Source: Escherichia virus TH41
Strand: one strand, 5' to 3'
Sequence record: MT446412.1
Length of the DNA: 64,000 bases
Shown: positions 1-64,000 of the stretch, piece by piece
How the letters are laid out: each line of letters opens with the position of its first letter
Numbering within the stretch: position 1 is the stretch's first letter
Translations under genes and position numbers: made by a program
Notes under the pieces: generated by a model
Told to the model about the DNA's origin: nothing
Seen by the model: only the letters and a program-made list of their open reading frames with translations
The model's database searches: none

Positions 1-144
1 GGTGTGTTTGATGATGAGAAGATTGCTCAACTCCTGGTTGCGCTTGGTCGCGAATCCCAAATTGGTTTGACCATGCCGCAAGTATTTGCCCCTGATGGAA
101 GTCATATTGGTGGCTTCGACCAACTGCGAGCTTATTTTAAATGA
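1..144 (+). CDS. nrdC: Thioredoxin/glutaredoxin NrdC, 3' end (5' partial)
   Basis: Frame-1 ORF open from window start; C-terminus ...PQVFAPDGSHIGGFDQLRAYFK is glutaredoxin-like and sits upstream of gene 49 as in T4. Confidence 0.6.
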   Translation, partial: GVFDDEKIAQLLVALGRESQIGLTMPQVFAPDGSHIGGFDQLRAYFK

Positions 145-308
145 TTGAATTATTGTTGGGTGTTTTGTATCTTATCATCGGTATTGGTTATGCTAAGACC
201 CTAGCTAAATTAGATGATTTCGGTGCAGGTGACTTTTGTTGGTGGCTGACGTCTATGATTTGTTGGCCTTTATTTCTGGTTGGTGCTTCATTCTGGAACT
301 TTAAATGA
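141..308 (+). CDS. Hypothetical small membrane protein (55 aa)
   Basis: ATG overlaps nrdC stop (ATGA); hydrophobic; ends in ATGA overlap with next ORF; below ORF-track size cutoff. Confidence 0.35.
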   Translation: MIELLLGVLYLIIGIGYAKTLAKLDDFGAGDFCWWLTSMICWPLFLVGASFWNFK

Positions 309-493
309 CCGAATTTGATATGGCTTATGAAACCTGCGCAAGAGAGTTCACAAGAGAGTTTGATACTCCTGCGCTTAGTAAAGAAACCGTATTGGCAAAT
401 CTCCCGGATTGGTTAAAAGAAGAAGCCAACAAATGGGGTTGGACTGATACTTGTGTACGCGACCAGCTATTTGAATTTATGGTGGAATTATGA
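305..493 (+). CDS. Hypothetical protein (62 aa)
   Basis: ORF track; stop-start overlap chain. Confidence 0.5.
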   Translation: MTEFDMAYETCAREFTREFDTPALSKETVLANLPDWLKEEANKWGWTDTCVRDQLFEFMVEL

Positions 494-798
494 GTGAATT
501 AGACGGACAAACAATTTATCTGGGTGACGGTAAAGAAGACGACCTGGAATATAAACTCTATGAATATATGGTAGCCTTGGCGAAAGAAGAAGGTATTGAC
601 TTTGCTGTGGCTAACCCGTATGGCGAGAACACTGTTGTAATCGGCGGCACTGCTTATGAAGTCCAATGGCAATATGTTGGACTTGAATCTGAAATATACG
701 AAGAAGATAAGCATGGCGATTGGCATCCGGTTGGTCCTTGGTACTGGGACGACGGCGAGCCTGATTTTGAAGTATCAAGCTATTGGAGTGACCAATGA
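490..798 (+). CDS. Hypothetical protein (102 aa)
   Basis: ORF track; ATGA overlap with neighbours. Confidence 0.55.
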   Translation: MSELDGQTIYLGDGKEDDLEYKLYEYMVALAKEEGIDFAVANPYGENTVVIGGTAYEVQWQYVGLESEIYEEDKHGDWHPVGPWYWDDGEPDFEVSSYWSDQ

Positions 799-1115
799 CT
801 ATTGAAAATGAATTAGATGTTGATGCTGTTTTAAGCGAAATCATTGAAGACCATGACGCGTTTACTGAATCATACGAGTTTGAATTTTCGGACTACCTGG
901 TTCCGGTTGAATTAGGCGAATGGACACAAACCGGCAAATACCAATATCGCCAGGCAATTTATTTCAGCAAAAAACATAATGTGCATGTGGCTGTAAACGA
1001 AACTCGTACCGGCTCTTATCATACTGACTGGGACCATACGGTCCCGACTGTTGAACTGGTTAAGCTCCAAGAACGTGTCGTAACCCAAACTATCAGAGAA
1101 TGGATTACGCTATAA
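795..1115 (+). CDS. Hypothetical protein (106 aa)
   Basis: ORF track; ATGA overlap. Confidence 0.55.
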   Translation: MTIENELDVDAVLSEIIEDHDAFTESYEFEFSDYLVPVELGEWTQTGKYQYRQAIYFSKKHNVHVAVNETRTGSYHTDWDHTVPTVELVKLQERVVTQTIREWITL

Positions 1116-1232
1116 AACCATGGTATACCGCTCGATGGGAAACTGTCGAGCCAGAGGAACCTGTTTACAACGATTCCGAAATAGATTATAATGAACCTTC
1201 AAACAATGATTTAATTGATATGGAGTTTGGAT

Positions 1233-1406
1233 ATGAGTACCAAAATTGAAGTTGGCCGTCATAAAGGCCGTCTGATTGAGCATTCGCTTTACGAATTGTC
1301 GGATTCTCGTAAGTTACCCGATGAAGAATCTGCTTTAATTTTTGCTGCAGCTGACTACATTCATTGGCTTGAAGCCCAACTCCGCTTTTCTGATGAGGCC
1401 TTTTAA
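1233..1406 (+). CDS. Hypothetical protein (57 aa)
   Basis: ATG at 1233 preceded by GGAG; track start at 1215 is TTG. Confidence 0.45.
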   Translation: MSTKIEVGRHKGRLIEHSLYELSDSRKLPDEESALIFAAADYIHWLEAQLRFSDEAF

Positions 1407-1678
1407 TGTTTTTAGAAATTGTTAATATTCATGCTGCGGCTCAATCAGGTTTTATGAAAGAGCTTCAAGACGCAGGATTTAAAAATGGCGATGTTATCCA
1501 GGCGTTAAGACAACGTTTTGACCCTGATGTTGAATGTAATGTTTGGGACGTTGTTGAAACAGATGAATACCTTTTTGATACCATAGAAATTGAAGGGTCA
1601 TGGACCTGTATCACTGAGTATATGATAATTGATAATGGTAACGTTGACTGCCATTATCCTTGTTTTAGGATTGTTTAA
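1406..1678 (+). CDS. Hypothetical protein (90 aa)
   Basis: ORF track; TAATG overlap with upstream ORF. Confidence 0.5.
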   Translation: MFLEIVNIHAAAQSGFMKELQDAGFKNGDVIQALRQRFDPDVECNVWDVVETDEYLFDTIEIEGSWTCITEYMIIDNGNVDCHYPCFRIV

Positions 1679-1854
1679 TGAAAACTGCATTAGTCTATAC
1701 CGAAAAGTTAAACGGTGACAAGGTCTGGAAACTTCTTATCAAAGGAAGTCCTACTGACCAGTTTATGGCCACCTGTGTGGGATTGTATACTCGTCCTACC
1801 AAAAAGATGATTCGTCAATTTAAACGGTTGCATCGTTCGTTCTATGGGGTCTGA
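1678..1854 (+). CDS. Hypothetical protein (58 aa)
   Basis: ATG overlapping previous stop (TAATG); same strand as neighbours; not in track (under 60 aa). Confidence 0.35.
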   Translation: MKTALVYTEKLNGDKVWKLLIKGSPTDQFMATCVGLYTRPTKKMIRQFKRLHRSFYGV

Positions 1855-1953
1855 TATGGATGCTCTTATTACGGTATTTTGGGCCGGAGTTGCTTTATTC
1901 GGATTGTTGTTAGTGCTAAGTTGCACTGCTAAACTATTAGGATATTAATAAAT

Positions 1954-1978
1954 ACCCTTATCTAATAATGGTAAGGGT
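1954..1978 (+). promoter_or_regulatory. Stem-loop (ACCCTTA / TAAGGGT, 11-nt loop) immediately upstream of gene 49 start
   Basis: Inverted repeat seen directly; ends 5 nt before ATG 1984. Confidence 0.4.
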
Positions 1979-1983
1979 TTATT

Positions 1984-2457
1984 ATGTTGTTGACTGGCAA
2001 ATTATACAAAGAAGAAAAACAAAAACTTTATGATGCACAAGCTGGTAAGTGTCCAATTTGCCACCGTGATTTGGACTCCGATGTTCAGGCCAACCATCTT
2101 GACCATGACCACGAATTGAACGGGCCAAAAGCTGGTAAGGTTCGCGGGTTACTATGCAATCTGTGCAATGGAACAGAAGGACAAATGAAGCATAAGTTCA
2201 GCCGTTCGGGTCTAAAAGGTCGCAATGTTGACTACCTGGAATGGTTAGAGAGTTTGCTTGTCTATCTGAAATCTGATTATACCGAAAACAATATTCACCC
2301 TAATTTTGTGGCAGACAAAGCCAAAGAGTTCGGTCGTCTGGGGAAAGAAGAAATGATTCGGGAAATGCTTTTGAACGGTATGACTTATAATGAATCTGAC
2401 ACAAAAACACAATTAATGGCTTCATTTAAGAAGCAGCTTAGAAAGAGTTTAAAATGA
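1984..2457 (+). CDS. 49: Endonuclease VII (Holliday junction resolvase), gp49
   Basis: 157 aa; MLLTGKLYKEEKQK..., Cys cluster CPICHR...CNLCN, near-identical layout to T4 endo VII. Confidence 0.92.
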   Translation: MLLTGKLYKEEKQKLYDAQAGKCPICHRDLDSDVQANHLDHDHELNGPKAGKVRGLLCNLCNGTEGQMKHKFSRSGLKGRNVDYLEWLESLLVYLKSDYTENNIHPNFVADKAKEFGRLGKEEMIREMLLNGMTYNESDTKTQLMASFKKQLRKSLK

Positions 2458-4271
2458 CAATTGAAAACGAAATTGAAGGATTGATTCATAAAACTAATAA
2501 AGACCTTTTAAACGAGAATGCTAATAAAGATTCTCGTGTTTTTCCAACTCAACGGGACCTTATGGCTGGTATTGTATCTAAACACATTGCCAAAAATATG
2601 GTCGCGTCTTTTATTATGAAAGCACATGAAAGCGGAATTATTCATTTCCATGATATTGATTATTCCCCTGCTCTTCCATTTACTAATTGCTGTTTAGTAG
2701 ATTTAAAAGGAATGCTTGAGAACGGGTTTAAGCTCGGTAATGCACAGATTGAAACTCCTAAATCAATCAGTGTTGCTACTGCAATTATGGCACAAATTAC
2801 TGCGCAGGTTGCTTCCCATCAATATGGCGGAACGACTTTTGCGAATGTAGATAAAGTACTTTCTCCTTATGTTAAACGTACCTATGCGAAACATATTGAG
2901 GACGCGGAAAAATGGCAAATCACTGATGCGTTGAATTATGCTCAATCTAAAACAGAAAAAGACGTATATGATGCATTCCAAGCTTATGAATATGAAGTAA
3001 ATACTCTCTTTAGTTCAAATGGTCAGACTCCTTTTGTGACAATTACATTTGGTACTGGAACTGACTGGACTGAACGAATGATTCAGAAAGCAATTCTGAA
3101 AAATCGTATTAAAGGTCTTGGTCGTGATGGGATAACTCCTATTTTCCCTAAACTTGTTATGTTTGTTGAAGAAGGTGTTAATCTTTATAAAGACGACCCG
3201 AACTATGATATTAAGCAGCTTGCTTTAGAGTGTGCAAGCAAAAGAATGTATCCTGATATCATTTCAGCTAAGAATAACAAAGCTATCACTGGTTCATTTA
3301 TTCCTGTTTCTCCAATGGGTTGCCGTAGTTTCTTGGGCGTATGGAAAGATTCGACTGGTAATGAAATTCTTGATGGACGTAATAATCTTGGTGTTGTAAC
3401 ACTGAATCTTCCTCGCATTGCATTAGATTCTTATATTGGAACACAGTTCAATGAACAGAAATTTACTGAATTGTTCAATGAGCGAATGGATTTATGTTTT
3501 GAAGCTTTGATGTGTAGAATTAGTTCCTTAAAAGGAGTTAAAGCGACTGTTGCTCCTATTCTTTATCAAGAAGGTGCATTCGGGGTTCGTCTTAAACCTG
3601 ATGACGATATAATTGAGTTATTTAAAAACGGTAGAAGTTCAGTATCCCTGGGATACATCGGTATTCACGAATTGAATATTCTTGTCGGTCGTGATATTGG
3701 GCAAGAAATTTTGACTAAAATGAATGCTCGTCTTAAGCAGTGGACTGAAAGAACCGGATTTGCTTTTAGCTTGTATTCTACACCTGCTGAAAACCTGTGT
3801 TATCGCTTCTGTAAACTCGATACCGAAAAATATGGAAGTGTAAAAGATGTTACTGATAAAGGCTGGTACACTAACAGTTTCCATGTTTCAGTAGAAGAAA
3901 ATATTACTCCGTTTGAAAAGATTTCTCGTGAAGCCCCATATCATTTCATTGCGACAGGCGGTCACATTTCTTATGTTGAACTTCCTGATATGAAAAATAA
4001 CTTAAAAGGTCTTGAGGCTGTATGGGATTATGCTGCACAGCATTTAGATTATTTTGGTGTTAATATGCCAGTGGATAAATGTTTTACATGTGGAAGTACC
4101 CATGAAATGACTCCTACTGAAAACGGATTTGTTTGTTCTATTTGTGGAGAAACTGACCCTAAAAAGATGAACACAATAAGAAGAACATGCGGCTATTTGG
4201 GAAATCCGAACGAACGCGGATTTAATCTCGGCAAAAATAAAGAAATCATGCATAGGGTTAAACACCAATGA
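2454..4271 (+). CDS. nrdD: Anaerobic ribonucleoside-triphosphate reductase NrdD (class III), uninterrupted
   Basis: 605 aa; C-terminal glycyl-radical motif RRTCGYLG and Cys cluster CFTCGS...CSICG. Confidence 0.95.
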   Translation: MTIENEIEGLIHKTNKDLLNENANKDSRVFPTQRDLMAGIVSKHIAKNMVASFIMKAHESGIIHFHDIDYSPALPFTNCCLVDLKGMLENGFKLGNAQIETPKSISVATAIMAQITAQVASHQYGGTTFANVDKVLSPYVKRTYAKHIEDAEKWQITDALNYAQSKTEKDVYDAFQAYEYEVNTLFSSNGQTPFVTITFGTGTDWTERMIQKAILKNRIKGLGRDGITPIFPKLVMFVEEGVNLYKDDPNYDIKQLALECASKRMYPDIISAKNNKAITGSFIPVSPMGCRSFLGVWKDSTGNEILDGRNNLGVVTLNLPRIALDSYIGTQFNEQKFTELFNERMDLCFEALMCRISSLKGVKATVAPILYQEGAFGVRLKPDDDIIELFKNGRSSVSLGYIGIHELNILVGRDIGQEILTKMNARLKQWTERTGFAFSLYSTPAENLCYRFCKLDTEKYGSVKDVTDKGWYTNSFHVSVEENITPFEKISREAPYHFIATGGHISYVELPDMKNNLKGLEAVWDYAAQHLDYFGVNMPVDKCFTCGSTHEMTPTENGFVCSICGETDPKKMNTIRRTCGYLGNPNERGFNLGKNKEIMHRVKHQ

Positions 4272-4738
4272 ATTATGATAGAATTTATCCTTGCGATTTT
4301 GTGAATGGCCCTGGTTGTAGGGTCGTTCTTTTCGTTACAGGTTGTTTGCATAAATGCGAAGGGTGTTATAATAAATCAACATGGAATGCTAGAAATGGTG
4401 TTCCATTCACTGGTGAAACACTAGAACAATTAATTGAATGTTTGAATAATGATTATATAGAAGGATTAACTATAACCGGAGGAGACCCTCTCTATCCTGA
4501 TAACCGAGATGTTATTCACTCTGTGGTTCAAACTATTAAAAATCTTTATCCCAATAAAAGCATTTGGATGTGGACAGGATATAAGTTTGAAGATATTAAA
4601 CAACTAGAAATGCTTAAATATGTTGATGTTATTATTGATGGGAAGTATGAGAAAAATCTTCCGACCAAAAAACTGTGGCGAGGGTCAGATAATCAGCGAC
4701 TTTGGTCAAATACCGATGGGGTGTGGAAACATGATTAA
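4268..4738 (+). CDS. nrdG: Anaerobic RNR activating protein NrdG (radical SAM)
   Basis: 156 aa; Cys cluster GCLHKCEGCYN; immediately downstream of nrdD with ATGA overlap. Confidence 0.9.
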   Translation: MNYDRIYPCDFVNGPGCRVVLFVTGCLHKCEGCYNKSTWNARNGVPFTGETLEQLIECLNNDYIEGLTITGGDPLYPDNRDVIHSVVQTIKNLYPNKSIWMWTGYKFEDIKQLEMLKYVDVIIDGKYEKNLPTKKLWRGSDNQRLWSNTDGVWKHD

Positions 4739-4852
4739 ATTGAATTACATTATGGGTACTATAAATGATATGATTTTTCATTTTGGTCCAGAATTTTATT
4801 CGCAGTATAGTTTAGTGCTTATCAATGCTTGGTTAATCAATTAAGGGTAAAT

Positions 4853-5068
4853 ATGGATAAATTTCGTAATGCTGCAGCAGATATTCTGGCAAACATAACG
4901 CTTGTGTTGTTCATCGTTTGCCTGCTTATTCTGGCTATTCCGTTTGGTTTGCTGTTTGTTATCATCGGTTGGTTAAGTACCAATCCTGGCCTCGAAAGCT
5001 CTGAATTCAACAAACGAATCCAGGCTATCCATAATACCATCGCAAAAATGATGAAGGTGAAAGAATGA
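4853..5068 (+). CDS. Hypothetical membrane protein (71 aa)
   Basis: ATG preceded by AAGGG; strongly hydrophobic core LVLFIVCLLILAIPFGLLFVIIGWL. Confidence 0.45.
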   Translation: MDKFRNAAADILANITLVLFIVCLLILAIPFGLLFVIIGWLSTNPGLESSEFNKRIQAIHNTIAKMMKVKE

Positions 5069-5364
5069 AACGTTTTGAAGAATATGTAACTACTAATTGG
5101 ACCGCGTGGGACAAGTTCGGTGATGAATGGTACTTCCACGACTGTGACCTGAACCCGGAATTCTTTGTCGATAAGGAAGAAGACCTTAAAGACATCTATG
5201 CTCTATCAGAGATTCACGGAATCAAACCGACGGTTTATTTCAGCTTCGACGATACCAGATTTCTTATTCGGATTTATGTTCCATACGAAACCGTTGATGA
5301 TGAAGAAGATATTACAACCTGGGACTACCAAGGAGTGATTTCCTGTGGACCAAAAGTTAACTAA
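5065..5364 (+). CDS. Hypothetical protein (99 aa)
   Basis: ORF track; ATGA overlap. Confidence 0.5.
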   Translation: MKRFEEYVTTNWTAWDKFGDEWYFHDCDLNPEFFVDKEEDLKDIYALSEIHGIKPTVYFSFDDTRFLIRIYVPYETVDDEEDITTWDYQGVISCGPKVN

Positions 5365-5662
5365 GATTGAAATCTATGGTATCCCCGAAGAAGTCGGTCG
5401 ATGCCCCGGTTGTATGCACGTCAGGAGCCTTCTGGGCTCCTTAAACCTTCCTTATACATTCTATTCAGTCCTTAACAAACAAGGCTCTGAAATCGCTTAT
5501 GACAGGCCTTTAATCGTGTCTTTGGCTAAGCGTGCTGGATATCCTACCCTTAACATTCGTTACCCAGTGATTTTTGTCAATGATGAAAAAATGACCAATA
5601 TTCCTGCCTTTAAAACAAAACTGATATCCCTGGGGTATGACCAGGACTTAATTGAAGATTAA
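5345..5662 (+). CDS. nrdH: Glutaredoxin-like protein (NrdH-like)
   Basis: KIEIYG...CPGC redox motif near N-terminus; GTG start after AAGGAG; position after nrdG as in T4. Confidence 0.55.
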   Translation: MDQKLTKIEIYGIPEEVGRCPGCMHVRSLLGSLNLPYTFYSVLNKQGSEIAYDRPLIVSLAKRAGYPTLNIRYPVIFVNDEKMTNIPAFKTKLISLGYDQDLIED

Positions 5663-5685
5663 AAAGGGGTGTACAAGCCCCTTTG
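5662..5685 (+). promoter_or_regulatory. Stem-loop AAAGGGG/CCCCTTT enclosing the -35 element of the next promoter
   Basis: Inverted repeat read directly; no T-run follows. Confidence 0.45.
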
Positions 5686-5698
5686 AATGATGTATCAT
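5669..5698 (+). promoter_or_regulatory. Early sigma70-type promoter (GTGTAC-N18-TATCAT), PeSL-like cassette
   Basis: Family consensus shared with at least 15 other sites; followed by conserved leader CCATCAACTACTGATGAGGA and ATG 5730. Confidence 0.6.
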
Positions 5699-5729
5699 TA
5701 TCCCATCAACTACTGATGAGGAGAACATT

Positions 5730-5906
5730 ATGACTATCCAAGATAAAGAAATTAAAGTCAACCAGTATTATTCAATCAACGGCAAAGCTGTTCTAGTAAC
5801 TGAAATATCTAGCCTGGATGTGTGGTATACCATAATTGACCTTAATATTAAAATGATTTGTGACCGTGGTGTATTTTGCTCGATAGCTAAGGAAATTAAA
5901 TTATGA
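5730..5906 (+). CDS. Hypothetical protein (58 aa)
   Basis: ATG 8 nt after GAGGAG in conserved leader; ATGA overlap with next ORF. Confidence 0.5.
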   Translation: MTIQDKEIKVNQYYSINGKAVLVTEISSLDVWYTIIDLNIKMICDRGVFCSIAKEIKL

Positions 5907-6157
5907 GCCTGAAATTACATTCAATGAAAAATGTCGCCACCCTTAATCTGGATGATGAGCGCCTAATTTTTATCACCGTCACTGATAAGAATATTGAAAT
6001 TGCAAATGGTCCTAAGACTTATTGTTGTCCAGTGAAGAATTGGAAACATGTAACCTTTTTGACCCTGGGTGACCGTCTGAAAGACCTTAAGTTGGATTTG
6101 GATGTCAAAGATATCCAGTACATTAAAAATCTTATTGGATACAAACTGCTGAGGTAA
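5903..6157 (+). CDS. Hypothetical protein (84 aa)
   Basis: ORF track. Confidence 0.5.
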   Translation: MSLKLHSMKNVATLNLDDERLIFITVTDKNIEIANGPKTYCCPVKNWKHVTFLTLGDRLKDLKLDLDVKDIQYIKNLIGYKLLR

Positions 6158-6159
6158 CT

Positions 6160-6453
6160 ATGGGTAAAACTATTCGTCGCAAAGAATTGTCTGTAAAAGA
6201 TTTTTATTATTCAGGGCGTCGTCAGGCGCCTGATGGTGTAAGTCAAGAACAAGTTGAAGAAAATATCTTCCGTTCAGACAAATGGAAGCGTATGCGTGGC
6301 GTTGATTCAGAAGTCAAGAATGAGATGAATCGTCAACTGCGTAAAGAAGTTCGTCAGTTGAAAAAAGATGTATACGTTGAGGATGATTTGGATTATAATA
6401 CTTCTCATCGTGTTGCAAAACGTAAATCAAACGAGTGTTATCGTTACAGCTGA
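6160..6453 (+). CDS. Hypothetical basic protein (97 aa)
   Basis: ORF track; GAGG upstream of ATG. Confidence 0.5.
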   Translation: MGKTIRRKELSVKDFYYSGRRQAPDGVSQEQVEENIFRSDKWKRMRGVDSEVKNEMNRQLRKEVRQLKKDVYVEDDLDYNTSHRVAKRKSNECYRYS

Positions 6454-6460
6454 GGAAAAT

Positions 6461-6658
6461 ATGAATCCACAATCTAAATTATCACAGCGAATTGCTGAAT
6501 CTCGTCGTCAGTTCTTTGAAAATATGATAGCTCAAGGTATTGATGACGAAGTTTTTCTAAACTGGTTTTGGAATCTCTATTATTCAAAATGTGCAGGAGC
6601 AATATTAATTTCTGCCGCGATGATGTATGAAGGTTGGAAAGGCGCAAAAGCGCAGTAA
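6461..6658 (+). CDS. Hypothetical protein (65 aa)
   Basis: ATG preceded by GAGGAAAAT; track start 6368 overlaps previous ORF and is less likely. Confidence 0.4.
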   Translation: MNPQSKLSQRIAESRRQFFENMIAQGIDDEVFLNWFWNLYYSKCAGAILISAAMMYEGWKGAKAQ

Positions 6659-6666
6659 AAACCAGC

Positions 6667-6688
6667 GGGGTCATGGTATAATGACCCC
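6667..6688 (+). promoter_or_regulatory. Perfect 8-bp inverted repeat GGGGTCAT/ATGACCCC enclosing TATAAT
   Basis: Read directly; same architecture as hairpins at 36894 and 47923. Confidence 0.45.
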
Positions 6689-6730
6689 AGGATAATAAAA
6701 TTTTAATTTAATGAGACTGAGGAATATATC

Positions 6731-7057
6731 ATGACTGCATCTATCACTAACACCATCGCTAATTTCGCATTTGCTAAAGTTAACACTCTGATGAAATCTG
6801 GTTTCGTTACCCCTGAGATTCTGGACCAGTGGGAAGGCGATGTACAGAAGCTGATTATTGCAGAAGGTCAGACAATGGGTAAAGCGCGTATTCGTGAAAG
6901 CCTTGTTCAGTATATCCTGAATGAATTTGATGTAGTAGCGTTTGGTCTGCCGCTTCCACGCGAAAACAAAGAAGTTTCTGACAAAGCCATCAAGCGCATG
7001 AACTCCCAACGTAAGAAAGGTTTTGTTGACCTGAAAATTATTAAGGGTGCGAAATGA
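6731..7057 (+). CDS. Hypothetical protein (108 aa)
   Basis: ORF track; GAGG 10 nt upstream. Confidence 0.55.
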   Translation: MTASITNTIANFAFAKVNTLMKSGFVTPEILDQWEGDVQKLIIAEGQTMGKARIRESLVQYILNEFDVVAFGLPLPRENKEVSDKAIKRMNSQRKKGFVDLKIIKGAK

Positions 7058-7317
7058 TGTGTCCTGCTATTGAATTACCTGAAGGTGTTGCGGTAATAGT
7101 ATCATACAAACATACGTATGCTAATGGAATTCGCCGAGCTCATAAAATTAGTCAAGGTTACTATTTACAAAGGACTTTAAATTATTTCATTTCAATGGGA
7201 TATGAATTCAGAATCTATCCTATGTGTACTAAAACCAAGTACACTAAAATCGATGCTTGGGAAGCTTGGGCGGAAGGCATGACATTAGACGAATTCCTGG
7301 ACTACTTAAATGATTAA
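7054..7317 (+). CDS. Hypothetical protein (87 aa)
   Basis: ORF track; ATGA overlap. Confidence 0.45.
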   Translation: MMCPAIELPEGVAVIVSYKHTYANGIRRAHKISQGYYLQRTLNYFISMGYEFRIYPMCTKTKYTKIDAWEAWAEGMTLDEFLDYLND

Positions 7318-7576
7318 AATAAAACTCTCTAATTACGATAAAAACTTGGAAATGATTACTATGAAAGAAGAACTCCTGAATGATGTTCGCTTTACGGGTT
7401 ATGCAGTTCAATTTAATGGTGATGGGGTTCTCCAGATTGAAGGTGACCACTTTATTATTGAATATGAATTCCACCAATATTGGTTGTATGCTAAAGATGA
7501 AGTTGGTGGGATTGATTATATTGACCAGTTTGATAAGCTTGATGATGTTTTAGAAGCTGCTCAATTGGTGTACTGA
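7310..7576 (+). CDS. Hypothetical protein (88 aa)
   Basis: ORF track; start overlaps previous stop. Confidence 0.45.
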   Translation: MIKIKLSNYDKNLEMITMKEELLNDVRFTGYAVQFNGDGVLQIEGDHFIIEYEFHQYWLYAKDEVGGIDYIDQFDKLDDVLEAAQLVY

Positions 7577-7842
7577 TGCACATCAATCATACAATGATAT
7601 CTATCCAGGACCTGGGAACGTTTTGGGTGGATGAATTCATGAAAATAACATTCTTCCCACACGCAGAAGGGTATGGCTCTTGGGAGTCTCATATCGGCAT
7701 GTTGAATGAAGGACAATACCGCAACGAGCATGACCGTCTGATGGAATTCATTAGTGATGCCGAGGTTATCCCTTATATTGACATCCATGAATTTAAGGCA
7801 ATTATGGAGAAGGTCTTCCAGGCTTACTGTTTACTTCGCTAA
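7576..7842 (+). CDS. Hypothetical protein (88 aa)
   Basis: ORF track; TGATG overlap. Confidence 0.45.
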   Translation: MHINHTMISIQDLGTFWVDEFMKITFFPHAEGYGSWESHIGMLNEGQYRNEHDRLMEFISDAEVIPYIDIHEFKAIMEKVFQAYCLLR

Positions 7843-7867
7843 TGCTTTGTATCAAGGATGATATAAT
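7843..7867 (+). promoter_or_regulatory. Candidate MotA-dependent middle promoter (TGCTT box, 14-nt gap, TATAAT) upstream of gene 55
   Basis: TGCTT 7843-7847 and TATAAT 7862-7867; same 14-nt gap as sites at 20200 and 38957. Confidence 0.4.
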
Positions 7868-7890
7868 ATTCATATACTAAGTGAGGCGAT

Positions 7891-8448
7891 ATGAACGAAA
7901 TTAAATTAACCAAGAATAACTATGTAAATAATAAAGAGCTTTTGAAAGCTATTTCGGAGTGGAAACAGAAGCTGAATGCGAACACCGACCCGAACAAAAT
8001 TATTCGCCAGAACGATGTTATTGGTCTGGCGATTATGCTTATAGCCGAAGGTCTTAGCAAACGTTTCAACTTCTCCGGATATACCCAATCCTGGAAGCAA
8101 GAAATGATTGCTGACGGTATTGAGGCCGCAATAAAAGGTCTTCACAACTTCGACGAAACAAAATACGATAATCCACATGCTTACATAACAATGGCTTGCT
8201 TCAATGCTTTCGTTCAGCGTATCAAAAAAGAACGTAAAGAAATGGCAAAGAAATATAGCTACTTCGTCCATAACGTATATGATTCACGTGACGACGATAT
8301 GGTGGCTCTGGCTGATGAAACATTTATCCAGGACATCTATGACAAAATGACACAGTACGAATCCTCTTTAGTTAAAGCGCCAGGGTCTGATAAGAGCGCC
8401 AAAGATAAAGAAGGTGATTTGGATTTTTTATATGGAACATCAATTTGA
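7891..8448 (+). CDS. 55: Late-transcription sigma factor gp55
   Basis: 185 aa (same length as T4 gp55); position between nrdH region and gene 47. Confidence 0.88.
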
Positions 8449-8665
8449 TATTACCGATTTTTTAGATAAAATCGAGGAAGACTTTACGGCTCTCCCATAT
8501 TTCATTAAACTTTATCTGCGAGACATAAAAGGTCTTCCAATTGATATCGACCCTTTAAACGTCCGGAATCTGGAATTTACTTCTCCGGACAATAACGTTG
8601 ATTACCGTTATCATGTGGATAATGCTAATCTATATTTTACAATTGAGTTAACTCCCAAGGATTAA
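8432..8665 (+). CDS. Hypothetical protein (77 aa)
   Basis: First ATG in track ORF; overlaps gp55 3' end. Confidence 0.4.
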
Positions 8666-8666
8666 T

Positions 8667-8978
8667 ATGCAAGCTCCAGATATTTCTCAACTGACCGATA
8701 AGCAGATTGAAGAAGCACAGGAACGTCTCGAAGAAGCGAACGCACTCGAAGCAACCAGTCAAGCAGCGAAGATTCTGAAAAAGAATGCTCGTGAAATTGC
8801 ACGACTGAATAAGCATGCTCAAGGCGCAGTGCTGGAAAACAATTTTGAAGCATACAAATACGCTTTAGTTAAACTGCGTGGGATTTACCGCCAACCCGTT
8901 ACGGAAGACCTGATTAAGTTGATGTGGGATTCTACTCGCAAACAAATTTGGGAAATCGTAAATGGCATTAGTAAATAA
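8667..8978 (+). CDS. Hypothetical protein (103 aa)
   Basis: ORF track; AAGGA upstream. Confidence 0.5.
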   Translation: MQAPDISQLTDKQIEEAQERLEEANALEATSQAAKILKKNAREIARLNKHAQGAVLENNFEAYKYALVKLRGIYRQPVTEDLIKLMWDSTRKQIWEIVNGISK

Positions 8979-9162
8979 ACCCTTTAAACGGCTTCTTATT
9001 GGAGCCGCTTTCAGACTTCGCTCATATGGTAATATCTGTATCAAGCAGACCGAAACCGAATACAAAATGATGGGCCAATATTCTGATGGTATTTTTAAGA
9101 TTGAGCCTGTAGCCAAGGTTTGGGTAGATTCTCATCAACTTAAGAAATGGTGGCAACGATGA
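8962..9162 (+). CDS. Hypothetical protein (66 aa)
   Basis: ORF track. Confidence 0.35.
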   Translation: MALVNKPFKRLLIGAAFRLRSYGNICIKQTETEYKMMGQYSDGIFKIEPVAKVWVDSHQLKKWWQR

Positions 9163-9220
9163 TAACATGGACAGGTGGCTAATGAACGACGAACATCCAG
9201 ATTTTTAAGAGGTCATATGA

Positions 9221-9394
9221 ATGACGAATTCGACGGATTTTGATAAGATTAAATCTGACAAAAACGAGATGATTCTTCAATTTGAAGCTGCTCGTATTAA
9301 AGCAGAAAATGAAGGTACTATTACCTATAAGCCTATCAAGTTCAGGTCTTCTCACGAACCTCTGTACGGTGTATTAATTGGAAAGGAAGCCTAG
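9221..9394 (+). CDS. Hypothetical protein (57 aa)
   Basis: ATG preceded by GAGG at 8-nt spacing; followed by terminator. Confidence 0.4.
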   Translation: MTNSTDFDKIKSDKNEMILQFEAARIKAENEGTITYKPIKFRSSHEPLYGVLIGKEA

Positions 9395-9407
9395 TGCTTC
9401 CTTTTTT
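9385..9407 (+). terminator. Rho-independent terminator (GGAAGC-CTAGT-GCTTCC + T6)
   Basis: Perfect 6-bp stem followed by TTTTTT. Confidence 0.7.
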
Positions 9408-9451
9408 GCTTTATATTCGGGATGATAAAATGAACCAACTGAGGAGAGTAT

Positions 9452-9595
9452 ATGGAATTATTTTTAGGATATGTCGTGTTATTCATGGCATTCTACACAT
9501 TCACAAGAGCTTGTTGGATAGGATTCTTTTCTACTCCTGACGGGTTCATTTCAGTAATTTTATTTTGCATTGCAATAACGGTGCTTGGCTTATGA
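9452..9595 (+). CDS. Hypothetical small membrane protein (47 aa)
   Basis: Strong SD GAGGAG 7 nt before ATG; hydrophobic; ATGA overlap with gene 47 start. Confidence 0.45.
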   Translation: MELFLGYVVLFMAFYTFTRACWIGFFSTPDGFISVILFCIAITVLGL

Positions 9596-10611
9596 AAATT
9601 TTAAATTTAGGTGATTGGCACTTAGGTGTCAAAGCTGACGACCCATGGGCTCAAAACATTCAACGCGATGGTATTTTACAGGCGATTGCATATTCCAAAG
9701 CGAATGGGATTAAAGTCTGGATTCAATATGGTGATATTTTTGACGTCCGTAAGGCCGTAACGCATAAGACGATGGAATTCAGCCGTGAGATTATGGAACT
9801 CCTTCGTGAAGCAGGAATTACTATGCACACGATAGTCGGGAACCATGACATGAATCTGAAGAATAAGATTCATCCTAATGCTATCACTGAGCTCCTGAAT
9901 AAGTATGACCATGTTAAAATCTATGATAAGCCAACGACTGTTGATTTTGACGGTTGTCAGATTGATATGATTCCATGGATGTGCGACGAGAACGCAACTG
10001 ACATTCATCAACACATCAAAACTTCTGGGGCTGAATATTGCATCGGTCACTGGGAATTAACCGGGTTTTATTTCTATAAAGGATTGAAATCCCACGGACT
10101 TGAGCCTGATTTCCTTAAGAAGTACAAGCAAGTTTGGTCTGGTCACTTTCACACAATTTCAGAAGCTGCAAACGTTAAGTACATCGGGACCCCATGGACA
10201 TTAACAGCAGGTGATGAGAACGACCCACGCGGGTTCTGGGAATTTGATACCGAAACCGAAGAGATGAAATTTATTCCGAATGAAACCACCTGGCATCGGA
10301 AGATTTTTTATCCAAACGAAACTATTAACTACGACGACTTCAAAGACTTATCAGTCCGTGTTATTGTAGAAAAAGTCGATAAAGACCTGACCAAGTTCGA
10401 ATCTGAATTAGAAAAGCGTGTACATGAATTGCGTGTTGTCAATAAGGTTGATAACAGTGTTGATACGACTGACTCCGAAGAAGAGTTAGACATAAAACGC
10501 TTAACTGATATGATGGCAGAATATATTGATGCATTACCTGACACCAATGAGAAAGAATCAAAAGCTCTTAAAGCATTGGCCAACAAATTATATCTTGAGG
10601 TGCAACCGTGA
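9592..10611 (+). CDS. 47: Recombination endonuclease subunit gp47 (Mre11/SbcD-like)
   Basis: MKILNLGDWHLG... phosphoesterase N-terminus, GNHD motif; 339 aa; precedes gp46. Confidence 0.92.
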   Translation: MKILNLGDWHLGVKADDPWAQNIQRDGILQAIAYSKANGIKVWIQYGDIFDVRKAVTHKTMEFSREIMELLREAGITMHTIVGNHDMNLKNKIHPNAITELLNKYDHVKIYDKPTTVDFDGCQIDMIPWMCDENATDIHQHIKTSGAEYCIGHWELTGFYFYKGLKSHGLEPDFLKKYKQVWSGHFHTISEAANVKYIGTPWTLTAGDENDPRGFWEFDTETEEMKFIPNETTWHRKIFYPNETINYDDFKDLSVRVIVEKVDKDLTKFESELEKRVHELRVVNKVDNSVDTTDSEEELDIKRLTDMMAEYIDALPDTNEKESKALKALANKLYLEVQP

Positions 10612-10871
10612 GACTTTATGATTTTAATGAAGCGGGGCTTGAACATATCCGCGAATGTGATGTGGTTGACGACGATAATCAACCGAATACTATTAAGTAT
10701 TGGTTTGAAGCTATCACTGACCGGGAAACTGGTCAACTTATCAAAGTCTATGTAGTCACCGATTGGGCCGTAGAATTTAGCTTTAATGTAATGGAAGATG
10801 ATACTCCAGAGACATTAATCCATATGGCTGAATCATGTATCAAGGATGCTTATTATGATGAAAATGTATAA
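10608..10871 (+). CDS. Hypothetical protein (87 aa)
   Basis: GTG start overlapping gp47 stop. Confidence 0.45.
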   Translation: MRLYDFNEAGLEHIRECDVVDDDNQPNTIKYWFEAITDRETGQLIKVYVVTDWAVEFSFNVMEDDTPETLIHMAESCIKDAYYDENV

Positions 10872-11070
10872 ACATGATTTTCATATTGGCGATGGCTGGT
10901 TCGGTAATGTAGAATGGGACGTGGATGGTTCTTGGTATACCGGAACTATGTATGTCACTTCTGAATATTCTGAAGGTGTTTCATGGGCCATGGAACTTGA
11001 CGACGTGTTTGCTTCTTCCGAAGAAATGCTAGAATATGCTGAACAAACAATTCGTGAGAACAATACATGA
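10858..11070 (+). CDS. Hypothetical protein (70 aa)
   Basis: ORF track frame; start uncertain among 10846/10858/10864. Confidence 0.4.
   Translation: MKMYKHDFHIGDGWFGNVEWDVDGSWYTGTMYVTSEYSEGVSWAMELDDVFASSEEMLEYAEQTIRENNT
11009..11035 (+). promoter_or_regulatory. Candidate middle promoter (TTTGCTTCT box, 15-nt gap, TAGAAT) upstream of gene 46
   Basis: TGCTT 11010-11014, TAGAAT 11030-11035; gap is 1 nt longer than the other three candidates. Confidence 0.25.
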
Positions 11071-12749
11071 AAACGTTTAAGTTAAAGAAAGTAACGTATA
11101 AAAATATTATGTCGGTAGGCCAGCAACCTATTACAATCCAACTTGATAAGGTCCAAAAGACCTTAGTCACCGGTAAAAATGGCGCTGGGAAATCTACGTT
11201 CCTTGAAGCTGTTACATTTGCTCTGTTTGGTAAGCCTTTTCGTGATGTTAAGAAAGGGCAATTAATTAACTCAAGTAACAAGAAAGACCTTTTGGTCGAA
11301 CTGTGGATGGAATATGATGGAAAAGAATACTATATCAAACGCGGGCAAAAACCCAATGTTTTTGAAATCTCTTGTGGCGGTAAACGTCTTGATGAATCTG
11401 CCAGCAGTAAAGACTTCCAAGCGGAATTTGAACAGCTCATCGGAATGTCCTATGCAAGCTTCAAACAAATTGTCGTACTCGGCACAGCTGGATATACCCC
11501 TTTTATGGGCCTATCCACTCCTGCAAGAAGAAAACTCGTCGAAGACCTTTTAGAGGTTTCTGTACTGGCCGATATGGATAAGCTGAACAAATCTCTTATC
11601 CGCGAAGTCAATAGTCAAATCCAGGTGCTGGATGTGCAGCATGATGGTATTGTTCAACAGATTAAAATCTATCAGGACAACGAAGACCGTCAAAGAAAAT
11701 TATCAGGTGATAATCTGTTGCGGCTGCAAACGATGTATGATGAACTTGCCACAGAAGCACGTGGAATCAAAACGACTATCGAAGAAGCAACGACAAGACT
11801 GACCGAGATAATCTTGGGAGAAGACCCTGAGCATGAACTCACGAAGTTAAAGCAAGAATCATTCCTGATTAAGTCGAAGATAGACGATTACCGAAAGGTT
11901 GTTGGTCTGTACGAGAAAGGTGGTTGTTGTCAGACTTGTGCCAGCCAGTTGCATCCAGGAGACCCTATTGTCGCCAGGATTGAGTCAAAGATTGAAGAAT
12001 GTAATGTATCAGCTGATAACCATAAAGCTCGCCAGAACGCTGTTCAGGAGCAATTTGATGCGTATTCTGCTGCAAGACAAAAACAACGTACAATAGCTCA
12101 AGACATTCAAACTAAGAAACAAACCTTAGTTCAGACTGTCGAAAAAGCTAAAAAGGTTAAAGCATTAATCGAGCAAGCTAAGTCAGAATTCATTGACCAT
12201 GCGGCAGACATTAAAATGCTTCAAGACCAGCTTGATAAAATAGTCAAACAGAAATCCGACCTTGTGATGGAAAAATATCAACGTGGTATCCTAACGGATA
12301 TGTTGAAAGATTCCGGTATCAAAGGTGCGATTATTAAGAAATATATTCCTATCTTTAATAAGCAGATAAATGCTTACCTTAAAGTTATGGAAGCTGATTA
12401 TAGTTTTACGTTAGATGAAGAGTTCAACGAAACGATTAAATCTCGTGGACGTGAAGACTTCAGCTATGCATCATTTAGCCAGGGTGAAAAAGCTCGTATC
12501 GATATTGCATTGCTGTTTACATGGCGTGATATTGCTGCGAAAGTATCTGGTGTTAATATTAACACCTTGATTCTGGACGAAGTTTTCGATTCAGCTACTG
12601 ATGTAGAGGGGGTTAAAGCAATTGCTACCATCCTGAACAAATTGGAAGACACCAACATCTTTATTATCAGTCACCGAGACCATGACCCGGAAGCATACGG
12701 GCAACATCTCCAGATGAAAAAAGTTGGTCGATTCACTGTTATGGAATAA
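11067..12749 (+). CDS. 46: Recombination endonuclease subunit gp46 (Rad50/SbcC-like ATPase)
   Basis: 560 aa (same as T4 gp46); Walker A GKNGAGKST; C-terminal LILDEVFD. Confidence 0.95.
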   Translation: MKTFKLKKVTYKNIMSVGQQPITIQLDKVQKTLVTGKNGAGKSTFLEAVTFALFGKPFRDVKKGQLINSSNKKDLLVELWMEYDGKEYYIKRGQKPNVFEISCGGKRLDESASSKDFQAEFEQLIGMSYASFKQIVVLGTAGYTPFMGLSTPARRKLVEDLLEVSVLADMDKLNKSLIREVNSQIQVLDVQHDGIVQQIKIYQDNEDRQRKLSGDNLLRLQTMYDELATEARGIKTTIEEATTRLTEIILGEDPEHELTKLKQESFLIKSKIDDYRKVVGLYEKGGCCQTCASQLHPGDPIVARIESKIEECNVSADNHKARQNAVQEQFDAYSAARQKQRTIAQDIQTKKQTLVQTVEKAKKVKALIEQAKSEFIDHAADIKMLQDQLDKIVKQKSDLVMEKYQRGILTDMLKDSGIKGAIIKKYIPIFNKQINAYLKVMEADYSFTLDEEFNETIKSRGREDFSYASFSQGEKARIDIALLFTWRDIAAKVSGVNINTLILDEVFDSATDVEGVKAIATILNKLEDTNIFIISHRDHDPEAYGQHLQMKKVGRFTVME

Positions 12750-12783
12750 TGCTTTAAACAAGGATGTTATAATAGAGGCTATT

Positions 12784-12975
12784 ATGGCTGACTTCTTAAC
12801 CGGGCAGCATTTACTGGCTGTCCCTGAAATTAAACGGTATGTGTTAGTTAATACCTTTTCGAAAGATGAACACCTTGTTACTGAACGTGACTTACAAAAC
12901 GCTTTCGGTGAAGAATATGTTAAAATAATCGCGAACAGACACAAAGCCTGGTTCGCATATGAATACTTTGATTAA
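12784..12975 (+). CDS. Hypothetical protein (63 aa)
   Basis: ATG preceded by GAGG at 7 nt; track start 12724 overlaps gp46. Confidence 0.4.
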   Translation: MADFLTGQHLLAVPEIKRYVLVNTFSKDEHLVTERDLQNAFGEEYVKIIANRHKAWFAYEYFD

Positions 12976-12999
12976 TTGATAATGAATAGAGAGAATATT

Positions 13000-13407
13000 A
13001 TGAACAACGTAACTGCTAAAGATATCCAAGTTAAAACCATCCGCACCGACGCCAACCCACATAACCAAAACCGCATCCGCAAATCCTGGGTCCTGGCATG
13101 TGATGAAGCATCTGCTACCCGTCTGCAGTCTCTGCCGCAAGAAATTAAATTCATGCTGTACGGTGTGATTGATACTGATGTATCTGATAAGTGGATTGAA
13201 CTGATGCGTAATCACTACAACGATTCACTGGCTGCTGGTGCTAAACTGGTTATCGACCGTGACGGTTCCGAACGTCTTGAAGATGATTATTGTGTTAACT
13301 CTGACGACCATCTGGTGCAAGCTGGTTCTATTATTGCTGCGCAACTTCCAGAGTATATTGAATCTCTTCCGGAAGCTATCCGCAAACAAATGGCAGTTGT
13401 TGCTTAA
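13000..13407 (+). CDS. rpbA: Putative RNA polymerase-binding protein RpbA (synteny-based)
   Basis: 135 aa ORF between genes 46 and 45 as in T4; no sequence-level recognition. Confidence 0.4.
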   Translation: MNNVTAKDIQVKTIRTDANPHNQNRIRKSWVLACDEASATRLQSLPQEIKFMLYGVIDTDVSDKWIELMRNHYNDSLAAGAKLVIDRDGSERLEDDYCVNSDDHLVQAGSIIAAQLPEYIESLPEAIRKQMAVVA

Positions 13408-13434
13408 TTTTTGATTTGAATAAAAGGTAATTAA

Positions 13435-14130
13435 ATGAAATTCTCTAAAGACACTATCGCAGTTCTGAAAAACTTCACCTCCATTTACTCTGGCATTATG
13501 CTTAAGCCGGGTAATACCATCCTGACTCGTTCTGTAACCGGAGCGTCATATGGTGAATCTGAAATCAATGATACAATCGACTTTGAAGCTGCAATTTATG
13601 ACCTGAACGGCTTCTTAAGTATCCTGGGTCTGGTAACTGACCAAGCTGAAGTATCTCTGGCTGAAGATGCATCGAATATCATTATCAAAGACCAACGTTC
13701 AACGATTCACTGGCCTGCAGCTGACCCGAGCACTATCGTGTTCCCTGCTAAGAAGATTCCTTTCCCGGTAGCTAAGGTTATCTTCGACCTGAAAGGTAGT
13801 GACCTGCAGCAGCTTCTGCGTGTGGCTGGTGGGTTGTCTCTGGATACTTTTGCAATCACCAACAAAGACGGTAAGATTGTTATCCATGGTTATAACCAGC
13901 TCGAAGATAAAGAATTAGCACGCCCATTGTATTCCCTGGTGTGTGGCGATTACGAAGGCGATGCAGCGTTTAAATTTATCATTAACAAACTGAACATGAA
14001 AATGATTCCGGCTGATTACCGTGTTATGCTTTGGGCGAAAGATGATAAATTTGCTACGAAGTTTGAAGGCACACAAGCAAGCTATGTGATTGCAATGGAA
14101 CAAGGCTCTAGCCACGAATTCCAAGATTAA
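13435..14130 (+). CDS. 45: Sliding clamp gp45
   Basis: 231 aa; MKFSKDTIAVLKNF... and IHWPAADPSTIVFP closely match remembered T4 gp45. Confidence 0.95.
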   Translation: MKFSKDTIAVLKNFTSIYSGIMLKPGNTILTRSVTGASYGESEINDTIDFEAAIYDLNGFLSILGLVTDQAEVSLAEDASNIIIKDQRSTIHWPAADPSTIVFPAKKIPFPVAKVIFDLKGSDLQQLLRVAGGLSLDTFAITNKDGKIVIHGYNQLEDKELARPLYSLVCGDYEGDAAFKFIINKLNMKMIPADYRVMLWAKDDKFATKFEGTQASYVIAMEQGSSHEFQD

Positions 14131-14135
14131 TAAAT

Positions 14136-14149
14136 GGGGCTTCGGCCCC
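14136..14149 (+). promoter_or_regulatory. UUCG-tetraloop hairpin (GGGGC-TTCG-GCCCC), no U-tract
   Basis: Perfect 5-bp stem with TTCG loop between genes 45 and 44. Confidence 0.6.
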
Positions 14150-14188
14150 ATGGAGTACAAAGTAGAAACTAATATGAGGAAAATAATA

Positions 14189-15166
14189 ATGGCAACAGTA
14201 ATTAACGGTTTGACAGTCAACGAATCCGACTTCATGTGGGAACAAAAATACCGCCCAGGTACATTATCAGAGTGTATTCTCCCGGCCCATGATAAAGAAA
14301 CATTAGAGGCGATTGTTAAAAAAGGTTTGATTCCTAACTTGATTCTGGTCAGTAGTTCCCCTGGTACTGGTAAGACAACAGTTGCAAAAGCTATGTGTGC
14401 AGATACGAATTCTGATATGCTGTTTGTTAACGGCTCCGATTGCCGAATTGACTTTGTGCGTAATGAATTGACTCGCTTTGCATCATCCAAATCAATCGAA
14501 GGTCGCCGCAAGGTAATCGTTATCGATGAGTTTGACCGTGCAGGTCTGGCTGAATCACAACGGCACCTCCGTAGCTTTATGGAAGCTTATTCGAGTAACT
14601 GTTCAATCATTATGACCGCGAACAATATTGATGGCATCATCACTCCGTTGCAGTCTCGTTGTCGCGTCATTAAGTTCGGTGAAGCAACTCCGGCTGACCA
14701 GACTACCATGATGAAAGAGATGATTCATCGTGCAGTTGCGGTATGTAAAAATGAAGGCGTTGAAATCGAAGACCTGAAAGTTGTTGCTGCTCTGGTTAAG
14801 CATAACTTCCCGGACCTGCGTAAGACAATTAACGAGCTTGACCGTTACTCTGCAAAGGGTGTTATCGATTCTGGTATTCTGAGTATCGTGACAAACAATC
14901 GCACGCCAATTGATGATGTGATTGATGCCCTTAAGGACCGTAATTTTAAAGTTCTCCGTGGTCTGGCTCCTAAGCATGCAAATGATTATTCAAGCTTCAT
15001 TGCAAAGCTGGCTGATGAAATGTATGGCAAACTGACTGGTGCAAGTATCATCCGCATGTATGAGATTGTAGGTGAGAATAATCAGTATCATGGCATTGCG
15101 GCCAATACCGAAGTTCACTTGACTTATCTGTTTGCTCAACTGGCTGGGGAAATGAAATGGCTGTAA
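14189..15166 (+). CDS. 44: Clamp loader large subunit gp44 (AAA+ ATPase)
   Basis: Walker A SSPGTGKTT, DEFDR, SRC motif; ATG 14189 preceded by GAGGAA; track start 14090 is upstream read-through. Confidence 0.92.
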   Translation: MATVINGLTVNESDFMWEQKYRPGTLSECILPAHDKETLEAIVKKGLIPNLILVSSSPGTGKTTVAKAMCADTNSDMLFVNGSDCRIDFVRNELTRFASSKSIEGRRKVIVIDEFDRAGLAESQRHLRSFMEAYSSNCSIIMTANNIDGIITPLQSRCRVIKFGEATPADQTTMMKEMIHRAVAVCKNEGVEIEDLKVVAALVKHNFPDLRKTINELDRYSAKGVIDSGILSIVTNNRTPIDDVIDALKDRNFKVLRGLAPKHANDYSSFIAKLADEMYGKLTGASIIRMYEIVGENNQYHGIAANTEVHLTYLFAQLAGEMKWL

Positions 15167-15735
15167 GTCTCTTTGATGATGACGTTCAATTAAACGAACA
15201 TGAGGTTGCGTGGAAATCACGCGACTTTAACAAAATTCAGGAATTGTCCGATTCATACAAAGAGAAAGCAGAAAATGAATTGTTCGCGATTCTTAACGAC
15301 ATAACCGTTAGCAAAAAACCACGGAACCTGATTCAATCGGAAAACTACAATAAATTCTGGCTGGATAACGCATTGAGTCAACATGTTGATTGCATCATGC
15401 AGGTGAACGTGATGAACTTAATCGGTTCCGGGTTAACAGACCAGCAGCATTATAATTATTTGCTGCATGCAGTTCCGCAAGGTAAGCGTTACGGCAAATG
15501 GGCGAAGGCTGAACCGGATGTAGTCAACGTCCAGCTTGTGCTCAAGCTTTTAATGAAATATTATACAATTAATGCAGATGATGCTTTGATGTATATGGAA
15601 ACATTGAAAGTCAAAGGTAGTCTTAAAGATGTTTTGAAAAAGACAAAAGGTCTGGTAACGGATGAATTCTTAAAGACCGTTACCAGTAATGTGAAAGAAC
15701 AAAAAGAAATTAAAAAACAAATATTGGAATGGTAA
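15157..15735 (+). CDS. 62: Clamp loader small subunit gp62
   Basis: 192 aa; overlaps gene 44 stop as in T4 operon 44-62-regA. Confidence 0.88.
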   Translation: MAVSLFDDDVQLNEHEVAWKSRDFNKIQELSDSYKEKAENELFAILNDITVSKKPRNLIQSENYNKFWLDNALSQHVDCIMQVNVMNLIGSGLTDQQHYNYLLHAVPQGKRYGKWAKAEPDVVNVQLVLKLLMKYYTINADDALMYMETLKVKGSLKDVLKKTKGLVTDEFLKTVTSNVKEQKEIKKQILEW

Positions 15736-15736
15736 A

Positions 15737-16105
15737 ATGATTGAAATTACATTAAAGCAACCTGAAGACTTCCTGAAAGTTAAAGAAACTCTGACCCGTA
15801 TGGGCATCGCAAATAATAAAGACCGTGTGCTGTACCAGAGCTGCCACATCCTCCAAAAGCAAGGTCGTTATTATATTGTTCACTTCAAAGAAATGCTGCG
15901 CATGGATGGTCGTCAGGTTGATATTGACGGTGAAGACTATCAGCGCCGTGATTCCATCGCCCAACTGCTTGAAGACTGGGGCTTAATCGCTATCAAAGAA
16001 GAAGAGCATAATGAATTGTTCGCAGTAACAAATAACTTCCGTGTTATTTCATTCAAACAAAAAGACGACTGGAAGCTCGTAGCCAAATATACAATTGGTA
16101 ATTGA
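15737..16105 (+). CDS. regA: Translational repressor RegA
   Basis: 122 aa (same as T4 RegA); immediately after gene 62. Confidence 0.88.
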   Translation: MIEITLKQPEDFLKVKETLTRMGIANNKDRVLYQSCHILQKQGRYYIVHFKEMLRMDGRQVDIDGEDYQRRDSIAQLLEDWGLIAIKEEEHNELFAVTNNFRVISFKQKDDWKLVAKYTIGN

Positions 16106-16106
16106 T

Positions 16107-16322
16107 ATGAAGCATGAAATTGAAACATGTGAACGCCTTAAAGAAGTATATGGACTTTCCCCAACTCAAACTATTTTTGACCTTTCCGAAGAACTTCAAA
16201 TAGAATTTCAAAAGGAACTCAATAAATTATTGCATCCTGGACAGAGAGTCTTCCAGGCTATGGTTAGAACTAAAGATGAAAATGGTAATCCGACCATCGA
16301 ACGTCGTACAATAGAAATTTAA
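16107..16322 (+). CDS. Hypothetical protein (71 aa)
   Basis: ATG 2 nt after regA stop; track start at 16095 is TTG. Confidence 0.45.
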   Translation: MKHEIETCERLKEVYGLSPTQTIFDLSEELQIEFQKELNKLLHPGQRVFQAMVRTKDENGNPTIERRTIEI

Positions 16323-16325
16323 AGC

Positions 16326-16346
16326 AAAGGGACTTCGGTCCCTTTT
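16326..16346 (+). terminator. Rho-independent terminator (GGGAC-TTCG-GTCCC + TTTT)
   Basis: UUCG tetraloop hairpin with T-run; TATAAT follows at 16351-16356. Confidence 0.7.
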
Positions 16347-16407
16347 GTAGTATAATAGCGTCAAGTCATAAAACAAAAGTCAATCACTCGACTATAAAGG
16401 AAATCAA

Positions 16408-19122
16408 ATGCAAGAATTTTATTTAACTATCGAACAAATCGGTGACAACCTACTCGAACGATATATTGACAAGAATGGTCATGAACGTGTTCGTGAAATC
16501 CCTTATGCTCCATGCTTGTTTATGCACGCCCGCGAAGACCAAGCTGCAAAGTATACAGACATCTATAATAAAGGTTGTGTGAAAAAAGAATTCGATTCCA
16601 TGCGTGATGCATCCCAGTGGATGAAGCGAATGAATGACATGGGTCTCGAAGCTATGGGTATGGACGACTTTAAACTCGCATACTTGTCCGACCGTTACCC
16701 ACACGAAATCAAATATGATTCAAGTAAAATCCGTGTTGCTAACTTCGATATCGAGGTGACATCTCCTGATGGGTTCCCTGAACCGTCTGAAGCACGTCAC
16801 CCTATTGACGCCCTGACGCACTATGATTCGGTAGACGATAAATTCTATGTCTTTGACCTTTTGGGCTCACCATACGCCACTGTGGAGCAATGGTCTATTG
16901 ATATTGCTGCTAAGCTGCAGGAAGACGGTGGTGATGAAGTCCCGGAAGAAATCCTGGAAAAAATTGTTTATATGGCTTTCGATTCAGAAGAAGAAATGCT
17001 CCAGCAGTATTTGGTATTCTGGAACGAGAAAACTCCGGTTATGTTAACTGGTTGGAACATCGAGAAGTTTGATATTCCATATATCTACAACCGCCTTAAA
17101 AATGTATTTGGTGAAGCTACAGCAAAACGTCTGAGCCCACATCGTCGTACAAAAGTTAAGGTCATTAACAACGGCTTTGGCGAAGAACAAGAAATCATTC
17201 AGATTCTGGGTATCTCTGTTCTGGATTATCTGGACCTGTATAAAAAGTTCAGCTTCACAAACCAACCGTCTTATTCGTTGGATTATGTTGCGGAATCTGA
17301 ACTGGGTGTTGGTAAACTCCCGTATGATGGCCCGATTTCTAAACTGCGCGAATCAAATCACCAGCGGTATATTTCTTATAACATCATCGACGTTTATCGT
17401 GTTGTGCAGATTGACCGTAAGCGACAGTTTATTAACCTGAGTCAGTCAATGGGTTATTACGCAAAAATGCAGATTCAGTCTGTATTCAGCCCAATCAAAA
17501 CTTGGGATGCGATTATCTTTAACAGCTTGAAGACTCAAAACAAAGTTATTCCGGAAACCAAATCGCATGTTCGCCAATCGTTCCCTGGTGCATTTGTTAA
17601 GGAACCTATTCCGAACGCATACAAATATGTAATGAGCTGTGACTTAACATCTCTGTATCCGAGCATCATCCGACAGATTAACATCAGTCCAGAAACGATT
17701 GCCGGGTCATTTGCGCCAGCCCAGATGTATGAATACATCGCAGGAACTGCTGACCGTCCATCTGATACATTTAGTTGTGCTCCAAATGGTATGATGTATT
17801 TTAAAGATGTTGCGGGTATTATTCCGACAGAAGTCACCAAGGTGTTTAATCAGCGTAAAGAGCACAAAGGCTATATGCTTGCGGCTCAACGTAATGGTGA
17901 ACTGATTAAGGAAGCTCTGCGTAATCCAGGAACTGGCACAACCGAACCAGAAGTTGATTATCGTCATGACTTTGATGACAATATGAAAACGGCCCTGCAT
18001 GGTCTGAATCAAACAGTCCTAAATGGTATGCTGTACAAAGCGCAGATGGAAGAAGTTGCAGGCATGACCGCACAGATTAACCGTAAACTGCTTATCAACA
18101 GTTGTTATGGCGCTCTGGGTAATATCTGGTTCCGTTACTTTGACCTGCGAAATGCAACCGCGATTACATCTTTCGGACAACTTGCACTGCAGTGGATTGA
18201 GCGTAAAGTTAACGAATACTTCGATAGTGTTTGTGGTACAAGCGGTGAAACTTATGTGTTCTATGGCGATACTGACTCCATTTATATCCAGTGCGATAAC
18301 CTGATTAAAAAGGTTGGTGGCGAATCTAAATTCCGCGATACAAACCACCTGGTTGACTTCATGGACAAGTTTGCGAAAGACCGTCTGGAACCGGCAATCG
18401 ATAAAGCTTTCCGTGAGCTGGCTGAATACATGAACAACAAACAGCACCTTATGTTTATGGACCGTGAGGCGATTGCATGTCCTCCGCTGGGTTCGAAGGG
18501 TGTGGGTGGATTCTGGACGGCGAAGAAGCGTTATGCGTTGAACGTGTACGATATGGAAGGCACACGTTATGCTGTTCCAAAATTGAAAATCATGGGTCTG
18601 GAAACTCAAAAGTCGAGTACTCCAAAGGCATGTCAGAAAGCTCTGAAAGAATGCATCCGCCGTATGCTGCAAGAAGGTGAAGAATCTCTGCAGACATACT
18701 TCAAGGAATTCAATAAGGAATTTAATGAGCTTAACTACATGACCATCGCAGGGGTATCATCGGTTAACAACATCCAGAAATATAATGAAGGTGGTTTCCC
18801 TGGATTTAAGTGCCCGGCTCATATCAAAGGTGTGCTTGCATATATGCGTGCAACTAAAGGTCTGAAGACTGTTCCGCAAATCATGGAAGGGGAAAAGGTG
18901 TATGTACTTCCTCTTAAAGTCGGCAACCCATTTGGTGAAACCGTGATTGCATGGCCATCAGGGATTGAACTCCCGATTGAAATTCGTGACCAAGTCTTGC
19001 AGTGGATGGACTACAACACACTGTTCCAGAAGACTTTTGTCAAACCGTTAACAGGTTTCTCTGAAGCTGCAAAGGTTGATTACGAAAAGAAAGCAACTCT
19101 TTTTGATATGTTTGACTTTTAA
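16408..19122 (+). CDS. 43: DNA polymerase gp43 (family B)
   Basis: 904 aa; exo motif FDIE, polymerase motifs DLTSLYPSII, KLLINSCYGALG, YGDTDS. Confidence 0.97.
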   Translation: MQEFYLTIEQIGDNLLERYIDKNGHERVREIPYAPCLFMHAREDQAAKYTDIYNKGCVKKEFDSMRDASQWMKRMNDMGLEAMGMDDFKLAYLSDRYPHEIKYDSSKIRVANFDIEVTSPDGFPEPSEARHPIDALTHYDSVDDKFYVFDLLGSPYATVEQWSIDIAAKLQEDGGDEVPEEILEKIVYMAFDSEEEMLQQYLVFWNEKTPVMLTGWNIEKFDIPYIYNRLKNVFGEATAKRLSPHRRTKVKVINNGFGEEQEIIQILGISVLDYLDLYKKFSFTNQPSYSLDYVAESELGVGKLPYDGPISKLRESNHQRYISYNIIDVYRVVQIDRKRQFINLSQSMGYYAKMQIQSVFSPIKTWDAIIFNSLKTQNKVIPETKSHVRQSFPGAFVKEPIPNAYKYVMSCDLTSLYPSIIRQINISPETIAGSFAPAQMYEYIAGTADRPSDTFSCAPNGMMYFKDVAGIIPTEVTKVFNQRKEHKGYMLAAQRNGELIKEALRNPGTGTTEPEVDYRHDFDDNMKTALHGLNQTVLNGMLYKAQMEEVAGMTAQINRKLLINSCYGALGNIWFRYFDLRNATAITSFGQLALQWIERKVNEYFDSVCGTSGETYVFYGDTDSIYIQCDNLIKKVGGESKFRDTNHLVDFMDKFAKDRLEPAIDKAFRELAEYMNNKQHLMFMDREAIACPPLGSKGVGGFWTAKKRYALNVYDMEGTRYAVPKLKIMGLETQKSSTPKACQKALKECIRRMLQEGEESLQTYFKEFNKEFNELNYMTIAGVSSVNNIQKYNEGGFPGFKCPAHIKGVLAYMRATKGLKTVPQIMEGEKVYVLPLKVGNPFGETVIAWPSGIELPIEIRDQVLQWMDYNTLFQKTFVKPLTGFSEAAKVDYEKKATLFDMFDF

Positions 19123-19124
19123 GT

Positions 19125-19154
19125 GTTTACAACGGCAATGGATTGCCGTATGAT
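19125..19154 (+). promoter_or_regulatory. Early-type promoter (GTTTAC-N18-TATGAT) with small internal hairpin
   Basis: Directly after gp43 stop; followed by CCCCATCAACTGATGAATAACTTGAGGA leader and ATG 19192. Confidence 0.5.
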
Positions 19155-19191
19155 TACCCCATCAACTGATGAATAACTTGAGGATATTAAA

Positions 19192-19434
19192 ATGGAAACA
19201 TTAATTGCGGGTACTGTTGTTCTTGGTGCAGGTTCTTTCTTCCTGGCTGCACTGGCATATTTTCTGCCGTGGATTATCGCGCTACTGCGTGGAACCAAAA
19301 GTAATTGCGGAATCTTCTTTGTTAACCTCCTGTTAGGTTGGACAATGGTCGGATGGTTTATTGCATTTATCTGGGCACTCGTTGCTGAACGTAAATCAAA
19401 CGCACAAGTAATTATCATCAAGGAATCAAAATGA
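19192..19434 (+). CDS. imm: Superinfection immunity protein Imm-like (two-TM membrane protein)
   Basis: 80 aa; two hydrophobic segments, motif NLLLGWTMVGWFIAFIWAL; adjacent to gene 43 as in T4. Confidence 0.55.
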   Translation: METLIAGTVVLGAGSFFLAALAYFLPWIIALLRGTKSNCGIFFVNLLLGWTMVGWFIAFIWALVAERKSNAQVIIIKESK

Positions 19435-19574
19435 AGATAATTACAATTATTGTATTGATTGCATTTTTTAGTATGTCAATCTATTGGGCAATAATGACTC
19501 CACATATGATTCCAACTTTAATTTTGGGTTGGGTATTTTTGGGGCTCCAAGCCCGCTATGAATGTTTTAATTAG
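19431..19574 (+). CDS. Hypothetical small membrane protein (47 aa)
   Basis: ATGA overlap with imm; hydrophobic; under 60 aa. Confidence 0.35.
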   Translation: MKIITIIVLIAFFSMSIYWAIMTPHMIPTLILGWVFLGLQARYECFN

Positions 19575-19582
19575 GAAGCAAA

Positions 19583-20086
19583 ATGAAAAAGTTAGCTATC
19601 GCAGCTGTTATGCTGCTATCTGGTTGTGCTTACCAGGGTGATGTTGTTAATGCCAACGAGATTGGTAAAGCGCGAATTGCTGCAGACCGTCAGGTGCATA
19701 ATGGTTCCTTTGATTTCAAAGGTGGTACTGGACTTATCTACAAACGCGACAACAATCAATGTGGAAACAACTGCGCGAAATATGCTCAACAAGAAATTGA
19801 GTACAAACGCGAGCAAGCTGCGAAGCATGACGAAATCATTGCCAAGCTGGAAGCAGAAACCAAGCGACAAAATGACCTGGACACTGTTAACCAGATTTCA
19901 CAGGTCTGCATGTCATACATCAATATGCAGATAAACATCATGCGCGCAGAAGCTTATCAGGCAGCGGAGATGGGTTCTCCAAAAGCTAATGAGTACCGCG
20001 ATATGTATCAGCGTTCTGCTCAAAACCGTCTGAGCTATATTAATAAATGTGTAGCTAAAGAGAAAGCACGCCAAGGTATTAACTGA
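19583..20086 (+). CDS. Putative lipoprotein (167 aa)
   Basis: Signal peptide MKKLAIAAVMLLSGC with lipobox LSGC; occupies slot where T4 has gene 42 and beta-gt. Confidence 0.6.
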   Translation: MKKLAIAAVMLLSGCAYQGDVVNANEIGKARIAADRQVHNGSFDFKGGTGLIYKRDNNQCGNNCAKYAQQEIEYKREQAAKHDEIIAKLEAETKRQNDLDTVNQISQVCMSYINMQINIMRAEAYQAAEMGSPKANEYRDMYQRSAQNRLSYINKCVAKEKARQGIN

Positions 20087-20197
20087 TGTTATTATTACTT
20101 CTGATTGTTGTAACAGTAATTGGTTTGCTGCTATTAGAAAAGCGTAATAAGCATTTGGCTGAAGAAAACTGGAAATGTGGTAACGTTTACTGAGTTA

Positions 20198-20224
20198 ATT
20201 GCTCTAAAAATACAGTGATATAAT
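20198..20224 (+). promoter_or_regulatory. Candidate MotA-dependent middle promoter upstream of uvsX (TTGCTC box, 14-nt gap, TATAAT)
   Basis: TGCTC 20200-20204, TATAAT 20219-20224; same gap as gene 39 and gene 55 candidates. Confidence 0.4.
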
Positions 20225-20277
20225 TATCCTATCTTAAACCTGTGAGAAAAATATAATGGTGCCTATGGAAAAAATGA

Positions 20278-21456
20278 ATGTCTATTGCAGATTTGAAATC
20301 CCGTTTGATTAAAGCTTCTACATCCAAAATGACTGCGACTCTTACCAAGTCCAAGTTCTTTAATGATAAAGATGTAGTTCGTACAAAAATCCCGATGCTG
20401 AACATTGCAATCAGCGGTGCACTAGATGGTGGTATGCAGTCAGGTTTGACTATTTTTGCTGGTCCGTCAAAACACTTTAAATCCAATATGGGTTTAACGA
20501 TGGTCTCTGCATATATGAACAAATACCCCGATGCAATCTGTTTGTTCTATGATTCAGAATTTGGTATCACAGAAGCATATCTTCGTGCAATGAAAGTTGA
20601 CCCGGAACGTGTTATCCATACACCAATCCAGTCGGTTGAACAATTGAAAGTTGATATGGTTAACCAGCTTGAAGCAATTGAGCGTGGTGAAAAAGTCATT
20701 ATCTTTATTGACTCAATCGGTAACATGGCGTCGAAAAAAGAAACAGAAGATGCGATGAACGAAAAAGTTGTTGGCGATATGACTCGTGCTAAATCCCTGA
20801 AATCTCTGTTCCGTATTGTTACCCCATATTTTAGTATCAAGGATATTCCTTGTGTCGCGGTTAACCATACAATTGAGACGATTGAGATGTACAGCAAAAC
20901 CGTTATGACCGGTGGCACAGGTGTTATGTATTCCGCAGACACCGTATTCATTATCGGCAAACGCCAGATTAAAGAAACTGGTAAAGAACTTGAAGGCTTC
21001 CAATTTGTTCTGAACGCCGAAAAATCTCGTATGGTCAAAGAGAAAAGTAAATTCTTCATTGATGTAAAATTCGATGGGGGTATTGACCCGTATTCTGGCC
21101 TGCTTGATATGGCAATGGAAATCGGATTTGTGGTGAAACCAAAAGTTGGTTGGTATAACCGTGAATATCTTGATGTTGAGACCGGCGAAATGGTCCGCGA
21201 AGAAAAATCATGGCGCGCAAAAGATACTAACTGCACCGAATTCTGGGGTCCGCTGTTCAAGCACGAACCTTTCCGTGATGCAATTAAACGCCATTACCAA
21301 CTGGGTGCAATCGATAGCAATGCTGTTGTTGATGCTGAAGTTGATGCGCTTATTGCCTCCAAGGTTGAAAAATACTCTGCTCCTGAAGGTAAGACAAAAC
21401 CGTCCGCTGCAGATATCGAAAACGATTTAGATATGATGGAAGACCTTGATGAATGA
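20278..21456 (+). CDS. uvsX: Recombinase UvsX (RecA-like)
   Basis: 392 aa; DLKSRLIKASTSK N-terminus, Walker A GPSKHFKS; very close to remembered T4 UvsX. Confidence 0.95.
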   Translation: MSIADLKSRLIKASTSKMTATLTKSKFFNDKDVVRTKIPMLNIAISGALDGGMQSGLTIFAGPSKHFKSNMGLTMVSAYMNKYPDAICLFYDSEFGITEAYLRAMKVDPERVIHTPIQSVEQLKVDMVNQLEAIERGEKVIIFIDSIGNMASKKETEDAMNEKVVGDMTRAKSLKSLFRIVTPYFSIKDIPCVAVNHTIETIEMYSKTVMTGGTGVMYSADTVFIIGKRQIKETGKELEGFQFVLNAEKSRMVKEKSKFFIDVKFDGGIDPYSGLLDMAMEIGFVVKPKVGWYNREYLDVETGEMVREEKSWRAKDTNCTEFWGPLFKHEPFRDAIKRHYQLGAIDSNAVVDAEVDALIASKVEKYSAPEGKTKPSAADIENDLDMMEDLDE

Positions 21457-21790
21457 TATCGATTTATCTGATTTAGATAATTTCGAGAAAGATGCGGAGG
21501 GAGCTAAGGCTCCTTCTGTACCTTACTACGAAAAAAGTTTGGAGATTATCCGGCAATCCATGGGAACCGTACGACAGGAAATTCTGTTATCACTCCCTGA
21601 TGGGTCCAGTCACATTGTGTACGTAACCGGAATTAAAATTGAACCATCTGGAAAAGTTTCAGTTGATTTCGGCACCCCTTCTGAAGACCGCAAAGCGGAG
21701 CTTGCAGTGCATGTAGAAAAGTGTGTTACAATGCAAATACAAGATGAAATTGATAAGATTAAAATGAAAAAGAGGTGGTGGAAGTGGTAG
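21449..21790 (+). CDS. Hypothetical protein (113 aa), syntenic with T4 gene 40
   Basis: Between uvsX and gene 41; basic/hydrophobic C-terminus KKRWWKW; no sequence-level recognition. Confidence 0.4.
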   Translation: MNDIDLSDLDNFEKDAEGAKAPSVPYYEKSLEIIRQSMGTVRQEILLSLPDGSSHIVYVTGIKIEPSGKVSVDFGTPSEDRKAELAVHVEKCVTMQIQDEIDKIKMKKRWWKW

Positions 21791-23214
21791 AAACTATTTT
21801 ATCCCAGCTACTCTTTAACAAGGAATATTTTGTTAAAGTCTGGCCATATCTGAATAACACATATTTTGAAAAGGGTCCAGCAAAGACCCTTTTTAATACG
21901 ATTAACGAACACGTAAAAGAATATCAAGCGGTACCAACTAAGACTGCACTTGATATCGCGCTCGACAGTTCTGACCTTTCTGAAGTCGAATATGAAGGCA
22001 CAAAGAAACTCTTAGGAGTCCTGGCCGATACTCCAGAAGACCAGGAATGGTTGGTTAAAGAAACCGAGAAGTATGTACAGAAGTCTGCGATGTTCAATGC
22101 CACATCCAGGATTATCGAAATCCAGAGCAATGCCGAACTTCCGAAAGATAAACGTGATAAACGAATCCCGGATATTGGTGCTATCCCTGACATCATGCGC
22201 GATGCATTGTCTATCTGTTTTGACTCTGCTCTGGGCCATGACTGGTTAAACGATTACGAAGCTCGATTCCAGACTTATCTGAACAAATCGAAGAAGGTTC
22301 CGTTCCGTATTAACATCCTGAATAAAATCACGAAGGGCGGGGTTGAGTACGGTACAGAGAACGTTTTACTGGCCGGGACGAACGTCGGCAAATCCCTTGG
22401 ACTTTGTTCGCTGGCGGCTGACTATCTTCAGACTGGTCATAATGTGCTTTATATAAGCATGGAAATGGCTGAAGAAGTATGTGCCAAACGTATTGATGCC
22501 AACTTGCTGGATGTGTCTCTGGATGATATTGATGAAGGTCATGTGTCATGGGCGGAATACAAAAGTAAGATGGAAAAATGGCGTGCAGCCGGGACCCTTG
22601 GGACTCTGAAGATAAAACAATATCCAACTGGCGGTGCTCATGCGGATACCTTCCGTGCATTGCTGAATGAATACAAACTGAAGCAAGGGTTTGTGCCGGA
22701 TGTGATTATTGTTGACTACCTGGCAATCTGTGCAAGCTCAAGACTGAAAACGTTTACCGAAAACAGTTACGGCCTGATTAAGATGGTTGCAGAAGAACTT
22801 CGTGGTCTGGCGGTCGAGAAAAATGTGGTCCTGTGGACTGCAGCGCAGACAACCAGGGGTGCGAACGTTGCAGCTGAGATTGATATGGCTGACATCGCTG
22901 AATCTTTTGGTATTGCTCACACGGCCGACTTTATGTTGGGTGTTGTTGAGACCGAAGAATTCGCTCAAATGGGACTACAGTTAATCAAACAGCTTAAGTC
23001 TCGTTACGGCGATAAGAACTACTATAATAAATTCAAGATGGGTGTTAAGAAAGGTAATCAGCGCTGGTACGAGGTTGATGATGATTCAGCTCCTAAACAA
23101 GGCCCTACGGTTAAAGAAGCCACTGGTGAGATGAATCGCCAGGCTGAAATGAATAGACAAACCAGGGTCAACAGGAGCGACCTGGACGACCTTGCTGCTC
23201 AAATGAAATTCTAA
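21784..23214 (+). CDS. 41: Replicative DNA helicase gp41 (DnaB-like)
   Basis: GTG start giving MVETILSQLLF (T4: MVEIILSHLIF); Walker A GTNVGKSLG; near-identical blocks to T4 gp41. Confidence 0.93.
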   Translation: MVETILSQLLFNKEYFVKVWPYLNNTYFEKGPAKTLFNTINEHVKEYQAVPTKTALDIALDSSDLSEVEYEGTKKLLGVLADTPEDQEWLVKETEKYVQKSAMFNATSRIIEIQSNAELPKDKRDKRIPDIGAIPDIMRDALSICFDSALGHDWLNDYEARFQTYLNKSKKVPFRINILNKITKGGVEYGTENVLLAGTNVGKSLGLCSLAADYLQTGHNVLYISMEMAEEVCAKRIDANLLDVSLDDIDEGHVSWAEYKSKMEKWRAAGTLGTLKIKQYPTGGAHADTFRALLNEYKLKQGFVPDVIIVDYLAICASSRLKTFTENSYGLIKMVAEELRGLAVEKNVVLWTAAQTTRGANVAAEIDMADIAESFGIAHTADFMLGVVETEEFAQMGLQLIKQLKSRYGDKNYYNKFKMGVKKGNQRWYEVDDDSAPKQGPTVKEATGEMNRQAEMNRQTRVNRSDLDDLAAQMKF

Positions 23215-23233
23215 AGACCTTCGGGTCTTTTTC
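23213..23233 (+). terminator. Rho-independent terminator (AAGACC-TTCG-GGTCTT + T-run)
   Basis: UUCG hairpin followed by TTTTTC directly after gp41 stop. Confidence 0.7.
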
Positions 23234-23241
23234 ATTTAGAG

Positions 23242-23274
23242 GTTTACAACACCATAAAAAGGGTGTACTATTAT
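23242..23274 (+). promoter_or_regulatory. Degenerate early promoter (GTTTAC ... TATTAT) with conserved leader
   Basis: Spacer about 21 nt (long); followed by TATCCCATCAACTACTGATGAGGATAATAAA-ATG 23303. Confidence 0.35.
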
Positions 23275-23302
23275 CCCATCAACTACTGATGAGGATAATA
23301 AA

Positions 23303-23551
23303 ATGTTATTAGTTAATGTGCAGTACCAGTTCAAATCTGAAGAAGCTCTCCAAAAGTATGCTGATATTTGTGAGCATAATAAAAGAACAGCTGCCATTGT
23401 TGGTCTGAAGCCTTTTAAAATTTTGGATTGCTCCTTGAACAGAGCAAGACGCTGGTGTAGTGTTGCCTGTCATGCTTCAGTTGAAGGGAATGATTATTTT
23501 TTCATTACTTTCAATGCACAAGATTTTCATTTAATTAATGAATTAAAATAG
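23303..23551 (+). CDS. Hypothetical protein (82 aa)
   Basis: ATG after conserved leader with GAGGA. Confidence 0.55.
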   Translation: MLLVNVQYQFKSEEALQKYADICEHNKRTAAIVGLKPFKILDCSLNRARRWCSVACHASVEGNDYFFITFNAQDFHLINELK

Positions 23552-23580
23552 TGTACAAGCCCCTTGTCTTAGGACATAAT
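23551..23580 (+). promoter_or_regulatory. Early promoter GTGTAC-N18-CATAAT (PeSL-like)
   Basis: Followed by conserved GATTCCATACTGAGTTACAC block; ATG 23630. Confidence 0.6.
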
Positions 23581-23629
23581 GATTCCATACTGAGTTACAC
23601 AATAAACCAACTGTTAAAAGGAAAACCAT

Positions 23630-23932
23630 ATGTTTAATCAAACCGATATGAACCGTTACTATTTTGGTCAGTTCGCTCGCCGTGATGAAAACTGTGCTGC
23701 TCTTATCGCATCAGGCATTCAAACTGGTAAATTAATAAAGCTCAAAAGCGATGTTCAACCTTCATCTGTTCGCAGCTCTCTTCGTGAGTATCTGCTTGCA
23801 GGCGGGGCAGTATATGTTATCGCTGAACCTTTTGTTAACGTGTGCGACGATTACACAATTAGTGTGACTGTTATGCACCCAACTACTGGGAAAATTCGTT
23901 GTCTGACTATGCACAACTATGAGTTGGCGTAA
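23630..23932 (+). CDS. Hypothetical protein (100 aa)
   Basis: ORF track. Confidence 0.55.
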   Translation: MFNQTDMNRYYFGQFARRDENCAALIASGIQTGKLIKLKSDVQPSSVRSSLREYLLAGGAVYVIAEPFVNVCDDYTISVTVMHPTTGKIRCLTMHNYELA

Positions 23933-23937
23933 GTGAA

Positions 23938-23961
23938 TAAAGGGGCTTACAGCCCCTTTTT
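23938..23961 (+). terminator. Rho-independent terminator (GGGGC-TTACA-GCCCC + T5) overlapping the next -35
   Basis: Stem plus TTTTT; loop CTTACA doubles as -35 of promoter 23946-23974. Confidence 0.65.
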
Positions 23962-23974
23962 CTTATGTTATAAT
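23946..23974 (+). promoter_or_regulatory. Early promoter CTTACA-N17-TATAAT
   Basis: TATAAT 23969-23974; leader CTATCAACTACTGGAGAATAAA then ATG 24001. Confidence 0.55.
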
Positions 23975-24000
23975 GACTCTATCAACTACTGGAGAATAAA

Positions 24001-24318
24001 ATGAAAACCATTGATTGCAAGGCAGAATACAAAGTTTATTATCATGGGTCAAGTTCTAATGCTGGAATCCAAAATATGCTTTGTCCTCCTGATGCAACTG
24101 GTGTTCTGTCAGAAGTTGGGCGTAAGAAAAATTTAGGGCGTGTGTTTTTTACTGAAGATATTGGTTTGGCGCGTATCTATGCAGGAAGAGCAGCTCGCTC
24201 ATATGGAGGAGAACCCCGTCTTTATCGTGTGATTGCACCTGTTGACGTGGTTTGTTTAAATGATACTAAAGGCGCAACAGTTTATCACGCTGACTGGGCC
24301 TTCTGTGAGGAAATCTAA
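24001..24318 (+). CDS. Hypothetical protein (105 aa); possible minimal ADP-ribosyltransferase-like fold
   Basis: Motif order YHGS ... FFTED ... LYRVIAP recalls small H-Y-E class ARTs; unverified. Confidence 0.55.
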   Translation: MKTIDCKAEYKVYYHGSSSNAGIQNMLCPPDATGVLSEVGRKKNLGRVFFTEDIGLARIYAGRAARSYGGEPRLYRVIAPVDVVCLNDTKGATVYHADWAFCEEI

Positions 24319-24522
24319 ATGTATAAATTAGAGAACGTAGTATTTATTGGTTGGTTTGAAAATGGTAATATGTTTACCAAAGAAACCGCGCTGGATGTCA
24401 GTGACAAAAATATGATTGAATGGGTTACAGTGCAGTATGCGGAAGTGAATAATGCGCTGGTTAAAGCCTTTGTTAATGACAATAAAGTTTTTGAATATGA
24501 TGCCCGCATTGAGGAAATCTAA
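24319..24522 (+). CDS. Hypothetical protein (67 aa), paralog of next ORF
   Basis: Shares segment WVTVQYAEVNNALVKAFVND with 24523..24864 (WYVQKTADNYNALVEAFVDG). Confidence 0.5.
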   Translation: MYKLENVVFIGWFENGNMFTKETALDVSDKNMIEWVTVQYAEVNNALVKAFVNDNKVFEYDARIEEI

Positions 24523-24864
24523 ATGACTTTTAATCCAGAAGACCGCGTAAAAGTAACAATCAAAGTGAGTGCCGTTGGCGTTCCATCTTTTGAGCGCTCA
24601 AGTATGTTCCATCCCGCAGGTATTCACTGGTATGTTCAGAAGACTGCTGATAACTATAATGCGCTTGTTGAAGCTTTTGTTGATGGCGAGCTAATCCATA
24701 AAGTAGACATGCGTAAGGGCACTGCATTGCGTAATCTTATCTTGACCGTTGAAGCTCAACTGGTAAATGAAGAAATCTGCCTTACTGATATTGAAGCAGC
24801 TCTTCATATTGCACGTGCTGAATATTACAAATTGACTGGTTTTTCAGTTGAAGGTGAAAAATAA
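24523..24864 (+). CDS. Hypothetical protein (113 aa), paralog of previous ORF
   Basis: ORF track; shared N-terminal block with 24319..24522. Confidence 0.5.
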   Translation: MTFNPEDRVKVTIKVSAVGVPSFERSSMFHPAGIHWYVQKTADNYNALVEAFVDGELIHKVDMRKGTALRNLILTVEAQLVNEEICLTDIEAALHIARAEYYKLTGFSVEGEK

Positions 24865-24894
24865 GTGTACATCAAAGGGGTAATGCAGTATATT
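24865..24894 (+). promoter_or_regulatory. Early promoter GTGTAC-N18-TATATT
   Basis: Leader ATCCCTATCAACTACTGAGGAGATTGAA then ATG 24923. Confidence 0.55.
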
Positions 24895-24922
24895 ATCCCT
24901 ATCAACTACTGAGGAGATTGAA

Positions 24923-25216
24923 ATGAAAAAGTTATTAATCGCAGCAATTCTTACCGTAGCATCATGTGGTACAGCCCCAGTTACTGCTGGGCTTGATAAA
25001 GACCTTTGTGAGTGGTCCATGACTGCGGACCAGACTGATGTTGAACACCAGATTTATGCTGACATCATGAACATTACTAAACGTGACCACCCAGATATGG
25101 TTAAAGAAGTATCTGACCAACTGGCTTCTGGTGACGTTATGCAGTATAACTATGTTCTGTATTGCGATGCTTCATTTGACAACAGCAAGATTGTTCAATG
25201 GGTTACAGGTGAATAA
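24923..25216 (+). CDS. Putative lipoprotein (97 aa)
   Basis: Signal peptide MKKLLIAAILTVASC with lipobox VASC. Confidence 0.55.
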   Translation: MKKLLIAAILTVASCGTAPVTAGLDKDLCEWSMTADQTDVEHQIYADIMNITKRDHPDMVKEVSDQLASGDVMQYNYVLYCDASFDNSKIVQWVTGE

Positions 25217-25217
25217 A

Positions 25218-25658
25218 ATGATTAACAGAAATTTAGTTATCAAAAAACTTCGTTGTAAAAATCAAAATGCACAAGCATACAGGATGTTTTGGAGCGACGA
25301 ACCCATTCAATACCTGGGTTATTTTCTTGTTGATAGTGATAATAGAATTACGTTTGCTCATAAACTTCTTAACAAAGAATTAAACCATTGGCAAGAACTT
25401 ATTGCGGTCAAGTCTAAATTATTTTCGCGCAATACAATGCACCAATTGGTTTATTTTTTCGCTGACGGTATTCCTGACAAGGTTGAGTTTGATGGGTTTG
25501 AATTTAAAGACATCACCCCTGATAATGAATTGAATGACAGTATTGTTAATATGGGTATCCCGGGTAAGTACATCAAAAACAGTCTTTTGAAACTTCTGGA
25601 AACCCCTGTATATTCAGTTGACGACCAGATTTTTAATGCCTTCATGAAGCGAGATTAG
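25218..25658 (+). CDS. Hypothetical protein (146 aa)
   Basis: ATG preceded by GGTGA; C-terminus DDQIFNAFMKRD shared with next ORF. Confidence 0.5.
   Translation: MINRNLVIKKLRCKNQNAQAYRMFWSDEPIQYLGYFLVDSDNRITFAHKLLNKELNHWQELIAVKSKLFSRNTMHQLVYFFADGIPDKVEFDGFEFKDITPDNELNDSIVNMGIPGKYIKNSLLKLLETPVYSVDDQIFNAFMKRD
25618..25653 (+). repeat. 36-bp direct repeat, copy 1 (TTGACGACCAGATTTTTAATGCCTTCATGAAGCGAG)
   Basis: 35/36 identical to 25979-26014; 3' end of gene 25218..25658. Confidence 0.85.
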
Positions 25659-25659
25659 T

Positions 25660-26019
25660 ATGAGTTATTATAATTTTCTGAATTTTGAACTGGCGAGCAA
25701 TAATGATGGTAATGCTCATTATGAATTTCGTGAGCCACGGTTTAATCAAGCGATTGGTTATATTATCGTCAAAGATGATGTTATCATAAAGGCTCGCTCA
25801 TTTATGGTAATGAATGGACCTTATGAAGATACTCGCGGCTATCCATTTGATAAAAAGAATGTGCGCGATTGTGCAGCATGGATAACCGGAAACCCCGAAA
25901 TTGGGGTCATGATATCTACTGAAGCGAATGACATTCTGGAAGGGGTTTGGGCCAAAGCTCAAGAATCGTCTATTGCTATTGACGACCAGATTTTTAATGC
26001 CTTCATGAAACGAGGTTAA
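25660..26019 (+). CDS. Hypothetical protein (119 aa) flanked by 36-bp direct repeats
   Basis: ORF track; C-terminus DDQIFNAFMKRG. Confidence 0.5.
   Translation: MSYYNFLNFELASNNDGNAHYEFREPRFNQAIGYIIVKDDVIIKARSFMVMNGPYEDTRGYPFDKKNVRDCAAWITGNPEIGVMISTEANDILEGVWAKAQESSIAIDDQIFNAFMKRG
25979..26014 (+). repeat. 36-bp direct repeat, copy 2
   Basis: 35/36 identical to 25618-25653. Confidence 0.85.
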
Positions 26020-26020
26020 T

Positions 26021-26242
26021 ATGTTTGTTTTAACTCAATTTTCTAAAGCAACATATAGCTACTCTTGTCAATGGGAAGTCTTCATTGATACACCGTCTCC
26101 CAAGTATGGAGTTTTCGGACGAGTAACTACACAAGCTTATGTTGCGCGACCAACCAAACGTCAGATTCGTAAGCTTAAAAAGGCGCATCGCCAACTGATT
26201 AAAAGAAGGGAACAATATGAGTGCAATGTGTACGGGCTCTAA
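26021..26242 (+). CDS. Hypothetical basic protein (73 aa)
   Basis: ORF track. Confidence 0.45.
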   Translation: MFVLTQFSKATYSYSCQWEVFIDTPSPKYGVFGRVTTQAYVARPTKRQIRKLKKAHRQLIKRREQYECNVYGL

Positions 26243-26408
26243 GATTTCCGTATTCGAGATTTTTGAAGAATATGAAATCGTGTCGCAAGACCAAGAAGCA
26301 ATCCATGTTATCGCTGATGATGGTGTTACCTGGATTATTCCGTTGTATCATGAAGACACTTATGAAGTGACTGATGCAAATGGTGATAAAGCTGTCTTCG
26401 TTGTATAA
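26217..26408 (+). CDS. Hypothetical protein (63 aa)
   Basis: ORF track. Confidence 0.45.
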   Translation: MSAMCTGSKISVFEIFEEYEIVSQDQEAIHVIADDGVTWIIPLYHEDTYEVTDANGDKAVFVV

Positions 26409-26427
26409 ATAGCGGAAAGGGGGTGTT

Positions 26428-26595
26428 ATGAAAACATTCAAAGATTTTATCAACGAAAATATGGTTGCCGGTGATGCAGGTGGAAATCCAACTAATATCG
26501 CAACAGGTACCACTTCCGGGGCAGTTGTCAATAAAGGCCCTGAACAAATCCCATCAAAAAAGCGTAAGAACAAAGACGATAAACCTACAGTATAA
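26428..26595 (+). CDS. Hypothetical protein (55 aa)
   Basis: ATG preceded by GGAAAGGGGG; under track cutoff. Confidence 0.4.
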   Translation: MKTFKDFINENMVAGDAGGNPTNIATGTTSGAVVNKGPEQIPSKKRKNKDDKPTV

Positions 26596-26627
26596 TGGTC
26601 CTCCGGGGCCATTGAAATGAGGAAACT

Positions 26628-27656
26628 ATGTCATATATTGATAAAGAATTTGCGGTTAGAGCTTTATCGTATCAACCACGTTATAGAGAAGTCACCGGGA
26701 GCACATTTAAAGCAAACTGTCGTTGCAAGGTTTGTGGGGACTCCCAGAAAGATTCACACAAGGCTCGATTCTGGGCGTATACTAATCCGGCTGATGGCGC
26801 GGTTTACGTGAAATGTTTTAACTGTGACTACTCCACGCATATAAGCAAATACATAAAAGAGTTTGAGCCGGATTTACACTGGGAATATATGGTTGAGAAG
26901 TATAAGGAGAATGCCTTTGGCAGACAACGTAATGAAGTTGCCGAAACTCCGAAAGAACCAGAAAAAACTCCGGTTATCGAAGAGCTTGCTTTTTGTGAAA
27001 GACTCGATACTTTACCAGAAGCGCATCCTATAATTAAGTATGTAAAAAGTCGGTGTATTCCTAGCAATGTTTGGAACCGGTTATGGTTTACAAACAAATG
27101 GCCTGCATTAGTTAACTCCGTTAATCCTGGGACGTATAAGAATGAAACGAATGAACCACGCTTGGTTATTCCTATCTTCAACGGCAAAAAAGAAATCGAA
27201 TCTTTCCAAGGACGAGCTCTTCGCAAAGATGCACCACAAAAATATATCACAATCAAAGCTCACCCAGAAGCTTCCAAAGTCTATGGTGTAGACAAGATTG
27301 ATGAGCGCAAGCGCGTGTGGGTAATGGAAGGTCCGATTGATAGTTTGTTTATCCCTAACAGCATTGCGATAACTGGTGGAACATTGTCATTGGAAGCCGT
27401 TCCTTATCCAGAAACCAGAGTATGGGTAATGGACAACGAACCAAGACATCCGGATACGATTAAACGTATGAAGAAGCTCGTTGAAGCTGGCGAAGCTGTT
27501 ATGTTCTGGGACAATGCACCATGGCATACGAAAGACATAAATGAGATGGTTAAATCAGAAGGAGCAACCCCTGAACAAATCGAATCATATATGGCTGATA
27601 ACGTTGCCCAAGGATTGATGGCGAGAATGCGACTTTCGAAGTACGCAAAAGTTTAG
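26628..27656 (+). CDS. 61: DNA primase gp61
   Basis: 342 aa (same as T4 gp61); N-terminal zinc ribbon CRCKVCGD...CFNCDY. Confidence 0.9.
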   Translation: MSYIDKEFAVRALSYQPRYREVTGSTFKANCRCKVCGDSQKDSHKARFWAYTNPADGAVYVKCFNCDYSTHISKYIKEFEPDLHWEYMVEKYKENAFGRQRNEVAETPKEPEKTPVIEELAFCERLDTLPEAHPIIKYVKSRCIPSNVWNRLWFTNKWPALVNSVNPGTYKNETNEPRLVIPIFNGKKEIESFQGRALRKDAPQKYITIKAHPEASKVYGVDKIDERKRVWVMEGPIDSLFIPNSIAITGGTLSLEAVPYPETRVWVMDNEPRHPDTIKRMKKLVEAGEAVMFWDNAPWHTKDINEMVKSEGATPEQIESYMADNVAQGLMARMRLSKYAKV

Positions 27657-27853
27657 GAAGGGATTCCGGTAAAGTAACCAATAATAGAATGGATATGTTC
27701 CATTGTGACCTGAGGTAAGTGCACCCCTTGTGTTGCGGCGATGGGTACAACCAGTAAGTTCCACAGGAAAACATCAAGAGCTAAAAAGCCCATGATGAGC
27801 TTCTTGTCTTTCTTACTGGTTAATTTCCAAATCTGATAGAATAATGTTCCCAT
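27653..27853 (-). CDS. Small membrane protein (66 aa), paralog of 27862..28059
   Basis: Opposite strand to all neighbours; single hydrophobic helix; GGTGG SD. Confidence 0.5.
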   Translation of the reverse strand: MGTLFYQIWKLTSKKDKKLIMGFLALDVFLWNLLVVPIAATQGVHLPQVTMEHIHSIIGYFTGIPS

Positions 27854-27861
27854 AGTTCCAC

Positions 27862-28059
27862 CTATATAAGGCCGATTAATGCCAGTGAAACATCTACAAC
27901 TGATTCGAGCGCGACGACTGGTAATATAACACCATGTGCCAATGCAATAGGGGCAACAATGAAATTCCAGAGTAGAACTAAACAGAGTACCGAAAGGACC
28001 AGAATCGTTCGCTTACGACTGCCTTTGATGGCTTGAATTAGACTAGATAGTTTTAGCAT
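27862..28059 (-). CDS. Small membrane protein (65 aa), paralog of 27653..27853
   Basis: Strong SD AAAGGAGG 4 nt before ATG; ATAAATA late-promoter-like motif upstream. Confidence 0.55.
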   Translation of the reverse strand: MLKLSSLIQAIKGSRKRTILVLSVLCLVLLWNFIVAPIALAHGVILPVVALESVVDVSLALIGLI

Positions 28060-28075
28060 ACATCCTCCTTTCTTG

Positions 28076-28082
28076 TATTTAT
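28076..28082 (-). promoter_or_regulatory. Late-promoter-like motif (cATAAATA, 7/8 of TATAAATA) upstream of the minus-strand pair
   Basis: Read on minus strand about 17 nt upstream of ATG 28059. Confidence 0.3.
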
Positions 28083-28143
28083 GCTTTAAACCAATACGAT
28101 ATAATTAACATACAAACAACATGAATTGATAAGGAAAAATATA

Positions 28144-28662
28144 ATGGCACATTTTAACGAATGTTCTCAACTGATTGCTGGTGTTGATAAAGCTCAAGGC
28201 GCTTATGATAATGCAATTTTTGAAGGCACTGACCCACTGCAAATTATGCTTGATATGCAGAAATCGTTGCAGGTTCGTCTGGCTAAAGAAAAACCAGAAT
28301 ATAACGAACATCCTGATAACCTGGCGACTGCTGGTGAAGTTGTTACCTGGCTCCGCAACCAGAAAGATTATATTGATGATGAATTCCGTGAACTGATTAC
28401 TGCATTAGGTGGCATGTCCAATGGCGAGAAAGCTGCCTCGGCCGTATGGAAGCCTTGGAAAGCACAACATGGCGAAATGCAGCAAACCCTAATTAATGAT
28501 TTATCTCCTGAAGACCAGCTCGAAATTAAATTTGAGATGATTGATATCCTGCACTTTGTTCTGAATATGTTCCATGGCCTTGGACTGACTGCAGAAGAAA
28601 TCTTTAAATTGTATTACCTGAAAAATGCTGAGAACTTTGCTCGTCAAGACCGAGGTTATTAA
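28144..28662 (+). CDS. 56: dCTP pyrophosphatase gp56 (MazG-like dCTPase/dUTPase)
   Basis: MAHFNEC N-terminus and EIFKLYYLKNAENFARQDRGY C-terminus match remembered T4 gp56. Confidence 0.85.
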   Translation: MAHFNECSQLIAGVDKAQGAYDNAIFEGTDPLQIMLDMQKSLQVRLAKEKPEYNEHPDNLATAGEVVTWLRNQKDYIDDEFRELITALGGMSNGEKAASAVWKPWKAQHGEMQQTLINDLSPEDQLEIKFEMIDILHFVLNMFHGLGLTAEEIFKLYYLKNAENFARQDRGY

Positions 28663-28943
28663 TGGCTCGTTTAAATAAACGTCAGCTTAAGAAAGCTCGC
28701 AAGAAATATATTAACGATATAATTGAAAATGTTAATACCGAAATCTTCGTAGAACTCTTATCTAATCAACTAAAACATTTATCTAAACATGAAATTGATA
28801 TGAATACTGAAAATGCTAAAAATGTAATTGAAACTCATAATGCTTTTGCTAATGCAACAGCAGAATGGATGGCGAATCCTACTGCTGAAAATCTAGCTAA
28901 AATGACTGAAGCCAATAAAGCAGTTCAAGCCATCAAATTGTAA
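28662..28943 (+). CDS. Hypothetical protein (93 aa)
   Basis: ORF track; TAATG overlap with gene 56. Confidence 0.5.
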   Translation: MARLNKRQLKKARKKYINDIIENVNTEIFVELLSNQLKHLSKHEIDMNTENAKNVIETHNAFANATAEWMANPTAENLAKMTEANKAVQAIKL

Positions 28944-28945
28944 GT

Positions 28946-28953
28946 TATAAATA
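28946..28953 (+). promoter_or_regulatory. Late promoter TATAAATA upstream of soc
   Basis: Exact TATAAATA 31 nt before soc ATG. Confidence 0.6.
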
Positions 28954-28984
28954 CACCTGTAATTAAACAACAAAGGAGTTAATT

Positions 28985-29218
28985 ATGGGTGGTTTCGTTA
29001 ATATCAAAACCTTTACGCATCCAGCTGGTGAAGGTAAAGAAGTTAAAGGTGTTGAAGTATCTGTTCCGTTTGAAATCTATTCAAATGAGCACCGTATTGC
29101 CAATGCTCATTATCAGACTTTTCCTTCCGAAAAGGCCGCTTATGTCACCGTAGCGTCTAGTGCAGCTGATTGGCGAACTAAGAACGCGGCGATGTTTACG
29201 CCTACCCCAGTAGTTTAA
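28985..29218 (+). CDS. soc: Small outer capsid protein Soc
   Basis: 77 aa; VNIKTF and AHYQTFPSEKAAY blocks match remembered T4 Soc. Confidence 0.8.
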   Translation: MGGFVNIKTFTHPAGEGKEVKGVEVSVPFEIYSNEHRIANAHYQTFPSEKAAYVTVASSAADWRTKNAAMFTPTPVV

Positions 29219-29223
29219 TTATA

Positions 29224-29246
29224 GGGAACCTTCGGGTTCCCTTTTT
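29224..29246 (+). terminator. Rho-independent terminator (GGGAACC-TTCG-GGTTCCC + T5)
   Basis: 7-bp stem, UUCG loop, T-run, directly after soc. Confidence 0.75.
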
Positions 29247-29294
29247 GCTTTTAATAGAAGCGGTATAATTATTTCAATTACAGAGGAGAATACT

Positions 29295-29492
29295 ATGTTA
29301 AACCGTTGGATTAAACCAAATAAAACTTTAGATGAAGTTATTGCCCATGATGTCCATTTTAAGTATGGTCTGGGTGTGTTTGATGAGGTTGTCGTACATT
29401 CATTCATGATGCACGATGATGATTCTTTAGAATTCAATATTGAAATCCGTTGTGATGATGGTAAAGTTGAATTTAAACGAGGTTTTCTATGA
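29295..29492 (+). CDS. Hypothetical protein (65 aa)
   Basis: ATG preceded by GAGGAG; TATAAT at 29264-29269. Confidence 0.5.
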   Translation: MLNRWIKPNKTLDEVIAHDVHFKYGLGVFDEVVVHSFMMHDDDSLEFNIEIRCDDGKVEFKRGFL

Positions 29493-29830
29493 TTAGTTGG
29501 CTCAAGAATTTATTCAAGACCAAACCGAATGAAGGTGTGGTTCCCGTTAGCCTACCGGATGTTAAGCTAAGAGAATATGTTTACATGGGCGATGGCATGA
29601 TGGAAGAAGTGGTCAAATCAAAATCAAAAGACCTATATTCTACAATGTCAGAAGAAGACTTACAAAAACGTTTAACTCGACTGCAAGAACAAAGAGCTCA
29701 AGCCCAAAGCAGTATCGATACTACTTCGATTGTGGTTACCGCTGCTGCAGTTAGTTCGTGGACTGGTGATTCGTCTTATTCCTCCTATGATTCAGGAAGC
29801 TGCGATTCGTCTTCCAGCTCGTGTGATTAA
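29489..29830 (+). CDS. Hypothetical protein (113 aa), Ser/Cys-rich C-terminus
   Basis: ORF track; ATGA overlap. Confidence 0.5.
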   Translation: MISWLKNLFKTKPNEGVVPVSLPDVKLREYVYMGDGMMEEVVKSKSKDLYSTMSEEDLQKRLTRLQEQRAQAQSSIDTTSIVVTAAAVSSWTGDSSYSSYDSGSCDSSSSSCD

Positions 29831-30025
29831 ATGAGAATTACAAGTTGGCTTAAAGATTGGTTGGTTACTCCAGGGATTGATGATTCCTGGGTGGCCAGAG
29901 CCGAGGAAGAAATGCAGCGCGAAGCTGAAGAATGGGCTGCTACAGGGCTTAAAGCTATGCAGGAAAAGAAGACCGAACGAGCTGCGCTTAAACTGATGCG
30001 TGATATCTACGGAGATAAATCATGA
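29831..30025 (+). CDS. Hypothetical protein (64 aa)
   Basis: ORF track. Confidence 0.45.
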
Positions 30026-30171
30026 CACAAGAAGAAGCTGAACGCCGGGCAAAAGAAGCACTGGATTTGCTTTTGAAAATTGGCAGTAAAATGATGGAAG
30101 AAAATGAAAAGTACATCAAGGAAAATAAAGTTCCTGATGGTCCATTAGTTGGTAAGAGGAAAACATTATGA
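30022..30171 (+). CDS. Hypothetical protein (49 aa)
   Basis: ATGA overlaps on both sides; under track cutoff. Confidence 0.35.
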
Positions 30172-30656
30172 AAGTATATGAATTAGAATTCTATGTCCGT
30201 GATTCTGCTGGGCAAACACGACCTTACGATGCAACAGCCTGTCTTATCTTTGCATATAATGGCATGGATTCGGTTACTGAGTTGGAAACAAAATTAATGA
30301 ACCTGACGATGCCAGAAAACGTTATGCTGAAGGTATTTCATAGAAAAAACGTTAATGTGGCTGAAGGGTGTCCGTTTACTGTTTCCGAAGCTCTGCATAT
30401 CAAAGGCTATCGTCACCCGGACCCATATGCAGAAGGTACTGCGGATATTTTCTATAAAGATAGAGATAAAATGGCCACTGAACGTCTCCAAGGTCGCACA
30501 TATCTGATTTCCACTACCGACGACCTTGCTGAAGTTGAACGTCAGATTTGGAAGCACTTTGATATCGGCTTGCGCTTTACTTTAACAGAAGAAGCTATTC
30601 AAGATACTAAAATGCGTGCTCGTATGTATGGTTACGGTCCTATCGGTGGCTACTAA
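30168..30656 (+). CDS. Hypothetical protein (162 aa); size and position correspond to T4 mrh
   Basis: ORF track; synteny only. Confidence 0.55.
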
Positions 30657-30835
30657 TGGATTTATTTGAACTTTTTGAAGAGCCTAAAGCTCCTACGGAA
30701 GCCCGTGTGGACCTAGTTGACGAACTTGATGCGATTATACAGAAGCATGGTTTTAGTCTCCCAATGGAAGTTCTACGCGACCTGGCCTCATATTACGACG
30801 ACCCACCTCCATGGGCACCATGGGTGAAACGATGA
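30656..30835 (+). CDS. Hypothetical protein (59 aa)
   Basis: TAATG overlap upstream, ATGA overlap downstream. Confidence 0.4.
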   Translation: MDLFELFEEPKAPTEARVDLVDELDAIIQKHGFSLPMEVLRDLASYYDDPPPWAPWVKR

Positions 30836-31065
30836 ACTGGTTAACAAATATCCCCACATCGGCGCTGGATATCGACCGTAAACACGCTCATAAGGAAATT
30901 GAGCAACAAAAAATTAATCGCTTACAAAGGATTAAGACTGAATCCAAGACAATTAAAGCCGAACGCCCGACAGAATCGAAAAGTTCTTACTCATCATATC
31001 AATCTCCGATTGGCATGGCCGCAGACATTGCAGTCTTTGGCGTCCCACTTGGAGTATTTAAGTAG
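30832..31065 (+). CDS. Hypothetical protein (77 aa)
   Basis: ATG within track ORF 30811..31065. Confidence 0.45.
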   Translation: MNWLTNIPTSALDIDRKHAHKEIEQQKINRLQRIKTESKTIKAERPTESKSSYSSYQSPIGMAADIAVFGVPLGVFK

Positions 31066-31121
31066 TTTACTTACTCCCCTCCTAATGACATAATGGTCTT
31101 TCTTACAACAGAGAGGCCATT

Positions 31122-31682
31122 ATGAACATCATCAAATCTGATACCGAACCCAACCAGTTAAAATTTAATGAAATGGAGATAGCTTCATTATTTGAATGCC
31201 GCGCATCAAAGGTTGATAAGACCTTACATTCAAACATCAACTCAATCATCAAGTCAAGGTTGTCTATACCTGATACAGTCTTGTATCGTGGGGTAACCCA
31301 GCAAGAGATTGATTTGTTAGATGAAGCAAAAGAATCAATGCAACCTTTTGAATTTGGAAGGATAACCTCCTTTACAGAAGACTATGGTATTGCCAGGGAT
31401 TTTGCTGCAATGGAATATGTGTCAAGGACTATCATCAGATTGAATCATACAAAAGCTTTTTGTTATCATGATGCGATGCGCAAAATCGCGCTTGACGTTC
31501 CACTGGAATTCTTCAATACAGCCTCTGGTTCCGAACAGGCAGCAACGTTAAGGCGTGAAGAATACATGGACATGATTGATTCTGAGCTTGAATGGTTTGT
31601 TCCAGTTGACCAGAAATTCGTGATAGTTGATGCTGGATTTGTTGATGATTATTATGTTCTTGACTGTGTACAAGAGCAATAA
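31122..31682 (+). CDS. modA: ADP-ribosyltransferase, ModA-like
   Basis: 186 aa; R-S-E triad candidates LYRG, ITSFTED, ELEWFVP; adjacent paralog; syntenic with T4 modA/modB. Confidence 0.6.
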   Translation: MNIIKSDTEPNQLKFNEMEIASLFECRASKVDKTLHSNINSIIKSRLSIPDTVLYRGVTQQEIDLLDEAKESMQPFEFGRITSFTEDYGIARDFAAMEYVSRTIIRLNHTKAFCYHDAMRKIALDVPLEFFNTASGSEQAATLRREEYMDMIDSELEWFVPVDQKFVIVDAGFVDDYYVLDCVQEQ

Positions 31683-31695
31683 GACACGTTAAGAT
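31666..31695 (+). promoter_or_regulatory. Early promoter GTGTAC-N18-TAAGAT inside 3' end of modA-like gene
   Basis: Followed by leader TCCTATCAACTACTGATGAGGATAATAAA and ATG 31727. Confidence 0.5.
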
Positions 31696-31726
31696 GTTCC
31701 TATCAACTACTGATGAGGATAATAAA

Positions 31727-32341
31727 ATGCTGTACACTGATGACGTTTTGAATGGAATTATTGACATTGCCGCTTCTAGTGAGTCTTTTCGTAACCAATG
31801 TCAAGCGGAGATTGATGCTCTTTATACAGATAATGAACAATCAGTACTCTGGCAGTGTATGGAAAATAAACCCGACCTGATTCAAGAAGACTTAACCAGG
31901 ATTATCCGCAACAATCTGAATACTGCACCACCTGCGGCATTGTTCCGTGGTATATCAAAGAAAACTATGGAATACCTGGAAGATTTCAGATATGTTGGTG
32001 CAACGATTGAGTTCAATCGTGTGATGAGTTTTTCCAGGGACTGGCAGGTTGCAAGAAATTTCGCATCATACAGTTTCTATGGCACAAGGAATATTTTCTG
32101 CATAAACAATGCACCATATGCGTATAACTATCAGGAAGCAATCTTTAAAATGATTTGTGGCGCTCCTCCTGAAGAGTTCAATGGTGCATATCCAGAAGCA
32201 ACCAGGAAGTCAAACTTACACCTGGTTAATGATGAGGATGAGTTTATGTTTCCCGCTGGGACTACGCTTCGCGTAGACTTGATTGAGACACACCCATTGA
32301 ATAACCTTTATACTGTTTGGCATTTGACTGTTTTGAACTAA
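31727..32341 (+). CDS. modB: ADP-ribosyltransferase, ModB-like
   Basis: 204 aa; LFRG, MSFSRD, EDEFMFP motifs; ATG follows conserved leader (track start 31694 is upstream). Confidence 0.6.
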   Translation: MLYTDDVLNGIIDIAASSESFRNQCQAEIDALYTDNEQSVLWQCMENKPDLIQEDLTRIIRNNLNTAPPAALFRGISKKTMEYLEDFRYVGATIEFNRVMSFSRDWQVARNFASYSFYGTRNIFCINNAPYAYNYQEAIFKMICGAPPEEFNGAYPEATRKSNLHLVNDEDEFMFPAGTTLRVDLIETHPLNNLYTVWHLTVLN

Positions 32342-32400
32342 CTAAAGACCTTAGAACCATTATACACAGTAAAAATAAAAGCGTTAAAGGCGAAAAAGTA

Positions 32401-32429
32401 GTGTACACACCCAATGGATGGTGTATAAT
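32401..32429 (+). promoter_or_regulatory. Early promoter GTGTAC-N17-TATAAT
   Basis: Preceded by AAAAGTA; followed by GAATCCATACTGAGTT block; ATG 32477. Confidence 0.6.
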
Positions 32430-32476
32430 GAATCCATACTGAGTTGCCAAATCGTCCGTAAGATGAGAAAAATATC

Positions 32477-33223
32477 ATGACTTTATCAAAAACCAAAACG
32501 TTGAAAGTTAAACGTCGTCTGGAACACACTCAAGCTTCCGCTAAACGCCGCGGTAAAGACTTTAACCTGGATTTTGATTATCTGGTTAATATTCTTGACC
32601 AAAAAGTTTGTGCTTATTCTGGTGAGACATTTAATAACTCTATTGAAGGTGAGAAGTTATCATTAGAGCGTTTTAACAATGATATTGGTTATATCAAGGG
32701 TAATGTTATTCCTGTTAAAAAGAAATACAATACCATGCGTTCTGATTGGTCCTTGGATGAGCTTAAACAACGTCGCGATGATGTTGCTGTAAAAATTGCT
32801 CGCCCCTCTGCCAAGAAGATTGAAAAGTTAAATCTGACTTCAGAGAAATGGGAACAGATTAAAAAGTCATATACTCATATCAAGAACATCCAGCACAAAC
32901 GTGATAATCGCGTTAAGCATTATGCTCAAATGAGTAAATCAGAGCAGTCCAAAGAAAACCAATTAAAAATGGTTGCTCTGAAGGCTCGCATTGATGGTTC
33001 CCGTGTTGCGGAAGGACATGAGCTTACTAAATTGAATGTCCTGCTCAAAGGTAATGACTGGAAAGTTACCAAGAAATTAACTGATGCTGAAACGCTTTTT
33101 GATTGCTATGATAAAATCATTCAAGGTCTTGAGCGTTTTGAGAAGATTGGTTTTATTGGTAAATTAAAACTGAAACGTGGTCTGCCTTTGAACGCGTCAA
33201 TTTTTAAACTGATTAGAGGTTAA
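32477..33223 (+). CDS. Hypothetical basic protein (248 aa); position corresponds to T4 srd
   Basis: ORF track; synteny only. Confidence 0.55.
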   Translation: MTLSKTKTLKVKRRLEHTQASAKRRGKDFNLDFDYLVNILDQKVCAYSGETFNNSIEGEKLSLERFNNDIGYIKGNVIPVKKKYNTMRSDWSLDELKQRRDDVAVKIARPSAKKIEKLNLTSEKWEQIKKSYTHIKNIQHKRDNRVKHYAQMSKSEQSKENQLKMVALKARIDGSRVAEGHELTKLNVLLKGNDWKVTKKLTDAETLFDCYDKIIQGLERFEKIGFIGKLKLKRGLPLNASIFKLIRG

Positions 33224-33227
33224 TGTG

Positions 33228-33524
33228 ATGTACTACGCATATGTGCTGGTTCACAAAGATAAAGATGGTTTTGAACGCCCATTGGAGTATGATGGAAAGG
33301 TTACCTTATACACCACAAAACCGGGCGCAGAGTATGAACTTGCCAACTATTTATATACTACAAACCGCTATTTACGCATGGGACGTATTGAAACACGGTA
33401 TACTCCCAGAAAATGGTGGTTTGATAAGCGGGAAACAAAAACTGTTTTTCCTACTGAAGAACACGCACGAGAATTGAAATTAGTTTTAGATACTTTATAT
33501 GTTAAGCGAGTAAAATTGGCATGA
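33228..33524 (+). CDS. Hypothetical protein (98 aa)
   Basis: ATG preceded by GAGG; track start 33225 is GTG. Confidence 0.45.
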   Translation: MYYAYVLVHKDKDGFERPLEYDGKVTLYTTKPGAEYELANYLYTTNRYLRMGRIETRYTPRKWWFDKRETKTVFPTEEHARELKLVLDTLYVKRVKLA

Positions 33525-34849
33525 TTAAATTTGAAGACTTGAACACAGGACAAAAAGAAGCTTTTGATTATATCACTGAAGCTATTCAGCGACGTTCAGG
33601 GGAATGTATCACTCTGAATGGTCCAGCTGGTACAGGTAAGACCACTCTGACAAAATTTGTCATTGACCATCTAGTGCGTAATGGAGTTATGGGAATTGTG
33701 CTTGCTGCGCCAACTCACCAGGCGAAAAAAGTTTTATCTAAATTGTCTGGTCAAACCGCGAATACAATCCATAGTATCCTGAAGATTAACCCGACCACAT
33801 ATGAAGACCAAAACGTTTTTGAACAACGCGAAATGCCTGACATGTCAAAATGCAATGTTCTGGTTTGTGATGAAGCAAGTATGTATGACGGGTCTCTGTT
33901 TAAGATTATTCTTAACTCTGTTCCTGAATGGTGTACTATTCTTGGGATTGGTGATATGCACCAGCTGCAGCCAGTTGACCCAGGAAGCACACAACAAAAG
34001 ATAAGCCCATTCTTTACGCATCCTAAGTTCAAACAGATTCATCTGACTGAGGTCATGCGAAGCAATGCTCCTATCATTGAAGTGGCGACAGAAATTCGTA
34101 ATGGTGGTTGGTTCCGTGACTGTATGTATGATGGTCATGGTGTACAGGGTTTCACCTCACAAACCGCTTTAAAGGATTTCATGATAAACTATTTCAGTAT
34201 TGTAAAAGATGCTGATATGTTGATGGAAAACAGGATGTATGCGTACACGAATAAATCAGTTGAAAAACTGAACAATATTATTCGTCGCAAGCTCTATGAA
34301 ACGGATAAAGCATTTTTACCGTATGAAGTCCTGGTTATGCAAGAGCCACACATGAAAGAGCTGGAATTTGAAGGCAAGAAATTCAGCGAAACCATTTTTA
34401 ATAATGGTCAGTTGGTTCGCATCAAGGATTGCAAATACACTTCCACCATTCTCCGTTGTAAAGGCGAATCGCACCAGTTAGTGATTAATTACTGGGACCT
34501 GGAAGTTGAGTCAATTGATGAAGATGAAGAATATCAGGTTGACCGCATTAAAGTTTTACCAGAAGACCAGCAACCAAAATTCCAGGCATATCTGGCTAAA
34601 GTTGCTGACACATACAAACAGATGAAAGCCGCTGGTAAACGTCCGGAGTGGAAAGACTTCTGGAAAGCTCGCCGGACCTTCTTGAAAGTTCGTGCTCTTC
34701 CGGTCAGTACAATTCACAAGGCCCAGGGCGTTTCAGTGGACAAAGCATTCATCTATACTCCATGCATCCATATGGCCGAAGCTTCATTAGCGAGCCAGTT
34801 GGCTTATGTAGGAATCACACGAGCGAGGTACGACGCATATTATGTATAA
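33521..34849 (+). CDS. dda: DNA helicase Dda (SF1)
   Basis: 442 aa; Walker A GPAGTGKTT, blocks AAPTHQAKK, LKINP, FHKAQG, YVGITRAR match T4 Dda. Confidence 0.93.
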   Translation: MIKFEDLNTGQKEAFDYITEAIQRRSGECITLNGPAGTGKTTLTKFVIDHLVRNGVMGIVLAAPTHQAKKVLSKLSGQTANTIHSILKINPTTYEDQNVFEQREMPDMSKCNVLVCDEASMYDGSLFKIILNSVPEWCTILGIGDMHQLQPVDPGSTQQKISPFFTHPKFKQIHLTEVMRSNAPIIEVATEIRNGGWFRDCMYDGHGVQGFTSQTALKDFMINYFSIVKDADMLMENRMYAYTNKSVEKLNNIIRRKLYETDKAFLPYEVLVMQEPHMKELEFEGKKFSETIFNNGQLVRIKDCKYTSTILRCKGESHQLVINYWDLEVESIDEDEEYQVDRIKVLPEDQQPKFQAYLAKVADTYKQMKAAGKRPEWKDFWKARRTFLKVRALPVSTIHKAQGVSVDKAFIYTPCIHMAEASLASQLAYVGITRARYDAYYV

Positions 34850-35087
34850 AGTACATAAAGAAGATTTAGATACTCTTATCTATGGTATTCAGGACGCGGT
34901 TGAATTTTTCGAAGATAATCCGACTATCGTCGTGCAGGGTAATTACGTTTTACTGGAACTGAATCTTATTCGGAAACGTATGGCCGCGATTGAATATTTT
35001 AACAATGAAGAGCCAGGGATTTTTATCTCCGACTATGTTGCTGGTGAAATTCAGAAATTAAAAGAGATGTGCGATGGTTGCTGGTGA
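34842..35087 (+). CDS. Hypothetical protein (81 aa); 3' end lies in 40-bp tandem duplication
   Basis: ORF track. Confidence 0.45.
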   Translation: MYKVHKEDLDTLIYGIQDAVEFFEDNPTIVVQGNYVLLELNLIRKRMAAIEYFNNEEPGIFISDYVAGEIQKLKEMCDGCW

Positions 35088-35116
35088 AATTCAAAAATTA
35101 AAAGAGATGTGCGATG
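35037..35116 (+). repeat. Tandem duplication, 2 x 40 bp (one mismatch) spanning the dexA start
   Basis: Units 35037-35076 and 35077-35116; unit 2 ends with the dexA ATG. Confidence 0.9.
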
Positions 35117-35797
35117 ATTGATGCTATTATTGACTTTGAAACTCTGGGAAACGGCTCGAAGGGAGCCGTTATTGACCTGGCTCTGATTACATTCGAATCT
35201 GACCCTGCTATTGTGGAATCATTCGAAACCCTGGTTAATCGCGGCAAACGTATCAAGTTTAGCCTTGAATACCAAAAAGGTAAGCGTCTGTTCGATACAA
35301 CAACCATGAGTTGGTGGAAAAAGCAATCAGCAGAAGCCCGTGTTAACTTGGCTCCTTCTGCGCAAGATGTTGATACTCTGACCGGTATCCAACAGGCAAT
35401 TGATTATCTGAATGGTAATGGAATTAACAAATACGAAAGCCTTATGTGGTGTCGTGGAATGTCTTTTGACTTCCCGTTGTTTGTTGACCTTATCCGTGAC
35501 CTACAGCGCAATGAGGGTATTCCCGAGCGTGAATTGAATACATATGGCCTGGAGCCGGTTGTATTCTGGAACCAGCGAGATATCAGGACAGCAATCGAAG
35601 CCCTATCACTCGTCCGTAAGATGTGTGAAACTCCATTACCAAAGGGGGCTTTAGATGGATTTGTGGCGCATGATTCGGTGCATGACTGCGCGAAAGATAT
35701 TTTGATGCTTAAGTATGCCCAGCGCTATGCTCTTGGTTTGGATGAAGTTCCTTCCGAAGAAGATGCAGACCCGTTATCTTTACCGAAAAAACGATAA
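35114..35797 (+). CDS. dexA: Exonuclease A (DexA, DEDD 3'-5' exonuclease)
   Basis: 227 aa (same as T4 DexA); N-terminal IDFETLG motif. Confidence 0.85.
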   Translation: MIDAIIDFETLGNGSKGAVIDLALITFESDPAIVESFETLVNRGKRIKFSLEYQKGKRLFDTTTMSWWKKQSAEARVNLAPSAQDVDTLTGIQQAIDYLNGNGINKYESLMWCRGMSFDFPLFVDLIRDLQRNEGIPERELNTYGLEPVVFWNQRDIRTAIEALSLVRKMCETPLPKGALDGFVAHDSVHDCAKDILMLKYAQRYALGLDEVPSEEDADPLSLPKKR

Positions 35798-35803
35798 AAA
35801 GTA

Positions 35804-35833
35804 GTGTACAAGGCCAATGGAAAGAGACATAAT
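35804..35833 (+). promoter_or_regulatory. Early promoter GTGTAC-N18-CATAAT
   Basis: Preceded by AAAAAGTA; leader CATCTCATCAACTACTGATGAGGATAACAAA; ATG 35865. Confidence 0.6.
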
Positions 35834-35864
35834 CATCTCATCAACTACTGATGAGGATAACAAA

Positions 35865-36122
35865 ATGATTACTTCTTTTGAAATTGGCCAACAATATGAA
35901 ATGTCTGCTTTTCAAGCTGCTGAAGCAGGTCTGACTGAAGCGTTTGAATGTGCATTTACAAATATTCGTGGTAAAATCTTTACTGTCAATAAAATTGCGG
36001 TATATGATAAAGAAACAGACATGAACAAAGGCATCTACTTGAACGTGTCAAACGCAAAAGGCCGTCGTGAAATTATGGTTGTACAACCTAACCAACTGGC
36101 GATGTTCAATAAGGTTACATAA
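35865..36122 (+). CDS. Hypothetical protein (85 aa)
   Basis: ATG after conserved leader; in frame with track ORF 35817..36122. Confidence 0.5.
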   Translation: MITSFEIGQQYEMSAFQAAEAGLTEAFECAFTNIRGKIFTVNKIAVYDKETDMNKGIYLNVSNAKGRREIMVVQPNQLAMFNKVT

Positions 36123-36877
36123 TGAAACCAGAATTTATTGACTTTGATGTTGTAAGCATGTATGTTCGCCCAATTAAACCATTAAAACTTGAGAAACAAA
36201 ATATGACTATTGAAATTAACAAAACTTATCAACTGATTGAACCTATTATTCAAAACGCAGCTATGGTTTCTGGGTATAATACTCTGACTGATGCTTTAGG
36301 CGAAGGTGAATTTATTGTTGAAACTTTTGTAAAAAGTAACTGGTTTGATAAAGCATATATTTTGCATGCACGTCGCCTTGATACAAATGAAGTAGAAAAA
36401 ATTATGGTTTATGAAGCTGAGATTGAACTCTTCAAAGAAGTTGAAGAAACTCCCATCAAAGTTGGTAAAACCTATCAGCTTATTGAAGATGCCAGTCAGT
36501 TTGGAAAGACTGTTGCAATGCATGCCGGGTGGCGGGTACTGAAAGGTATTTTTGGATTTGCTCCATTTACCGTTAAAACAGTTAAGTACCACAATCACCA
36601 AAGCATCTTTGAATTTACTGCGGTCAATGAATCAGGTGACAATCTTGAAGCTATCCTTTATCCGCGTGAATCTGTACTGCTGGAAGAAGTTAGCGAGCTT
36701 GGCGACCCTATTGACTTGCTATGTAAACCAGTTCAAATCAAACGCCCATTTAACAGTTCCATTTGTGGTTGGGTAACAGACCAGTGGATTGAAGATGGTG
36801 TTGAACTCCTGAACGTTGTTCATTGTGGTAGTTTTACTGTTGTACCACGTTCCATGGTTGTTGAAATTTTTAATTAA
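36122..36877 (+). CDS. Hypothetical protein (251 aa), C-terminal domain paralogous to next ORF
   Basis: C-terminus GWVTDQWIEDGVELLNVVHCGSFTVVPRSMVVE vs GYITDQWVEEGVKLYNIVFLGTFKVVPESFIVE. Confidence 0.55.
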   Translation: MKPEFIDFDVVSMYVRPIKPLKLEKQNMTIEINKTYQLIEPIIQNAAMVSGYNTLTDALGEGEFIVETFVKSNWFDKAYILHARRLDTNEVEKIMVYEAEIELFKEVEETPIKVGKTYQLIEDASQFGKTVAMHAGWRVLKGIFGFAPFTVKTVKYHNHQSIFEFTAVNESGDNLEAILYPRESVLLEEVSELGDPIDLLCKPVQIKRPFNSSICGWVTDQWIEDGVELLNVVHCGSFTVVPRSMVVEIFN

Positions 36878-36881
36878 ATTT

Positions 36882-36911
36882 GTGTACAAACTCGTGGGGC
36901 CAGAGTATAAT
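36882..36911 (+). promoter_or_regulatory. Early promoter GTGTAC-N18-TATAAT with -10 inside inverted repeat GTGGGGCC/GGTCCCAC
   Basis: Read directly; ATG 36954. Confidence 0.6.
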
Positions 36912-36953
36912 GGTCCCACTGGAGAATAAACTTATTAATCAAGAGAGAAAATT

Positions 36954-37445
36954 ATGAAAGTTGAAGCTGGTGATATTGTACGCGTTTCTAAAGAATCTCG
37001 TTCTAAAGCTGCTGGTCGTTTTGTTGAGGTTGTGGGTCTTCGCACTAATTTAGTAGGTGGAATTAAAGAAGTTAAAGTGCGTATTATTCCTAAAAATGGC
37101 CAGACTGAAACTCAATTGGCTTATGTACATCCTAAATTCCTGGAATCAACTGAATTTACTGGATATATCGCTCCTGTGGTTGAAGAAGTTGAAACCATTG
37201 ACCAGTCTCATGTTGGGGTTGATTTTAAATGGAAATTAGGTAAAGGTGTCTTTTTCGTTTCACCTAAACCGTTTGAATACAATTGCAAGTATGGTCCGAC
37301 TTATGAAACCACTAGCATGTCTGGTTATATCACAGACCAGTGGGTTGAAGAAGGGGTTAAACTGTATAATATTGTGTTCCTTGGAACCTTTAAGGTTGTT
37401 CCTGAAAGTTTTATCGTTGAGTATGCTGATATTCATTTTGCCTAA
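36954..37445 (+). CDS. Hypothetical protein (163 aa); size and position resemble T4 motB
   Basis: ORF track; paralogous C-terminus with 36122..36877. Confidence 0.55.
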   Translation: MKVEAGDIVRVSKESRSKAAGRFVEVVGLRTNLVGGIKEVKVRIIPKNGQTETQLAYVHPKFLESTEFTGYIAPVVEEVETIDQSHVGVDFKWKLGKGVFFVSPKPFEYNCKYGPTYETTSMSGYITDQWVEEGVKLYNIVFLGTFKVVPESFIVEYADIHFA

Positions 37446-37495
37446 ATTATAAAATAATGATAGGGTAATTTTGCCCTATCAATGAGGAGAATATT

Positions 37496-37726
37496 ATGTT
37501 TAATGAAGATTGCGTGACCACTTCCCTGACCGCTGAAGAGTTCTGGGAAACCGCTGAAAGTGATAAAGTGATTGTTAAGAAAAACATCAATGAATTTCTT
37601 TGCACCACTGATATCATTTATGTGTATGCGTATGAAGGCGCGGAATTACCTAGCTATGCACTGTTCCGTGAAGAATCAGAAGATGGCACAGATTTTTGGA
37701 AGGAGACTTATCATGTTGAAATTTGA
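37496..37726 (+). CDS. Hypothetical protein (76 aa)
   Basis: ATG preceded by GAGGAG. Confidence 0.5.
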   Translation: MFNEDCVTTSLTAEEFWETAESDKVIVKKNINEFLCTTDIIYVYAYEGAELPSYALFREESEDGTDFWKETYHVEI

Positions 37727-38087
37727 AACTGATAAATGGTATTATTTTAAAGATAATGTTGCTGAAAGCAGATTTCGTTTGTTATGCTCTGATAATGATA
37801 ATATAGCTGATGCTATAATCAATGGTGAAGGATTTAGACCAGTCGGAATTGAAGGTGGTGATGTATATCGGATAGAATTTTCGACCGGTGGAATAGAGAG
37901 AATATTCATAAAGGAAGATGAGCGTCGTTTCTTTGAAGAAGAAAAAGATGACGATACTGAAGACGAATGCGAAGACGCTGATGAAGCATTTGAACCAAGC
38001 GAATTCCCTTTGACTAAAATCACCATTTCTAATAACTCTGAAGCCTGGACCGTTTACCAGATGTTGAAAGCACACTTTAAGGAATAA
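37713..38087 (+). CDS. Hypothetical acidic protein (124 aa)
   Basis: ATG preceded by AAGGAG; track start 37572 is upstream read-through. Confidence 0.5.
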   Translation: MLKFETDKWYYFKDNVAESRFRLLCSDNDNIADAIINGEGFRPVGIEGGDVYRIEFSTGGIERIFIKEDERRFFEEEKDDDTEDECEDADEAFEPSEFPLTKITISNNSEAWTVYQMLKAHFKE

Positions 38088-38088
38088 C

Positions 38089-38265
38089 ATGCCACTTTAT
38101 GATTACAAATGCCAATCCAATGACTGCGCGAAAGAATACGAAAAAATCAAGAAAATCTCTGAAAGAGATAATGATGTTTGCCCTGATTGCCATCGGCTGG
38201 CTGTTCGGTTAGTCTCGGCTCCTAAACATGTTAATGGCGGTTTTTACGACCTGCTGACTAAGTGA
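38089..38265 (+). CDS. Zinc-ribbon protein (FmdB-like CxxC...CxxC, 58 aa)
   Basis: MPLYDYKCQSNDCAKEYE...CPDCH pattern; ATG preceded by AGGA; under track cutoff. Confidence 0.5.
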   Translation: MPLYDYKCQSNDCAKEYEKIKKISERDNDVCPDCHRLAVRLVSAPKHVNGGFYDLLTK

Positions 38266-38271
38266 GGAATT

Positions 38272-38532
38272 ATGAAATACATTAATCGTTCTATTGCAGC
38301 ACTGGTACTGGCGGTTTCATTGGCTGGTTGTACTGATGCAGATAATGCCATTCGTGTATTAGATGCAAACGGCTATGAGCAAATCCAAATCACCGGATAT
38401 AATTGGTTCTCTTGCGGTAAAGATGATTTTCAACACACAGGTTTTACAGCCGTGGGCCCAACTGGTAAGAAAGTTGAAGGAACCGTTTGTTCTGGATTGC
38501 TGTTTAAGAATTCAACCATCCGATTCGAATGA
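38272..38532 (+). CDS. Putative lipoprotein (86 aa)
   Basis: Signal peptide with lipobox LAGC. Confidence 0.5.
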   Translation: MKYINRSIAALVLAVSLAGCTDADNAIRVLDANGYEQIQITGYNWFSCGKDDFQHTGFTAVGPTGKKVEGTVCSGLLFKNSTIRFE

Positions 38533-38539
38533 GGATATT

Positions 38540-38938
38540 ATGTTTAAAATTGGAAAGAGTTATTGCATTAAAGATTTAGATGGCTTCCTTAAACATGTCG
38601 GTATGCCTGGTAGCATTTTGAACCAACAAGGAACCTCTATCATTGATTTGGTTACTACCAAAGAGTTTTCAGTCACTAAGATGGAAGCAAATGTTGTTAC
38701 GGAATTTAGTACTATAGATGGAACTGGATTTTCTTTCCATAGTCGTAATGGAACCGGTCTTATTTTTGGTGATGAATTTAAATATTTTGAAGAAGTCCCG
38801 GAATGTGATTCTGAAATAACCGAACAGGAATCAAAAGAGGATATCGTTGTTACCGGCGGCGATGTTATTATTACGGTTAAAACTGAAGCCGGCCGTCTAC
38901 AAGCTATTAAAATGTTAGAGCAGCTTCGATTCAAATAA
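38540..38938 (+). CDS. Hypothetical protein (132 aa)
   Basis: ATG preceded by GAGGA; track start 38363 is in-frame read-through. Confidence 0.5.
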   Translation: MFKIGKSYCIKDLDGFLKHVGMPGSILNQQGTSIIDLVTTKEFSVTKMEANVVTEFSTIDGTGFSFHSRNGTGLIFGDEFKYFEEVPECDSEITEQESKEDIVVTGGDVIITVKTEAGRLQAIKMLEQLRFK

Positions 38939-38957
38939 AAGGCCTTCGGGCCTTTTT
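38937..38957 (+). terminator. Rho-independent terminator (GGCC-TTCG-GGCC + T5)
   Basis: UUCG hairpin with T-run directly after stop. Confidence 0.65.
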
Positions 38958-38981
38958 GCTTTAAAATATGTGACTTATAAT
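38955..38981 (+). promoter_or_regulatory. Candidate MotA-dependent middle promoter upstream of gene 39 (TTTGCTTTA box, 14-nt gap, TATAAT)
   Basis: Exact match to remembered MotA-box consensus; TATAAT 38976-38981. Confidence 0.5.
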
Positions 38982-39006
38982 ACCTCCATACACAAGAGGA
39001 AAGATG

Positions 39007-40836
39007 ATGATTAATAATGAAATTAAAGTACTCTCGGACGTCGAGCATATCAAAAAACGTTCCGGGATGTATATTGGTTCCAGTTCAAATGAAGCGCATG
39101 AGCGATTCTTGTTTGGTGAATATAAGTCTGTAAGCTATGTTCCTGGTATTGTAAAACTGATTGATGAAATTATCGATAACTCTGTTGATGAAGCAATTCG
39201 CACCAGTTTTAAATTTGCCAATAAAATTGATGTTCAAATTAAAGATAATCAGATTTCGGTTTCTGATAATGGTCGTGGTATTCCTCAAGCAATGGTTACA
39301 GACCAAAACGGTGAACAAATCCCTGGCCCTGTTGCAGCATGGACTATTCCAAAAGCCGGTGGCAACTTCGGTGATGATGCTGAACGTAAAACTGGCGGGA
39401 TGAATGGTGTCGGGTCTTCTCTGACCAATATTTTCTCTGTATTGTTCACCGGGATTACCTCTGATGGAGCAAACGAAATTACTGTTAACTGCTCCAACGG
39501 TATGGAAAACAAAGGTTGGTCCACCAAGAAATCTAAGGGCAAAGGTACAACTGTTATATTTGTTCCAGATTTTAGTCACTTTGAAGAAAATAGTCTGTCC
39601 CAGATTTATCTGGATATTACATTGGACCGTTTACAGACTCTCGCGGTTGTTTATCCGGATATTCAGTTCACCTTTAATGGTAAAAAGGTTGATGGTAATT
39701 TCAAGAAGTTCTCCAAGCAATTCGGAACCGAAGTTGTTATCCAGGAAACTGATACAGTATCAATGGCTTTTACGACCAGCCCGGATGGTTTCCGTCAGTT
39801 GACTTATGTCAACAACATTCATACAAAGAATGGCGGACACCACGTTGAATGTGTTATGGATGATATCTGTGAACACCTTCAGCCTGCGATTAAGCGCAAA
39901 TATAAAGGCATCGAGGTGACCAAGGCACGAGTTAAAGAATGCCTCACCATGCTTATGTTCATCCGCGATATGAGCAACATGCGATTTGATTCCCAGACCA
40001 AGGAGCGATTGACTTCTCCGGCTGGTGAAATTCGAAATCACATTAAGATTGATGCTAAGAAAATCGCACAAGCTATTCTGAAAAATGAACCGCTGATTAT
40101 GCCGATTGTTGAAGCTGCATTGGCTCGTAAATTGGCTGCAGAGAAAGCAGCAGAGACCAAGGCGAATAAGAAAGCTTCGAAGGCCAAGGTGCAGAAACAC
40201 ATCAAGGCAAACGAATGGGGCAATGATAAGCTGGAAACGACTCTATTCCTGACCGAAGGGGATTCTGCAACTGGTCCATTTATCAAGGTTCGCGACCGTG
40301 AATTGCAAGGTGCTTATCCATTACGTGGTAAGTTTAAAAACACATGGGGTCTGAAAGCTGTTGAAGTTATGAAGAACGCTGAAGCCTTTGATGTGTGTGC
40401 AATTACTGGGTTAACGATTGGACAACCGGCCGAGAATATGAATTACCGAAACATTGCTATCATGACAGATGCGGATGTGGATGGTGTCGGTAGTATCTAT
40501 CCATCGTTATTGGCGTTTTTCAGTAACTGGCCAGAGTTGTTCCATGAAGGACGAATTCGCTTTGTGAAAACACCTGTTATTATTGCACAGCTCAAAGATA
40601 AACAAGAATGGTTCTATTCTCTTCCTGACTATGAAGAAGCTAAGGATAAACTTCCGAAGCACACCATCCGATATATCAAGGGGCTTGGTTCTCTGGAAGA
40701 TTCCGAGTACAAACGCGTATTGCTCGAACCGGTATTCGAAGTTGTTCAATTGCCCGACAACTGGAAAGAACTGTTCGAAATGCTATTCGGTAAAGATTCC
40801 CAGCAGCGTAAAGACTGGATGAATGCGACGCTATAA
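39007..40836 (+). CDS. 39: DNA topoisomerase II large subunit (GyrB-like), continuous equivalent of T4 gp39 + gp60
   Basis: 609 aa from second ATG; GHKL ATPase motifs; T4 gp39 is shorter and completed by gp60, here one uninterrupted ORF. Confidence 0.9.
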   Translation: MINNEIKVLSDVEHIKKRSGMYIGSSSNEAHERFLFGEYKSVSYVPGIVKLIDEIIDNSVDEAIRTSFKFANKIDVQIKDNQISVSDNGRGIPQAMVTDQNGEQIPGPVAAWTIPKAGGNFGDDAERKTGGMNGVGSSLTNIFSVLFTGITSDGANEITVNCSNGMENKGWSTKKSKGKGTTVIFVPDFSHFEENSLSQIYLDITLDRLQTLAVVYPDIQFTFNGKKVDGNFKKFSKQFGTEVVIQETDTVSMAFTTSPDGFRQLTYVNNIHTKNGGHHVECVMDDICEHLQPAIKRKYKGIEVTKARVKECLTMLMFIRDMSNMRFDSQTKERLTSPAGEIRNHIKIDAKKIAQAILKNEPLIMPIVEAALARKLAAEKAAETKANKKASKAKVQKHIKANEWGNDKLETTLFLTEGDSATGPFIKVRDRELQGAYPLRGKFKNTWGLKAVEVMKNAEAFDVCAITGLTIGQPAENMNYRNIAIMTDADVDGVGSIYPSLLAFFSNWPELFHEGRIRFVKTPVIIAQLKDKQEWFYSLPDYEEAKDKLPKHTIRYIKGLGSLEDSEYKRVLLEPVFEVVQLPDNWKELFEMLFGKDSQQRKDWMNATL

Positions 40837-40839
40837 ATA
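40832..40839 (+). promoter_or_regulatory. TATAAATA late-promoter motif overlapping gene 39 stop
   Basis: Exact TATAAATA; followed by 10-bp palindrome ACGGGAGAAT/ATTCTCCCGT and SD-ATG 40879. Confidence 0.3.
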
Positions 40840-40878
40840 GATACGGGAGAATATTCTCCCGTCTTATAGGAGAAGTCC

Positions 40879-41031
40879 ATGAAAAAGTGGTGGGTTACGT
40901 TGTCAAATGGCGAATACGGTTATCTGTGGGCCGATACTAAACCCCTGTTTGCATCCTTTGTCACCATTATGTGCGAGACCTGGGATGGTGAATACTATAC
41001 CGCGTATGGGCAAGTCTATAAAGTTGAGTAG
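40879..41031 (+). CDS. Hypothetical protein (50 aa)
   Basis: ATG preceded by AGGAGAAG; followed by terminator; under track cutoff. Confidence 0.4.
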   Translation: MKKWWVTLSNGEYGYLWADTKPLFASFVTIMCETWDGEYYTAYGQVYKVE

Positions 41032-41033
41032 CC

Positions 41034-41057
41034 AAAAGGACCTTCGGGTCCTTTTTT
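41034..41057 (+). terminator. Rho-independent terminator (GGACC-TTCG-GGTCC + T6)
   Basis: UUCG hairpin plus TTTTTT. Confidence 0.75.
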
Positions 41058-41060
41058 ATT

Positions 41061-41090
41061 ATGTACAAGCCATAAAAATTGCGTTAAGAT
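41061..41090 (+). promoter_or_regulatory. Early promoter ATGTAC-N18-TAAGAT
   Basis: Same architecture as GTGTAC family; ATG 41108 after GAGGTGAAAAT. Confidence 0.45.
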
Positions 41091-41107
41091 GTCCTTGAGG
41101 TGAAAAT

Positions 41108-41392
41108 ATGATTATGTCTGACGGAAGTTTAGTTAATCTACAGAATGTTGCTCGTTGTATTATGGAAGCAGGCCTGAGGAAGGTGCAGGAGCTCCCAGAT
41201 AGCGACAGGAAGCGAAGTTACTTGTTGGCTGTAAGAGCATCAGCCATGAGCATTAAGGCTGGCCAGAAGGTTCCTGAGGAGCGAATTGAAGCACTCCTTG
41301 CATTGATATACCATGGCCAAGAACATAAAGCTACCATGCGTAGTATGAGAAAAATATTACAGGAGATTGGAAATGACGAACTTCAAAGTTAA
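41108..41392 (+). CDS. Hypothetical protein (94 aa)
   Basis: ORF track. Confidence 0.5.
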   Translation: MIMSDGSLVNLQNVARCIMEAGLRKVQELPDSDRKRSYLLAVRASAMSIKAGQKVPEERIEALLALIYHGQEHKATMRSMRKILQEIGNDELQS

Positions 41393-41576
41393 TATGGAAC
41401 TGTTTGATAAGGCTATCCATAAAGAGTACCGTGTTATCCAACGATTTTTTGATATAAGAGAAGCTGAAGAGTTTAAAGAACGCTTCAAAGAAATCCGTAT
41501 TAAAATAGCTTCAGACACCGCAACAAAGGATGAACTTCTTGAAGTTGCAGAATTAATCAAACGTAACATAAAGTGA
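41370..41576 (+). CDS. Hypothetical protein (68 aa)
   Basis: ATG preceded by GGAG; track start 41367 is TTG. Confidence 0.45.
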   Translation, partial: EMTNFKVNMELFDKAIHKEYRVIQRFFDIREAEEFKERFKEIRIKIASDTATKDELLEVAELIKRNIK

Positions 41577-41583
41577 GAAAAAC

Positions 41584-43818
41584 ATGATTTTAGAAACTGA
41601 AAAGGAAACAATCCTTGGTAATGGTGCCAAGGCATCAGCATTCACAATCCAGGCATCTCCAAAGGTGTTTAAGATTCTGACCAGCGACCTTTATACAAAC
41701 AAGGTGCGTGCGGTTGTTCGTGAGCTGATTACCAATATGATTGATGCTCATATGCTCAATGGTTGTCAGGATAAATTCATTGTGCAAGCTCCTGGTGAAC
41801 TGGACCCACGTTTTGTATGCCGTGACTTTGGTCCGGGTATGAGTGATTTCCAGATTCGTGGTGATGAAAATACCCCAGGTCTGTATAACAGTTTCTTTGC
41901 ATCATCCAAGGCTGAATCCAACGATTTTATTGGCGGCTTTGGTCTGGGCTCTAAATCTCCGTTCAGTTATACAGAGACGTTTAGCCTGATTTCATATCAC
42001 GATGGTCAAGTTAATGGTTATGTCGCTTATATGGACGGCGATGGCCCACAGATTAAACCAACCTTTAGCGAACCAATGAAACCTGGTGACCGCACGGGGA
42101 TTGAAGTTGTTGTCCCGGTTGATAGTAATGATTTTGGTAAGTTCCGCTACGAGATTGCATATATCATGCGTCCATTTGCTGGACTGGCTGAAGTGCAAGG
42201 CGTAAGCGAAATTGAATACTTCCCGGAATTTGATGATTATTATGCTCCAGAGCGTATTAATTATAGCAGCCCAGAACGTTATGGTCTTTATGCAATTTAC
42301 GGTGGAATTGTTTATCCAATTGCCGACGGTTATACAAAGAAAACCTGGATGACTGCCAAAAACGATGTTGTCTTTATTAAGTTCCCGATGGGTTCGTTGG
42401 ATATTGCACCTTCTCGCGAAGCATTATCACTGGATAAACGTACGGTCGCAAATATCGTTGAACGTATTGAATCCCTTGATAAGAAAGTCATGGAAGATGA
42501 TTGTAAGAAATGGCAGGAATCAGAATGTATCCGCCACACGTATCGCGAATTACAGAGTCTGAGTTATGAAGCTCGTAATTTTCTGAAAGCTCGTAATGCT
42601 GAAACGAAATTTACGAAATCGCAATTGACCTTTAACCAGATGTATGAAATGTTCGAGCTGGACAAAGACCTTATTAATGCCGGGGTTGTCTATGATATCT
42701 ATAGCACTACCCGTCTGAAACGTCTGCGTAACTCAAGCTCGAACACGAATACTGCAAGTCTGACGAGCATGTTTGGTATTCAGAATAATACCTTGAACAT
42801 TGTTATTGACGATGCTAAAGGGCGAATTGCGATGATTCGTGGTATCAGTTCAATGCTATATGACACCAGCGCGAAAGCCAAAAAGCTCAAAGCATCTGGT
42901 AAAGTCCCGACTGTACAAGGTAGTAGTCTATTGTTCGTTGACCCAACCAGCGAAATTCAAACACGTCTGATGGTTCAACTTCAAGAACGATTTAAAGGCG
43001 ATACAGTTAATATCTATCGTACGTCTGAACTGACCGCCCTTGTAAAAGACTGGATTCCGGTTGCTGACCCGAAAGCGCGCGTTAAGTCAAAGACTCCATC
43101 ATTGATTCGTTGGACTAAAACTAATGGCAAATGGCAGTCTGTTGAAGAATTTACATGTGCAGCTGATGCAGAGGAAATCGATGGTTATGCTGTATTCATT
43201 AACCGCAGTAGCATTTCCCCGTTGAATCAAGAATATGGCACCACGACCTTCGGGACCCAGACATTGTGTAAACTGGCAAACCTGTTGGAAATCAATGAAT
43301 TCTGTGTTATTCGTCCACAGCTTCAGAAAAAGATTACCAAGCTGGCGCAGTGTGATTGTCTGATTGAAGCTGCAGTCAATCGTTATGTGGAATTGATTGA
43401 TGCGGTTGATGCGGACCAGTACATTGCCGCTTCAAGCCGTTCGCGTTATTATATTCCTATCCTGTCTGAATATGCAGAACTGAATTTTATGTTCAAGTAT
43501 TTTTATGCAAAAGATGTTCAGAAAGATGTGAATACTGACTATGCCGAATTAATGCAGTTCAATAAGTTCTTTGCTTATAACGCATATAACAGTGGAACAG
43601 TTGATAAGACCATGCAGGAAACTCTGGTCCTTTGTAATAAGATTTATGACGACCTGACCAAAAACGCTTCGGTAACAAGCGATAAAATGGTTTTTGAATT
43701 TGAAAAGAATCACCCGATTGTTTCACACTTTTTATATAACCGTAACGCCATGTCAACTGAACAAGTACAGAACGTTGCTCAAATCATGAAGGCCGTGGAA
43801 GCGGCCAATAAGGAATAA
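41584..43818 (+). CDS. rIIA: rIIA protein (membrane-associated, GHKL ATPase-like N-terminal domain)
   Basis: 744 aa; N-terminal HATPase-like motifs; follows gene 39 and precedes rIIB as in T4. Confidence 0.85.
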   Translation: MILETEKETILGNGAKASAFTIQASPKVFKILTSDLYTNKVRAVVRELITNMIDAHMLNGCQDKFIVQAPGELDPRFVCRDFGPGMSDFQIRGDENTPGLYNSFFASSKAESNDFIGGFGLGSKSPFSYTETFSLISYHDGQVNGYVAYMDGDGPQIKPTFSEPMKPGDRTGIEVVVPVDSNDFGKFRYEIAYIMRPFAGLAEVQGVSEIEYFPEFDDYYAPERINYSSPERYGLYAIYGGIVYPIADGYTKKTWMTAKNDVVFIKFPMGSLDIAPSREALSLDKRTVANIVERIESLDKKVMEDDCKKWQESECIRHTYRELQSLSYEARNFLKARNAETKFTKSQLTFNQMYEMFELDKDLINAGVVYDIYSTTRLKRLRNSSSNTNTASLTSMFGIQNNTLNIVIDDAKGRIAMIRGISSMLYDTSAKAKKLKASGKVPTVQGSSLLFVDPTSEIQTRLMVQLQERFKGDTVNIYRTSELTALVKDWIPVADPKARVKSKTPSLIRWTKTNGKWQSVEEFTCAADAEEIDGYAVFINRSSISPLNQEYGTTTFGTQTLCKLANLLEINEFCVIRPQLQKKITKLAQCDCLIEAAVNRYVELIDAVDADQYIAASSRSRYYIPILSEYAELNFMFKYFYAKDVQKDVNTDYAELMQFNKFFAYNAYNSGTVDKTMQETLVLCNKIYDDLTKNASVTSDKMVFEFEKNHPIVSHFLYNRNAMSTEQVQNVAQIMKAVEAANKE

Positions 43819-43819
43819 T

Positions 43820-44794
43820 ATGTTTAATATCAAATGTATGTCTAAAGCCGAACAAGCTGATGTGGTCCAGATGTATTCAACGGGCAATTATACCCAGCCT
43901 GAATTGGCAGAATATTTTGCTGTGTCCGTTGACACCATTCGTCGCGTTTTGAAAAATGATAAAGAATCAAAATTAGCTAAAACCATTTCTGCATCACTGA
44001 AAGCCGCTGTCGGGGTGGCGATTAATGCTCCGGTGACAGTAACGGTTGAAGTCCCGGTTGTTGAAGATACAATCGGCGGTAGCCGTCCAGAAATCGTATG
44101 GAACGCCTCAAGCAAATTCGTTTCCATCACTGAAGGTCGTACAGTCTGGAACGCAACAAAAGACCATAAACACTTTGATGATATTATTCAGGCACTCAAA
44201 GAATCTCGTTTTGATGATGCTATCGAGTTTATCTCAATCAAAGCTGCAGTACAAAAATATGTGAAAGGTGATGTGCGTATTGAAGGTGGTAGTTTGTTCT
44301 ATCAGGGAATTGAACTGCGCTCTGGCCTGGTTACTCGTATCATTGATTCAATGCAAAATGGCGAAGACTTTGAATTCTATCTACCGTTCCTTGAGAATCT
44401 CCTTGAGAACCCGAGTGAGAAAGCCGTACAGCGTTTGTTTGACTTCCTGGTTGCGAACGATATCGAAATCACCGAAGACGGCCATTTCATCGCATGGAAA
44501 ATGGTTCGTGCAACTTACAAAGATTGTCACTCAAACACATTCGACAACAGCCCTGGTCAATATGTTAAAATGCCGCGCTCTCGTGTGAATGATAATGACG
44601 AACAGACCTGTTCAACCGGGTTGCATGTTTGCTCTAAAGGCTATATCGGAAGTGGTTTTGGTCATGGTGATGGACGCATCGTATCCTGTAAAGTTCACCC
44701 GCGTGATGTTGTAAGTATCCCGGTTGATTATAACGATTCCAAAATGCGGGTCTGTGGTTACCTGGTTCTTGATGATGTAACTGAACAATTCTAA
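43820..44794 (+). CDS. rIIB: rIIB protein
   Basis: 324 aa; N-terminus MFNIKCMSKAEQADVVQMYSTGNYTQPELAEYFAVSVDTIRRVLKN matches remembered T4 rIIB. Confidence 0.85.
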   Translation: MFNIKCMSKAEQADVVQMYSTGNYTQPELAEYFAVSVDTIRRVLKNDKESKLAKTISASLKAAVGVAINAPVTVTVEVPVVEDTIGGSRPEIVWNASSKFVSITEGRTVWNATKDHKHFDDIIQALKESRFDDAIEFISIKAAVQKYVKGDVRIEGGSLFYQGIELRSGLVTRIIDSMQNGEDFEFYLPFLENLLENPSEKAVQRLFDFLVANDIEITEDGHFIAWKMVRATYKDCHSNTFDNSPGQYVKMPRSRVNDNDEQTCSTGLHVCSKGYIGSGFGHGDGRIVSCKVHPRDVVSIPVDYNDSKMRVCGYLVLDDVTEQF

Positions 44795-44801
44795 ATTAAT
44801 C

Positions 44802-44815
44802 GGGGCTTCGGCCCC
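44802..44815 (+). promoter_or_regulatory. UUCG-tetraloop hairpin (GGGGC-TTCG-GCCCC), no U-tract
   Basis: Identical hairpin sequence to 14136-14149. Confidence 0.55.
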
Positions 44816-44827
44816 TAATGAGGCTTT

Positions 44828-45025
44828 ATGTTAGGTTTCCAAGCACGTGTAGTTGAAGAACATGACCAGCTGGTTTTGAAAATCAATGCTCTTGAAGAAT
44901 TTATTAAGGGCGGTGTTTTTGAAACTCTCGATGCTCGTCAACAAGGTCTTTTGATTGCCCAGTTAGATGCGATGGGCGCATATGCTCATATTCTGGCAAC
45001 TCGTATCTCTTATTTTGGTGAATAA
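44828..45025 (+). CDS. Hypothetical protein (65 aa)
   Basis: ATG preceded by GAGG. Confidence 0.5.
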   Translation: MLGFQARVVEEHDQLVLKINALEEFIKGGVFETLDARQQGLLIAQLDAMGAYAHILATRISYFGE

Positions 45026-45028
45026 ATT

Positions 45029-45349
45029 ATGATTAACTATATGAACGTTGGCGATGAATCTATTAATGAAATTCGGTTGCATGGTAATCATGTTGCGGAT
45101 ATTGTTTATTGTGTTGATTGTCATTATGCTTCTACAAAGTCAACTGGCCGGTTATATGCGAGAGACATCATTCTTGCAACGAAAGAAGAACTTCGTAGTC
45201 TGGACCATTCTACTCTAGCCGAAAGTGCCAGAATTTATTATGGCGTCGTTCATGTAGACAAAGTTTATATTGGCAGTGATTATCAAGAGCAAGCTGAGCA
45301 AAATTCTTTGGATATTGTCGAAAAATCCGATATGTATTTTAAAGGATGA
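45029..45349 (+). CDS. Hypothetical protein (106 aa)
   Basis: ORF track. Confidence 0.5.
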   Translation: MINYMNVGDESINEIRLHGNHVADIVYCVDCHYASTKSTGRLYARDIILATKEELRSLDHSTLAESARIYYGVVHVDKVYIGSDYQEQAEQNSLDIVEKSDMYFKG

Positions 45350-45353
45350 GCTG

Positions 45354-45947
45354 ATGATTCAGAAGAGTAAAACATGGGAGCATCTGAAAAAGATGCCCTC
45401 CTTTCTTTATACAAAGGAAGACTTAACCCCCGAATCCCTGCAAAAGATTGTAGATACAGCCAGGTATTCATTGCGTAAAGACCCGGGTCAGGACCGTGAG
45501 CAAGTCATGCAAAGATGTATGGTGGCTACAATGGCTGAACAAGCTATTGCTAAATGGACTTCAGGTTTTTTATGTGGCGGTGATGAAGATTACGATAATC
45601 CTTATTCCTTTGCATTTGATGTAGTTTCGAAGGAAGGGGTAAGAATCGAAGTCAAGACTCATCAGTCTGGTTCCAAATGGATATCCGTACATACTGGTCA
45701 CCAGGGTGATTATCCACATGGTTACGGGGTTAATCTTGGCCCTTTTATGCAGCACAAGCTTGCTGACCTTATGATTATGTTTAATGTAAAAGAGACTCTC
45801 AAAGGTTATAGATTTAAACCAAAATTCCTTGCTGGGCCTGGTGCTTTCGTTCCTGAGTCTGGTCTTGTGCAGAAATCACAAGGGGATGGCTGGTACCTCC
45901 GTTCTTGTTCAGAAGAAAAATTTCCCTATCACCGGTTTACAAGCTGA
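45354..45947 (+). CDS. Hypothetical protein (197 aa); size and position compatible with T4 denB
   Basis: ATG preceded by GGATGAG; no sequence-level recognition. Confidence 0.5.
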   Translation: MIQKSKTWEHLKKMPSFLYTKEDLTPESLQKIVDTARYSLRKDPGQDREQVMQRCMVATMAEQAIAKWTSGFLCGGDEDYDNPYSFAFDVVSKEGVRIEVKTHQSGSKWISVHTGHQGDYPHGYGVNLGPFMQHKLADLMIMFNVKETLKGYRFKPKFLAGPGAFVPESGLVQKSQGDGWYLRSCSEEKFPYHRFTS

Positions 45948-45964
45948 ACCAACTGTGTAATAAT
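45935..45964 (+). promoter_or_regulatory. Early promoter GTTTAC-N17-TAATAAT
   Basis: Inside 3' end of previous ORF; followed by RBS-containing hairpin. Confidence 0.4.
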
Positions 45965-45991
45965 GTCCTCATACCAACAAATGAGGACATT
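45962..45991 (+). promoter_or_regulatory. Perfect 11-bp stem-loop (AATGTCCTCAT/ATGAGGACATT) with the SD GAGGA in its 3' arm
   Basis: Read directly; ATG 45995 is 3 nt after the stem. Confidence 0.6.
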
Positions 45992-45994
45992 ATC

Positions 45995-46270
45995 ATGGAA
46001 CACGTTACTACTCACAACATCAAACAAATTCTTATCCAAGCACTCAAAAACAACAACATCAATTTTCCAACCCATGAAATTTTTGATGTAGCATTCAACG
46101 AAGTCCAGGGTCAAGTTGCATATTATGACGTTATCGTTTATCTTTCAGAATTTGAAGTCTACCACCTGACTGAAATTGCTTTCTATCTCTATCGTGGGAC
46201 TGCAGATTTTACTGGGGTCGTGAATGCAGTTGGCGCATATAAAGAAGTTAAAGAACAAATGCACAATTAA
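45995..46270 (+). CDS. Hypothetical protein (91 aa)
   Basis: ATG in frame within track ORF 45905..46270. Confidence 0.5.
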   Translation: MEHVTTHNIKQILIQALKNNNINFPTHEIFDVAFNEVQGQVAYYDVIVYLSEFEVYHLTEIAFYLYRGTADFTGVVNAVGAYKEVKEQMHN

Positions 46271-46280
46271 TTAAAAAGTA

Positions 46281-46310
46281 GTGTACATCAGTATGGAGTC
46301 TATGTATAAT
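46281..46310 (+). promoter_or_regulatory. Early promoter GTGTAC-N18-TATAAT
   Basis: Preceded by AAAAAGTA; followed by GATTCCATACTGAGTTACC; ATG 46345. Confidence 0.6.
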
Positions 46311-46344
46311 GATTCCATACTGAGTTACCAAACTGGAGAATAAA

Positions 46345-46500
46345 ATGAAACCTGCTCAATATGCAATGACTTTATACCTTGAAGTTAATGGCGATATTAC
46401 TGAATTTTTTAAATTAATGCAACAGCGCGGAAAAAGTTTTGCAGTTACTGAGCGTCAATTTTACGCTTGCCGTAAAAATACATACAATCGTTATGCGTGA
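46345..46500 (+). CDS. Hypothetical protein (51 aa)
   Basis: ATG after promoter and GGAGAATAAA; under track cutoff. Confidence 0.4.
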   Translation: MKPAQYAMTLYLEVNGDITEFFKLMQQRGKSFAVTERQFYACRKNTYNRYA

Positions 46501-46510
46501 GGAAAACAGA

Positions 46511-46777
46511 ATGGATATTAAATTATACTACGCCAAACACAAAGTTACAGGTATGGTTGTTGCTGCTATGTATGATGCGTCAGGTGATGGTGATGATATT
46601 ACTACAGAATTGTCTCTTTCTGAATGTAAATTTCTTCGCCCGCTAGTTGCCTCAAAGCGTGATTTAAAAAAGCTTATTGATGGAAAACTGGATAATGTTG
46701 ATGGCATAGATATTCTTTATGACCTTCGCACCGCATTGCACAGGGGTCTGATTGAAATAAAAGAGGTGATATTTTGA
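46511..46777 (+). CDS. Hypothetical protein (88 aa)
   Basis: ATG preceded by GAGGAAAACAGA; track start 46439 is upstream. Confidence 0.5.
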   Translation: MDIKLYYAKHKVTGMVVAAMYDASGDGDDITTELSLSECKFLRPLVASKRDLKKLIDGKLDNVDGIDILYDLRTALHRGLIEIKEVIF

Positions 46778-46867
46778 GCAGCAAAACCTGGTGTCTTATC
46801 TGGATGTTGTGTATCCCAGTAATTTGCGTTTGTTTTAGTTTATTATTAATGAAACTTGCATAAAAGA

Positions 46868-46896
46868 GTGTACATCTCCGGTGGTTGTAGTATAAT
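46868..46896 (+). promoter_or_regulatory. Early promoter GTGTAC-N17-TATAAT
   Basis: Leader CTATCAACTACTGGAGATGATT; ATG 46923. Confidence 0.55.
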
Positions 46897-46922
46897 GAAC
46901 CTATCAACTACTGGAGATGATT

Positions 46923-47039
46923 ATGAAAAAGTTACTTAAAGCCATTTGGAACATGTTTGTACTGTTTGTTGTCCTGAGCATTTTCCCAATTGTTTTTATG
47001 ATTGACCATGTACGCGTTTACTTTAACTATTTCTTTTGA
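46923..47039 (+). CDS. Hypothetical small membrane peptide (38 aa)
   Basis: Follows promoter and GGAG; hydrophobic; very short. Confidence 0.3.
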   Translation: MKKLLKAIWNMFVLFVVLSIFPIVFMIDHVRVYFNYFF

Positions 47040-47049
47040 GGATAATATT

Positions 47050-47256
47050 ATGAATTACAATTCACAATTTCAGAAATCTAATCGTCGCTTTGACTTTATG
47101 TTCAAGTTTATTGTGGCAATGATTATCCTGATTTTCATTGGTGCCATTGCAATGATTGGTTTCCAGCTCTGGATTGCTGCTGAAGTGTTCACACAAATCC
47201 AGGATAATGGTTTGAAGTCTGTTGTTGATGTAATTTGGAATGGTGCTAAGCAATGA
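47050..47256 (+). CDS. Hypothetical membrane protein (68 aa)
   Basis: ATG preceded by GAGGATAATATT; hydrophobic core. Confidence 0.45.
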   Translation: MNYNSQFQKSNRRFDFMFKFIVAMIILIFIGAIAMIGFQLWIAAEVFTQIQDNGLKSVVDVIWNGAKQ

Positions 47257-47498
47257 AACTTTTTAAAGACATTGCAGTTGGTGAAAAATTTGTCCTGGGT
47301 AATGGTCAACAACTGATTCGCATTTCGCCTTTAATGGATAACAGTGAGCGCCCTGTGCGTACTGAAAACTGTTTGGATTATCCTTTTTATCAGAAACGTT
47401 TTGCAATTGAAAATAATACTGAGTGCTTCACAGTTGATGAACTGATGGAATCATCAGAAGAAGTTGACTTGTGGGATGGCGCGGTAGATGTAGAATAG
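47253..47498 (+). CDS. Hypothetical protein (81 aa)
   Basis: ORF track; ATGA overlap. Confidence 0.5.
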   Translation: MKLFKDIAVGEKFVLGNGQQLIRISPLMDNSERPVRTENCLDYPFYQKRFAIENNTECFTVDELMESSEEVDLWDGAVDVE

Positions 47499-47527
47499 TG
47501 TACAAACTCATGGGAGCAGAGTATAAT
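47498..47527 (+). promoter_or_regulatory. Early promoter GTGTAC-N18-TATAAT with -10 flanked by imperfect inverted repeat
   Basis: Near-identical to cassettes at 36882 and 47910; ATG 47566. Confidence 0.6.
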
Positions 47528-47565
47528 GTTCCCGTGGATAATAAAATTTAATTGAGGAAAATATT

Positions 47566-47910
47566 ATGTCTAAAGTATTTTTTGGTAATCGCAACATTAT
47601 GTTCTTTAAACAGATTAGCATATCAGAAGCATTTGATTTAAGTTATTCAGGTGGTACAAAAGCTGTTAACCTTAAAAATTTGATGTCTGCAGAATTTGCA
47701 TTCTATCAGGACCCTGAAACTGGTTTCTATAAATTTATTAAGTTCCGCATGACTATGGACCGCGATTATCGCGATGTTTATTATACAAGTTATGAAAGTG
47801 TTGTGAATGCAATTCGTGAAGCTTATGGGTTGGATTCGTTGTCTCTTGACCGTCTGTATAATGCAAGCCTTTACACCAGTGGATTTATTTTAGAACAACT
47901 ACAAAAATAG
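47566..47910 (+). CDS. Hypothetical protein (114 aa)
   Basis: ATG preceded by GAGGAAAATATT. Confidence 0.55.
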   Translation: MSKVFFGNRNIMFFKQISISEAFDLSYSGGTKAVNLKNLMSAEFAFYQDPETGFYKFIKFRMTMDRDYRDVYYTSYESVVNAIREAYGLDSLSLDRLYNASLYTSGFILEQLQK

Positions 47911-47939
47911 TGTACAAACTCTTGGGGTCAGAGTATAAT
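47910..47939 (+). promoter_or_regulatory. Early promoter GTGTAC-N18-TATAAT with -10 inside perfect 8-bp inverted repeat TGGGGTCA/TGACCCCA
   Basis: Read directly; ATG 47984. Confidence 0.6.
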
Positions 47940-47983
47940 GACCCCACTGGAGCACAAAACTTTAACTTACTGAGGAAATTAAT

Positions 47984-48433
47984 ATGACTACTTACATGAC
48001 CCGTCGTGACGTACTGAATGCTGGTGCTACCACTGTTGCTTATATCCATAATGGTAATTATGTTGCCGGTCGCCCAACTAAAGAAGCTATCGCTCAACCA
48101 GGTTTTTATTTCGTGGTTAAAGGTGAAGGCGAATCACGTATTGTTGCTGCACGTTTTTATGTTGGTAACCAACGTTCACAACAAGGGTTTGACACTGTAT
48201 TAAGTCACATCCGCAAACAACGTTCACAATTGTCTCGCACAATGGCGAACAATGGTGTTATCTATGAAGTCCTGTTTGTTCCAGTTTCTAAAATGAAACC
48301 CCTGACAACTGGTTATGGTAAAGGTCAAATTGCGATGGCGTTCACTCGCTCACATAGTTCTGATTGCCAGACCCTTTCAGAAATGAATCGCATGCTTGCT
48401 GATAACTTTAAATTCATTCTGCAGAGCTATTAA
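47984..48433 (+). CDS. ndd: Nucleoid disruption protein Ndd
   Basis: 149 aa; blocks [52 protein letters not shown] match remembered T4 Ndd. Confidence 0.82.
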
Positions 48434-48434
48434 T

Positions 48435-48608
48435 ATGAGACATTTCTTTACAATGGGTTACCTATTTGTTTTAGCCCTATTTGTTATTACAGGAGCCTTT
48501 ATAGCCTTTGGTGCTCCATTTAATGATAAAGTTGCTGTTACTATGTGCTTTAGTGGTGGGTATATCTGTTTTGAACGCTTATGCAAAATGTGTGGTATAT
48601 ATGAGTAA
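48435..48608 (+). CDS. Hypothetical small membrane protein (57 aa)
   Basis: ATG 2 nt after ndd stop; hydrophobic. Confidence 0.35.
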
Positions 48609-48688
48609 TTTCCATAACGAACATGTGATGCAATGGCATCGTCATAATCTGAAATTAACCGGCGTCTTCGGACGTCCTTGAGGAAAAT

Positions 48689-48844
48689 ATGAATAAATTT
48701 GTTCATGGTGTAGCTTTTTTCTGCTGGTCATTTTTATTTGTTGGAACATTAATAACTGGTGAAACTTCAGTATTTCTGCAGTCAACAGCTCAAGGTGTAT
48801 TAGCAGTTTTATCACTATTTAAATTATTGGATAAAAATGATTAA
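48689..48844 (+). CDS. Small membrane protein (51 aa), Ac-like by size and position
   Basis: ATG preceded by GAGGAAAAT; hydrophobic; upstream of gene 52 where T4 has ac. Confidence 0.35.
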   Translation: MNKFVHGVAFFCWSFLFVGTLITGETSVFLQSTAQGVLAVLSLFKLLDKND

Positions 48845-48977
48845 GAAAATCCTGGGCTACTCGTTAGCCCTTGCTGCCTTATTGGTGGCGCTGTATTATG
48901 GAGTTGTATTTGCATTAGTGCAGGTTGTGCTTTTTATTTCTGATGCTATAATGGCAGTACATTCGTTAATCTGGTAA
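48837..48977 (+). CDS. Hypothetical small membrane peptide (46 aa)
   Basis: Overlapping start; hydrophobic; directly upstream of gene 52. Confidence 0.3.
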   Translation: MIKKILGYSLALAALLVALYYGVVFALVQVVLFISDAIMAVHSLIW

Positions 48978-48985
48978 GGTGATAT

Positions 48986-50365
48986 ATGTCTGACGTTTTA
49001 AGTATGATGTCCAAACAGTTCAGTGATTCTATGGGGACCCTTAACCCACGCAGTCTAAAAGACATTATTGACGTGGAAGCATTGTCATATGCTATCTACA
49101 CTGTGGAAGGTCGTGCCATTCCAAACATGATTGATGGTTTTAAACCAGTTCACAGATTTGTTATGGCGAGAGCATTAGACCTGGCTCGTGGTGATAAGAA
49201 TAAATTCCATAAGGTTGCATCCATTGCAGGTGGCGTAGCTGATTATGGTTATCACCATGGCGAAGCATCAGCGGAAGAAGCAACTTCTGGTTTGGTCGCA
49301 ACATATAAAAATGAATATCCTATGTTTGATGGGCAAGGTAACTTTGGTTCCAGAATGGTTCCAGAAGCATCATCAGCTCGTTATGTATTCGCAAGGGTTT
49401 CAAAGAACTTTTACAACTTGTTTAAGGATACAGAATATGCTCCGGTCCATCCTGATGAAGAACATAAGCCTCCTGCTTTTTATCTTCCTGTTATTCCTAC
49501 TGTATTACTTAACGCCACTTCTGGGATTGCTGTTGGCTTCGCTACTGATATCCTTCCTCATTCGTTCCAGGACGTCAAGGAAGCTGTTAAAGCTATCGTG
49601 GAAGGTCGTGAGCCGGTTGCTCCGAAAGTAAAATATCCAGAATTCCGTGGTAAAGTTGTTGAGCTGGAAGAGCCTGGTAAGTATGAACTTCACGGCACAT
49701 ACAAAATGACCTCAAGGACTCAAATGGAAATTACTGAAATCCCGGTCCAATGGAACCTGGAAAAATATACAAGTAAAATCCTGGACCCACTGGAAGAGAA
49801 AGGTTTTATCACCTGGAAAGATAACTGCGGCGAGCATGGTTTTGGGTTTAAGATTAAATTCCGCAAAGAATACAAGTTGGATGGCACTGAAGAAGAGAAT
49901 CATGAGAAAATCATGAAAGACTTTGGTCTGATTGAGAAACTCTCCCAGAACTTAACTGTGCTTAATCACAAAGGCAAATTAGCTGAATACACCAACACGC
50001 TTGACCTGATTCGCGATTTCGTTGATGTCCGTAAGACCTATGTTCAAGTGCGAATTGACAGTAAGATTAAAGAAACTGAAGCGGCATTTAAACTGGCCCG
50101 GGCAAAAGTCTTCTTTATTAAAGAAGTGATTGATGGTAAGGTTGTTATCCAGGGGAAACCTCGTAAGAAGTTGATTGAGGAACTCCAGGCGAGTGAAATA
50201 TATGGCGATTATGCAGAGAAGTTAGTGGCGATGAACATCTACCATATGACCTCTGATGAAGCCAAGAAGCTTGCAGACGAAGCAAAGGCTAAGAAAGCTG
50301 AGCATGAGTACTGGAAGACAACTGATGTTAAAACTGAATACCTTAATGATTTGGAGGCTCTATGA
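48986..50365 (+). CDS. 52: DNA topoisomerase II medium subunit gp52 (GyrA-like)
   Basis: 459 aa; RAIPNMIDGFKPVHRFVM breakage-reunion motif. Confidence 0.92.
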   Translation: MSDVLSMMSKQFSDSMGTLNPRSLKDIIDVEALSYAIYTVEGRAIPNMIDGFKPVHRFVMARALDLARGDKNKFHKVASIAGGVADYGYHHGEASAEEATSGLVATYKNEYPMFDGQGNFGSRMVPEASSARYVFARVSKNFYNLFKDTEYAPVHPDEEHKPPAFYLPVIPTVLLNATSGIAVGFATDILPHSFQDVKEAVKAIVEGREPVAPKVKYPEFRGKVVELEEPGKYELHGTYKMTSRTQMEITEIPVQWNLEKYTSKILDPLEEKGFITWKDNCGEHGFGFKIKFRKEYKLDGTEEENHEKIMKDFGLIEKLSQNLTVLNHKGKLAEYTNTLDLIRDFVDVRKTYVQVRIDSKIKETEAAFKLARAKVFFIKEVIDGKVVIQGKPRKKLIEELQASEIYGDYAEKLVAMNIYHMTSDEAKKLADEAKAKKAEHEYWKTTDVKTEYLNDLEAL

Positions 50366-50457
50366 GTTTTGGAGTTGAGTTTGCATTGCTTTGTATTTTT
50401 GCGGCAATCGCAGGTGTGATTGTTGGTATGTTTATTGGCAATAAGATAGATAAAGAC

Positions 50458-50480
50458 TAGGACCCTTCGGGGTCCTTTTT
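50458..50480 (+). terminator. Rho-independent terminator (GGACCC-TTCG-GGGTCC + T5)
   Basis: 6-bp stem, UUCG loop, T-run. Confidence 0.75.
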
Positions 50481-50494
50481 ATTTTAAAAAAGTA

Positions 50495-50524
50495 GTGTAC
50501 AAGTCCCTTGACCTGATGCATAAT
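50495..50524 (+). promoter_or_regulatory. Early promoter GTGTAC-N18-CATAAT
   Basis: Preceded by AAAAAAGTA; followed by GATTCCATACTGAGTTACAC; ATG 50574. Confidence 0.6.
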
Positions 50525-50573
50525 GATTCCATACTGAGTTACACAATGAATCACAAAAACTTTGGAGAATAAA

Positions 50574-50789
50574 ATGTTTACTGCACAACAGAATGAAGGT
50601 CAAGAATACATTAACGCTAAATTCAAATCTAATAAAGAAGCTTGCTATTACTACTTTGACATGTTCAAACTGGCAAACTCTAAAGAAGAACGTAAACAAG
50701 CGATTGATGTGATTGTTTCTACTTCCCATATGAAACGTACTGTGGTACAATCATATGCATCAAATTATATGAAATCTATTAAGGGATAA
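50574..50789 (+). CDS. Hypothetical protein (71 aa)
   Basis: ATG preceded by GGAGAATAAA. Confidence 0.5.
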   Translation: MFTAQQNEGQEYINAKFKSNKEACYYYFDMFKLANSKEERKQAIDVIVSTSHMKRTVVQSYASNYMKSIKG

Positions 50790-50791
50790 TT

Positions 50792-51400
50792 GTGAACAAG
50801 TTAAATTATATCGTTAAATGCTCCCAGAATGCTCTACATGAGACTGATGTTAATGCTCTGGTGTTTGTATACAAAAACAACTTCGTGCGTCCTGAGGTTG
50901 TTTTAGGCCAGCAGAACACGTCAATTGATAGCGTGCAGACATTGTTGAATAACAACTATGTTGAAGCTTCTGGTGATGGTTTGATGGTTACAGAAAAAGG
51001 TGTTGACCTTATTCTGGATGCAGCTGAACTTTGGGCAAATGAAAATAATCCTGACCTTCTGGAAGTGAAGAAGACAAGAACAAAACGCGGTGTGACTGAT
51101 GAAATGGAAGCGACTGCAGAATATATCAAAGAGCAATTGTTGTCTATTGGTATTGACTTTAAGAGCATTTCAGAAGACCGCAGCAATCTGATTGTGAAGT
51201 TCAAGCGTGTCAAGACATTAAAACAGATTGATGTTCGTCGTGATGGTCAGATTCGCGTGCATGCGTATAATACTGAACAAAAGATAGTAAAACAGTTTAC
51301 AGACGTGGGATTTAGCGTTAAAGTAGGTGGATTGAATACCTACATTGACAATCATATGTCAACTGAAAACATTCAACATGTTATTAACATCTTAAAGTGA
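50792..51400 (+). CDS. motA: Middle transcription activator MotA
   Basis: 202 aa, GTG start; blocks SGDGLMVTEKGVDLI and KQFTDVGFSVKV match remembered T4 MotA. Confidence 0.75.
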   Translation: MNKLNYIVKCSQNALHETDVNALVFVYKNNFVRPEVVLGQQNTSIDSVQTLLNNNYVEASGDGLMVTEKGVDLILDAAELWANENNPDLLEVKKTRTKRGVTDEMEATAEYIKEQLLSIGIDFKSISEDRSNLIVKFKRVKTLKQIDVRRDGQIRVHAYNTEQKIVKQFTDVGFSVKVGGLNTYIDNHMSTENIQHVINILK

Positions 51401-51407
51401 GGAAATT

Positions 51408-51740
51408 ATGAATAAGCTGAATATTGTTAATGAATTGCGTGCTTGTGTAGAACCCACTCAAGAGGGTTGGGATGTTTGGTATCATGGCGCTTACCTTGGG
51501 ACTATTGTCAAGGTCAAAGCTGGTCAGTATCTTATCCATCGCCAGGATGATGCAGTAGCTCCATTTGGTGCTCGCAAGAACTTCATGGCGGCGATTGGTG
51601 CCTTTGTTCCAGCAGCATATGAAGTCTATAAAGCTGACTATAAAGAATACCTGGAATCACAACCAGTTATTCGCTCAATTGGTGTTAATAAAGCTCAACA
51701 GAAAAGTCTGTGGCAACGTGTTAAAGGTTGGTTCAAATGA
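51408..51740 (+). CDS. Hypothetical protein (110 aa)
   Basis: ATG preceded by GTGAGGAAATT. Confidence 0.5.
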   Translation: MNKLNIVNELRACVEPTQEGWDVWYHGAYLGTIVKVKAGQYLIHRQDDAVAPFGARKNFMAAIGAFVPAAYEVYKADYKEYLESQPVIRSIGVNKAQQKSLWQRVKGWFK

Positions 51741-52075
51741 TTCCTATGGAACTAAATTGGGATGGCGAAGGTCATTCCCTTAAATTGATTGAAGAACAAC
51801 GTAACGCTTGGGATGAGCGCTGTGCCCTGGTGAATGGTATTAAGAAAACTTATCAACTTAACCTCCAGATTGATAATGTTACTCTTGAATTTGGTATGCA
51901 GCTATTGCGATTTCTTGAGCTTATTTTTACGGAAAAAGTGAATATAACTTCGTATGGCGAAGGCAAAACAGTTGATATTAAATTATCATCCTATTATAAA
52001 GGTGATTTAATTGAAACCGCCGCTAAAATTCAAGAATTCGCTAAAGATAACGGTTATAAGGTGATTTTCAAATGA
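51737..52075 (+). CDS. Hypothetical protein (112 aa)
   Basis: ATGA overlap; track start 51728 is TTG. Confidence 0.5.
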
Positions 52076-52683
52076 ATCCATTAAAAGGTAAAGCGTTATC
52101 CTTTAAAGACCGTATGGCCTTGTTAGATAAAGCTCTTTCTCGGGAGACTCCTGAAAGTCTCGCTGCTAAATTACATGCATACGGTGATTACACCGAATAT
52201 AATGAAGAAGGTAATTGTGAAATGAATCCGTTTATCACTCGTTTAGAAATGTTACCAGCACCAGAATCGCGTGAAACCCCCAAAAGCCTCGCTGAAAAAT
52301 TTAAAGCACATGGATACACATGCGATGAAAAAGATATTCTGGAAGAAGTCCCAGAAATCTGTTGGCAGATTGCACATTGGAATAACAATGAAAAATATCA
52401 GCGACGGATTGTATGTGCCGCCAACCGATTTAAGTTAAAAGATGGTGGGACTCTGGTTATTCCTGGTGCCAGACATTATTCCAAGGATATGGCAGAAGTG
52501 CTTGACCAAGTAAGTGATAAACTTGTGTCAGACCATGTTTGTGGTGTTAATCAAGGATTCATTGACCAGTACAGCAATTACTGGACCCGCGAAGAAGCAA
52601 TGATTATTGCGACTTATGCAAATCAAGTGCGTATTGAACGTGGCGGTAGTGAAAAAGAACTTTATTCAGAGGACCTTTATTAA
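52072..52683 (+). CDS. Hypothetical protein (203 aa) with internal tandem sequence repeat
   Basis: Repeat [15 protein letters not shown] / [15 protein letters not shown]; ATGA overlap. Confidence 0.55.
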
Positions 52684-52961
52684 TGAACCTTAAACAACTC
52701 CAGATTGATGCAATCGAAACCCATATCAATCATATCAAACGTCTGAACACTATGATGGAAGACAACTGGGGAACTTATGTTAACCAGCCGGCTTGGGATG
52801 CTTTAGACCATGAATATATAAAGGATATTAGTGATAACACGTATAGAGTTAGAGAAGGTCTGAAACCCTTCCTACGTGATATGTATATTGCAACTAATAA
52901 AGAAATTATCAGTTCTCTTGAATATCAATTAAGGAAATTGCATGAACAATCTGGTAGCTAA
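52683..52961 (+). CDS. Hypothetical protein (92 aa); size and position compatible with T4 arn
   Basis: ORF track; synteny only. Confidence 0.5.
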   Translation: MNLKQLQIDAIETHINHIKRLNTMMEDNWGTYVNQPAWDALDHEYIKDISDNTYRVREGLKPFLRDMYIATNKEIISSLEYQLRKLHEQSGS

Positions 52962-53050
52962 GCACGATTTCAATAAGGCGTCTGTCCATAAGGACAAGAA
53001 GAAAACCAAAATGCAGTCCAAACGTAAGCAGAAGCACAAAGGGAATCATT

Positions 53051-53215
53051 ATGAGCCATAACTTAGAGAACACCATCACCGGTCAACGTACGCACGAGCA
53101 GGCTTGCTTTGAGGAATTCCTTGGAGCTGATTTTAAGTTCCAGGAACCAGTTGAACAGATGTATCAGGAATATGTTGTACAGATGGAAAATCATGTGTAC
53201 AACCCAGAGGAATAA
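53051..53215 (+). CDS. Hypothetical protein (54 aa)
   Basis: ATG preceded by GGGAATCATT; under track cutoff. Confidence 0.35.
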   Translation: MSHNLENTITGQRTHEQACFEEFLGADFKFQEPVEQMYQEYVVQMENHVYNPEE

Positions 53216-53273
53216 TAGTATAATACCCTTACTGAATAATTGAATGTCTTATTGAATACTTGAGTAAATTAAA

Positions 53274-53549
53274 ATGACTAAATTTGAAATCGTTTCTGAA
53301 ATTGTTACTATAACTTCAATTTTGATTAAAACCGACCGGGAAGATATTACGATGAAGCGCGATGTGTTTATCGCGTTTTTGAATGAGTTGGGATTGAGAA
53401 ATGAGAATGGGAATGAGTTAAACAATGTATCGTTTAACAAGTTGTTTAAAAGTTTATCTGAAGATGAAATTGAACAAATTATTGAACAATTTAACGAAGG
53501 ATTCGAAGATATACACCGTTATCTTATGATGTATACCTCCGGATTCTAA
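53274..53549 (+). CDS. asiA: Anti-sigma70 factor AsiA
   Basis: 91 aa; blocks ILIK..REDI, FIAFLNE.G, NEGFE..+RYL.MYT match remembered T4 AsiA; convergent with holin t. Confidence 0.8.
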   Translation: MTKFEIVSEIVTITSILIKTDREDITMKRDVFIAFLNELGLRNENGNELNNVSFNKLFKSLSEDEIEQIIEQFNEGFEDIHRYLMMYTSGF

Positions 53550-54199
53550 CGTGTACGCCCAAGCGTACGACCTGCTTGTCCACACATAGAAGAAAGCCTA
53601 TCAAAACCAAGGTCGGGTTTTTGCTTATACCAGTACAGTGAGACTGTGCCTGCATAAACGTTTTCCAAATTAAAGAATGGGCAGCTGAACATATATGTGA
53701 AGCTGCTTTTTTTCTTTGTTGGTAAGAATACAGATTCCACACTGGATTCAAAATAATTACCATTAACCCCCGCCAAATATTCCGCTGAAGTCTTATCTAT
53801 TGGAAACCCACCTAAATTTTTTTCGTCGACTGTATCAGGCAATATCCCCTCGTAACCCACCATATCCACAAAGTAGTTAAGGTTAGTTGGCCTAAAAGAA
53901 TATATTGCTGTAAAGTCTGCCCCACTTGACGAGTGGACTATCTGGATTTGCTCGATAGCTGCAATTTTAAATCTGTTATCCTGGTCTTGCCTTATCATTT
54001 CAGTGTATGAGGCATATGAAGCATCCCTGTACGCATCTAAAAGTGCATCACCTTTATACCAGATTACCGCCATTAAAAATAATAGAACAATAACTAGTAC
54101 CCGGGAAAAAACAACTTTCCCGGTCGCATTATCTTTAAAAATTCTATCAAGAAGTCCAAAAAGTAGGTCGGGTATTGATATTCCTACTTTTGGTTCCAT
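53546..54199 (-). CDS. t: Holin T
   Basis: 217 aa; single N-terminal TM then large domain; last gene of late block next to asiA as in T4. Confidence 0.75.
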   Translation of the reverse strand: MEPKVGISIPDLLFGLLDRIFKDNATGKVVFSRVLVIVLLFLMAVIWYKGDALLDAYRDASYASYTEMIRQDQDNRFKIAAIEQIQIVHSSSGADFTAIYSFRPTNLNYFVDMVGYEGILPDTVDEKNLGGFPIDKTSAEYLAGVNGNYFESSVESVFLPTKKKSSFTYMFSCPFFNLENVYAGTVSLYWYKQKPDLGFDRLSSMCGQAGRTLGRTR

Positions 54200-54217
54200 A
54201 CTTTTCTCCTTTAAAGA

Positions 54218-54225
54218 TATTTATA
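54218..54225 (-). promoter_or_regulatory. Late promoter TATAAATA upstream of holin t
   Basis: Exact TATAAATA on minus strand about 18 nt upstream of SD AAAGGAG and the ATG. Confidence 0.6.
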
Positions 54226-54236
54226 GCGCTTATGTA

Positions 54237-55016
54237 CTATAACCATGAGCCGTAAATTGTGCCTGTAGCACCCCATGATGGGGAGGAACCGAATACTGCT
54301 CTACCAGGAGCACCACCACCCGACCTGGATAAGTTATTACCCCATCCATTGCCACCAGCGCCTCCAGCATCACCGCCATTGCCACCGCCAAATTGGCTTG
54401 CATTACCACCGCCACCTGGACCATCATAACTAGCATTGCCGCCTGGCCAATTAACACCACCGCCGCCGAGACCAAATGGTCTGCCGCCACCGCCACCTGC
54501 TGTAGCATTTGCAGGCCAACTATTCTGTAATGATGCGGCACCGCCGCCACCACCACCGGAGGCTATCACACCATAATTCCAAATGCGAAGTCGTCCACCA
54601 ATATCATTTTGGATTACGTCACCACCATTAGTGCCCGGGCTTCCATTTACTGTACCGTTGCCACCTCGGCCCCACATATGAACACCACCATGAATATTCA
54701 AAGTAACATATTCGTTAGGGGTATCACCGTACATAAAGAACAACGGAACATCTTTAGTATATGATACTAAGTTGCCTGTGATATTAAACACTATAGGAGC
54801 ACCGCCGGCTTCAAAGCAACGGTCTCTAAACCATTGCCCGTTAAAGTTGTGGTCCGCACCAAGTGTGTGAATAATCTCACGGGACCGACCAGCAAATTGC
54901 GACATTGATACCGGTAGTCCCAATCTTAACTGTCCAGCCGCTGCAGACATCCATCGCTGGCCTGTTTCAGCCACTGCTGATGTTCCAATCCAACCAGGAA
55001 TTCCTACTACTGCCAT
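54237..55016 (-). CDS. 38: Tail fibre adhesin gp38 (T2-type, glycine-rich motifs)
   Basis: 259 aa; N-terminus [24 protein letters not shown], poly-Gly blocks; follows gene 37. Confidence 0.85.
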
Positions 55017-55027
55017 AAAAACCTCCA

Positions 55028-55041
55028 GGGCCCGAAGGCCC
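55028..55041 (-). promoter_or_regulatory. UUCG-tetraloop hairpin (GGGCC-UUCG-GGCCC) between genes 37 and 38
   Basis: Read on minus strand; followed by SD GGAGG and gene 38 ATG, no U-tract. Confidence 0.55.
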
Positions 55042-55045
55042 TTTC

Positions 55046-58000
55046 TTATAATAATGATTTAATTAATGCTTTCAACTCAGCAATTTCAGATTTCAATTCC
55101 TTGATTTCGTCAGTATGCTCGTTGATAGTAGCAGTATTTAAACCGATAATACCGTTATAGTTTAAACGAAGTAAGCCGGTCTCTTTATCTTCAGTCACAA
55201 GTTCAGGCAATACTTCTTGAACTTCCTGAGCAATTAAACCAGCAGACGGTTTAACTTCATCTGTGACAGAGTTTTTAAGCAGATAAGTATAACCGCCTAA
55301 GAGTTTAGATTTCTCTTGGGCATTTTCTATAAGCTTAATTTCTGACTTACAGCGAATATCAGAACGGATATAAACGTCGTTAACATCGATGTTGTCACGA
55401 ACATACATACCGGCGTTAACGTTTAGAAACTTATTTTGCTCGGTCGTAATACCGCCAGCTTCCCAGAAAAATACACTCTGCGCATTAGCATACGCGCCTA
55501 GACTACCATCACCTCTAGTAGCAAGACCTGTATCGTTATCGCCAATAGCAATAGAAGCATTTGGTAATGAACATGATGTACCAATGCCCATTCGAGACGC
55601 AGCATTCAAAGCATTAGGGGCGGTTAAGGTGCCGTCGGCGCCAAAAACGTATATCGCATTAGGATGGCTTGCATCGCCGCTTTCAGCAGAACCCACACGA
55701 ATAACAGCAGAACCCCAGGTAGCCGCTCCACCTAATCGAATAATACCGAAGTCTGCTTTAGTAGAATATCCTTCAGTAGCTAGAGTGCTTTTTCCTTTGA
55801 TAATTGGCATATAACTATCTTTAGGAACGGATTCACCAAAGTCAACGAAATAAGGAGCTTCTGTTTGCCATTGGTTTCCGTAACCATGACCTTGAGTATT
55901 AACCCATGCTCGACCGTTAACATACATGCGATAATAATTCATTTGCATTGCCAGACCAGCACCAGAAAGGTCTACGTTGAATTCACCGTTATTGGTGATA
56001 TACAGGCCACAGTTAGTAGCATAGCTGTAAAGGCCTATTCCATTATCGCTGCCACCTTTACCGACATACCAGTTGCCGGTACCATTTACATCAGAACGGA
56101 TATGTGAACTATTACCTGTAGTTGTTCTTAATACTAAAGCATCACCAGGGGCTTCTATTGTCAGCTTGCCTGTCATTGTATCGCCTTCTTTAGCAACACG
56201 AGTAGCAATGGCATCGCGAATATTAGTTACATCGCCTGCTGAAGTAAACGTTTTCCAAATATCGGACCAGATATTACCATTTCGGGCAATAGTAGCTTCA
56301 CCACCACCAACCTGCACGTTATCGGGGAAGTTAACTGTACCATCGGCATTAAATCTTGAGGTATGACCTTCGGTCCCGTCTTCTTTAAGATGGTGTAAAA
56401 CAAAAGTCCCGGAATTAATTTCAGTACCTAAAGACCAAACAGCTTTTCCTTGTAAGAATTTCTGCTTAACAATAGGATAATATTTACTTACTGCGGCATC
56501 ATCAATTTCTTGGAAAATAGGAGCTGCTTGTGCATATTGAATATCGTAACCGCCTGCACCAGCCCCATGACCAACAAATTTAATATAGCCGTTTGCTGCG
56601 AACGTATTGTAACTTGATTGTAAATCTGGAATAGTAACTTTACCAGTATCTAAAGCCATACTAAATGGGCGAAGTGGACCGATATCACCGCCCTGTCCTT
56701 CACCAAACGCTGTAGGAATAATATGAAGACTTCCTTCTGAGCGACGGAAAATAGCACCGTAATCGTCGTTCCAAATTCTAAGGGCATTAACAGCATTACC
56801 TGCAATTTCACCATGTGCGCTGATTGTACCATCAAATGTAGCATTTTTTACTACGGTCAGGTTTTCATTAACAATCTGGGAGCCATTTAGAACCGATTCG
56901 ACTTTACCAGCAGTTGTTCGTTGAATATATTGCATCCAGCTAGTAGCATCAGATATTTCCATTACGTTTTTGCGAGTACCGTCTACAGTGGTAAAAGTAT
57001 CGCCCCAAACGCGTATATTCATATTATCGACAGAGCTTTGACCAGACGTATAGCTACTAAACAGTAAGGTTGAAGCATTACTGCGGCCGTCGATATTAAT
57101 TAAACCGCCAATCACATCGATATTACCCGGAGTAACCAACAAACCACCCGTGGTGTTAATGTTTGTAGTGCCTTTACCACGAAAATAGTGGTGATATGCT
57201 CCACCTTGATAATATCCTAAAAGAGTTTGTCCATCACCGAAGGCATTATTATCATGATAAGTAACAACGGTACCAAGCGCATAGTTTTCTGTCGGCGGCG
57301 TAGTTAAATCGTTACCGTTTACAGAATAACCCATGACCATTTTTCTAAGGCTTACAGTTGATTCAGGGCTGTAAAGGAAAGTTCTCGTACCATTGTTTAC
57401 TGCATAGAAATAACCATCTTGGTACCATTTTAACCCGGTGTCATTATCACCAAGAGCAATAGAACCCTTACCTAAGGCTGAATATGTCATAGGCCCTGAT
57501 TCCATACCCACTGCAATCGAATGTCCAGCTTGAAAACCACCTGAATAAGCAAAAGATAACATATAATCAGTAGGGGTTGAACCAGAATACCAACTGATAC
57601 CGTTATTTTCACAAATTTCATGGAGCATTGCGGCGGCTGCATCAGTACGCACAACACGTAAATTATTTTTATCTGTGTTAGAATTATTATTTGCTAATGA
57701 ATAGATATCATAATCACCAGCTTTCTTACCATTTGTAATAACTTTATCAGTCAGAATTTGTGGGGATGAAATAGATTTCCATGCTGATACTTCAGGTGAA
57801 GTAAATTGACCATTGCCTGAAAACGCGTAAGTGCTTTCGCTACCAGCGGCATAATCTTGCACTCGTATATTAACTACCTGAGTTGTCAAACCCGCATTGT
57901 TAGGAGAAAAGATAATACCGCGTTCGCGTGATGCACCATCAAAAAAACGAAGATGCGAAGTCGATGCACTCTTAGAAATAAGTTCACCACCTTCAGTCAT

Positions 58001-58312
58001 TATCTGACCCGCGGCAATAATATCGCGAGCTACACGAGCAATGCCGGTTAAATTAAAATCACCAGTTTGGGTAAAAGTACCATTCAGGGTATAATCACCA
58101 GTTTGATTGTAATTACCGTTATGAATAACATTACCATCAATATTACCGCCTTTGGCAAAACCAAGGTCGATAATGGCGCCGGTGTCATCTTTAGTAAAAA
58201 GTAAGCGGTCTTTCAGGTTGATAGCCAGTTCACCTTCAGCAAGAACTGTTGGCGCCGGACGAACGCCGGCAACCTTACTTCTTTTAAATTGTATTTGTTT
58301 TAAAGTAGCCAT
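55046..58312 (-). CDS. 37: Long tail fibre distal subunit gp37
   Basis: 1088 aa; N-terminus [36 protein letters not shown] matches remembered T4 gp37; C-terminus differs. Confidence 0.93.
55049..55363 (-). other. C-terminal intramolecular chaperone / autoproteolysis domain (peptidase S74-like) of gp37
   Basis: Motifs [11 protein letters not shown] and [15 protein letters not shown] in last 105 residues. Confidence 0.6.
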
Positions 58313-58320
58313 AATGCCTC

Positions 58321-58968
58321 TTAATAATATCCAAAATCTTGTACGGAGTCTTTAAGAACGATTTGGTCAAAACGAGGCACATGGGCCGGGTCTGATGCTG
58401 GGTTCCTAGAGAAGAAATTAGGTGCTGACAAGTTACCTGTCATTGTTTGCAATGTACTATTATTTAGTTCTACCTGTTGCTGGTTAGTTACATTACCAAG
58501 ACCAACTTGAGCTTTTGACGGAGTATTCCCTGGAGAAAATACACGACCTGTTTCATCATAAATTTGTCGAGCTAACGTATCACCCATAACAGTAAGACGT
58601 TTTGCTCCTGTCGTAGTATCAGGGTCAAAAATAACAAATGGTGTTCCCGTTTCAGTCTCAAATCCGAATGGTCCTTTAATACGGAAAGATGCTGTAAATG
58701 GTGTTCCGCCTGTTCTTGCTCCTAACTTAATCCCGTAACCATTTGAATCGTTAAATGTCAGACCCTGTTCGAAATACACATTTGCTTTATAATTACCACC
58801 CAGAGCTTTAGAAACAAAATCGTTATCGACTGCTTGTGGCTTGTTATATTCGGAATAAATTTTATAAGTTTTGAAATATAAGTCATTACTGACTGGTGTT
58901 AATGGGAAATTACCCTGGTGCCAGAGGACCGAACCTCCGGCTGTTGAGCCTAGTTTTAAATCTGCCAT
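58321..58968 (-). CDS. 36: Long tail fibre distal connector gp36
   Basis: 215 aa; N-terminus MADLKLGSTAGGSVLWHQGNFPL and C-terminus PRFDQIVLKDSVQDFGYY match remembered T4 gp36. Confidence 0.92.
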   Translation of the reverse strand: MADLKLGSTAGGSVLWHQGNFPLTPVSNDLYFKTYKIYSEYNKPQAVDNDFVSKALGGNYKANVYFEQGLTFNDSNGYGIKLGARTGGTPFTASFRIKGPFGFETETGTPFVIFDPDTTTGAKRLTVMGDTLARQIYDETGRVFSPGNTPSKAQVGLGNVTNQQQVELNNSTLQTMTGNLSAPNFFSRNPASDPAHVPRFDQIVLKDSVQDFGYY

Positions 58969-59003
58969 TTATAAGTCCTCTTCAACCGGCATATGATATT
59001 TTG

Positions 59004-59011
59004 TATTTATA
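59004..59011 (-). promoter_or_regulatory. Late promoter TATAAATA upstream of gene 36
   Basis: Exact TATAAATA on minus strand about 35 nt upstream of gene 36 ATG. Confidence 0.6.
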
Positions 59012-59014
59012 ACG

Positions 59015-59036
59015 AAAAAAGGACTCCGAAGAGTCC
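59015..59036 (-). terminator. Rho-independent terminator after gene 35 (GGACUC-UUCG-GAGUCC + U6)
   Basis: Read on minus strand; hairpin plus U-run. Confidence 0.7.
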
Positions 59037-60166
59037 TATTGTTTTTCTCGTAGTTCGGCTGCGTATATCTTGCCGGCTCTTGGAGCTTGCGCATCCGGGA
59101 ATGTTACAATTGTATTGCCTGTATTTGTTGCATCGTTTGCATATGACATCCTTATGCCGTTGACACCAAATTCAGCCGGTTTGAACGCAGAGTCACCTCT
59201 GGTTATCTCACCAATAACAATATTGCGTATTGACCCAGTTCCGGTAGCTACAGTTCTTGATGTTACTACTGTAAAGCCATCAGCTCCTGGCGGAATCTCG
59301 ACATATCTTTCGAAACTCGCCCAAGCCCCGGCAGGAATGTTTGCTGCGATATCGATGTTTGTATTTGATATCGGCGAAGTGCTGGGGCTTTTAAAGAATC
59401 GAACCGAAGTCCTTACGGTCCCCGCAGCTTTCAGTGCAGCGTCAAATGACATCTGAAACTTCAAGTAAAGCACATCCAAAGGTAAAAGGTTATAGGTGTC
59501 CATAGGAGTCACCAGGTCCTCTGTGGGGAACCTTTTAATTGTGGTTGATGTTCCATCACCTGTTGATGAATACGTGCTCTCGTCTTCCGTTATGCGTACA
59601 GGATAGCCTGTTGCTCCTATATCACTAAAGGTATCATAAATGACTTCAAGCGGAGTCGAAACATCCTCAACTAACTTCCCGTCATTATACTTAACATGCT
59701 CCGAAACAATTACATTCCGGCCGGTTATGTAAAAAGCCGAGTACGATGTATCAACTTTATCAATCAGCCATTTATCTGGGAATGCTCTTGAACCACATTT
59801 ACGGAACCAATCAATTAATGGCTGTGATGCGTTTAGTTTCCCTGAAGAAATAAAAGCAATCAATCTTCCGGCTGGAACAGATTCCACAAAGGTGATTAAT
59901 GCCTGACTGATTGCATCATGTGTGCTAGTTAATGAATAGTTTTTCGTGTTAACAATTTTATTCGTAGTTGTATCAATTTCCAATAGAGTCAGACCATTAC
60001 CAAAAGTAGTTGGTCCAATTCGTTCATCCTGAAATTTGATATACGATTTCACCGTGGAAAGAGTACAGCTCCCTGCTATACTCATTTTAAATTTAACGGC
60101 ATTATTTTCTGATATAACTGGCGTTTGGACGTATCCTTGTCCAAACTCTGCCATAAATTTTTCCAT
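59036..60166 (-). CDS. 35: Long tail fibre hinge connector gp35
   Basis: 376 aa; N-terminus MEKFMAEFGQGYVQTP and KPAEFGVNGIR block match remembered T4 gp35. Confidence 0.92.
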   Translation of the reverse strand: MEKFMAEFGQGYVQTPVISENNAVKFKMSIAGSCTLSTVKSYIKFQDERIGPTTFGNGLTLLEIDTTTNKIVNTKNYSLTSTHDAISQALITFVESVPAGRLIAFISSGKLNASQPLIDWFRKCGSRAFPDKWLIDKVDTSYSAFYITGRNVIVSEHVKYNDGKLVEDVSTPLEVIYDTFSDIGATGYPVRITEDESTYSSTGDGTSTTIKRFPTEDLVTPMDTYNLLPLDVLYLKFQMSFDAALKAAGTVRTSVRFFKSPSTSPISNTNIDIAANIPAGAWASFERYVEIPPGADGFTVVTSRTVATGTGSIRNIVIGEITRGDSAFKPAEFGVNGIRMSYANDATNTGNTIVTFPDAQAPRAGKIYAAELREKQ

Positions 60167-60174
60167 ATTACCTC

Positions 60175-63100
60175 TTATTCAATCCATTCAAACTTAACGG
60201 ATTTAGTGGTCGGGTCTGGGATGATACGCACGTTACCGATACGCAACCAATCAAGAATGGTTAAGTTCCCCATCGTTGTGTTGTCAGCCGGTAATGCGCC
60301 AACATCCTCTGCAGACGGAGGGTTATCCGCGGTATAAACCATTGCGAAAGTCGTCCATGCTGATTTATTTTTCTGCCATGTACGAGTATAACGAATAGTA
60401 CCACCGTTCAATCCAGTTGGATAACAAACCCAATCTTGATAGCACGAATCCAGCGTATTACCAAACTGAGTCAATGTACCAGGATATTTAATTTGTTTAT
60501 CACGAACTGAATAGTCAAACCAGGTTCCGCGCAGTTTCTGTCCGGAGCTACCTAATACTTCATCACCGAGTGTACCATCATCAGTACGATAACGAATAGC
60601 GGGCGAGGCAAAAGTTCCGTTTTCAGTTAACCAACCAGAAGCATTCCAAACTTCATCAGTTACCCCAGCAGGTTTAGTTTGAACCGTATCAATGTTTACT
60701 TGACGTTTTAACTTCATTGTCCAATAACCAGGGAACTGGCTATAAGTCGGTTCATCATTGATATCGACAGACCAGAAACCAACAGTATCCGCAGTCGGAG
60801 CTTGTGCGATAAGACTTGGTTTCGTACCGAATACACGGACCGGAGCATTCACACGGAGCACACCAGACATTGTATCACCGGCTTGGTTAACAAAGTTTCT
60901 ATCTACAATCTCAACAGCGTTTTTCTCGGTCAGGACTTTAAATGCGCCGCCACCATTTGCTATGATATTGCCAGCATCAAGAGTTTTAAGCACTAAATTC
61001 TGCGAGTTATCACCCAGAGCCAGAGTTGCACCAGAAGCTTCACCCGTTGTGGTTGCGATAGTACGACCATTTAGAACGTAATTATTTTTGGCTTGAACAT
61101 CATTTCCGGCGCTAAGGTTGTTCAATACAGCAGCATTACCCGAGGCGGTGTTTAATGTCAATACGTTAGTCGTATCGCCAATAGTCATTGTCGTTCCGGT
61201 GGAAGGAGCGGTGATTTTCCACTTGTTAGTTCCGTTAACAACATTCACAGTTCCGAACGTCGAAGTGCCAGCCGTTACATCAGTAAACACTGCAGTGCTC
61301 GTCGATACAACCGGAGCAGATATATTTGTCTGTTTAGTAAGAGTTAACACACCTTCAACAGTCTGAGCAATATCACGACGAATAAACTGGGTCGAATCAA
61401 GGTTATCCAGTTTTTCAGCATTAACAGCCATCGCATTTATCGGTAAGAAGTTTTGCAATACGCGGTTTAATTCGTAAGGCGAAACTGCATAACCAGATTT
61501 TGAATAGCTAACCAGTTTACTTGGGTCCGGAGTATACACACCATTTGCATATGTAAATCCTGCACCAGTCGTTGTAGTTGCGGCCGAAGTAGCTGTACCA
61601 GAAGATAAACGAACAAATCCACGTAGGGTTTCAGATGCTTCCCAGGTTGTTTCCGTTTGGGCAATATATTTCAGCGCCGACGGACTGATGGCCAAGACTT
61701 TTGATGTGCCTGCTGTTGCTTCTGCGTTTGTCGCGATGCGAACAATACCTTCGGCATTTTCAGTGGCTTTTTTCGACATCAATTTAAGCGGAGTAACGAT
61801 TGTTTTATCGTCAGTGCCGGTATTGACTTCACCCTGAGTTGCTAATCTTGCCGTACCACGTTGAGTCTCATTTGCTTCAAGAATATTCAGGCTATAATGG
61901 TCCCAGAGCGTCCCTGTTTCTACTAAACCACTTAATGCATTAACAGAAGTGCGAGCAGTATTATTAAATCTAGTTTTAATTTTTAATGGAGTTGAGATAC
62001 GAGTATCATCAGTTCCAGTATCAAATTCTGATTGCGTAGCAATCTCGGCTATGCCGGTTAACGTTTCTGATGCTTTACGGTCATTTAACGTTTTAGGAGT
62101 CACAGCTCTGGTATAATCAGTTCCTGCATCTGTTTCCACCTGAGTAGCAATCTCGATTAAACCGATACGGGAATCAAGAGCAGTTTTGCGATGCAACATT
62201 TCTGGAGTAACGACTGCGTTTGCCCATCCAGATTGAGAAGTACCAGCAATTACTTCACTTTCAACCGCAAGAATAACCGCACCTTGTTGGGTGTAAGTAG
62301 CTTTATACTGGTCAAGAGCTTTCGGAGAAACAACCAGATTAACCGTATTTTTATTATAAACGTTTGTACCATTTAATTCACGCGAAGCAGCAGGAGTTGT
62401 ACCGGTTGTTGAAACGTAAGTTACAATACCAGATAGCGATTCTGAGCCCTGGCGCGCTTGCAGTTTCTTCGGAGTGATAATTGTGGTATCATCTACACCT
62501 GCATCAGTTTCTTGCTGTGTGGCGAGTTCTGCGAGCCCACGTCTCGTTTCTGTTGCCGTACGTTCATTGAGTTTTTTCGGAGAAATAATTACATCATCAA
62601 CAAATGCAAAATCACTGTTCTGATTTACTTGAGCAGTCGTTGCGATTCTGGCAATACCTCGTTGGTTCTCTTTAGCAACACGGTTGGCCAAAGTCTGAGG
62701 GGTAATTGCAAGTTCTTTCTCTGGGTTATTTTCATGGTCAACGTTTGCCTGAGTCTGGTTTGCCAGAGCAATAACACCAAGACGTGCGCGCGTGGAATCA
62801 TTTAATGAGTCAACTCGTTCAACAGTCGGAACGTTTTGAGCAACAACCCAATAACTTGTTCCAGACACTGTATCTTCTGCATATGATAATTCAATAACCG
62901 GAGTATAACTGATGTTGCCATTAAAGGTCAATGAATCAACCAACACCCAAGTTGTATCCGGTGGATACTCGGAACGTTTAGGGAATTGTAGCAATTTAAT
63001 GTCAGATGCAATCTTATCGCCAACAGCAGCTCTTATATTAACAGTCTGCGATTTACGGAGATAGTTCAATGCAATTTTAACAATATCACCTTGTAAAACA

Positions 63101-64000
63101 TTAGTTGGTAAATCGATATTAATCGTTGCTGGAGTTGAGTTATCTTCACCAAATACAATGATACTTTCGTTTGGTAAAAGTTTAACGCTGTCACGAATAA
63201 CGCGCAGACGAGTTTTAAAATCGCCATCCCAAACATACCAGAGTTTTTCGGCAGCATTATAAACGAAGAAACCATCACCTGTAGTACGGAATTCCATTTG
63301 ATGCTGACCAGCTTTACCAAGACTAGAACTGGTGTCAAAGGTTTCAACCATCAGGTGGAACGTTGGTCCCATGCCATCGATATCAACAGATTTGACAATA
63401 TCACCCTGGTTTGCATACTTAGGAAGAATGAAAGTAATCGGTGCACCAGTTGTATAACGACGCATAATAAAGTCGCCAGCTTGTGCATGGAAACGACCTG
63501 TCGATGGTTCTACTCTGATGCCACGTTCTTCGTTGCCAGCTTCCCAAAATTGCCATAAGCGGTTTGAAAAGATAAGCATGTTATAAGAGAATGGTTTGGT
63601 AATTAAAATTTCCGGATACTGATTACCAAAGCGAACAATCTTTTGGTTACCTGCCCCTGGTACGTTGCTTGACTGGATTTTAATTTCATTGTAACCAACA
63701 TTCCCACCGATATCTTTAATAACGATGGTATCACCATCAACCGGGTTTGGAGGCAATGTAAATGTGGTAAAGCTTGCAGCAGAGTCGACGGCGATAAATT
63801 CGCCCGAGTTAAGCTGACGAGTTGGAGATGCAACAGTTTCCCATTTAGGGTCAGTACGAGTTGCTAACCAATACTGAGGGGTAAATTCTCCGGCAGGAGC
63901 CGCGATATCACGTTGAGCAACCCAAATACGGTTATCGTTAATAACTACAAAGTTCTTTTTGTATCCGCGTGTTGCATCATATTGTTGAACTGTGTTTTCT
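60175..64000 (-). CDS. 34: Long tail fibre proximal subunit gp34 (N-terminus beyond window end)
   Basis: Frame open to position 64000; long identical blocks to remembered T4 gp34 incl. C-terminal GNVRIIPDP..KFEWIE. Confidence 0.93.
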   Translation of the reverse strand, partial: ENTVQQYDATRGYKKNFVVINDNRIWVAQRDIAAPAGEFTPQYWLATRTDPKWETVASPTRQLNSGEFIAVDSAASFTTFTLPPNPVDGDTIVIKDIGGNVGYNEIKIQSSNVPGAGNQKIVRFGNQYPEILITKPFSYNMLIFSNRLWQFWEAGNEERGIRVEPSTGRFHAQAGDFIMRRYTTGAPITFILPKYANQGDIVKSVDIDGMGPTFHLMVETFDTSSSLGKAGQHQMEFRTTGDGFFVYNAAEKLWYVWDGDFKTRLRVIRDSVKLLPNESIIVFGEDNSTPATINIDLPTNVLQGDIVKIALNYLRKSQTVNIRAAVGDKIASDIKLLQFPKRSEYPPDTTWVLVDSLTFNGNISYTPVIELSYAEDTVSGTSYWVVAQNVPTVERVDSLNDSTRARLGVIALANQTQANVDHENNPEKELAITPQTLANRVAKENQRGIARIATTAQVNQNSDFAFVDDVIISPKKLNERTATETRRGLAELATQQETDAGVDDTTIITPKKLQARQGSESLSGIVTYVSTTGTTPAASRELNGTNVYNKNTVNLVVSPKALDQYKATYTQQGAVILAVESEVIAGTSQSGWANAVVTPEMLHRKTALDSRIGLIEIATQVETDAGTDYTRAVTPKTLNDRKASETLTGIAEIATQSEFDTGTDDTRISTPLKIKTRFNNTARTSVNALSGLVETGTLWDHYSLNILEANETQRGTARLATQGEVNTGTDDKTIVTPLKLMSKKATENAEGIVRIATNAEATAGTSKVLAISPSALKYIAQTETTWEASETLRGFVRLSSGTATSAATTTTGAGFTYANGVYTPDPSKLVSYSKSGYAVSPYELNRVLQNFLPINAMAVNAEKLDNLDSTQFIRRDIAQTVEGVLTLTKQTNISAPVVSTSTAVFTDVTAGTSTFGTVNVVNGTNKWKITAPSTGTTMTIGDTTNVLTLNTASGNAAVLNNLSAGNDVQAKNNYVLNGRTIATTTGEASGATLALGDNSQNLVLKTLDAGNIIANGGGAFKVLTEKNAVEIVDRNFVNQAGDTMSGVLRVNAPVRVFGTKPSLIAQAPTADTVGFWSVDINDEPTYSQFPGYWTMKLKRQVNIDTVQTKPAGVTDEVWNASGWLTENGTFASPAIRYRTDDGTLGDEVLGSSGQKLRGTWFDYSVRDKQIKYPGTLTQFGNTLDSCYQDWVCYPTGLNGGTIRYTRTWQKNKSAWTTFAMVYTADNPPSAEDVGALPADNTTMGNLTILDWLRIGNVRIIPDPTTKSVKFEWIE

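Follow-up and report, generated by a model that had tools for sequence, protein, structure and literature searches.

Predicted MotA/AsiA-type middle promoters upstream of gene 55, uvsX and gene 39 in Escherichia virus TH41

Are the MotA-box-like sequences that precede gene 55, uvsX and gene 39 of Escherichia virus TH41 middle promoters of the T4 type? To answer this question, we analyzed a window of 64,000 nucleotides from sequence record MT446412.1, which is a segment of a Gaprivervirus (T4-like coliphage) genome and is ~99% identical to Escherichia phage UPEC01. Judged from their sequence features, the three sites are very probably MotA/AsiA-dependent middle promoters of this T4-like phage, within a regulon of about 20 sites in the window and about 50 in the genome.

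Promoter elements upstream of gene 55, uvsX and gene 39

An earlier note on this DNA described a shared TGCTT-type box, a gap of 14 nt and TATAAT upstream of the three genes. We confirmed the box, the gap and the TATAAT at all three places (Table 1). The box is TGCTT at gene 55 and gene 39 but TGCTC at uvsX, a deviation that counts against MotA dependence. Each site combines a good sigma-70 -10 element with a MotA-box match near -30 and a 12-bp spacer from the 9-bp box, and all three precede prereplicative genes on the early/middle strand. None of them has a usable -35 element or the -35 of this phage's early promoters (GTGTACA at N17), and a generic sigma-70 scan missed the gene 39 site, as it did the other middle-type sites in positions 28000-40000.

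The gene 55 promoter, the positional counterpart of T4 P55, is intergenic, beginning directly past the stop codon of a DUF7200 ORF (7576-7842), and its -10 ends 23 nt before the ATG (7891). It is kept in relatives of the genus, with CGCTT in one of them; in T4-type phages, the consensus box at gene 55 lies ~10 bp farther upstream, which counts against our interpretation. The uvsX site is found 53 nt ahead of the ATG at 20278, and phages with a UvsX 83-98% identical carry a promoter 49-54 nt 5' of the uvsX ATG, in which the box varies (TGCTC, TGCCT, CGCTT, AGCTT), the gap is N13 or N14 and TATAAT is invariant. At gene 39, where the ATG (39004) is 22 nt past the -10, we compared 38 distinct upstream sequences (the window, T4 and 36 loci; gp39 64-99% identical). 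The gap was N14 in 34 of the 38 and N15 in 3; the remaining one matched only weakly, at N13. Nearly all share the core TGCTT, the exceptions being AGCTT (T4 and the phages nearest to it), TGCTG (one sequence) and TGCTA (one sequence); the spacer sequence differed. The UUCG-loop hairpin abutting this box is kept in relatives with compensatory stem changes. Together, the gene 39 and uvsX sites form clear phylogenetic footprints (box, variable spacer, -10) across dozens of T4-like phages. Identity to T4 is 79% for gp55, 80% for UvsX and 71% for gp39.

Since TGn stands directly 5' of TATAAT at the gene 55 and uvsX sites, these two could also fire without MotA, and in vitro, polymerase alone can likewise transcribe T4 PuvsX (PMC6755090). 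The sites might then be MotA-independent extended -10 sigma-70 promoters, active with unmodified host polymerase, in which the TGCTT-like box is incidental. We consider this unlikely: the gene 39 site has no TGn, dozens of relatives keep the box at a constant distance whereas nearby bases are not conserved, and the spacing band coincides exactly with the one in T4. Moreover, TGn is also found at roughly half of the T4 promoters known to depend on MotA (PMC2988021) and is therefore no argument against MotA dependence, and some basal early activity would fit MotA/AsiA-dependent promoters too.

Spacing, strand bias and further middle-type sites

The 14-nt spacing had been called fixed. This was overstated, as the real band is 13-15 nt with 14 the commonest value; the spacing appeared fixed because the search pattern itself demanded 14. 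On the + strand, TGCTT-Nx-TATAAT matched three times each at x = 13 and x = 14 and twice at x = 15, so the spacing is not fixed; there were no matches at x = 8-12 or 16-21 and none on the - strand, with 0.02-0.08 expected by chance in each cell. The spacing thus obeys the rule known from T4, 12 +/- 1 bp from the 9-bp box. The pattern proposed earlier for a genome-wide search, a 9-mer followed by N14, finds nothing as written, and its equivalent form is the 9-mer with N12 +/- 1.

TGCTY-N14-TATAAT matched 4 times versus 0.10 expected, and none of 100 shuffles reached 4. We also trained a matrix on 46 mapped T4 middle promoters, whose start sites are listed in Table 1 of PMC2988021. At >=14 bits, it gave 20 matches on the + strand and 3 on the - strand, versus 1.5 +/- 1.2 in shuffles. 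Matches in the whole genome of the nearest relative numbered 52 on the early strand and 4 on the other, compared with 62 and 6 in T4, and the N14/N15/N13 spectra were nearly alike (32/13/7 and 38/17/7, respectively). Short motifs are frequent in ~40% G+C DNA, but the view that the sites arose by chance in AT-rich intergenic DNA and lack promoter function is highly improbable, having failed the shuffle, strand and conservation tests: the exact matches all lie on one strand in a three-value spacing band, and at gene 39 and uvsX the module is conserved although its box-to-(-10) spacer diverges. Background does reach the weaker fourth site noticed earlier ahead of gene 46: it is present with its 15-nt gap, but its 11.1 bits are not significant alone (~12 matches of >=10 bits are expected per strand in shuffles). 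T4 P46 is itself atypical (TACTT-N15-TATGAT).

Only part of the ~20 sites in the window had been named; the gene 52 site, a fourth exact N14 match, was overlooked. At least 13 sites correspond to mapped T4 middle promoters, including P39, P52, P34i, PrIIA, P55.8(2) and P46i(2). The ORF downstream of the site between genes 46 and 45.2 matches Pfam Gp45_2, and the box of the gene 43 site lies within a UUCG hairpin (-11.5 kcal/mol). No mobC-sized ORF was found between nrdD and nrdG in the window. The site past the soc terminator hairpin has no counterpart in Table 1 of the T4 review (PMC2988021). T4 P56/69 lies by oriA, which is annotated in T4 gene 56.

Table 1. Predicted middle promoters and associated features of the window (scores from the T4-trained matrix)
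Feature	Position	Strand	Elements	Bits	Remarks
nrdD promoter, inside gene 49	2366..2391	+	TGCTT-N15-TATAAT	14.6	T4 PnrdD orthologue
Site inside nrdD	4031..4055	+	TGCTG-N14-TATTTT	14.7	T4 PmobC orthologue; 97% identical segment
Site inside nrdG	4347..4372	+	TGCAT-N15-TATAAT	15.9	T4 P55.8 orthologue
Second site inside nrdG	4611..4635	+	TGCTT-N14-TATTAT	22.9	Identical to T4 P55.8(2)
Gene 55 promoter	7843..7867	+	TGCTT-N14-TATAAT	19.5	Extended -10 TGa
Site upstream of 47.1/47	9407..9431	+	TGCTT-N14-TAAAAT	22.3	Positional counterpart of T4 P47
Weak site upstream of gene 46	11010..11035	+	TGCTT-N15-TAGAAT		ATG at 11067; positional counterpart of T4 P46
Site inside gene 46	12217..12241	+	TGCTT-N14-TAAAAT	23.7	T4 P46i(2) orthologue
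Site between genes 46 and 45.2	12750..12773	+	TGCTT-N13-TATAAT	23.8	T4 P45.2 counterpart
Site upstream of gene 43	16331..16356	+	GACTT-N15-TATAAT		Aligns with T4 P43 (orthologue)
uvsX promoter	20200..20224	+	TGCTC-N14-TATAAT	19.4	Extended -10 TGa
T4 P61 orthologue	25998..26022	+	TGCCT-N14-TAATAT	14.4	
Site upstream of gene 56 (dCTPase)	28082..28105	+	TGCTT-N13-TATAAT	17.4	T4 P56/69 counterpart
Site just past soc terminator hairpin (29223-29242)	29246..29269	+	TGCTT-N13-TATAAT	15.7	
Site inside srd	33093..33117	+	CGCTT-N14-TAAAAT	18.1	T4 Pdda.1 orthologue
Site inside dda	34165..34190	+	CGCTT-N15-TAAACT	14.7	T4 Pdex.2 orthologue
UUCG-loop hairpin, terminator-like	38937..38956	+			Abuts gene 39 MotA box; -11.1 kcal/mol, z = -2.6
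Gene 39 promoter	38957..38981	+	tttTGCTTtA-N12-TATAAT (TGCTT-N14 form)	17.3	T4 P39 orthologue
Site upstream of rIIA	41481..41506	+	CGCTT-N15-TAAAAT	18.0	T4 PrIIA orthologue
Gene 52 promoter	48928..48952	+	TGCTT-N14-TATAAT		Aligns with T4 P52 (orthologue)
motA	50792..51400	+			202 aa, GTG start; Pfam MotA_activ 43.6 bits, MotCF 37.6 bits, both above cut-offs
asiA	53274..53549	+			91 aa; Pfam AsiA 73.3 bits
Antisense site in tail-fibre gene 34	61873..61898	+	TGCTT-N15-TATAAT	17.1	T4 P34i orthologue
Early promoters	-10 starts 32424, 36906, 46305, 46891, 47522, 47934, 53219		GTGTACA-type		

MotA and AsiA of the phage

The window had been said to encode recognisable MotA and AsiA, and the Pfam matches in Table 1 bear out both assignments. 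Both match solved T4 proteins: MotA matches PDB 6k4y_M over its full length (E = 1e-27), and AsiA matches PDB 1jr5 (E = 6.5e-22) with 50% identity to T4 AsiA. TH41 MotA is farther from T4 MotA (33% identity, tblastn E = 2e-26) than that of RB69 (blastp E = 5e-48, PMC1524935). MotA keeps K3, K28, F31 and D67, and AsiA keeps E10, I17, L18, K20, F36, K56 and N74. The low MotA identity, the MotA changes Q76 to V and D30 to N, and the loss of two of the three basic DNA-touching AsiA residues of the T4 complex (R47 to N, R55 to N) count against MotA/AsiA dependence of the three sites. The roles of the four MotA residues kept and of AsiA R47, R55, K56 and N74 are taken from PMC6755090.

Such divergence might mean that the MotA of the genus has changed its DNA specificity, leaving the TGCTT boxes as unread relics; outside the genus, the phage collection held no MotA more than ~43% identical, and the known hydroxymethyl-cytosine enzymes are absent from the genus (PMC8056088). 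We find this scarcely credible, as the box composition, flanks and spacing of the nearest relative are closely T4-like, and TGCTT is kept ahead of gene 39 in many genera with equally diverged MotA. In addition, the strand bias matches that of T4 in strength and would otherwise decay, indicating that the boxes are still selected. The suggestion that T4 sigma appropriation is intact is thus supported, at the level of sequence, by the full-length motA and asiA, the T4-like elements, their placement and their conservation.

Comparison with known promoters and predicted mechanism

Like T4 P39, PuvsX and P55, the three TH41 sites have a MotA box, 12 +/- 1 bp and a sigma-70 -10 without a -35; downstream genes and strand are identical, and box composition and spacing spectrum are closely matched. 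T4 P39 can be aligned base for base, including the upstream hairpin abutting the box, but has AGCTT where TH41 has TGCTT. T4 PuvsX differs in its spacer of 13 bp and in its place within the segA insertion, 197 nt ahead of uvsX; TH41 lacks segA, and its promoter is 53 nt from the gene. T4 P55 has only a non-consensus box in the matrix-tested spacing band, with the consensus TGCTTTAA one helical turn farther upstream, whereas TH41 has its consensus box at the canonical spacing. Experimental mapping underlies the T4 starts, and the TH41 sites are predicted. RB69 and 44RR, which belong to another genus than TH41, likewise have sequence-predicted MotA-box promoters, alongside genes for orthologues of MotA and AsiA (Nolan et al. 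2006, PMC1524935), sharing with TH41 the consensus (a/t)(a/t)(a/t)TGCTTtA-N11-13-TataAT (PMC1524935).

T4-type early promoters share the sigma-70 -10 and the strand with the three sites; in those of TH41, GTGTACA precedes TATAAT by 16-18 nt and a stem-loop surrounds the -10, and both features are missing at the three sites. Among the T4 origin promoters (oriF = PuvsY, oriG = P34i), P34i has its orthologue in gene 34, in which oriG is annotated in T4. OriG consists of a middle promoter and an unwinding element, and origin function requires this element downstream as well as an R-loop that persists (PMC3016281). The three sites differ in being ordinary gene promoters.

Every sequence-level feature of T4 MotA/AsiA middle promoters was found at the gene 55, uvsX and gene 39 sites; the elements, the spacing band, the bias in strand and location, the conservation and the presence of both factors are direct observations. 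We infer that initiation at these sites would depend on MotA, the phage's own MotA and AsiA presumably acting on these boxes with transcripts starting there. Following the scheme from T4 work, AsiA and MotA would be made early in infection, and AsiA would bind and remodel region 4 of host sigma-70, which could therefore no longer read a -35 element. The N-terminal domain of MotA would bind the freed sigma-70 C-terminus, while its C-terminal "double-wing" domain and basic linker would occupy the (a/t)(a/t)(a/t)TGCTT(t/c)A box, whose centre is near -30. With the -10 still read by sigma region 2, transcription would start ~7 nt past the -10, giving middle-time expression of the late sigma factor (gene 55), a recombinase (uvsX) and a topoisomerase subunit (gene 39). 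The middle-promoter finding is correct but textbook, because the sites are counterparts of mapped T4 P55, PuvsX and P39 alongside intact motA and asiA, and the mechanism is already known from T4.

A separate observation concerns the modA-srd spacer, where a reverse MotA-type promoter (32359..32383, - strand, CGCTT-N14-TATAAT, 18.9 bits) is directed into modA. T4 has a reverse-oriented MotA-type site at the same place (+ strand 11866-11890, 25.7 bits), which is absent from the list of T4 middle promoters in Table 1 of PMC2988021. The first transcribed bases of the TH41 site (32383-32359) are shared with the T4 site and with PuvsY, and each of the 14 loci retrieved with Srd (37-98% identical) carries such a site, its spacer sequence differing between lineages. 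This conserved backward MotA-type promoter may deserve follow-up.

Elements of the predicted middle promoters

An earlier note on this DNA had placed T4-like middle promoters upstream of gene 55, uvsX and gene 39. All three were confirmed in position, each with a gap of 14 nt (N14) between a TGCTT-type core and TATAAT; the core is TGCTT at two sites and TGCTC at uvsX. The names of the downstream genes were likewise borne out by protein identities to T4 of 79% for gp55, 80% for UvsX and 71% for gp39. Compared with the MotA-box sequence (a/t)(a/t)(a/t)TGCTT(t/c)A, whose center in T4-type middle promoters is near -30, the gene 39 box (tttTGCTTtA) matches at 10 of 10 positions and the uvsX (aatTGCTCtA) and gene 55 (taaTGCTTtg) boxes at 9 of 10, and single changes are tolerated in T4 MotA boxes (PMC2988021). 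The spacer between the 9-bp box and the -10 element is 12 bp in all three cases, and the -10 element is the exact TATAAT, the T4 criterion being a TAnnnT close to this hexamer. When these sites were checked for a -35 element, neither TTGACA nor the early-type -35 of the phage was matched. An extended -10 (TGa), which occurs in about half of T4 middle promoters (PMC2988021), is present at gene 55 and uvsX and absent at gene 39. GTTTAC, found 8 to 9 nt 5' of the box at gene 55 and uvsX, was considered as an extra element and rejected as a coincidence, since the hexamer belongs to the 3'-terminal part of each upstream ORF and is missing from the uvsX promoter of L047, the closest relative among the loci compared. 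A weaker fourth site with a 15-nt gap had also been noted; it is indeed present ahead of gene 46, but its score is at background level.

The early promoters of this phage form a separate class, in which GTGTACA lies 16 to 18 nt 5' of TATAAT and an inverted repeat places the -10 element in a stem-loop, for example GGGGTCagagTATAATGACCCC. We presume that this class resembles the "promoter-early stem-loop" cassettes of T4-type phages. The arrangement of GTGTACA and a -10 stem-loop is absent from all three flagged sites. A generic -35/-10 sigma-70 scan of positions 28000 to 40000 missed the gene 39 site and every other middle-type site in this stretch. The promoter-like sites that it returned were not enriched (40 versus 33 ± 5), and the scan is uninformative, except as evidence for the absent -35.

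Coordinates of promoters and associated features in the window (bits, score with a matrix trained on mapped T4 middle promoters)
Feature	Position	Strand	Description
Gene 55 promoter	7843-7867	+	TGCTT-N14-TATAAT, end 23 nt 5' of ATG; 19.5 bits
uvsX promoter	20200-20224	+	TGCTC-N14-TATAAT, end 53 nt 5' of ATG; 19.4 bits
Gene 39 promoter	38957-38981	+	TGCTT-N14-TATAAT, end 22 nt 5' of ATG; 17.3 bits
Fourth site, ahead of gene 46	11010-11035	+	TGCTT-N15-TAGAAT; 11.1 bits
P34i (oriG) orthologue	61873-61898	+	antisense within tail-fibre gene 34
P56/69 (next to oriA) counterpart	28082-28105	+	upstream of gene 56
MotA-type promoter, modA/srd spacer	32383-32359	-	CGCTT-N14-TATAAT; 18.9 bits; points into modA, against local genes
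Early-class -10 hexamers	starts 32424, 36906, 46305, 46891, 47522, 47934, 53219	+	GTGTACA 16-18 nt upstream
UUCG-tetraloop hairpins	38937-38956, 29223-29242, 16326-16345	+	-11 to -14 kcal/mol
Gene 39	39004-40836	+	single 610-aa ORF
ORF in imm-uvsX slot	19583-20086	+	167 aa, phrog_1754, function unknown
motA	50792-51400	+	202 aa, GTG start; both Pfam domains

Enrichment, strand bias and spacing

The gene order of the window is that of T4 on the opposite strand: the + strand carries the early and middle block, nrdC through asiA, as far as ~53.5 kb, and the late genes t, 38, 37, 36, 35 and 34 come next on the - strand. An Rfam search of the whole window gave no matches. The nearest relative, Escherichia phage UPEC01 (MW233709.1; Straboviridae, Tevenvirinae, Gaprivervirus), shares 100% identity with the window over a 5-kb piece, 99.3% over the initial 41 kb of the window and about 92% in the tail-fibre genes.

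By four independent tests, the flagged sites exceed chance. The pattern TGCTY-N14-TATAAT was seen 4 times against an expectation of 0.10, a count that none of 100 shuffles reached. When both strands were scanned for TGCTT-Nx-TATAAT with every gap from 8 to 21 nt, where 0.02 to 0.08 sites are expected per combination of gap and strand, sites were obtained only on the + strand and only with gaps of 13, 14 and 15 nt (3, 3 and 2 sites, respectively). These eight perfect sites start at 2366, 7843, 12750, 28082, 29246, 38957, 48928 and 61873. We also scored the window with a position matrix; 58 T4 middle promoters have been mapped experimentally, and 46 of them went into the matrix, with start sites taken from Table 1 of PMC2988021 and sequences from the T4 GenBank record, in which no promoter features were found. 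Of the matches of at least 14 bits, the + strand carries 20 and the - strand 3, compared with 1.5 ± 1.2 in dinucleotide shuffles. The genome-wide search that the earlier note had proposed came out in favor of its reading, as the UPEC01 genome carries 52 matches on the early strand versus 4 on the other (62 versus 6 in T4). The flagged sites lie on the enriched strand and are oriented toward prereplicative genes.

The 14-nt spacing was not fixed, as had been claimed, but the commonest value in a band of 13 to 15 nt. At 14 bits or more, gaps N14, N15 and N13 accounted for 12, 5 and 3 sites in the window, 32, 13 and 7 in UPEC01, and 38, 17 and 7 in T4, and the uvsX promoter of L047, from the same genus, has N13. 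Measured from the box, the TGCTT-Nx-TATAAT scan yielded spacers of 11 to 13 bp and nothing outside this band; the T4 rule is 12 ± 1 bp from the 9-bp box (PMC2988021). The search pattern suggested earlier, taken literally as a 9-mer followed by N14, found no site in the window, whereas the same pattern recast with N11 to N13 found 6, all of them on the + strand.

Segment alignment recovered orthologues of individual T4 promoters with intact elements: PnrdD, PmobC, P55.8 and P55.8(2), with P55.8(2) identical to T4; P46i(2), P43, P61, Pdda.1 and Pdex.2; and P39, PrIIA, P52 and P34i. In addition, P55, P47, P46, P45.2 and P56/69 were matched by position. Since P34i and P56/69 are associated with replication origins in T4, the conservation of such promoters suggests that an origin-priming role may be conserved too.

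Conservation among relatives and reverse-oriented promoters

To compare the gene 39 promoter, we used 38 distinct upstream sequences, from the window, T4 and 36 IMG/VR loci, whose gp39 proteins are 64 to 99% identical. The box core is TGCTT nearly throughout. T4 and the phages closest to it carry AGCTT instead, and two single loci deviate, one with TGCTG and the other with TGCTA. Of the 38 sequences, 34 have N14 and 3 have N15, and in one locus only a weak match at N13 was seen; lineages differ both in spacer sequence and in the precise form of the -10 element. The UUCG hairpin that abuts this box is kept in many relatives, with compensatory changes in the stem. At the promoters of gene 39 and gene 43 and at the one after soc, a hairpin of this kind either borders immediately on the MotA box or includes it, and the same terminator-then-restart arrangement exists at P39, P43 and P47 of T4. 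Gene 39 itself is a single ORF that also spans T4 gp60 (its C-terminal part is 71% identical over 113 aa); unlike T4, it contains neither the mobA insertion nor the gene 60 translational bypass.

In phages with a UvsX 83 to 98% identical, the uvsX promoter lies 49 to 54 nt 5' of the ATG. Its -10 element is always TATAAT, the box core is TGCTC, TGCCT, CGCTT or AGCTT, and the spacer is variable. No such promoter was found at this position in more distant phages. Aeh1 has been reported to be without MotA (PMC1524935).

At gene 55, the arrangement is canonical in Gaprivervirus, but the picture across relatives is less uniform. T4-type phages keep TATAAT, but their consensus TGCTTTAA box is found about one helical turn further upstream, at roughly 24 to 25 nt instead of 14, and a non-consensus box occupies the canonical distance. 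This difference in box position argues that the promoter was rebuilt between genera. The T4-type -10 element is enclosed by a conserved inverted repeat, ATAGATCT...AGATCTAT, which places it in a loop (loci L011 to L029 of related phages, positions ~870 to 1000) and which is missing from the Gaprivervirus arrangement.

One MotA-type promoter of the window, in the modA/srd spacer, is reverse oriented, diverging from the srd early promoter beside it. T4 has a counterpart in the same place (AF158101, 11866-11890, + strand, 25.7 bits). T4 and all 14 loci found with Srd agree in where this promoter lies, in its box and spacing, and in the bases transcribed first; the spacer sequence differs in each lineage. 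A twin is located in the spacer between genes 2 and 3 (T4, 75968-75993, +; UPEC01, 157262-157237, -), and the two T4 reverse sites share with PuvsY, the oriF promoter, a common start region, TGGTATAATG.RTCTAAGTCC.TCCA. Neither the modA/srd promoter nor its twin appears in the T4 middle promoter list (Table 1 of PMC2988021). We tentatively raise the possibility, which we consider rather unlikely, that the reverse promoters form a class of middle-mode antisense regulators not described before, acting for example in modA/modB shutdown after the early period, or are R-loop/origin-type promoters.

MotA, AsiA and probable sigma appropriation

MotA and AsiA had been called recognizable in the window, and both proved to be so: Pfam MotA_activ, MotCF and AsiA scored above their cutoffs, and the two proteins match the solved T4 proteins. 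MotA is 33% identical to T4 MotA, compared with 70 to 80% for neighboring core genes. In the phage collection, MotA was at least 95% identical in 33 records, all within the genus, and below about 43% in all others, with no intermediates. Among the residues through which T4 MotA contacts sigma-70 (K3, K28, Q76, D30, F31 and D67; PMC6755090), K3, K28, F31 and D67 are retained, Q76 is replaced by V and D30 by N; the minor-groove linker remains basic (KKTRTKR). AsiA is 50% identical to its T4 homologue. Of the N-terminal residues that bind sigma region 4 it retains E10, I17, L18, K20 and F36, and K56 and N74 are kept as well. V14 is changed to I, and T stands in place of F21; R47 and R55, which contact the DNA backbone, are each replaced by N. 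Despite the divergence of MotA, box composition and flanks in Gaprivervirus closely track those of T4, as judged from UPEC01, so DNA specificity appears to be conserved.

Standard sigma appropriation as in T4 (PMC2988021, PMC6755090) would best explain the flagged sites, and we infer that MotA binds them and that initiation there is MotA dependent.

As for the DNA on which MotA would act, no homologue of T4 gp42, alpha-gt, beta-gt or Dam was detectable in the UPEC01 genome, which retains dCTPase, Alc, DenA and DenB. This combination suggests that the DNA may carry an unidentified base modification; a previous study agrees on the base-modification gene set of Gaprivervirus and also notes such a modification (PMC8056088). 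If the modification really differs in this genus without the known hydroxymethyl-cytosine enzymes, reading of the MotA box would not need glucosyl-hydroxymethyl-cytosine. The slot between imm and uvsX, occupied in T4 by gene 42 and beta-gt, is filled by a 167-aa ORF with no Pfam or PDB match.

MotA-box promoters were previously predicted from sequence in the MotA-encoding T4 relatives RB69 and 44RR (PMC1524935), and the flagged promoters are a further case of this well-known kind and no surprise. That the T4 sigma appropriation regulon, with its ∼50 MotA-box promoters, has been carried intact into Gaprivervirus matters little as a finding, and the list of ∼20 sites is directly usable for annotation. 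Although MotA is only 33% identical to its T4 counterpart, hardly anything has changed in the box, its flanks or the spacing rule, which suggests that the double-wing recognition code is far more conserved than the sequence of the protein.

Follow-up and report, generated by a model that had tools for sequence, protein, structure and literature searches.

The 64,000-nucleotide stretch of Escherichia virus TH41 DNA analysed here (MT446412.1, referred to below as the window) raises the question of what role is played by the short hairpins with a UUCG loop that recur at its gene junctions. The window represents a T4-like coliphage (Gaprivervirus), is 97% identical to phage DK-13, and spans the genes from 45 to asiA on the + strand and from t to 34 on the - strand. 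The original prediction comprised ten such hairpins distributed over both strands, and each was found, in window coordinates and with a perfect stem, where it had been placed: at 14134-14151, 16326-16345, 23213-23230, 29223-29242, 38937-38956, 41034-41055, 44802-44815, and 50459-50476 on the + strand, and at 55027-55042 and 59020-59037 on the - strand. All ten have the C(UUCG)G form, i.e., a perfect Watson-Crick stem of 5-9 bp whose uppermost pair, C-G, closes the UUCG loop, and in all ten it is UUCG, not CGAA, that is carried by the locally transcribed strand. Without exception they are located at gene junctions, lying either between genes or across a stop codon. A U-tract of 4-6 T directly 3' of the GC core is present in seven (16326, 23213, 29223, 38937, 41034, 50459, and 59020), while an adjacent U-tract is absent from the hairpins at 14134, 44802, and 55027; this division coincides with that proposed originally, where the latter three were numbered 14136, 44802, and 55028.

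The hairpins 14136 and 44802 had also been regarded as identical in sequence, which holds for their 14-nt core GGGGCTTCGGCCCC, but not for the flanks, which differ. The idea that they are copies of one repeat was rejected, as only this core is shared and relatives carry different stems at the two junctions, each changing independently of the other; the identity of the cores is convergent. The core GGCTTCGG was also considered as a MotA box of a promoter 3' of either hairpin and dismissed, there being no properly spaced -10 element.

The hexamer CTTCGG occurs 36 times in the window against 17.7 +/- 3.7 expected, and no other tetraloop is nearly as frequent as TTCG on GC-rich stems, the runner-up being found twice. 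Perfect stems of 5 bp or more that contain three or more G-C pairs and are capped by TTCG number ten; over 300 dinucleotide shuffles the mean was 0.10 and the highest count 2. Each element is short, and a set of fortuitous CTTCGG palindromes in an AT-rich genome might be suspected on that account, but such a chance origin, of negligible probability, is already refuted by the shuffles as well as by the conservation of hairpins at orthologous junctions. When T4-like loci were pooled, roughly half of all perfect tetraloop hairpins with a GC-rich stem had UUCG (65 followed by a U-tract, 36 not). Folding energies, a check named in the original prediction, bear it out: in native context the predicted hairpin forms in 10 of 10 cases, with minimum free energies (MFE) of -11 to -16 kcal/mol in context windows of 44-52 nt. 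For the hairpins alone the nearest-neighbour prediction gives -7.6 to -13.3 kcal/mol, and the z-scores of the short-window folds are modest (-1.2 to -4.2). A scan of the whole window against Rfam at the gathering score yielded no matches, as is expected for simple hairpins.

T4 has a UUCG hairpin at seven of the ten orthologous junctions (45/44, regA/43, soc/mrh.2, 39.1/39, rIIB/denB.1, 37/38, and 35/36), and the other three have other hairpins in T4 or are variable. Among about 25 T4-like genomes the stems show compensatory substitutions, with the loop mostly still UUCG. At the junction designated J1 a compensatory change was found in 7 of 7 pairs and 98% of cells were paired, a level attained by none of 500 shuffles, while at J2 and J7 100% were paired and the observed covariation score was reached by 0 of 500 shuffles; these percentages are inflated, the best hairpin having been picked in each junction region. 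Internal wobbles comprise seven G.U and no A.C, which indicates that the pairing takes place in the sense RNA. At the same junctions UACG, GAAA, GCAA, CGAG, CUCG, UUAG, or CUAGU replaces the loop in some relatives, and owing to this exchange the property under selection appears to be a stable hairpin, with UUCG itself not strictly required.

Taken together, the strict strand bias, the presence of G.U without A.C, the covarying stems, and the kept loop point to selection acting on the sense RNA. The palindromes could instead function mainly at the DNA level, in recombination or protein binding, e.g., as crossover sites in the shuffling of modules by PeSLs. PeSL and PmSL composite terminator/promoter cassettes have been described, and PeSLs were proposed to be recombination sites (Comeau et al. 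2014, PMC4122927; Arbiol et al. 2010, PMC2839356). In agreement with this, a two-ORF indel relative to DK-13 is bracketed by two stem-loop/promoter cassettes, and L005, one of the relatives, has an insertion directly 3' of the 45/44 hairpin, namely an ORF for a putative Seg-like homing endonuclease. However, the sense orientation of UUCG in 10 of 10 hairpins, wobbles of the G.U type with no A.C mismatches, and stems that covary under a retained loop make a primarily DNA-level function very unlikely, and cassette recombination is plausibly a by-product of hairpins selected in RNA.

The seven hairpins with a U-tract had been predicted to be intrinsic terminators, a reading strengthened by their layout, in which the GC stem and the U-tract follow a stop codon and are themselves followed by a promoter-like element; one matching a promoter consensus lies within about 40 nt of each (7 of 7). 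The elements are of the early sigma-70 type at 23213, 41034, and 50459, of the middle type with a MotA box at 29223 and 38937, and of the late type at 59020, and comprise a -10 sequence only at 16326. The same arrangement of stem, U-tract, and promoter is found at the orthologous T4 junctions.

Among the early-type cassettes, the hairpin at 23213..23230 (+ strand), AAAGACC[UUCG]GGUCUUU with a U-tract, overlaps the gp41 stop codon and precedes a promoter-like TTTACA-N17-TACTAT. Together with the two ORFs that follow, it is absent from DK-13, and the hairpin found in T4 at the gp41 junction is a different, long one. The predicted terminator at 41034..41055 (+), AAAAGGACC[UUCG]GGUCCUUUU with a 6-U tract, is situated in a variable stretch flanked by gene 39 and rIIA, upstream of TGTACA-N17-TAAGAT; close relatives have the same UUCG hairpin or one with a different stem at this junction, and more distant ones have other loops. 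That at 50459..50476 (+), AGGACCC[UUCG]GGGUCCU with the tail UUUUUAUUUU, lies downstream of gene 52 and is followed by TGTACA-N17-CATAAT; its T4 ortholog has the same tail and a CGAG loop.

Of the two middle-type cassettes, the first contains the predicted terminator after soc at 29223..29242 (+), AGGGAACC[UUCG]GGUUCCCU, whose U-tract runs into the MotA-box-like UUUGCUUUU, with TATAAT 11 nt further on. A UUCG hairpin is present at this junction in 14 of 14 distinct sequences of relatives, including T4, on five different stems. The second, predicted upstream of gene 39 at 38937..38956 (+), is AAAAGGCC[UUCG]GGCCUUUU, the U-tract of which merges with the MotA box TTTGCTTTA, followed after 12 nt by TATAAT. 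Its ortholog before T4 gene 39 is AAAGGCC[UUCG]GGCCUUU, and in some relatives CUAGU or UAAC loops are found there instead.

The predicted terminator at 59020..59037 (- strand), AGGACUC[UUCG]GAGUCCU with a 6-U tract, overlaps the gp35 stop codon, and the late-promoter consensus TATAAATA is located 9 nt downstream, ahead of gene 36. The T4 counterpart is GGGACCC-UUCG-GGUUCCC with UUUUU and TATAAATA, while relatives have UUCG or GAAA loops. Finally, the hairpin upstream of gene 43, coding for DNA polymerase (start at 16408), lies at 16326..16345 (+) and comprises AAAGGGAC[UUCG]GUCCCUUU and the short U-tract UUUUGUAG, with TATAAT 6 nt downstream; its orthologs in T4 and other relatives have UUCG or UACG loops on covarying stems.

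All seven would act as Rho-independent terminators, in which a short GC stem stabilised by UUCG and followed by a U-tract would end the transcription unit. The promoter of the next unit would then begin within about 40 nt, making these hairpins the stem-loop halves of PeSL/PmSL composite cassettes. That termination actually occurs at the seven is deduced from their sequence.

The three hairpins with no U-tract have a different environment, each lying past a stop codon and ahead of the following ribosome-binding site, with no promoter downstream. The first, ATGGGGC[UUCG]GCCCCAU at the gene 45/44 junction (14134..14151, +), starts 3 nt past the gp45 stop codon (14128-14130), has GGAGUA as its immediate 3' neighbour, and is separated by 24 nt from the Shine-Dalgarno sequence (SD) of gene 44 (GAGG at 14176; ATG at 14189); its context MFE is -14.2 in a 48-nt window. 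It is kept in 12 of 12 distinct junction sequences of relatives, with 7 of 7 pairs covarying and a U-tract in none, and its T4 ortholog is GAGGGC[UUCG]GCCUUU. The second, GGGGC[UUCG]GCCCC between rIIB and the next ORF (44802..44815, +), lies 7 nt past the rIIB stop codon, and 4 nt separate it from the SD (GAGG) of that ORF, whose ATG is at 44828. A UUCG hairpin with a clear stem is found at the rIIB junction in 13 of 16 distinct sequences of relatives, in several with a U-tract, while the T4 copy is weak and bulged. The third, AGGGCC[UUCG]GGCCCU at the 37/38 junction (55027..55042, -), starts 3 nt past the gp37 stop codon and immediately precedes GGAGG-N5-AUG of gene 38, coding for a T2-type adhesin; it is conserved in ten relatives, with UUCG, CUCG, or UUAG as the loop.

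The original prediction ascribed to these three a role as RNA elements other than terminators, and this is the better supported reading of the sequences: the 45/44 hairpin is free of a U-tract in every relative examined, and the one at 37/38 is always directly followed by GGAGG-N5-ATG. The three would most likely not release RNA polymerase and would form structural boundaries in polycistronic mRNA, their specific role being sought in stability, processing, or the context of the ribosome-binding site (RBS). They could block 3'-to-5' exonucleases after a cleavage downstream, thereby stabilising the upstream cistron (gene 45, rIIB, or gene 37), and could shield the adjacent SD from pairing with upstream sequence; a role as stabilisers or insulators is probable.

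It has also to be considered that all ten are terminators or attenuators of differing strength, the three with no canonical U-tract included. A U-tract follows the rIIB hairpin in several relatives, for which reason 44802 may be a weak or degenerate terminator, and incomplete termination at the 45/44 junction could be useful if the clamp is required in larger amounts than the clamp loader. Nevertheless, intrinsic termination needs a U-rich tract adjoining the stem (PMC2988021), and none is found in any relative at 45/44 or directly after the 37/38 hairpin, making it unlikely that this explanation covers the whole set.

The position of the three close to an SD invites another explanation, according to which they are not stabilisers but elements of translation initiation of the downstream genes, comparable to those of T4 genes 38 and 25. 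The distance from hairpin to SD is 4 nt at 44802 and 0 nt at 55027, and the T4 gene 38 hairpin has been shown to promote translation by drawing the AUG close to its SD (PMC3014915). A UCCG hairpin at 26593 is laid out likewise before gene 61. On the other hand, the SD lies 3' of the hairpin at a normal 5-nt spacing from the AUG, so the split-RBS mechanism is inapplicable, the 45/44 hairpin is 24 nt away from the SD of gene 44, and in tightly packed genomes every intergenic hairpin is inevitably near the next SD. Initiation elements are a possible, though doubtful, interpretation. The T4 mechanism was rejected for 55027 in particular, where the SD is on the 3' side of the hairpin: the order is hairpin, GGAGG, 5 nt, ATG in the window and in 10 of 10 relatives with a T2-type gene 38, while at the T4 37/38 junction it is GGAG, hairpin, AUG.

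The UCCG hairpin, UAAUGGUCC[UCCG]GGGCCAUUG (26593..26614, +), belongs to the UNCG class, has no U-tract, and lies 4 nt before the gene 61 SD (AAAUGAGG); its context MFE is -17.8 with a z-score of -3.8 in a 52-nt window. It was missing from the original list. An eleventh UUCG hairpin, at 48661-48676, was examined as a fourth SD-adjacent element and discarded, as it forms part of the coding sequence of stp, a gene of 26 codons, and specifies the residues GVFGR there; its omission from the original list, given this location, was right.

A more specific role can be imagined for the 45/44 hairpin, which together with the unpaired GGAGUA might form a processing module for the RegB endoribonuclease (consensus GGAGAAUAAAA). 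RegB would cut just 3' of the hairpin and leave a hairpin-capped, exonuclease-resistant gene 45 mRNA, whose level would be uncoupled from that of the RegA-controlled gene 44/62 message. By extension, a UUCG hairpin with no U-tract and an adjacent GGAG or SD might be a general device by which T4-like phages fix the stoichiometry of cistrons that lie next to each other. GGAGUA is retained in relatives resembling the window and in those at 74-76% gp45 identity, with a covarying stem; it is absent from T4 and from the group at about 63% identity, and its region matches the RegB consensus at 8 of 11 positions only. The proposal, both as a RegB module and as a general device, is regarded as quite unlikely.

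The reading preferred here, and held with considerable confidence, is that the ten are the C(UUCG)G hairpins long known from intercistronic regions of T-even mRNAs, comprising seven predicted terminators and three probable stabilisers or boundaries. As such the finding is correct but ordinary, hairpins of this kind having been described for T4 as early as 1988 by Tuerk et al., according to later accounts of that work, and it carries little weight as a discovery. It provides a quantified confirmation that T-even phages mark the boundaries of gene units with short UUCG-capped hairpins under selection at the RNA level. In unannotated T4-like genomes it may serve as an annotation aid, a hairpin with a U-tract flagging both a terminator and the next promoter, while the conserved hairpins with no U-tract (45/44, 37/38, and rIIB/next ORF) are good candidates for studies of differential mRNA stability in phage operons.

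Several known systems resemble the TH41 hairpins. The T4 gene 38 split RBS shares with TH41 a UUCG hairpin at the 37/38 junction. In the T4 version the hairpin comes after the SD, and when it folds the distance between SD and AUG drops from 22 to 5 nt (PMC3014915), whereas in TH41 the SD (GGAGG) lies 3' at an ordinary 5-nt spacing and gene 38 codes for the unrelated T2-type adhesin. With the Rho-independent terminators of E. coli and its phages the seven share a GC-rich stem, a tetraloop, 4-6 adjacent U, and location at the 3' ends of genes; they differ in that the stems are short (5-9 bp), their stability depends on the tetraloop, and termination is predicted, while the three others have no U-tract.

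PeSL/PmSL cassettes consist of a stem-loop followed by an early promoter of the TTTACW-N17-TAYWAT type or by a TGCTT Mot box with a -10 element, as is the case here. Their association with indels has one example, the ORFs at 23303-23932, which are absent from DK-13 and have a cassette on either side, the leader ATCAACTACTG being common to both cassettes. The published PeSL consensus stems, derived from the T4/PST pair, are AGNA-loop-TCNT, and the text of that paper makes no mention of a UUCG loop; unlike these cassettes, the three hairpins with no U-tract are not followed by a promoter.

The closest match is offered by T4 itself, whose transcripts were correctly said in the original prediction to contain extra-stable C(UUCG)G hairpins. 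Its intergenic regions are rich in CUUCGG hairpins, at which reverse transcriptase halts (PMC8948821, citing Tuerk et al. 1988, PNAS 85:1364), and the UUCG tetraloop is frequent in intergenic stem-loops such as terminators (PMC1702504). The copy between gene 41 and the next ORF is not present in T4, and the loop after gene 52 is CGAG there. The hairpin of the T4 gene 60 bypass is in turn absent from TH41, as gene 39 is unsplit in the window. Apart from stems that differ by compensatory changes there is no essential difference between the two sets, which have in common the motif, the intergenic placement, the phage subfamily, and seven of the ten junctions.

All ten intercistronic hairpins with UUCG tetraloops proposed in the original prediction are found in the sequence as perfect Watson-Crick stems, GC-rich and 5 to 9 bp long, with the loop closed by a C-G pair. 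Eight lie on the + strand: at the gp45-gp44 junction (14134-14151), between a small ORF after regA and gp43 (16326-16345), between gp41 and an ORF (23213-23230), between soc and an ORF (29223-29242), between an ORF and gp39 (38937-38956), in the variable region from gp39 to rIIA (41034-41055), between rIIB and the next ORF (44802-44815), and downstream of gp52 (50459-50476). The other two, at the gp37-gp38 (55027-55042) and gp35-gp36 (59020-59037) junctions, are on the - strand. The phage belongs to the T4-like coliphages (Tevenvirinae, genus Gaprivervirus) and shares 97% identity with Escherichia phage DK-13 in the 8-kb stretch compared (window 38000-46000); its + strand carries the early and middle genes 45, 44, 62, regA, 43, uvsX, 41, 61, soc, modA/B, dda, dexA, 39, rIIA, rIIB, denB, ndd, 52, motA, and asiA, and its - strand, from ca. 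53546 onward, the late genes t, 38, 37, 36, 35, and 34. Since each hairpin lies on the transcribed strand of its block, the mRNA contains UUCG, not CGAA, in 10/10 cases.

The hairpin pattern is far from chance, and the observation is statistically robust. CTTCGG occurs 36 times in the window (17.7 +/- 3.7 expected), and perfect TTCG hairpins (at least 5 bp, at least three G-C pairs, TTCG loop) occur 10 times, compared with a mean of 0.10 and a maximum of 2 in 300 dinucleotide-preserving shuffles; any other tetraloop caps at most two such stems. In a sense-strand catalogue restricted to strong hairpins (dG at or below -8 kcal/mol), 28 were assigned to intergenic DNA, eight of them with a UUCG loop; a spurious ORF caused 41034 to be counted as coding, and 23213, at -7.6 kcal/mol, fell narrowly outside the cut-off. 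Folding energies, suggested as a check, bear the structures out, all ten being predicted to fold as expected in their native context (windows of 44-52 nt, MFE -11 to -16 kcal/mol, z-scores -1.2 to -4.2). An eleventh UUCG hairpin (48661-48676, +, 6 bp) is formed by the GVFGR codons of the 26-codon stp (48601-48681) and was excluded from the intergenic set, as it lies inside the coding sequence. GVFGR is conserved in the stp peptide (T4 stp ends ...GVFGRQ), and the stp stop codon overlaps the next Shine-Dalgarno sequence (SD). In T4, stp activates the PrrC anticodon nuclease of the host.

The seven hairpins put forward as likely intrinsic terminators all bear 4-6 U directly 3' of the GC core, and consensus matches place a promoter-like element downstream of each. 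On the + strand, it is of the early type after 23213 (TTTACA-N17-TACTAT), 41034 (TGTACA-N17-TAAGAT), and 50459 (TGTACA-N17-CATAAT), while TATAAT lies 6 nt downstream of 16326. After 29223 and 38937 (+) the U-tract merges into the MotA-box-like TTTGCTTTA, which fits the consensus (a/t)(a/t)TGCTT(t/c)a (PMC2988021), with TATAAT 11-12 nt on. On the - strand, the late-promoter sequence TATAAATA is situated 9 nt downstream of 59020, in an arrangement identical to that of T4. We infer from the sequence that the seven are intrinsic terminators, each ending one transcription unit shortly before the next promoter. In three + strand regions, 9380-9430, 29223-29275, and 38937-38990, the terminator U-tract leads directly into TTTGCTTTA, and a -10 element follows after 11-13 nt; one T-run is thus common to terminator and middle promoter. 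Vibriophage nt-1 is described as having equivalent cassettes (PmSL; PMC4122927). The window arrangement matches both composite cassettes of T4-like phages, PeSL (stem-loop and early promoter) and PmSL (stem-loop and Mot box), for which a role in module shuffling has been proposed (PMC4122927, PMC2839356). Two such cassettes with the common leader ATCAACTACTG flank two ORFs after gp41 (23303-23551 and 23630-23932) that are missing in DK-13 (window 23231-23960 versus 4583-4660 of the DK-13 locus), an insertion in line with the pattern proposed for PeSL-mediated shuffling.

The 11-mer ATCAACTACTG has seven exact copies, on the + strand only (5705, 23278, 23981, 24901, 31702, 35840, and 46903), the chance expectation being about one match with one mismatch allowed. 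In the three contexts inspected (5705, 23278, and 23981) it lies in a 5' leader, just 3' of a promoter-like -10 element, and it also occurs in the T4 motA leader. Four homologous early-promoter-like cassettes (6667-6688, 36894-36919, 47508-47537, and 47923-47946, +) have the form AGTGTACAAACTC ... GAGTATAAT; an inverted repeat around the -10 element places TATAAT in a hairpin loop, a structure that only transcripts reading through from upstream could adopt. After each cassette comes GGAGAAUAAA or GGAUAAUAAA, both matching the RegB cleavage consensus GGAGAAUAAAA (PMC1702504). A similar promoter-in-hairpin is found after gene 41 of T4.

The three remaining hairpins, regarded in the original prediction as RNA-stability or processing elements, indeed have no U-tract. 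The assignment is less secure for 44802, which ends 4 nt before the SD of the next ORF: several relatives carry a U-tract after the rIIB hairpin, so the window copy may be a weakened terminator. The 45-44 hairpin starts 3 nt past the gp45 stop codon and ends 24 nt before the SD of gene 44 (GAGG at 14176, ATG at 14189, with the RegA-operator-like spacer AAUAAUAAUG). The 37-38 hairpin likewise starts 3 nt past the gp37 stop, with GGAGG-N5-AUG directly 3', an order found in 10/10 relatives with a T2-type gene 38. The proximity of the SD at 44802 and 55027 bears on a rival reading, a translational role. In T4, the SD of gene 38 lies 5' of the hairpin, unlike in the window, and folding reduces the distance between SD and AUG from 22 to 5 nt (PMC3014915). 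This split-RBS mechanism cannot apply to the window, where GGAGG is 3' of the hairpin, and the persistence of the hairpin under both SD arrangements argues for a role independent of it. According to another rival, the three would be attenuators; at the 45-44 junction no U-tract is present in any relative examined. The preferred reading, drawn from general knowledge of bacterial mRNA decay, is that these hairpins would serve as stable boundaries within polycistronic mRNA, which may protect the cistron 5' of them against 3' exonucleases and keep the adjoining RBS insulated.

Directly 3' of the 45-44 hairpin, an unpaired GGAGUA is kept in the window-like group and in a group with 74-76% gp45 identity (C-terminal 150 residues, used as anchor), the stems being different; speculatively, this conserved hairpin-GGAG arrangement might be a RegB processing site. 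In a very close relative (locus L005, 10700-11275) a ca. 190-aa ORF is inserted between the conserved hairpin and gene 44 and uses GGAG directly 3' of the hairpin as its SD (GGAGAAUAAAAUG); by eye, its predicted N-terminus looks like that of a GIY-YIG/Seg-type homing endonuclease. The same hairpin-then-SD layout is seen at gene 61, where the SD AAAUGAGG is preceded, at a distance of 4 nt, by a stable UCCG (UNCG-class) hairpin (26593-26614, +) that has a stem of 9 bp and lacks a U-tract (52-nt context window, MFE -17.8 kcal/mol, z -3.8). T-rich runs (TTTCTTAT and TTATTAAT) follow 55027-55042 read on the + strand and 14134-14151 read on the - strand, and a terminator scan marked 14151-14134 on the - strand. 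In principle, both could terminate antisense or convergent transcription, e.g., early + transcripts running past asiA into t/38.

Junctions of ca. 25 T4-like genomes (56 loci), extracted by anchoring on the flanking proteins, keep a hairpin in every case. Paired substitutions set the stems of different lineages apart; most loops are UUCG, with occasional replacement by UACG, GAAA, GCAA, CGAG, CUCG, UUAG, or CUAGU. Compensatory changes affect 7/7 pairs at 45-44 (98% of cells paired), 3/7 at the junction preceding gene 43 (100%), and 2/5 at that following rIIB (100%), and none of 500 shuffles reaches the observed covariation score at any of the three; the use of the best hairpin per junction inflates the percentage paired and leaves stem diversity at a fixed junction unaffected. 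Where UUCG hairpins have a single internal non-Watson-Crick position, it is G.U in seven cases and A.C in none, which together with the 10/10 strand bias indicates selection on the sense RNA, not on a DNA palindrome. With all loci pooled, UUCG accounts for about half of the perfect GC-rich tetraloop hairpins and occurs in 101 unique contexts, of which 65 have a U-tract and 36 have none. The claimed identity of the 45-44 and 44802 hairpins holds for the 14-nt core GGGGCTTCGGCCCC and fails beyond it, as the flanks differ. A repeat is ruled out, the two junctions carrying different, independently varying stems in relatives, and the shared core thus reflects convergence in a very small sequence space.

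The class of element is already known for T4, and the interpretation originally given is supported; the mildly new angle is solely the conserved hairpin-GGAG arrangement at 45-44. The abundance of CUUCGG hairpins between T4 genes, and their arrest of reverse transcriptase, is attributed in PMC8948821 to Tuerk et al. (1988, PNAS 85:1364), and T4 intergenic stem-loops, e.g., transcription terminators, often have a stabilizing UUCG tetraloop (PMC1702504). A literature search found no genome-wide T4 3'-end map, and no Rfam family covers hairpins of this kind. That they are a feature of T4 transcripts is textbook knowledge, and most window copies are orthologous to T4's own. The T4 45-44 hairpin is GAGGGC[UUCG]GCCUUU with two G.U pairs; UUCG hairpins also lie at the orthologous junctions regA-43, soc-mrh.2, 39.1-39, 35-36, and 37-38, and a weak, bulged copy at rIIB-denB.1. 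After gene 52/motA.1 the orthologous T4 terminator has the tail UUUUUUAUUUUAAAAA, as in the window, but the loop CGAG, while the long hairpin after T4 gene 41 is unlike the window's. Finally, the topoisomerase large subunit is unsplit in the window (gene 39, 39004-40836, +, one 610-aa ORF), which lacks the 39/60 split of T4 with its 50-nt translational bypass and own UUCG hairpin (T4 2837-2854).

Follow-up and report, generated by a model that had tools for sequence, protein, structure and literature searches.

A short stop/start junction bounds dmd cassettes in the anti-toxin island of a Gaprivervirus and its relatives

In lambdoid phages, homologous recombination between modules that are otherwise unrelated has been proposed to concentrate at short conserved sequences on gene boundaries, and such boundary or 'linker' sequences were reportedly the subject of work on HK620 by Clark et al. 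in 2001. T-even phages carry, between genes 41 and 61, an island with experimentally proven anti-defence genes, namely dmd against RnlA/LsoA, tifA against ToxN and adfA against DarT. The first of these, dmd (discriminator of mRNA degradation), encodes a phage antitoxin against the RNases RnlA and LsoA, and its family is represented by T4 gp61.5, Pfam PF17587 and the structures PDB 5HY3 (LsoA-Dmd) and 5I8J (RB69 Dmd). T4 Dmd binds and inhibits RnlA and LsoA, which are HEPN RNases (PMC8266594; PMC9391042). In T4, microhomologies of 6-10 bp recombine to amplify the dmd-tifA locus in tandem (Srikant, Guegler & Laub 2022, PMC9391042); these events were laboratory-born, used arbitrary microhomologies that changed from replicate to replicate, and multiplied identical copies. 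T4-type phages also contain promoter-early stem-loop (PeSL) cassettes (Arbiol et al. 2010, PMC2839356; Comeau et al. 2014, PMC4122927), whose motifs, including a Shine-Dalgarno (SD) sequence and an ATG, mediate cassette shuffling through mini-circles (PMC2839356), recombination between copies being the proposed and partly demonstrated mechanism.

The window, that is, the whole 64,000-nt stretch of DNA analysed, is from a Gaprivervirus, and the locus described here, between genes 41 and 61, corresponds to the known anti-toxin island, with gp41 (21775-23214), sp (24923-25216) and the primase gp61 (26628-27656) as neighbours of dmd (Table 1). On its profile matches, ORF 24319-24522 is a bona fide member of the Dmd family: it scored 74.1 bits against Pfam PF17587 (cut-off 27; E 1.1e-20; profile positions 3-59 of 60) and E 1.1e-33 against PHROG 2102, and at 67 aa it has the size and place of the family, a 60-70 aa early gene between 41 and sp/61. 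Family membership suggests that its product, from the allele termed A, acts as an RnlA/LsoA antitoxin. An earlier sequence-only reading of this DNA had named neither dmd nor the anti-toxin-island identity of the genes.

Table 1 Features of the dmd locus and of the nearby ORF119 cassette, in window coordinates
Feature	Position	Strand	Description
PeSL-like composite upstream of operon	23939..24000	+	Promoter/terminator scan, repeat families D3/D4, comparison with the PeSL description (PMC2839356)
ORF105	24001..24318	+	Small conserved protein, phrog_2110; end ...FCEEI-stop
J1 (junction copy 1)	24306-24321	+	ORF105/dmd boundary; reads T GAG GAA ATC TAA ATG
dmd, allele A	24319..24522	+	67 aa, end DARIEEI-stop; Pfam PF17587, PHROG 2102, annotated dmd in relatives
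30-nt block in dmd	24449..24478	+	Encodes NNALVKAFVN in Dmd helix; repeat family D7
Conserved dmd tail (GATGCCCGCATT) plus J2	24496..24525	+	Sequence comparison between dmd alleles
J2 (junction copy 2)	24510-24525	+	dmd stop and ORF113 ATG; same string as J1
ORF113 N-terminal domain (aa 1-66)	24523..24720	+	Diverged Dmd-fold paralogue
30-nt block in ORF113	24656..24685	+	Encodes YNALVEAFVD; repeat family D7
ORF113 C-terminal domain (aa 67-113)	24721..24864	+	Two-helix module, end EGEK-stop
PeSL-like early promoter and leader	24865..24925	+	TGTACA-17-TATATT ... ATCAACTACTGAGGAGATTGAAATG; repeat and promoter scans
45-nt tail/junction repeat, copy 1	25618..25662	+	…DDQIFNAFMKRD-stop tATG; ORF146 end, ORF119 start
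ORF119	25660..26019	+	phrog_4122, AdfA-like C-terminal tail; cassette between 45-nt repeats
45-nt tail/junction repeat, copy 2	25979..26023	+	…DDQIFNAFMKRG-stop tATG; ORF119 end, DUF7279 gene start

In the composite that precedes the operon, an early-type promoter, CTTACA-17-TATAAT (23946-23974), is overlapped by a stem-loop terminator (23939-23959), and the leader ATCAACTACTGGAGAATAAA and the ATG of ORF105 follow on the 3' side; the second PeSL-like element lies at the end of the ORF105-dmd-ORF113 operon and the start of sp (spackle). ORF105 gave no sequence match in Pfam or PDB, the PDB sequence search being empty, and was informative by fold comparison alone. The best PDB fold matches of its model (pLDDT 84.6) all belong to the ADP-ribosyltransferase (ART) superfamily (KptA/Tpt1 at E 0.015 and Arr at E 0.019, both with probability 0.99; also RES, ParT and PARP), none of them at E <= 0.001. 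As regards an NAD pocket of the H-x-S / Y / E type, the ORF105 family has an invariant H15-G16 and a consensus S17, with no catalytic glutamate assigned. We regard ORF105 as a putative miniature ADP-ribosyltransferase-like fold protein.

The 16-mer TGAGGAAATCTAAATG pointed out by the sequence-only reading was recovered at exactly two places on the + strand of the window, starting at 24306 and 24510. No further copy was found in the window even with two mismatches, and shuffles gave 0.16 expected copies at up to two mismatches. As that reading had stated, the upstream genes at both junctions, ORF 24001-24318 and ORF 24319-24522, end in ...EEI-stop; the downstream ATG, which it had described as overlapping, is instead directly abutted by TAA (24316-24318 and 24520-24522). 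In J1 a GAGG Shine-Dalgarno is followed by an 8-nt spacer holding the ORF105 stop and then by the ATG of dmd, so that the last codons of ORF105 form the ribosome-binding site for dmd; J2 has the same codon reading and the same layout. Both copies thereby end, as PeSL motifs do, in the SD and ATG that serve the next gene (GAGG-8 nt-ATG), and at both sites the SD lies inside the upstream ORF, close to its 3' end, and the stop of that ORF adjoins the next start, an arrangement typical of translational coupling. The promoter scan found no promoter-like site at 24306-24321 or 24510-24525, its + strand sites being at 23243, 23552, 23946 and 24866, and no terminator-like stem-loop was found at either junction; these occur at 23213 and 23939 instead.

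The uniqueness of the string extends to a whole genome. UPEC01 (169,801 bp; 99.5% identical to the window) contains exactly two copies of the 16-mer, both flanking dmd, no copy with one mismatch, and four copies with two mismatches, every one an ordinary leader ribosome-binding site; the string is not frequent genome-wide, as the sequence-only reading had allowed it might be. When the window's 41 tight stop/start junctions were compared pairwise (820 pairs) over the 16 nt ending at ATG, J1/J2 reached 16/16 and the next best pair 13/16, with 7/16 as the commonest value. Across relatives the conserved unit is the 15-mer GAGGAAATCTAAATG, preceded by a variable base (T, A or C), and since the codons ahead of it differ (GCCCGCATT, TGGCGTAAA, CACTTATCT, TTCTGT) the 15-mer is a discrete unit. 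The junction is kept in Gaprivervirus, Dhakavirus, Mizar and Kanagawavirus CIP9, with drift of J2 in some lineages (VR7 GAGGAAACAAAATGA, Mizar TAAaATG, DK-13 ATTTAA). A scan of all viral contigs found the 15-mer in at least 120 unrelated ones, a count that is uninformative on frequency; among the matches listed, L034 and L028 have two copies each, flanking dmd.

The relatives compared were drawn from an annotated phage collection, because IMG/VR scans for ORF113 and Dmd relatives gave few loci. In Kanagawavirus CIP9, ORF105 is joined to ORF46 by GAGGAAATCTAAATG without dmd, and a chimeric query matched in one piece. Dhakaviruses have one dmd between two copies of the junction (ORF105, J, dmd, J, ORF46), and fDHCT2 and 04086 have dmd-B, J and dmd-A in tandem, both genes intact, with three J copies. 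A count of n dmd genes is therefore accompanied by n+1 junction copies, for n = 0 (CIP9), 1 (the window, Dhakaviruses) and 2 (fDHCT2, 04086). The Dhakavirus dmd is either of two alleles (57% nt identity) within flanks that are 94-96% identical: between the JS98-type locus L006 and L148, identity is 96% over the upstream 500 nt, 16/16 in J1, 57% in the dmd body, 93% in its last 27 nt and 94% over the downstream 500 nt, and the window against L148/L034 gives the same profile. The dmd tail with J2 is 93% conserved between alleles whose bodies are 55-58% identical. What follows J2 also varies, being ORF113 (window, UPEC01, VR20), the Zn-ribbon ORF46 (most phages) or a tifA/61.4-like gene (DK-13). 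All phages bearing J2 also have ORF105 and J1; SP18 has neither J2 nor a gene downstream of dmd. Repeats hence stand at both ends of the unit, with a single copy between tandem units or at a deletion joint, and flank ORFs gained, lost or replaced in close relatives, as described for PeSL. In related phages the limits of the cassettes, which may be there or missing, exchanged or doubled, coincide exactly with the junction.

Across the relatives, the dmd tail carries GAGG only where another gene directly follows. A coupled gene lies downstream of the type B end (…xEEI-stop, GAGGAAATCTAA immediately before ATG) and likewise of the T4-type end (CGAGGATAAtATG), and T4-type phages join dmd to the next gene by a different string; in SP18 and L141/L142, with no coupled downstream gene, dmd ends in NEK-stop or FR-stop without GAGG. 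Two one-step joints were considered. The SP18 dmd 3' end (TATCGTTCTAAC…; …YRSNEK-stop GTGTACA) is no simple join of window sequences: if it is read as a deletion that fused the dmd tail to that of ORF113 (…GEK-stop GTGTACA), the shared suffix GAAAAATAAGTGTACA fits and the preceding 12 nt match neither parent. Nor would recombination of J1 with the T4-type end CGAGGATAA produce J2 in one step, because GAGGA there is in a different codon phase and a simple crossover would give no in-frame stop.

The sequence-only reading had also referred to 36-bp and 40-bp repeats. These correspond to a 45-nt repeat whose two copies are 93% identical. Six Gapriverviruses have two copies flanking ORF119, and seven Dhakavirus loci lack ORF119 and have one hybrid copy, made of the left flank of copy 1 and the right flank of copy 2. 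By this distribution the 45-nt repeat behaves like the dmd junction and is a second, independent presence/absence case. The suggestion of repeated short-homology junctions in the region is thus borne out by the cassette boundaries in relatives and by the 45-nt repeat, patterns that would be consistent with recombination.

The genes behind J1 and J2 do share the NALVKAFV/NALVEAFV block first seen in the letters alone, encoded by 30-nt stretches that are 87% identical, and the paralogy proposed for 24319..24522 and 24523..24864 was upheld by protein alignment, hhalign, a Dmd HMM and Foldseek. The two proteins are 29% identical (E 2e-5, a single comparison), and hhalign gave a probability of 89.6% and E 1.9e-6, covering columns 31-66 only. 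ORF113 scored 12.5 bits against Pfam Dmd, under the threshold of 27 (E 0.19), E 3.3e-4 against PHROG Dmd and a weak E 0.83 against 5i8j by PDB phmmer. Run over all ORFs of 150 loci, the Dmd HMM matched the Dmd and ORF113 families only, ORF113 relatives at E 9e-6 to 0.011. In the hhalign register as we read it, about 6 of the 12 invariant Dmd positions (C-terminal half) are identical in ORF113 and 2 are conservative; the Dmd-invariant residues altered are Q39K, N44Y, D54G and E59K. The AlphaFold model of ORF113, built from an alignment without Dmd sequences that was shallow because the family is rare, has pLDDT 88-93 over residues 10-60. Foldseek against PDB placed 5i8j_A, 5hy3_B and 5i8j_B as the top three (E 2.5e-4 to 4.2e-4, probability 1.00, target TM 0.85-0.92, rmsd 0.9-1.7 A; next E 0.12), a match to be read with the caveat that these entries are older than AlphaFold2 training.

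The end of the ORF113 N-domain, VDMRKG, resembles the T4 Dmd end VDCRG-stop, and the C-domain occurs as a separate 50-aa ORF in phage ESCO10 and as the C-terminal module of other proteins. The family is known from about 14 phage records and makes up 2 clusters in a set of 5.8 billion proteins, where a single-sequence search found one cluster and a profile added only VR7/VR25 and C-domain-only proteins. On the model, the ORF113 N-domain is a genuine Dmd-fold paralogue, much diverged and fused to a helical domain, and ORF113 is plausibly an antitoxin mimic with altered target specificity. Our literature search, whose results were dominated by papers on Duchenne muscular dystrophy, yielded no account of either natural dmd tandems or ORF113.

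We consider it probable that the 16-mer is a portable translational-coupling junction that doubles as short homology for the gain, loss and swap of cassettes. The GAGG ribosome-binding site, written in the last codons of the upstream gene (…E-E-I) and followed by TAA and by ATG 8 nt after GAGG, would link promoter-less small genes within one early operon, ORF105-dmd-ORF113. Because the same string stands at successive gene boundaries, it would offer 15-27 bp of direct-repeat homology, and copies recombining inside one genome or across co-infecting relatives could add, delete, swap or double whole in-frame, expressible cassettes. The window would then be one state of the system (J1, dmd allele A, J2, ORF113), with ORF113 as a third, far more diverged Dmd-fold copy. 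The comparative patterns point to recombination at the junction; against this, where the flanks are 94-96% identical, later allele swaps could use ordinary homologous recombination anywhere in them, in which case the junction would mark only the ends of the original heterology. Equally, CIP9 could be either a deletion or an ancestral empty site.

Pure functional convergence, by which the best coupling signal was fixed independently at two neighbouring junctions with no role in rearrangement, seems to us improbable. As SD, stop and start, the junction is functionally constrained, and early genes of the phage usually have TGAGGAAAT as their SD, GAGGAAAT occurring 17 times in the UPEC01 genome besides near-matches at leaders, so part of the identity needs no recombination; the restriction of the GAGG tail to dmd genes with a coupled follower and the 15-mer in at least 120 unrelated viral contigs agree with this. 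Nevertheless, the 39 other tight junctions of the window do not converge (maximum 13/16), and T4-type phages couple dmd through a different string. Nor does convergence account for the n+1 junction copies that accompany 0, 1 or 2 dmd genes, for the lone hybrid form of the 45-nt repeat, or for a further 12 conserved bases, rich in synonymous sites, that precede J2 in alleles sharing 57% identity.

We hold it equally doubtful that the locus is the relic of one in-situ tandem duplication, in which the segment from J1 to near the end of dmd was copied once, giving dmd1 its EEI-stop tail and placing a second dmd, now ORF113, behind a junction copy. That the junction is a mere scar, retained for its SD/stop/start function, is likewise unlikely. 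ORF113 does begin straight after J2 with a full Dmd fold and …DMRKG like the ancestral …DCRG-stop, the dmd tail xEEI copies the ORF105 tail CEEI, ORF105 and J1 are present in all J2-bearing phages, and the repeat period of 204 nt equals the length of dmd. In most phages, however, the genes after J2 are unrelated (Zn-ribbon ORF46, tifA-like) and not a Dmd paralogue, the ORF113 family has few members (about 14 phage records), and in CIP9, which lacks dmd, J leads straight into ORF46; the paralogues are 29% identical, as against 16/16 for the junction, and a single event leaves the dmd-B/dmd-A tandems and the allele swaps unexplained. A single tandem duplication may still have been one step in the history of the locus. 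Chance repetition, for which speak only a short string and an A+T-rich genome, can be dismissed with near certainty on the shuffles, the 820-pair junction comparison and the UPEC01 genome count, both copies being moreover in the same register at consecutive stop/start boundaries and the pair conserved in many genera.

If the coupling-and-homology reading is true, portable junctions would keep recombinants in frame and translated, allowing rapid change of counter-defence without dead chimeras, and would extend the PeSL idea from promoter-bearing to promoter-less, translationally coupled units, a cassette variant of the already-known modular shuffling of T4. More tentatively, the junction might be a dedicated cassette boundary free of promoter and integrase, with which T-even-like phages assemble and reshuffle integron-like anti-toxin arrays by their own short-homology recombination, ORF113 and the tandem dmd alleles being functionally distinct antitoxin mimics through which a phage could counter more kinds of RnlA/LsoA-type (or other HEPN) toxin. 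The array members on this bolder reading are zero, one or two dmd alleles, ORF113, tifA-like genes and ORF46. Candidates to which the analysis points are the natural tandem dmd alleles, ORF113, which may neutralise other toxins, and ORF105, predicted to be co-translated with dmd. Gapriverviruses and Dhakaviruses are common candidates for phage therapy, and island content may help to predict host range on toxin-antitoxin-bearing strains.

Compared with known systems, the locus resembles an integron array by analogy only, in its promoter-less single-gene cassettes, repeated short site, upstream promoter and varying array length; there is no integrase and no attC structure, and exchange would rely on general or short-homology phage recombination. 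Unlike lambdoid linkers, the junction belongs to another phage group and bounds single small anti-defence genes rather than functional modules. Relative to Dmd itself, the ORF113 N-domain has the beta-beta-alpha-beta-beta fold, the hydrophobic helix motif NALV-AFV and the D-x-R end, but lies below the Pfam threshold and is followed by a 47-aa helical C-terminal domain. With the T4 dmd-tifA amplifications the present system shares the locus and the gene (dmd), the setting in an 'anti-TA island' (dmd, tifA/61.4, adfA/61.2) and a single short-homology copy between tandem units; it differs in having one fixed functional junction conserved across genera, single-gene units, and natural tandems that consist of two diverged alleles (dmd-B and dmd-A) or a Dmd-fold fusion. 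Recombination at repeats has been shown experimentally only for other microhomologies, in T4 (PMC9391042). Like PeSL, the junction is a short conserved regulatory string, with an SD and ATG, at gene boundaries in hyperplastic regions, and the ORFs it flanks are inserted, deleted or replaced between close relatives. It differs from PeSL in overlapping the upstream coding end (…EEI-stop), whose stop codon it holds, and in being only 15-27 bp long, without promoter or stem-loop and inside an operon, so that its cassettes would be promoter-less and reliant on translational coupling; the ORF105-dmd-ORF113 operon is itself bounded by PeSL-like motifs (23939-24000 and 24865-24925).

The window phage is T4-like and belongs to the genus Gaprivervirus; its region 23550-25250 shares 99.5% identity with Escherichia phage UPEC01 and 96-98% with TH44, PSD2001, phage 212 and VR20. 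Gene 41 for the replicative helicase (21775-23214) and gene 61 for the primase (26628-27656) enclose the repeated junction; in T4 the interval between them contains dmd (61.5), tifA (61.4), sp (61.3) and adfA (61.2) and has been named the 'anti-TA island' (PMC9391042). Composites of the PeSL type (the promoter-early stem-loop cassette motif of T4-type phages) stand on either side of ORF105-dmd-ORF113, which therefore form one early operon. The early promoter/leader motif (…TATAAT-like… ATCAACTACTGAGGAG…ATG) recurs at both composites and at 23213-23300 and 23552-23629, with an upstream stem-loop terminator at two of the four repeats. These repeats are the PeSL architecture known from T4-type phages, bounding the small operons of the island.

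Features of the dmd region (window coordinates) and tandem dmd pairs in two relatives (coordinates of loci L151 and L153)
Feature	Position	Strand	Remarks
goF-like ORF	23303-23551	+	
ORF100	23630-23932	+	
PeSL-type promoter/terminator-like composite	23939-24000		
ORF105	24001-24318	+	phrog_2110
dmd	24319-24522	+	Pfam PF17587, 74 bits
ORF113	24523-24864	+	phrog_23762
PeSL-type promoter/terminator-like composite	24865-24925		
sp	24923-25216	+	
ORF146	25218-25658	+	
ORF119	25660-26019	+	
DUF7279 gene	26021-26242	+	
Tandem dmd pair, fDHCT2 (L151)	1588-1986		dmd-B 64 aa + dmd-A 67 aa, ~53% identical
Tandem dmd pair, 04086 (L153)	1588-1986		dmd-B 64 aa + dmd-A 67 aa, ~53% identical

The mechanical ORF list gives ORF146 as 25083-25658, from a GTG inside sp; its likely start is ATG 25218, directly 3' of the stop codon of sp (GGTGAATAAAATG). 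The annotations of SP18, DK-13 and VR7 use this ATG, and UPEC01 carries a longer version overlapping sp. The DUF7279 ORF (73 aa) has RPTKRQIRKLKK, similar to the basic RPTKRQIRQ-KR-FRK core of the TifA/61.4 homologues of T6, RB5 and DK-13, and its VR7 counterpart is annotated as 61.4-like; the DUF7279 gene is a candidate for the tifA-type gene in the window phage.

The string TGAGGAAATCTAAATG occurs at 24306 (J1, between ORF105 and dmd) and at 24510 (J2, between dmd and ORF113). These are its sole copies in the window even allowing two mismatches, and the full UPEC01 genome has the same two and no others at 0-1 mismatch. The identical 16-bp junction proposed by the sequence-only reading is thus borne out, and the 16-mer is not frequent across the UPEC01 genome as mere Shine-Dalgarno (SD) context. 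In frame it reads T GAG GAA ATC TAA ATG, comprising a GAGG SD, the E-E-I codons that end the upstream protein, the TAA stop and an ATG. The same reading rightly saw the stop of one gene and the start of the next, but took them to overlap, whereas TAA adjoins ATG. When all 41 tight stop/start junctions in the window were compared pairwise over the 16 nt that run up to and include the ATG, the commonest identity was 7/16 and the highest besides the J1/J2 pair 13/16; SD/stop/start context alone therefore does not yield the 16/16 identity of J1 and J2. Part of the junction (TGAGGAAAT) is the customary early-gene SD of this phage.

Comparison of ~25 distinct dmd loci revealed three kinds of dmd 3' end. 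In T4, T6, RB5 and ST0, dmd ends …D[CWF]RG-stop, with CGAGGATAAtATG running into tifA/61.4. In Gapriverviruses, Dhakaviruses and Mizar it carries a four-residue extension, xEEI-stop, encoded by GAGGAAATCTAA followed by ATG, and in SP18 and L141/L142, where the next gene does not directly adjoin, it ends NEK-stop or FR-stop with no GAGG. The GAGG tail therefore tracks a coupled downstream gene. The gene that follows J2 varies: the window, UPEC01 and VR20 have ORF113, most Dhakaviruses a 46-aa zinc-ribbon ORF (ORF46) and DK-13 the tifA-like ORF79. Codons directly 5' of the conserved 15-nt core of the junction vary (GCCCGCATT, TGGCGTAAA, CACTTATCT; TTCTGT at J1), and this 15-mer therefore behaves as a discrete unit. 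Every J2-bearing phage among these loci also has ORF105 with J1. SP18 lacks ORF113, exactly 342 bp (L002 2440-2480 versus window 24495-24525 and 24835-24880); its dmd ends …YRSNEK-stop then GTGTACA, with a suffix, GAAAAATAAGTGTACA, the same as the ORF113 end, and the 12 nt preceding this suffix are unlike either window sequence. The VR20 dmd tail differs again (YDYHIHLSEEI-stop).

Relatives were searched with a chimeric query joining the ORF105 3' end, the junction and the ORF46 5' end. Enterobacter phage CIP9 (Kanagawavirus) matched it as one piece, reading …AEWAFCEEI-stop/ATG-EEFECVVCGC…, that is, ORF105, junction and ORF46, with no dmd at this locus. The CIP9 zinc-ribbon ORF joined to the ORF105 homologue via the junction (L152 2082-2200; 39 aa, MEEFECVVCGCS…) is unannotated. 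Most Dhakaviruses matched in two pieces spaced by 195 or 204 nt, corresponding to two dmd alleles (protein identity 53%). The spacing was 399 nt in three records, fDHCT2, 04086 and ABTNLsp5. In fDHCT2 and 04086 it holds dmd-B, a junction and dmd-A, both genes intact and each ending DARIEEI-stop, with three junction copies; ABTNLsp5, judged from its 582-nt span alone, probably has the same tandem arrangement. The dmd-A of fDHCT2 and the one dmd that IME281 carries agree at 202/204 positions. In 04086 the first dmd copy and ORF105 are both unannotated. The loci of CIP9, single-dmd and tandem-dmd phages thus form a series of n dmd genes with n+1 junctions (n = 0, 1, 2). Convergence pure and simple onto the junction string would account for part of the data but leaves this series unexplained, and we consider it improbable; a scar of a single in-situ duplication, which likewise covers some of the observations and fails on the series, seems just as unlikely.

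Boundaries between alleles are sharp. Between L006 (JS98-type, allele A) and L148 (allele B), the upstream 500 nt are 96% identical and J1 matches 16/16; identity drops to 57% directly past the ATG, returns to 93% over the final 27 nt of dmd plus J2, and is 94% downstream. Comparison of the window with L148 and with L034 reproduced this pattern.

A second repeat, of 45 nt (25618-25662, 25979-26023), codes for the tail DDQIFNAFMKR[DG]-stop and the following ATG. In six Gapriverviruses a copy stands on each side of ORF119, and seven Dhakavirus loci lack ORF119 and have one hybrid copy each, its left flank that of copy 1 and its right flank that of copy 2, the product expected from recombination between the two copies or from its reverse. 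T6 adfA/61.2 has the identical tail, which thus ends three otherwise unlike proteins (ORF146, ORF119 and T6 AdfA/61.2); the Pfam AdfA match is confined to the last 19 residues. The tail is a linker for recombination or else a functional peptide that these proteins share.

We think that the junction has two roles, translational coupling and short-homology recombination. Its anatomy and its correlation with the downstream gene point to a coupling signal. Because the same string stands at successive boundaries, it offers a 15-27 bp direct repeat for short-homology recombination. Recombination between junctions could insert, lose, replace or tandemly double a cassette, in either direction, and every product would be in frame and translated. 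The n/n+1 series, the hybrid 45-nt repeat and the abrupt edges of the mosaic lead us to infer this step; the cassette series and the 45-nt repeat likewise support the earlier suggestion of repeated short-homology junctions in this region. The recombination step is made plausible by the tandem dmd-tifA arrays that 6-10-bp microhomologies generate in T4 (PMC9391042) and by the mini-circles that PeSLs mediate, in which the crossovers fall between SD and -10 box (PMC2839356). Later allele swaps could have occurred via ordinary homologous recombination in the conserved flanks. In any case, the junction is under functional constraint.

The genes on either side of J2 had been read as paralogous, and this is upheld. 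Dmd and ORF113 align with 29% identity (E 2e-5, single comparison), profile-profile comparison gave a probability of 89.6% (E 1.9e-6) covering the helix and last strands, and a Dmd HMM run against all ORFs of >=35 aa in 150 loci and the window had no matches outside Dmd and the ORF113 family. Seven aligned sequences, none of them a Dmd, gave an AlphaFold model of ORF113 (pLDDT 80.9 overall, 88-93 for residues 10-60) with a predicted beta-beta-alpha-beta-beta fold plus two C-terminal helices; its top three PDB matches were Dmd crystal structures (5I8J, 5HY3; target TM 0.85-0.92, rmsd 0.9-1.7 A), the fourth having a 500-fold weaker E-value. Residues 1-66 end VDMRKG, resembling the T4 Dmd end VDCRG-stop. 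Homologues of residues 67-113 are a stand-alone 50-aa ORF in Dhakavirus ESCO10 and the C-terminal parts of two further proteins. ORF113 thus consists of a diverged copy of the Dmd fold with a separate helical module fused to it. Since it falls below the threshold of the Pfam Dmd profile and several Dmd-invariant residues are altered in the profile-profile register, we class it as a paralogue with the Dmd fold rather than as an orthologue of Dmd. The family is rare (~14 phage records, two clusters among 5.8 billion proteins). Its C-terminal 47 aa (24721-24864), ending EGEK-stop, are a mobile two-helix module, found alone in ESCO10 (L011 1989-2141, mislabelled 'cef modifier of suppressor tRNAs') and behind unrelated N-termini in two metagenomic proteins (99 and 174 aa).

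Upstream of J1, ORF105 shows strong conservation across T4-like phages that infect many hosts (115 clusters, at least 52% identity), with H15-G16 invariant and S17 conserved in the consensus. The fold of its AlphaFold model (pLDDT 84.6) matched only the ADP-ribosyltransferase (ART) superfamily (KptA/Tpt1, Arr, RES, ParT and PARP; best E 0.015). From this model ORF105 looks like a miniature ART-fold protein, probably translationally coupled to dmd. Its UPEC01 label, 'clamp loaded subunit DNA polymerase', is wrong.

Within the incomplete coverage of our literature search, natural dmd tandems, the junction and ORF113 were not found described. The locus represents phage genome plasticity of a known kind in a new form, with the Dmd-fold fusion protein as a new by-product. 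It resembles the laboratory dmd-tifA amplifications of T4, but the junction is one fixed functional repeat, kept across genera and joining diverged alleles. It also works comparably to PeSL, yet has neither promoter nor stem-loop and sits within an operon, overlapping coding sequence.
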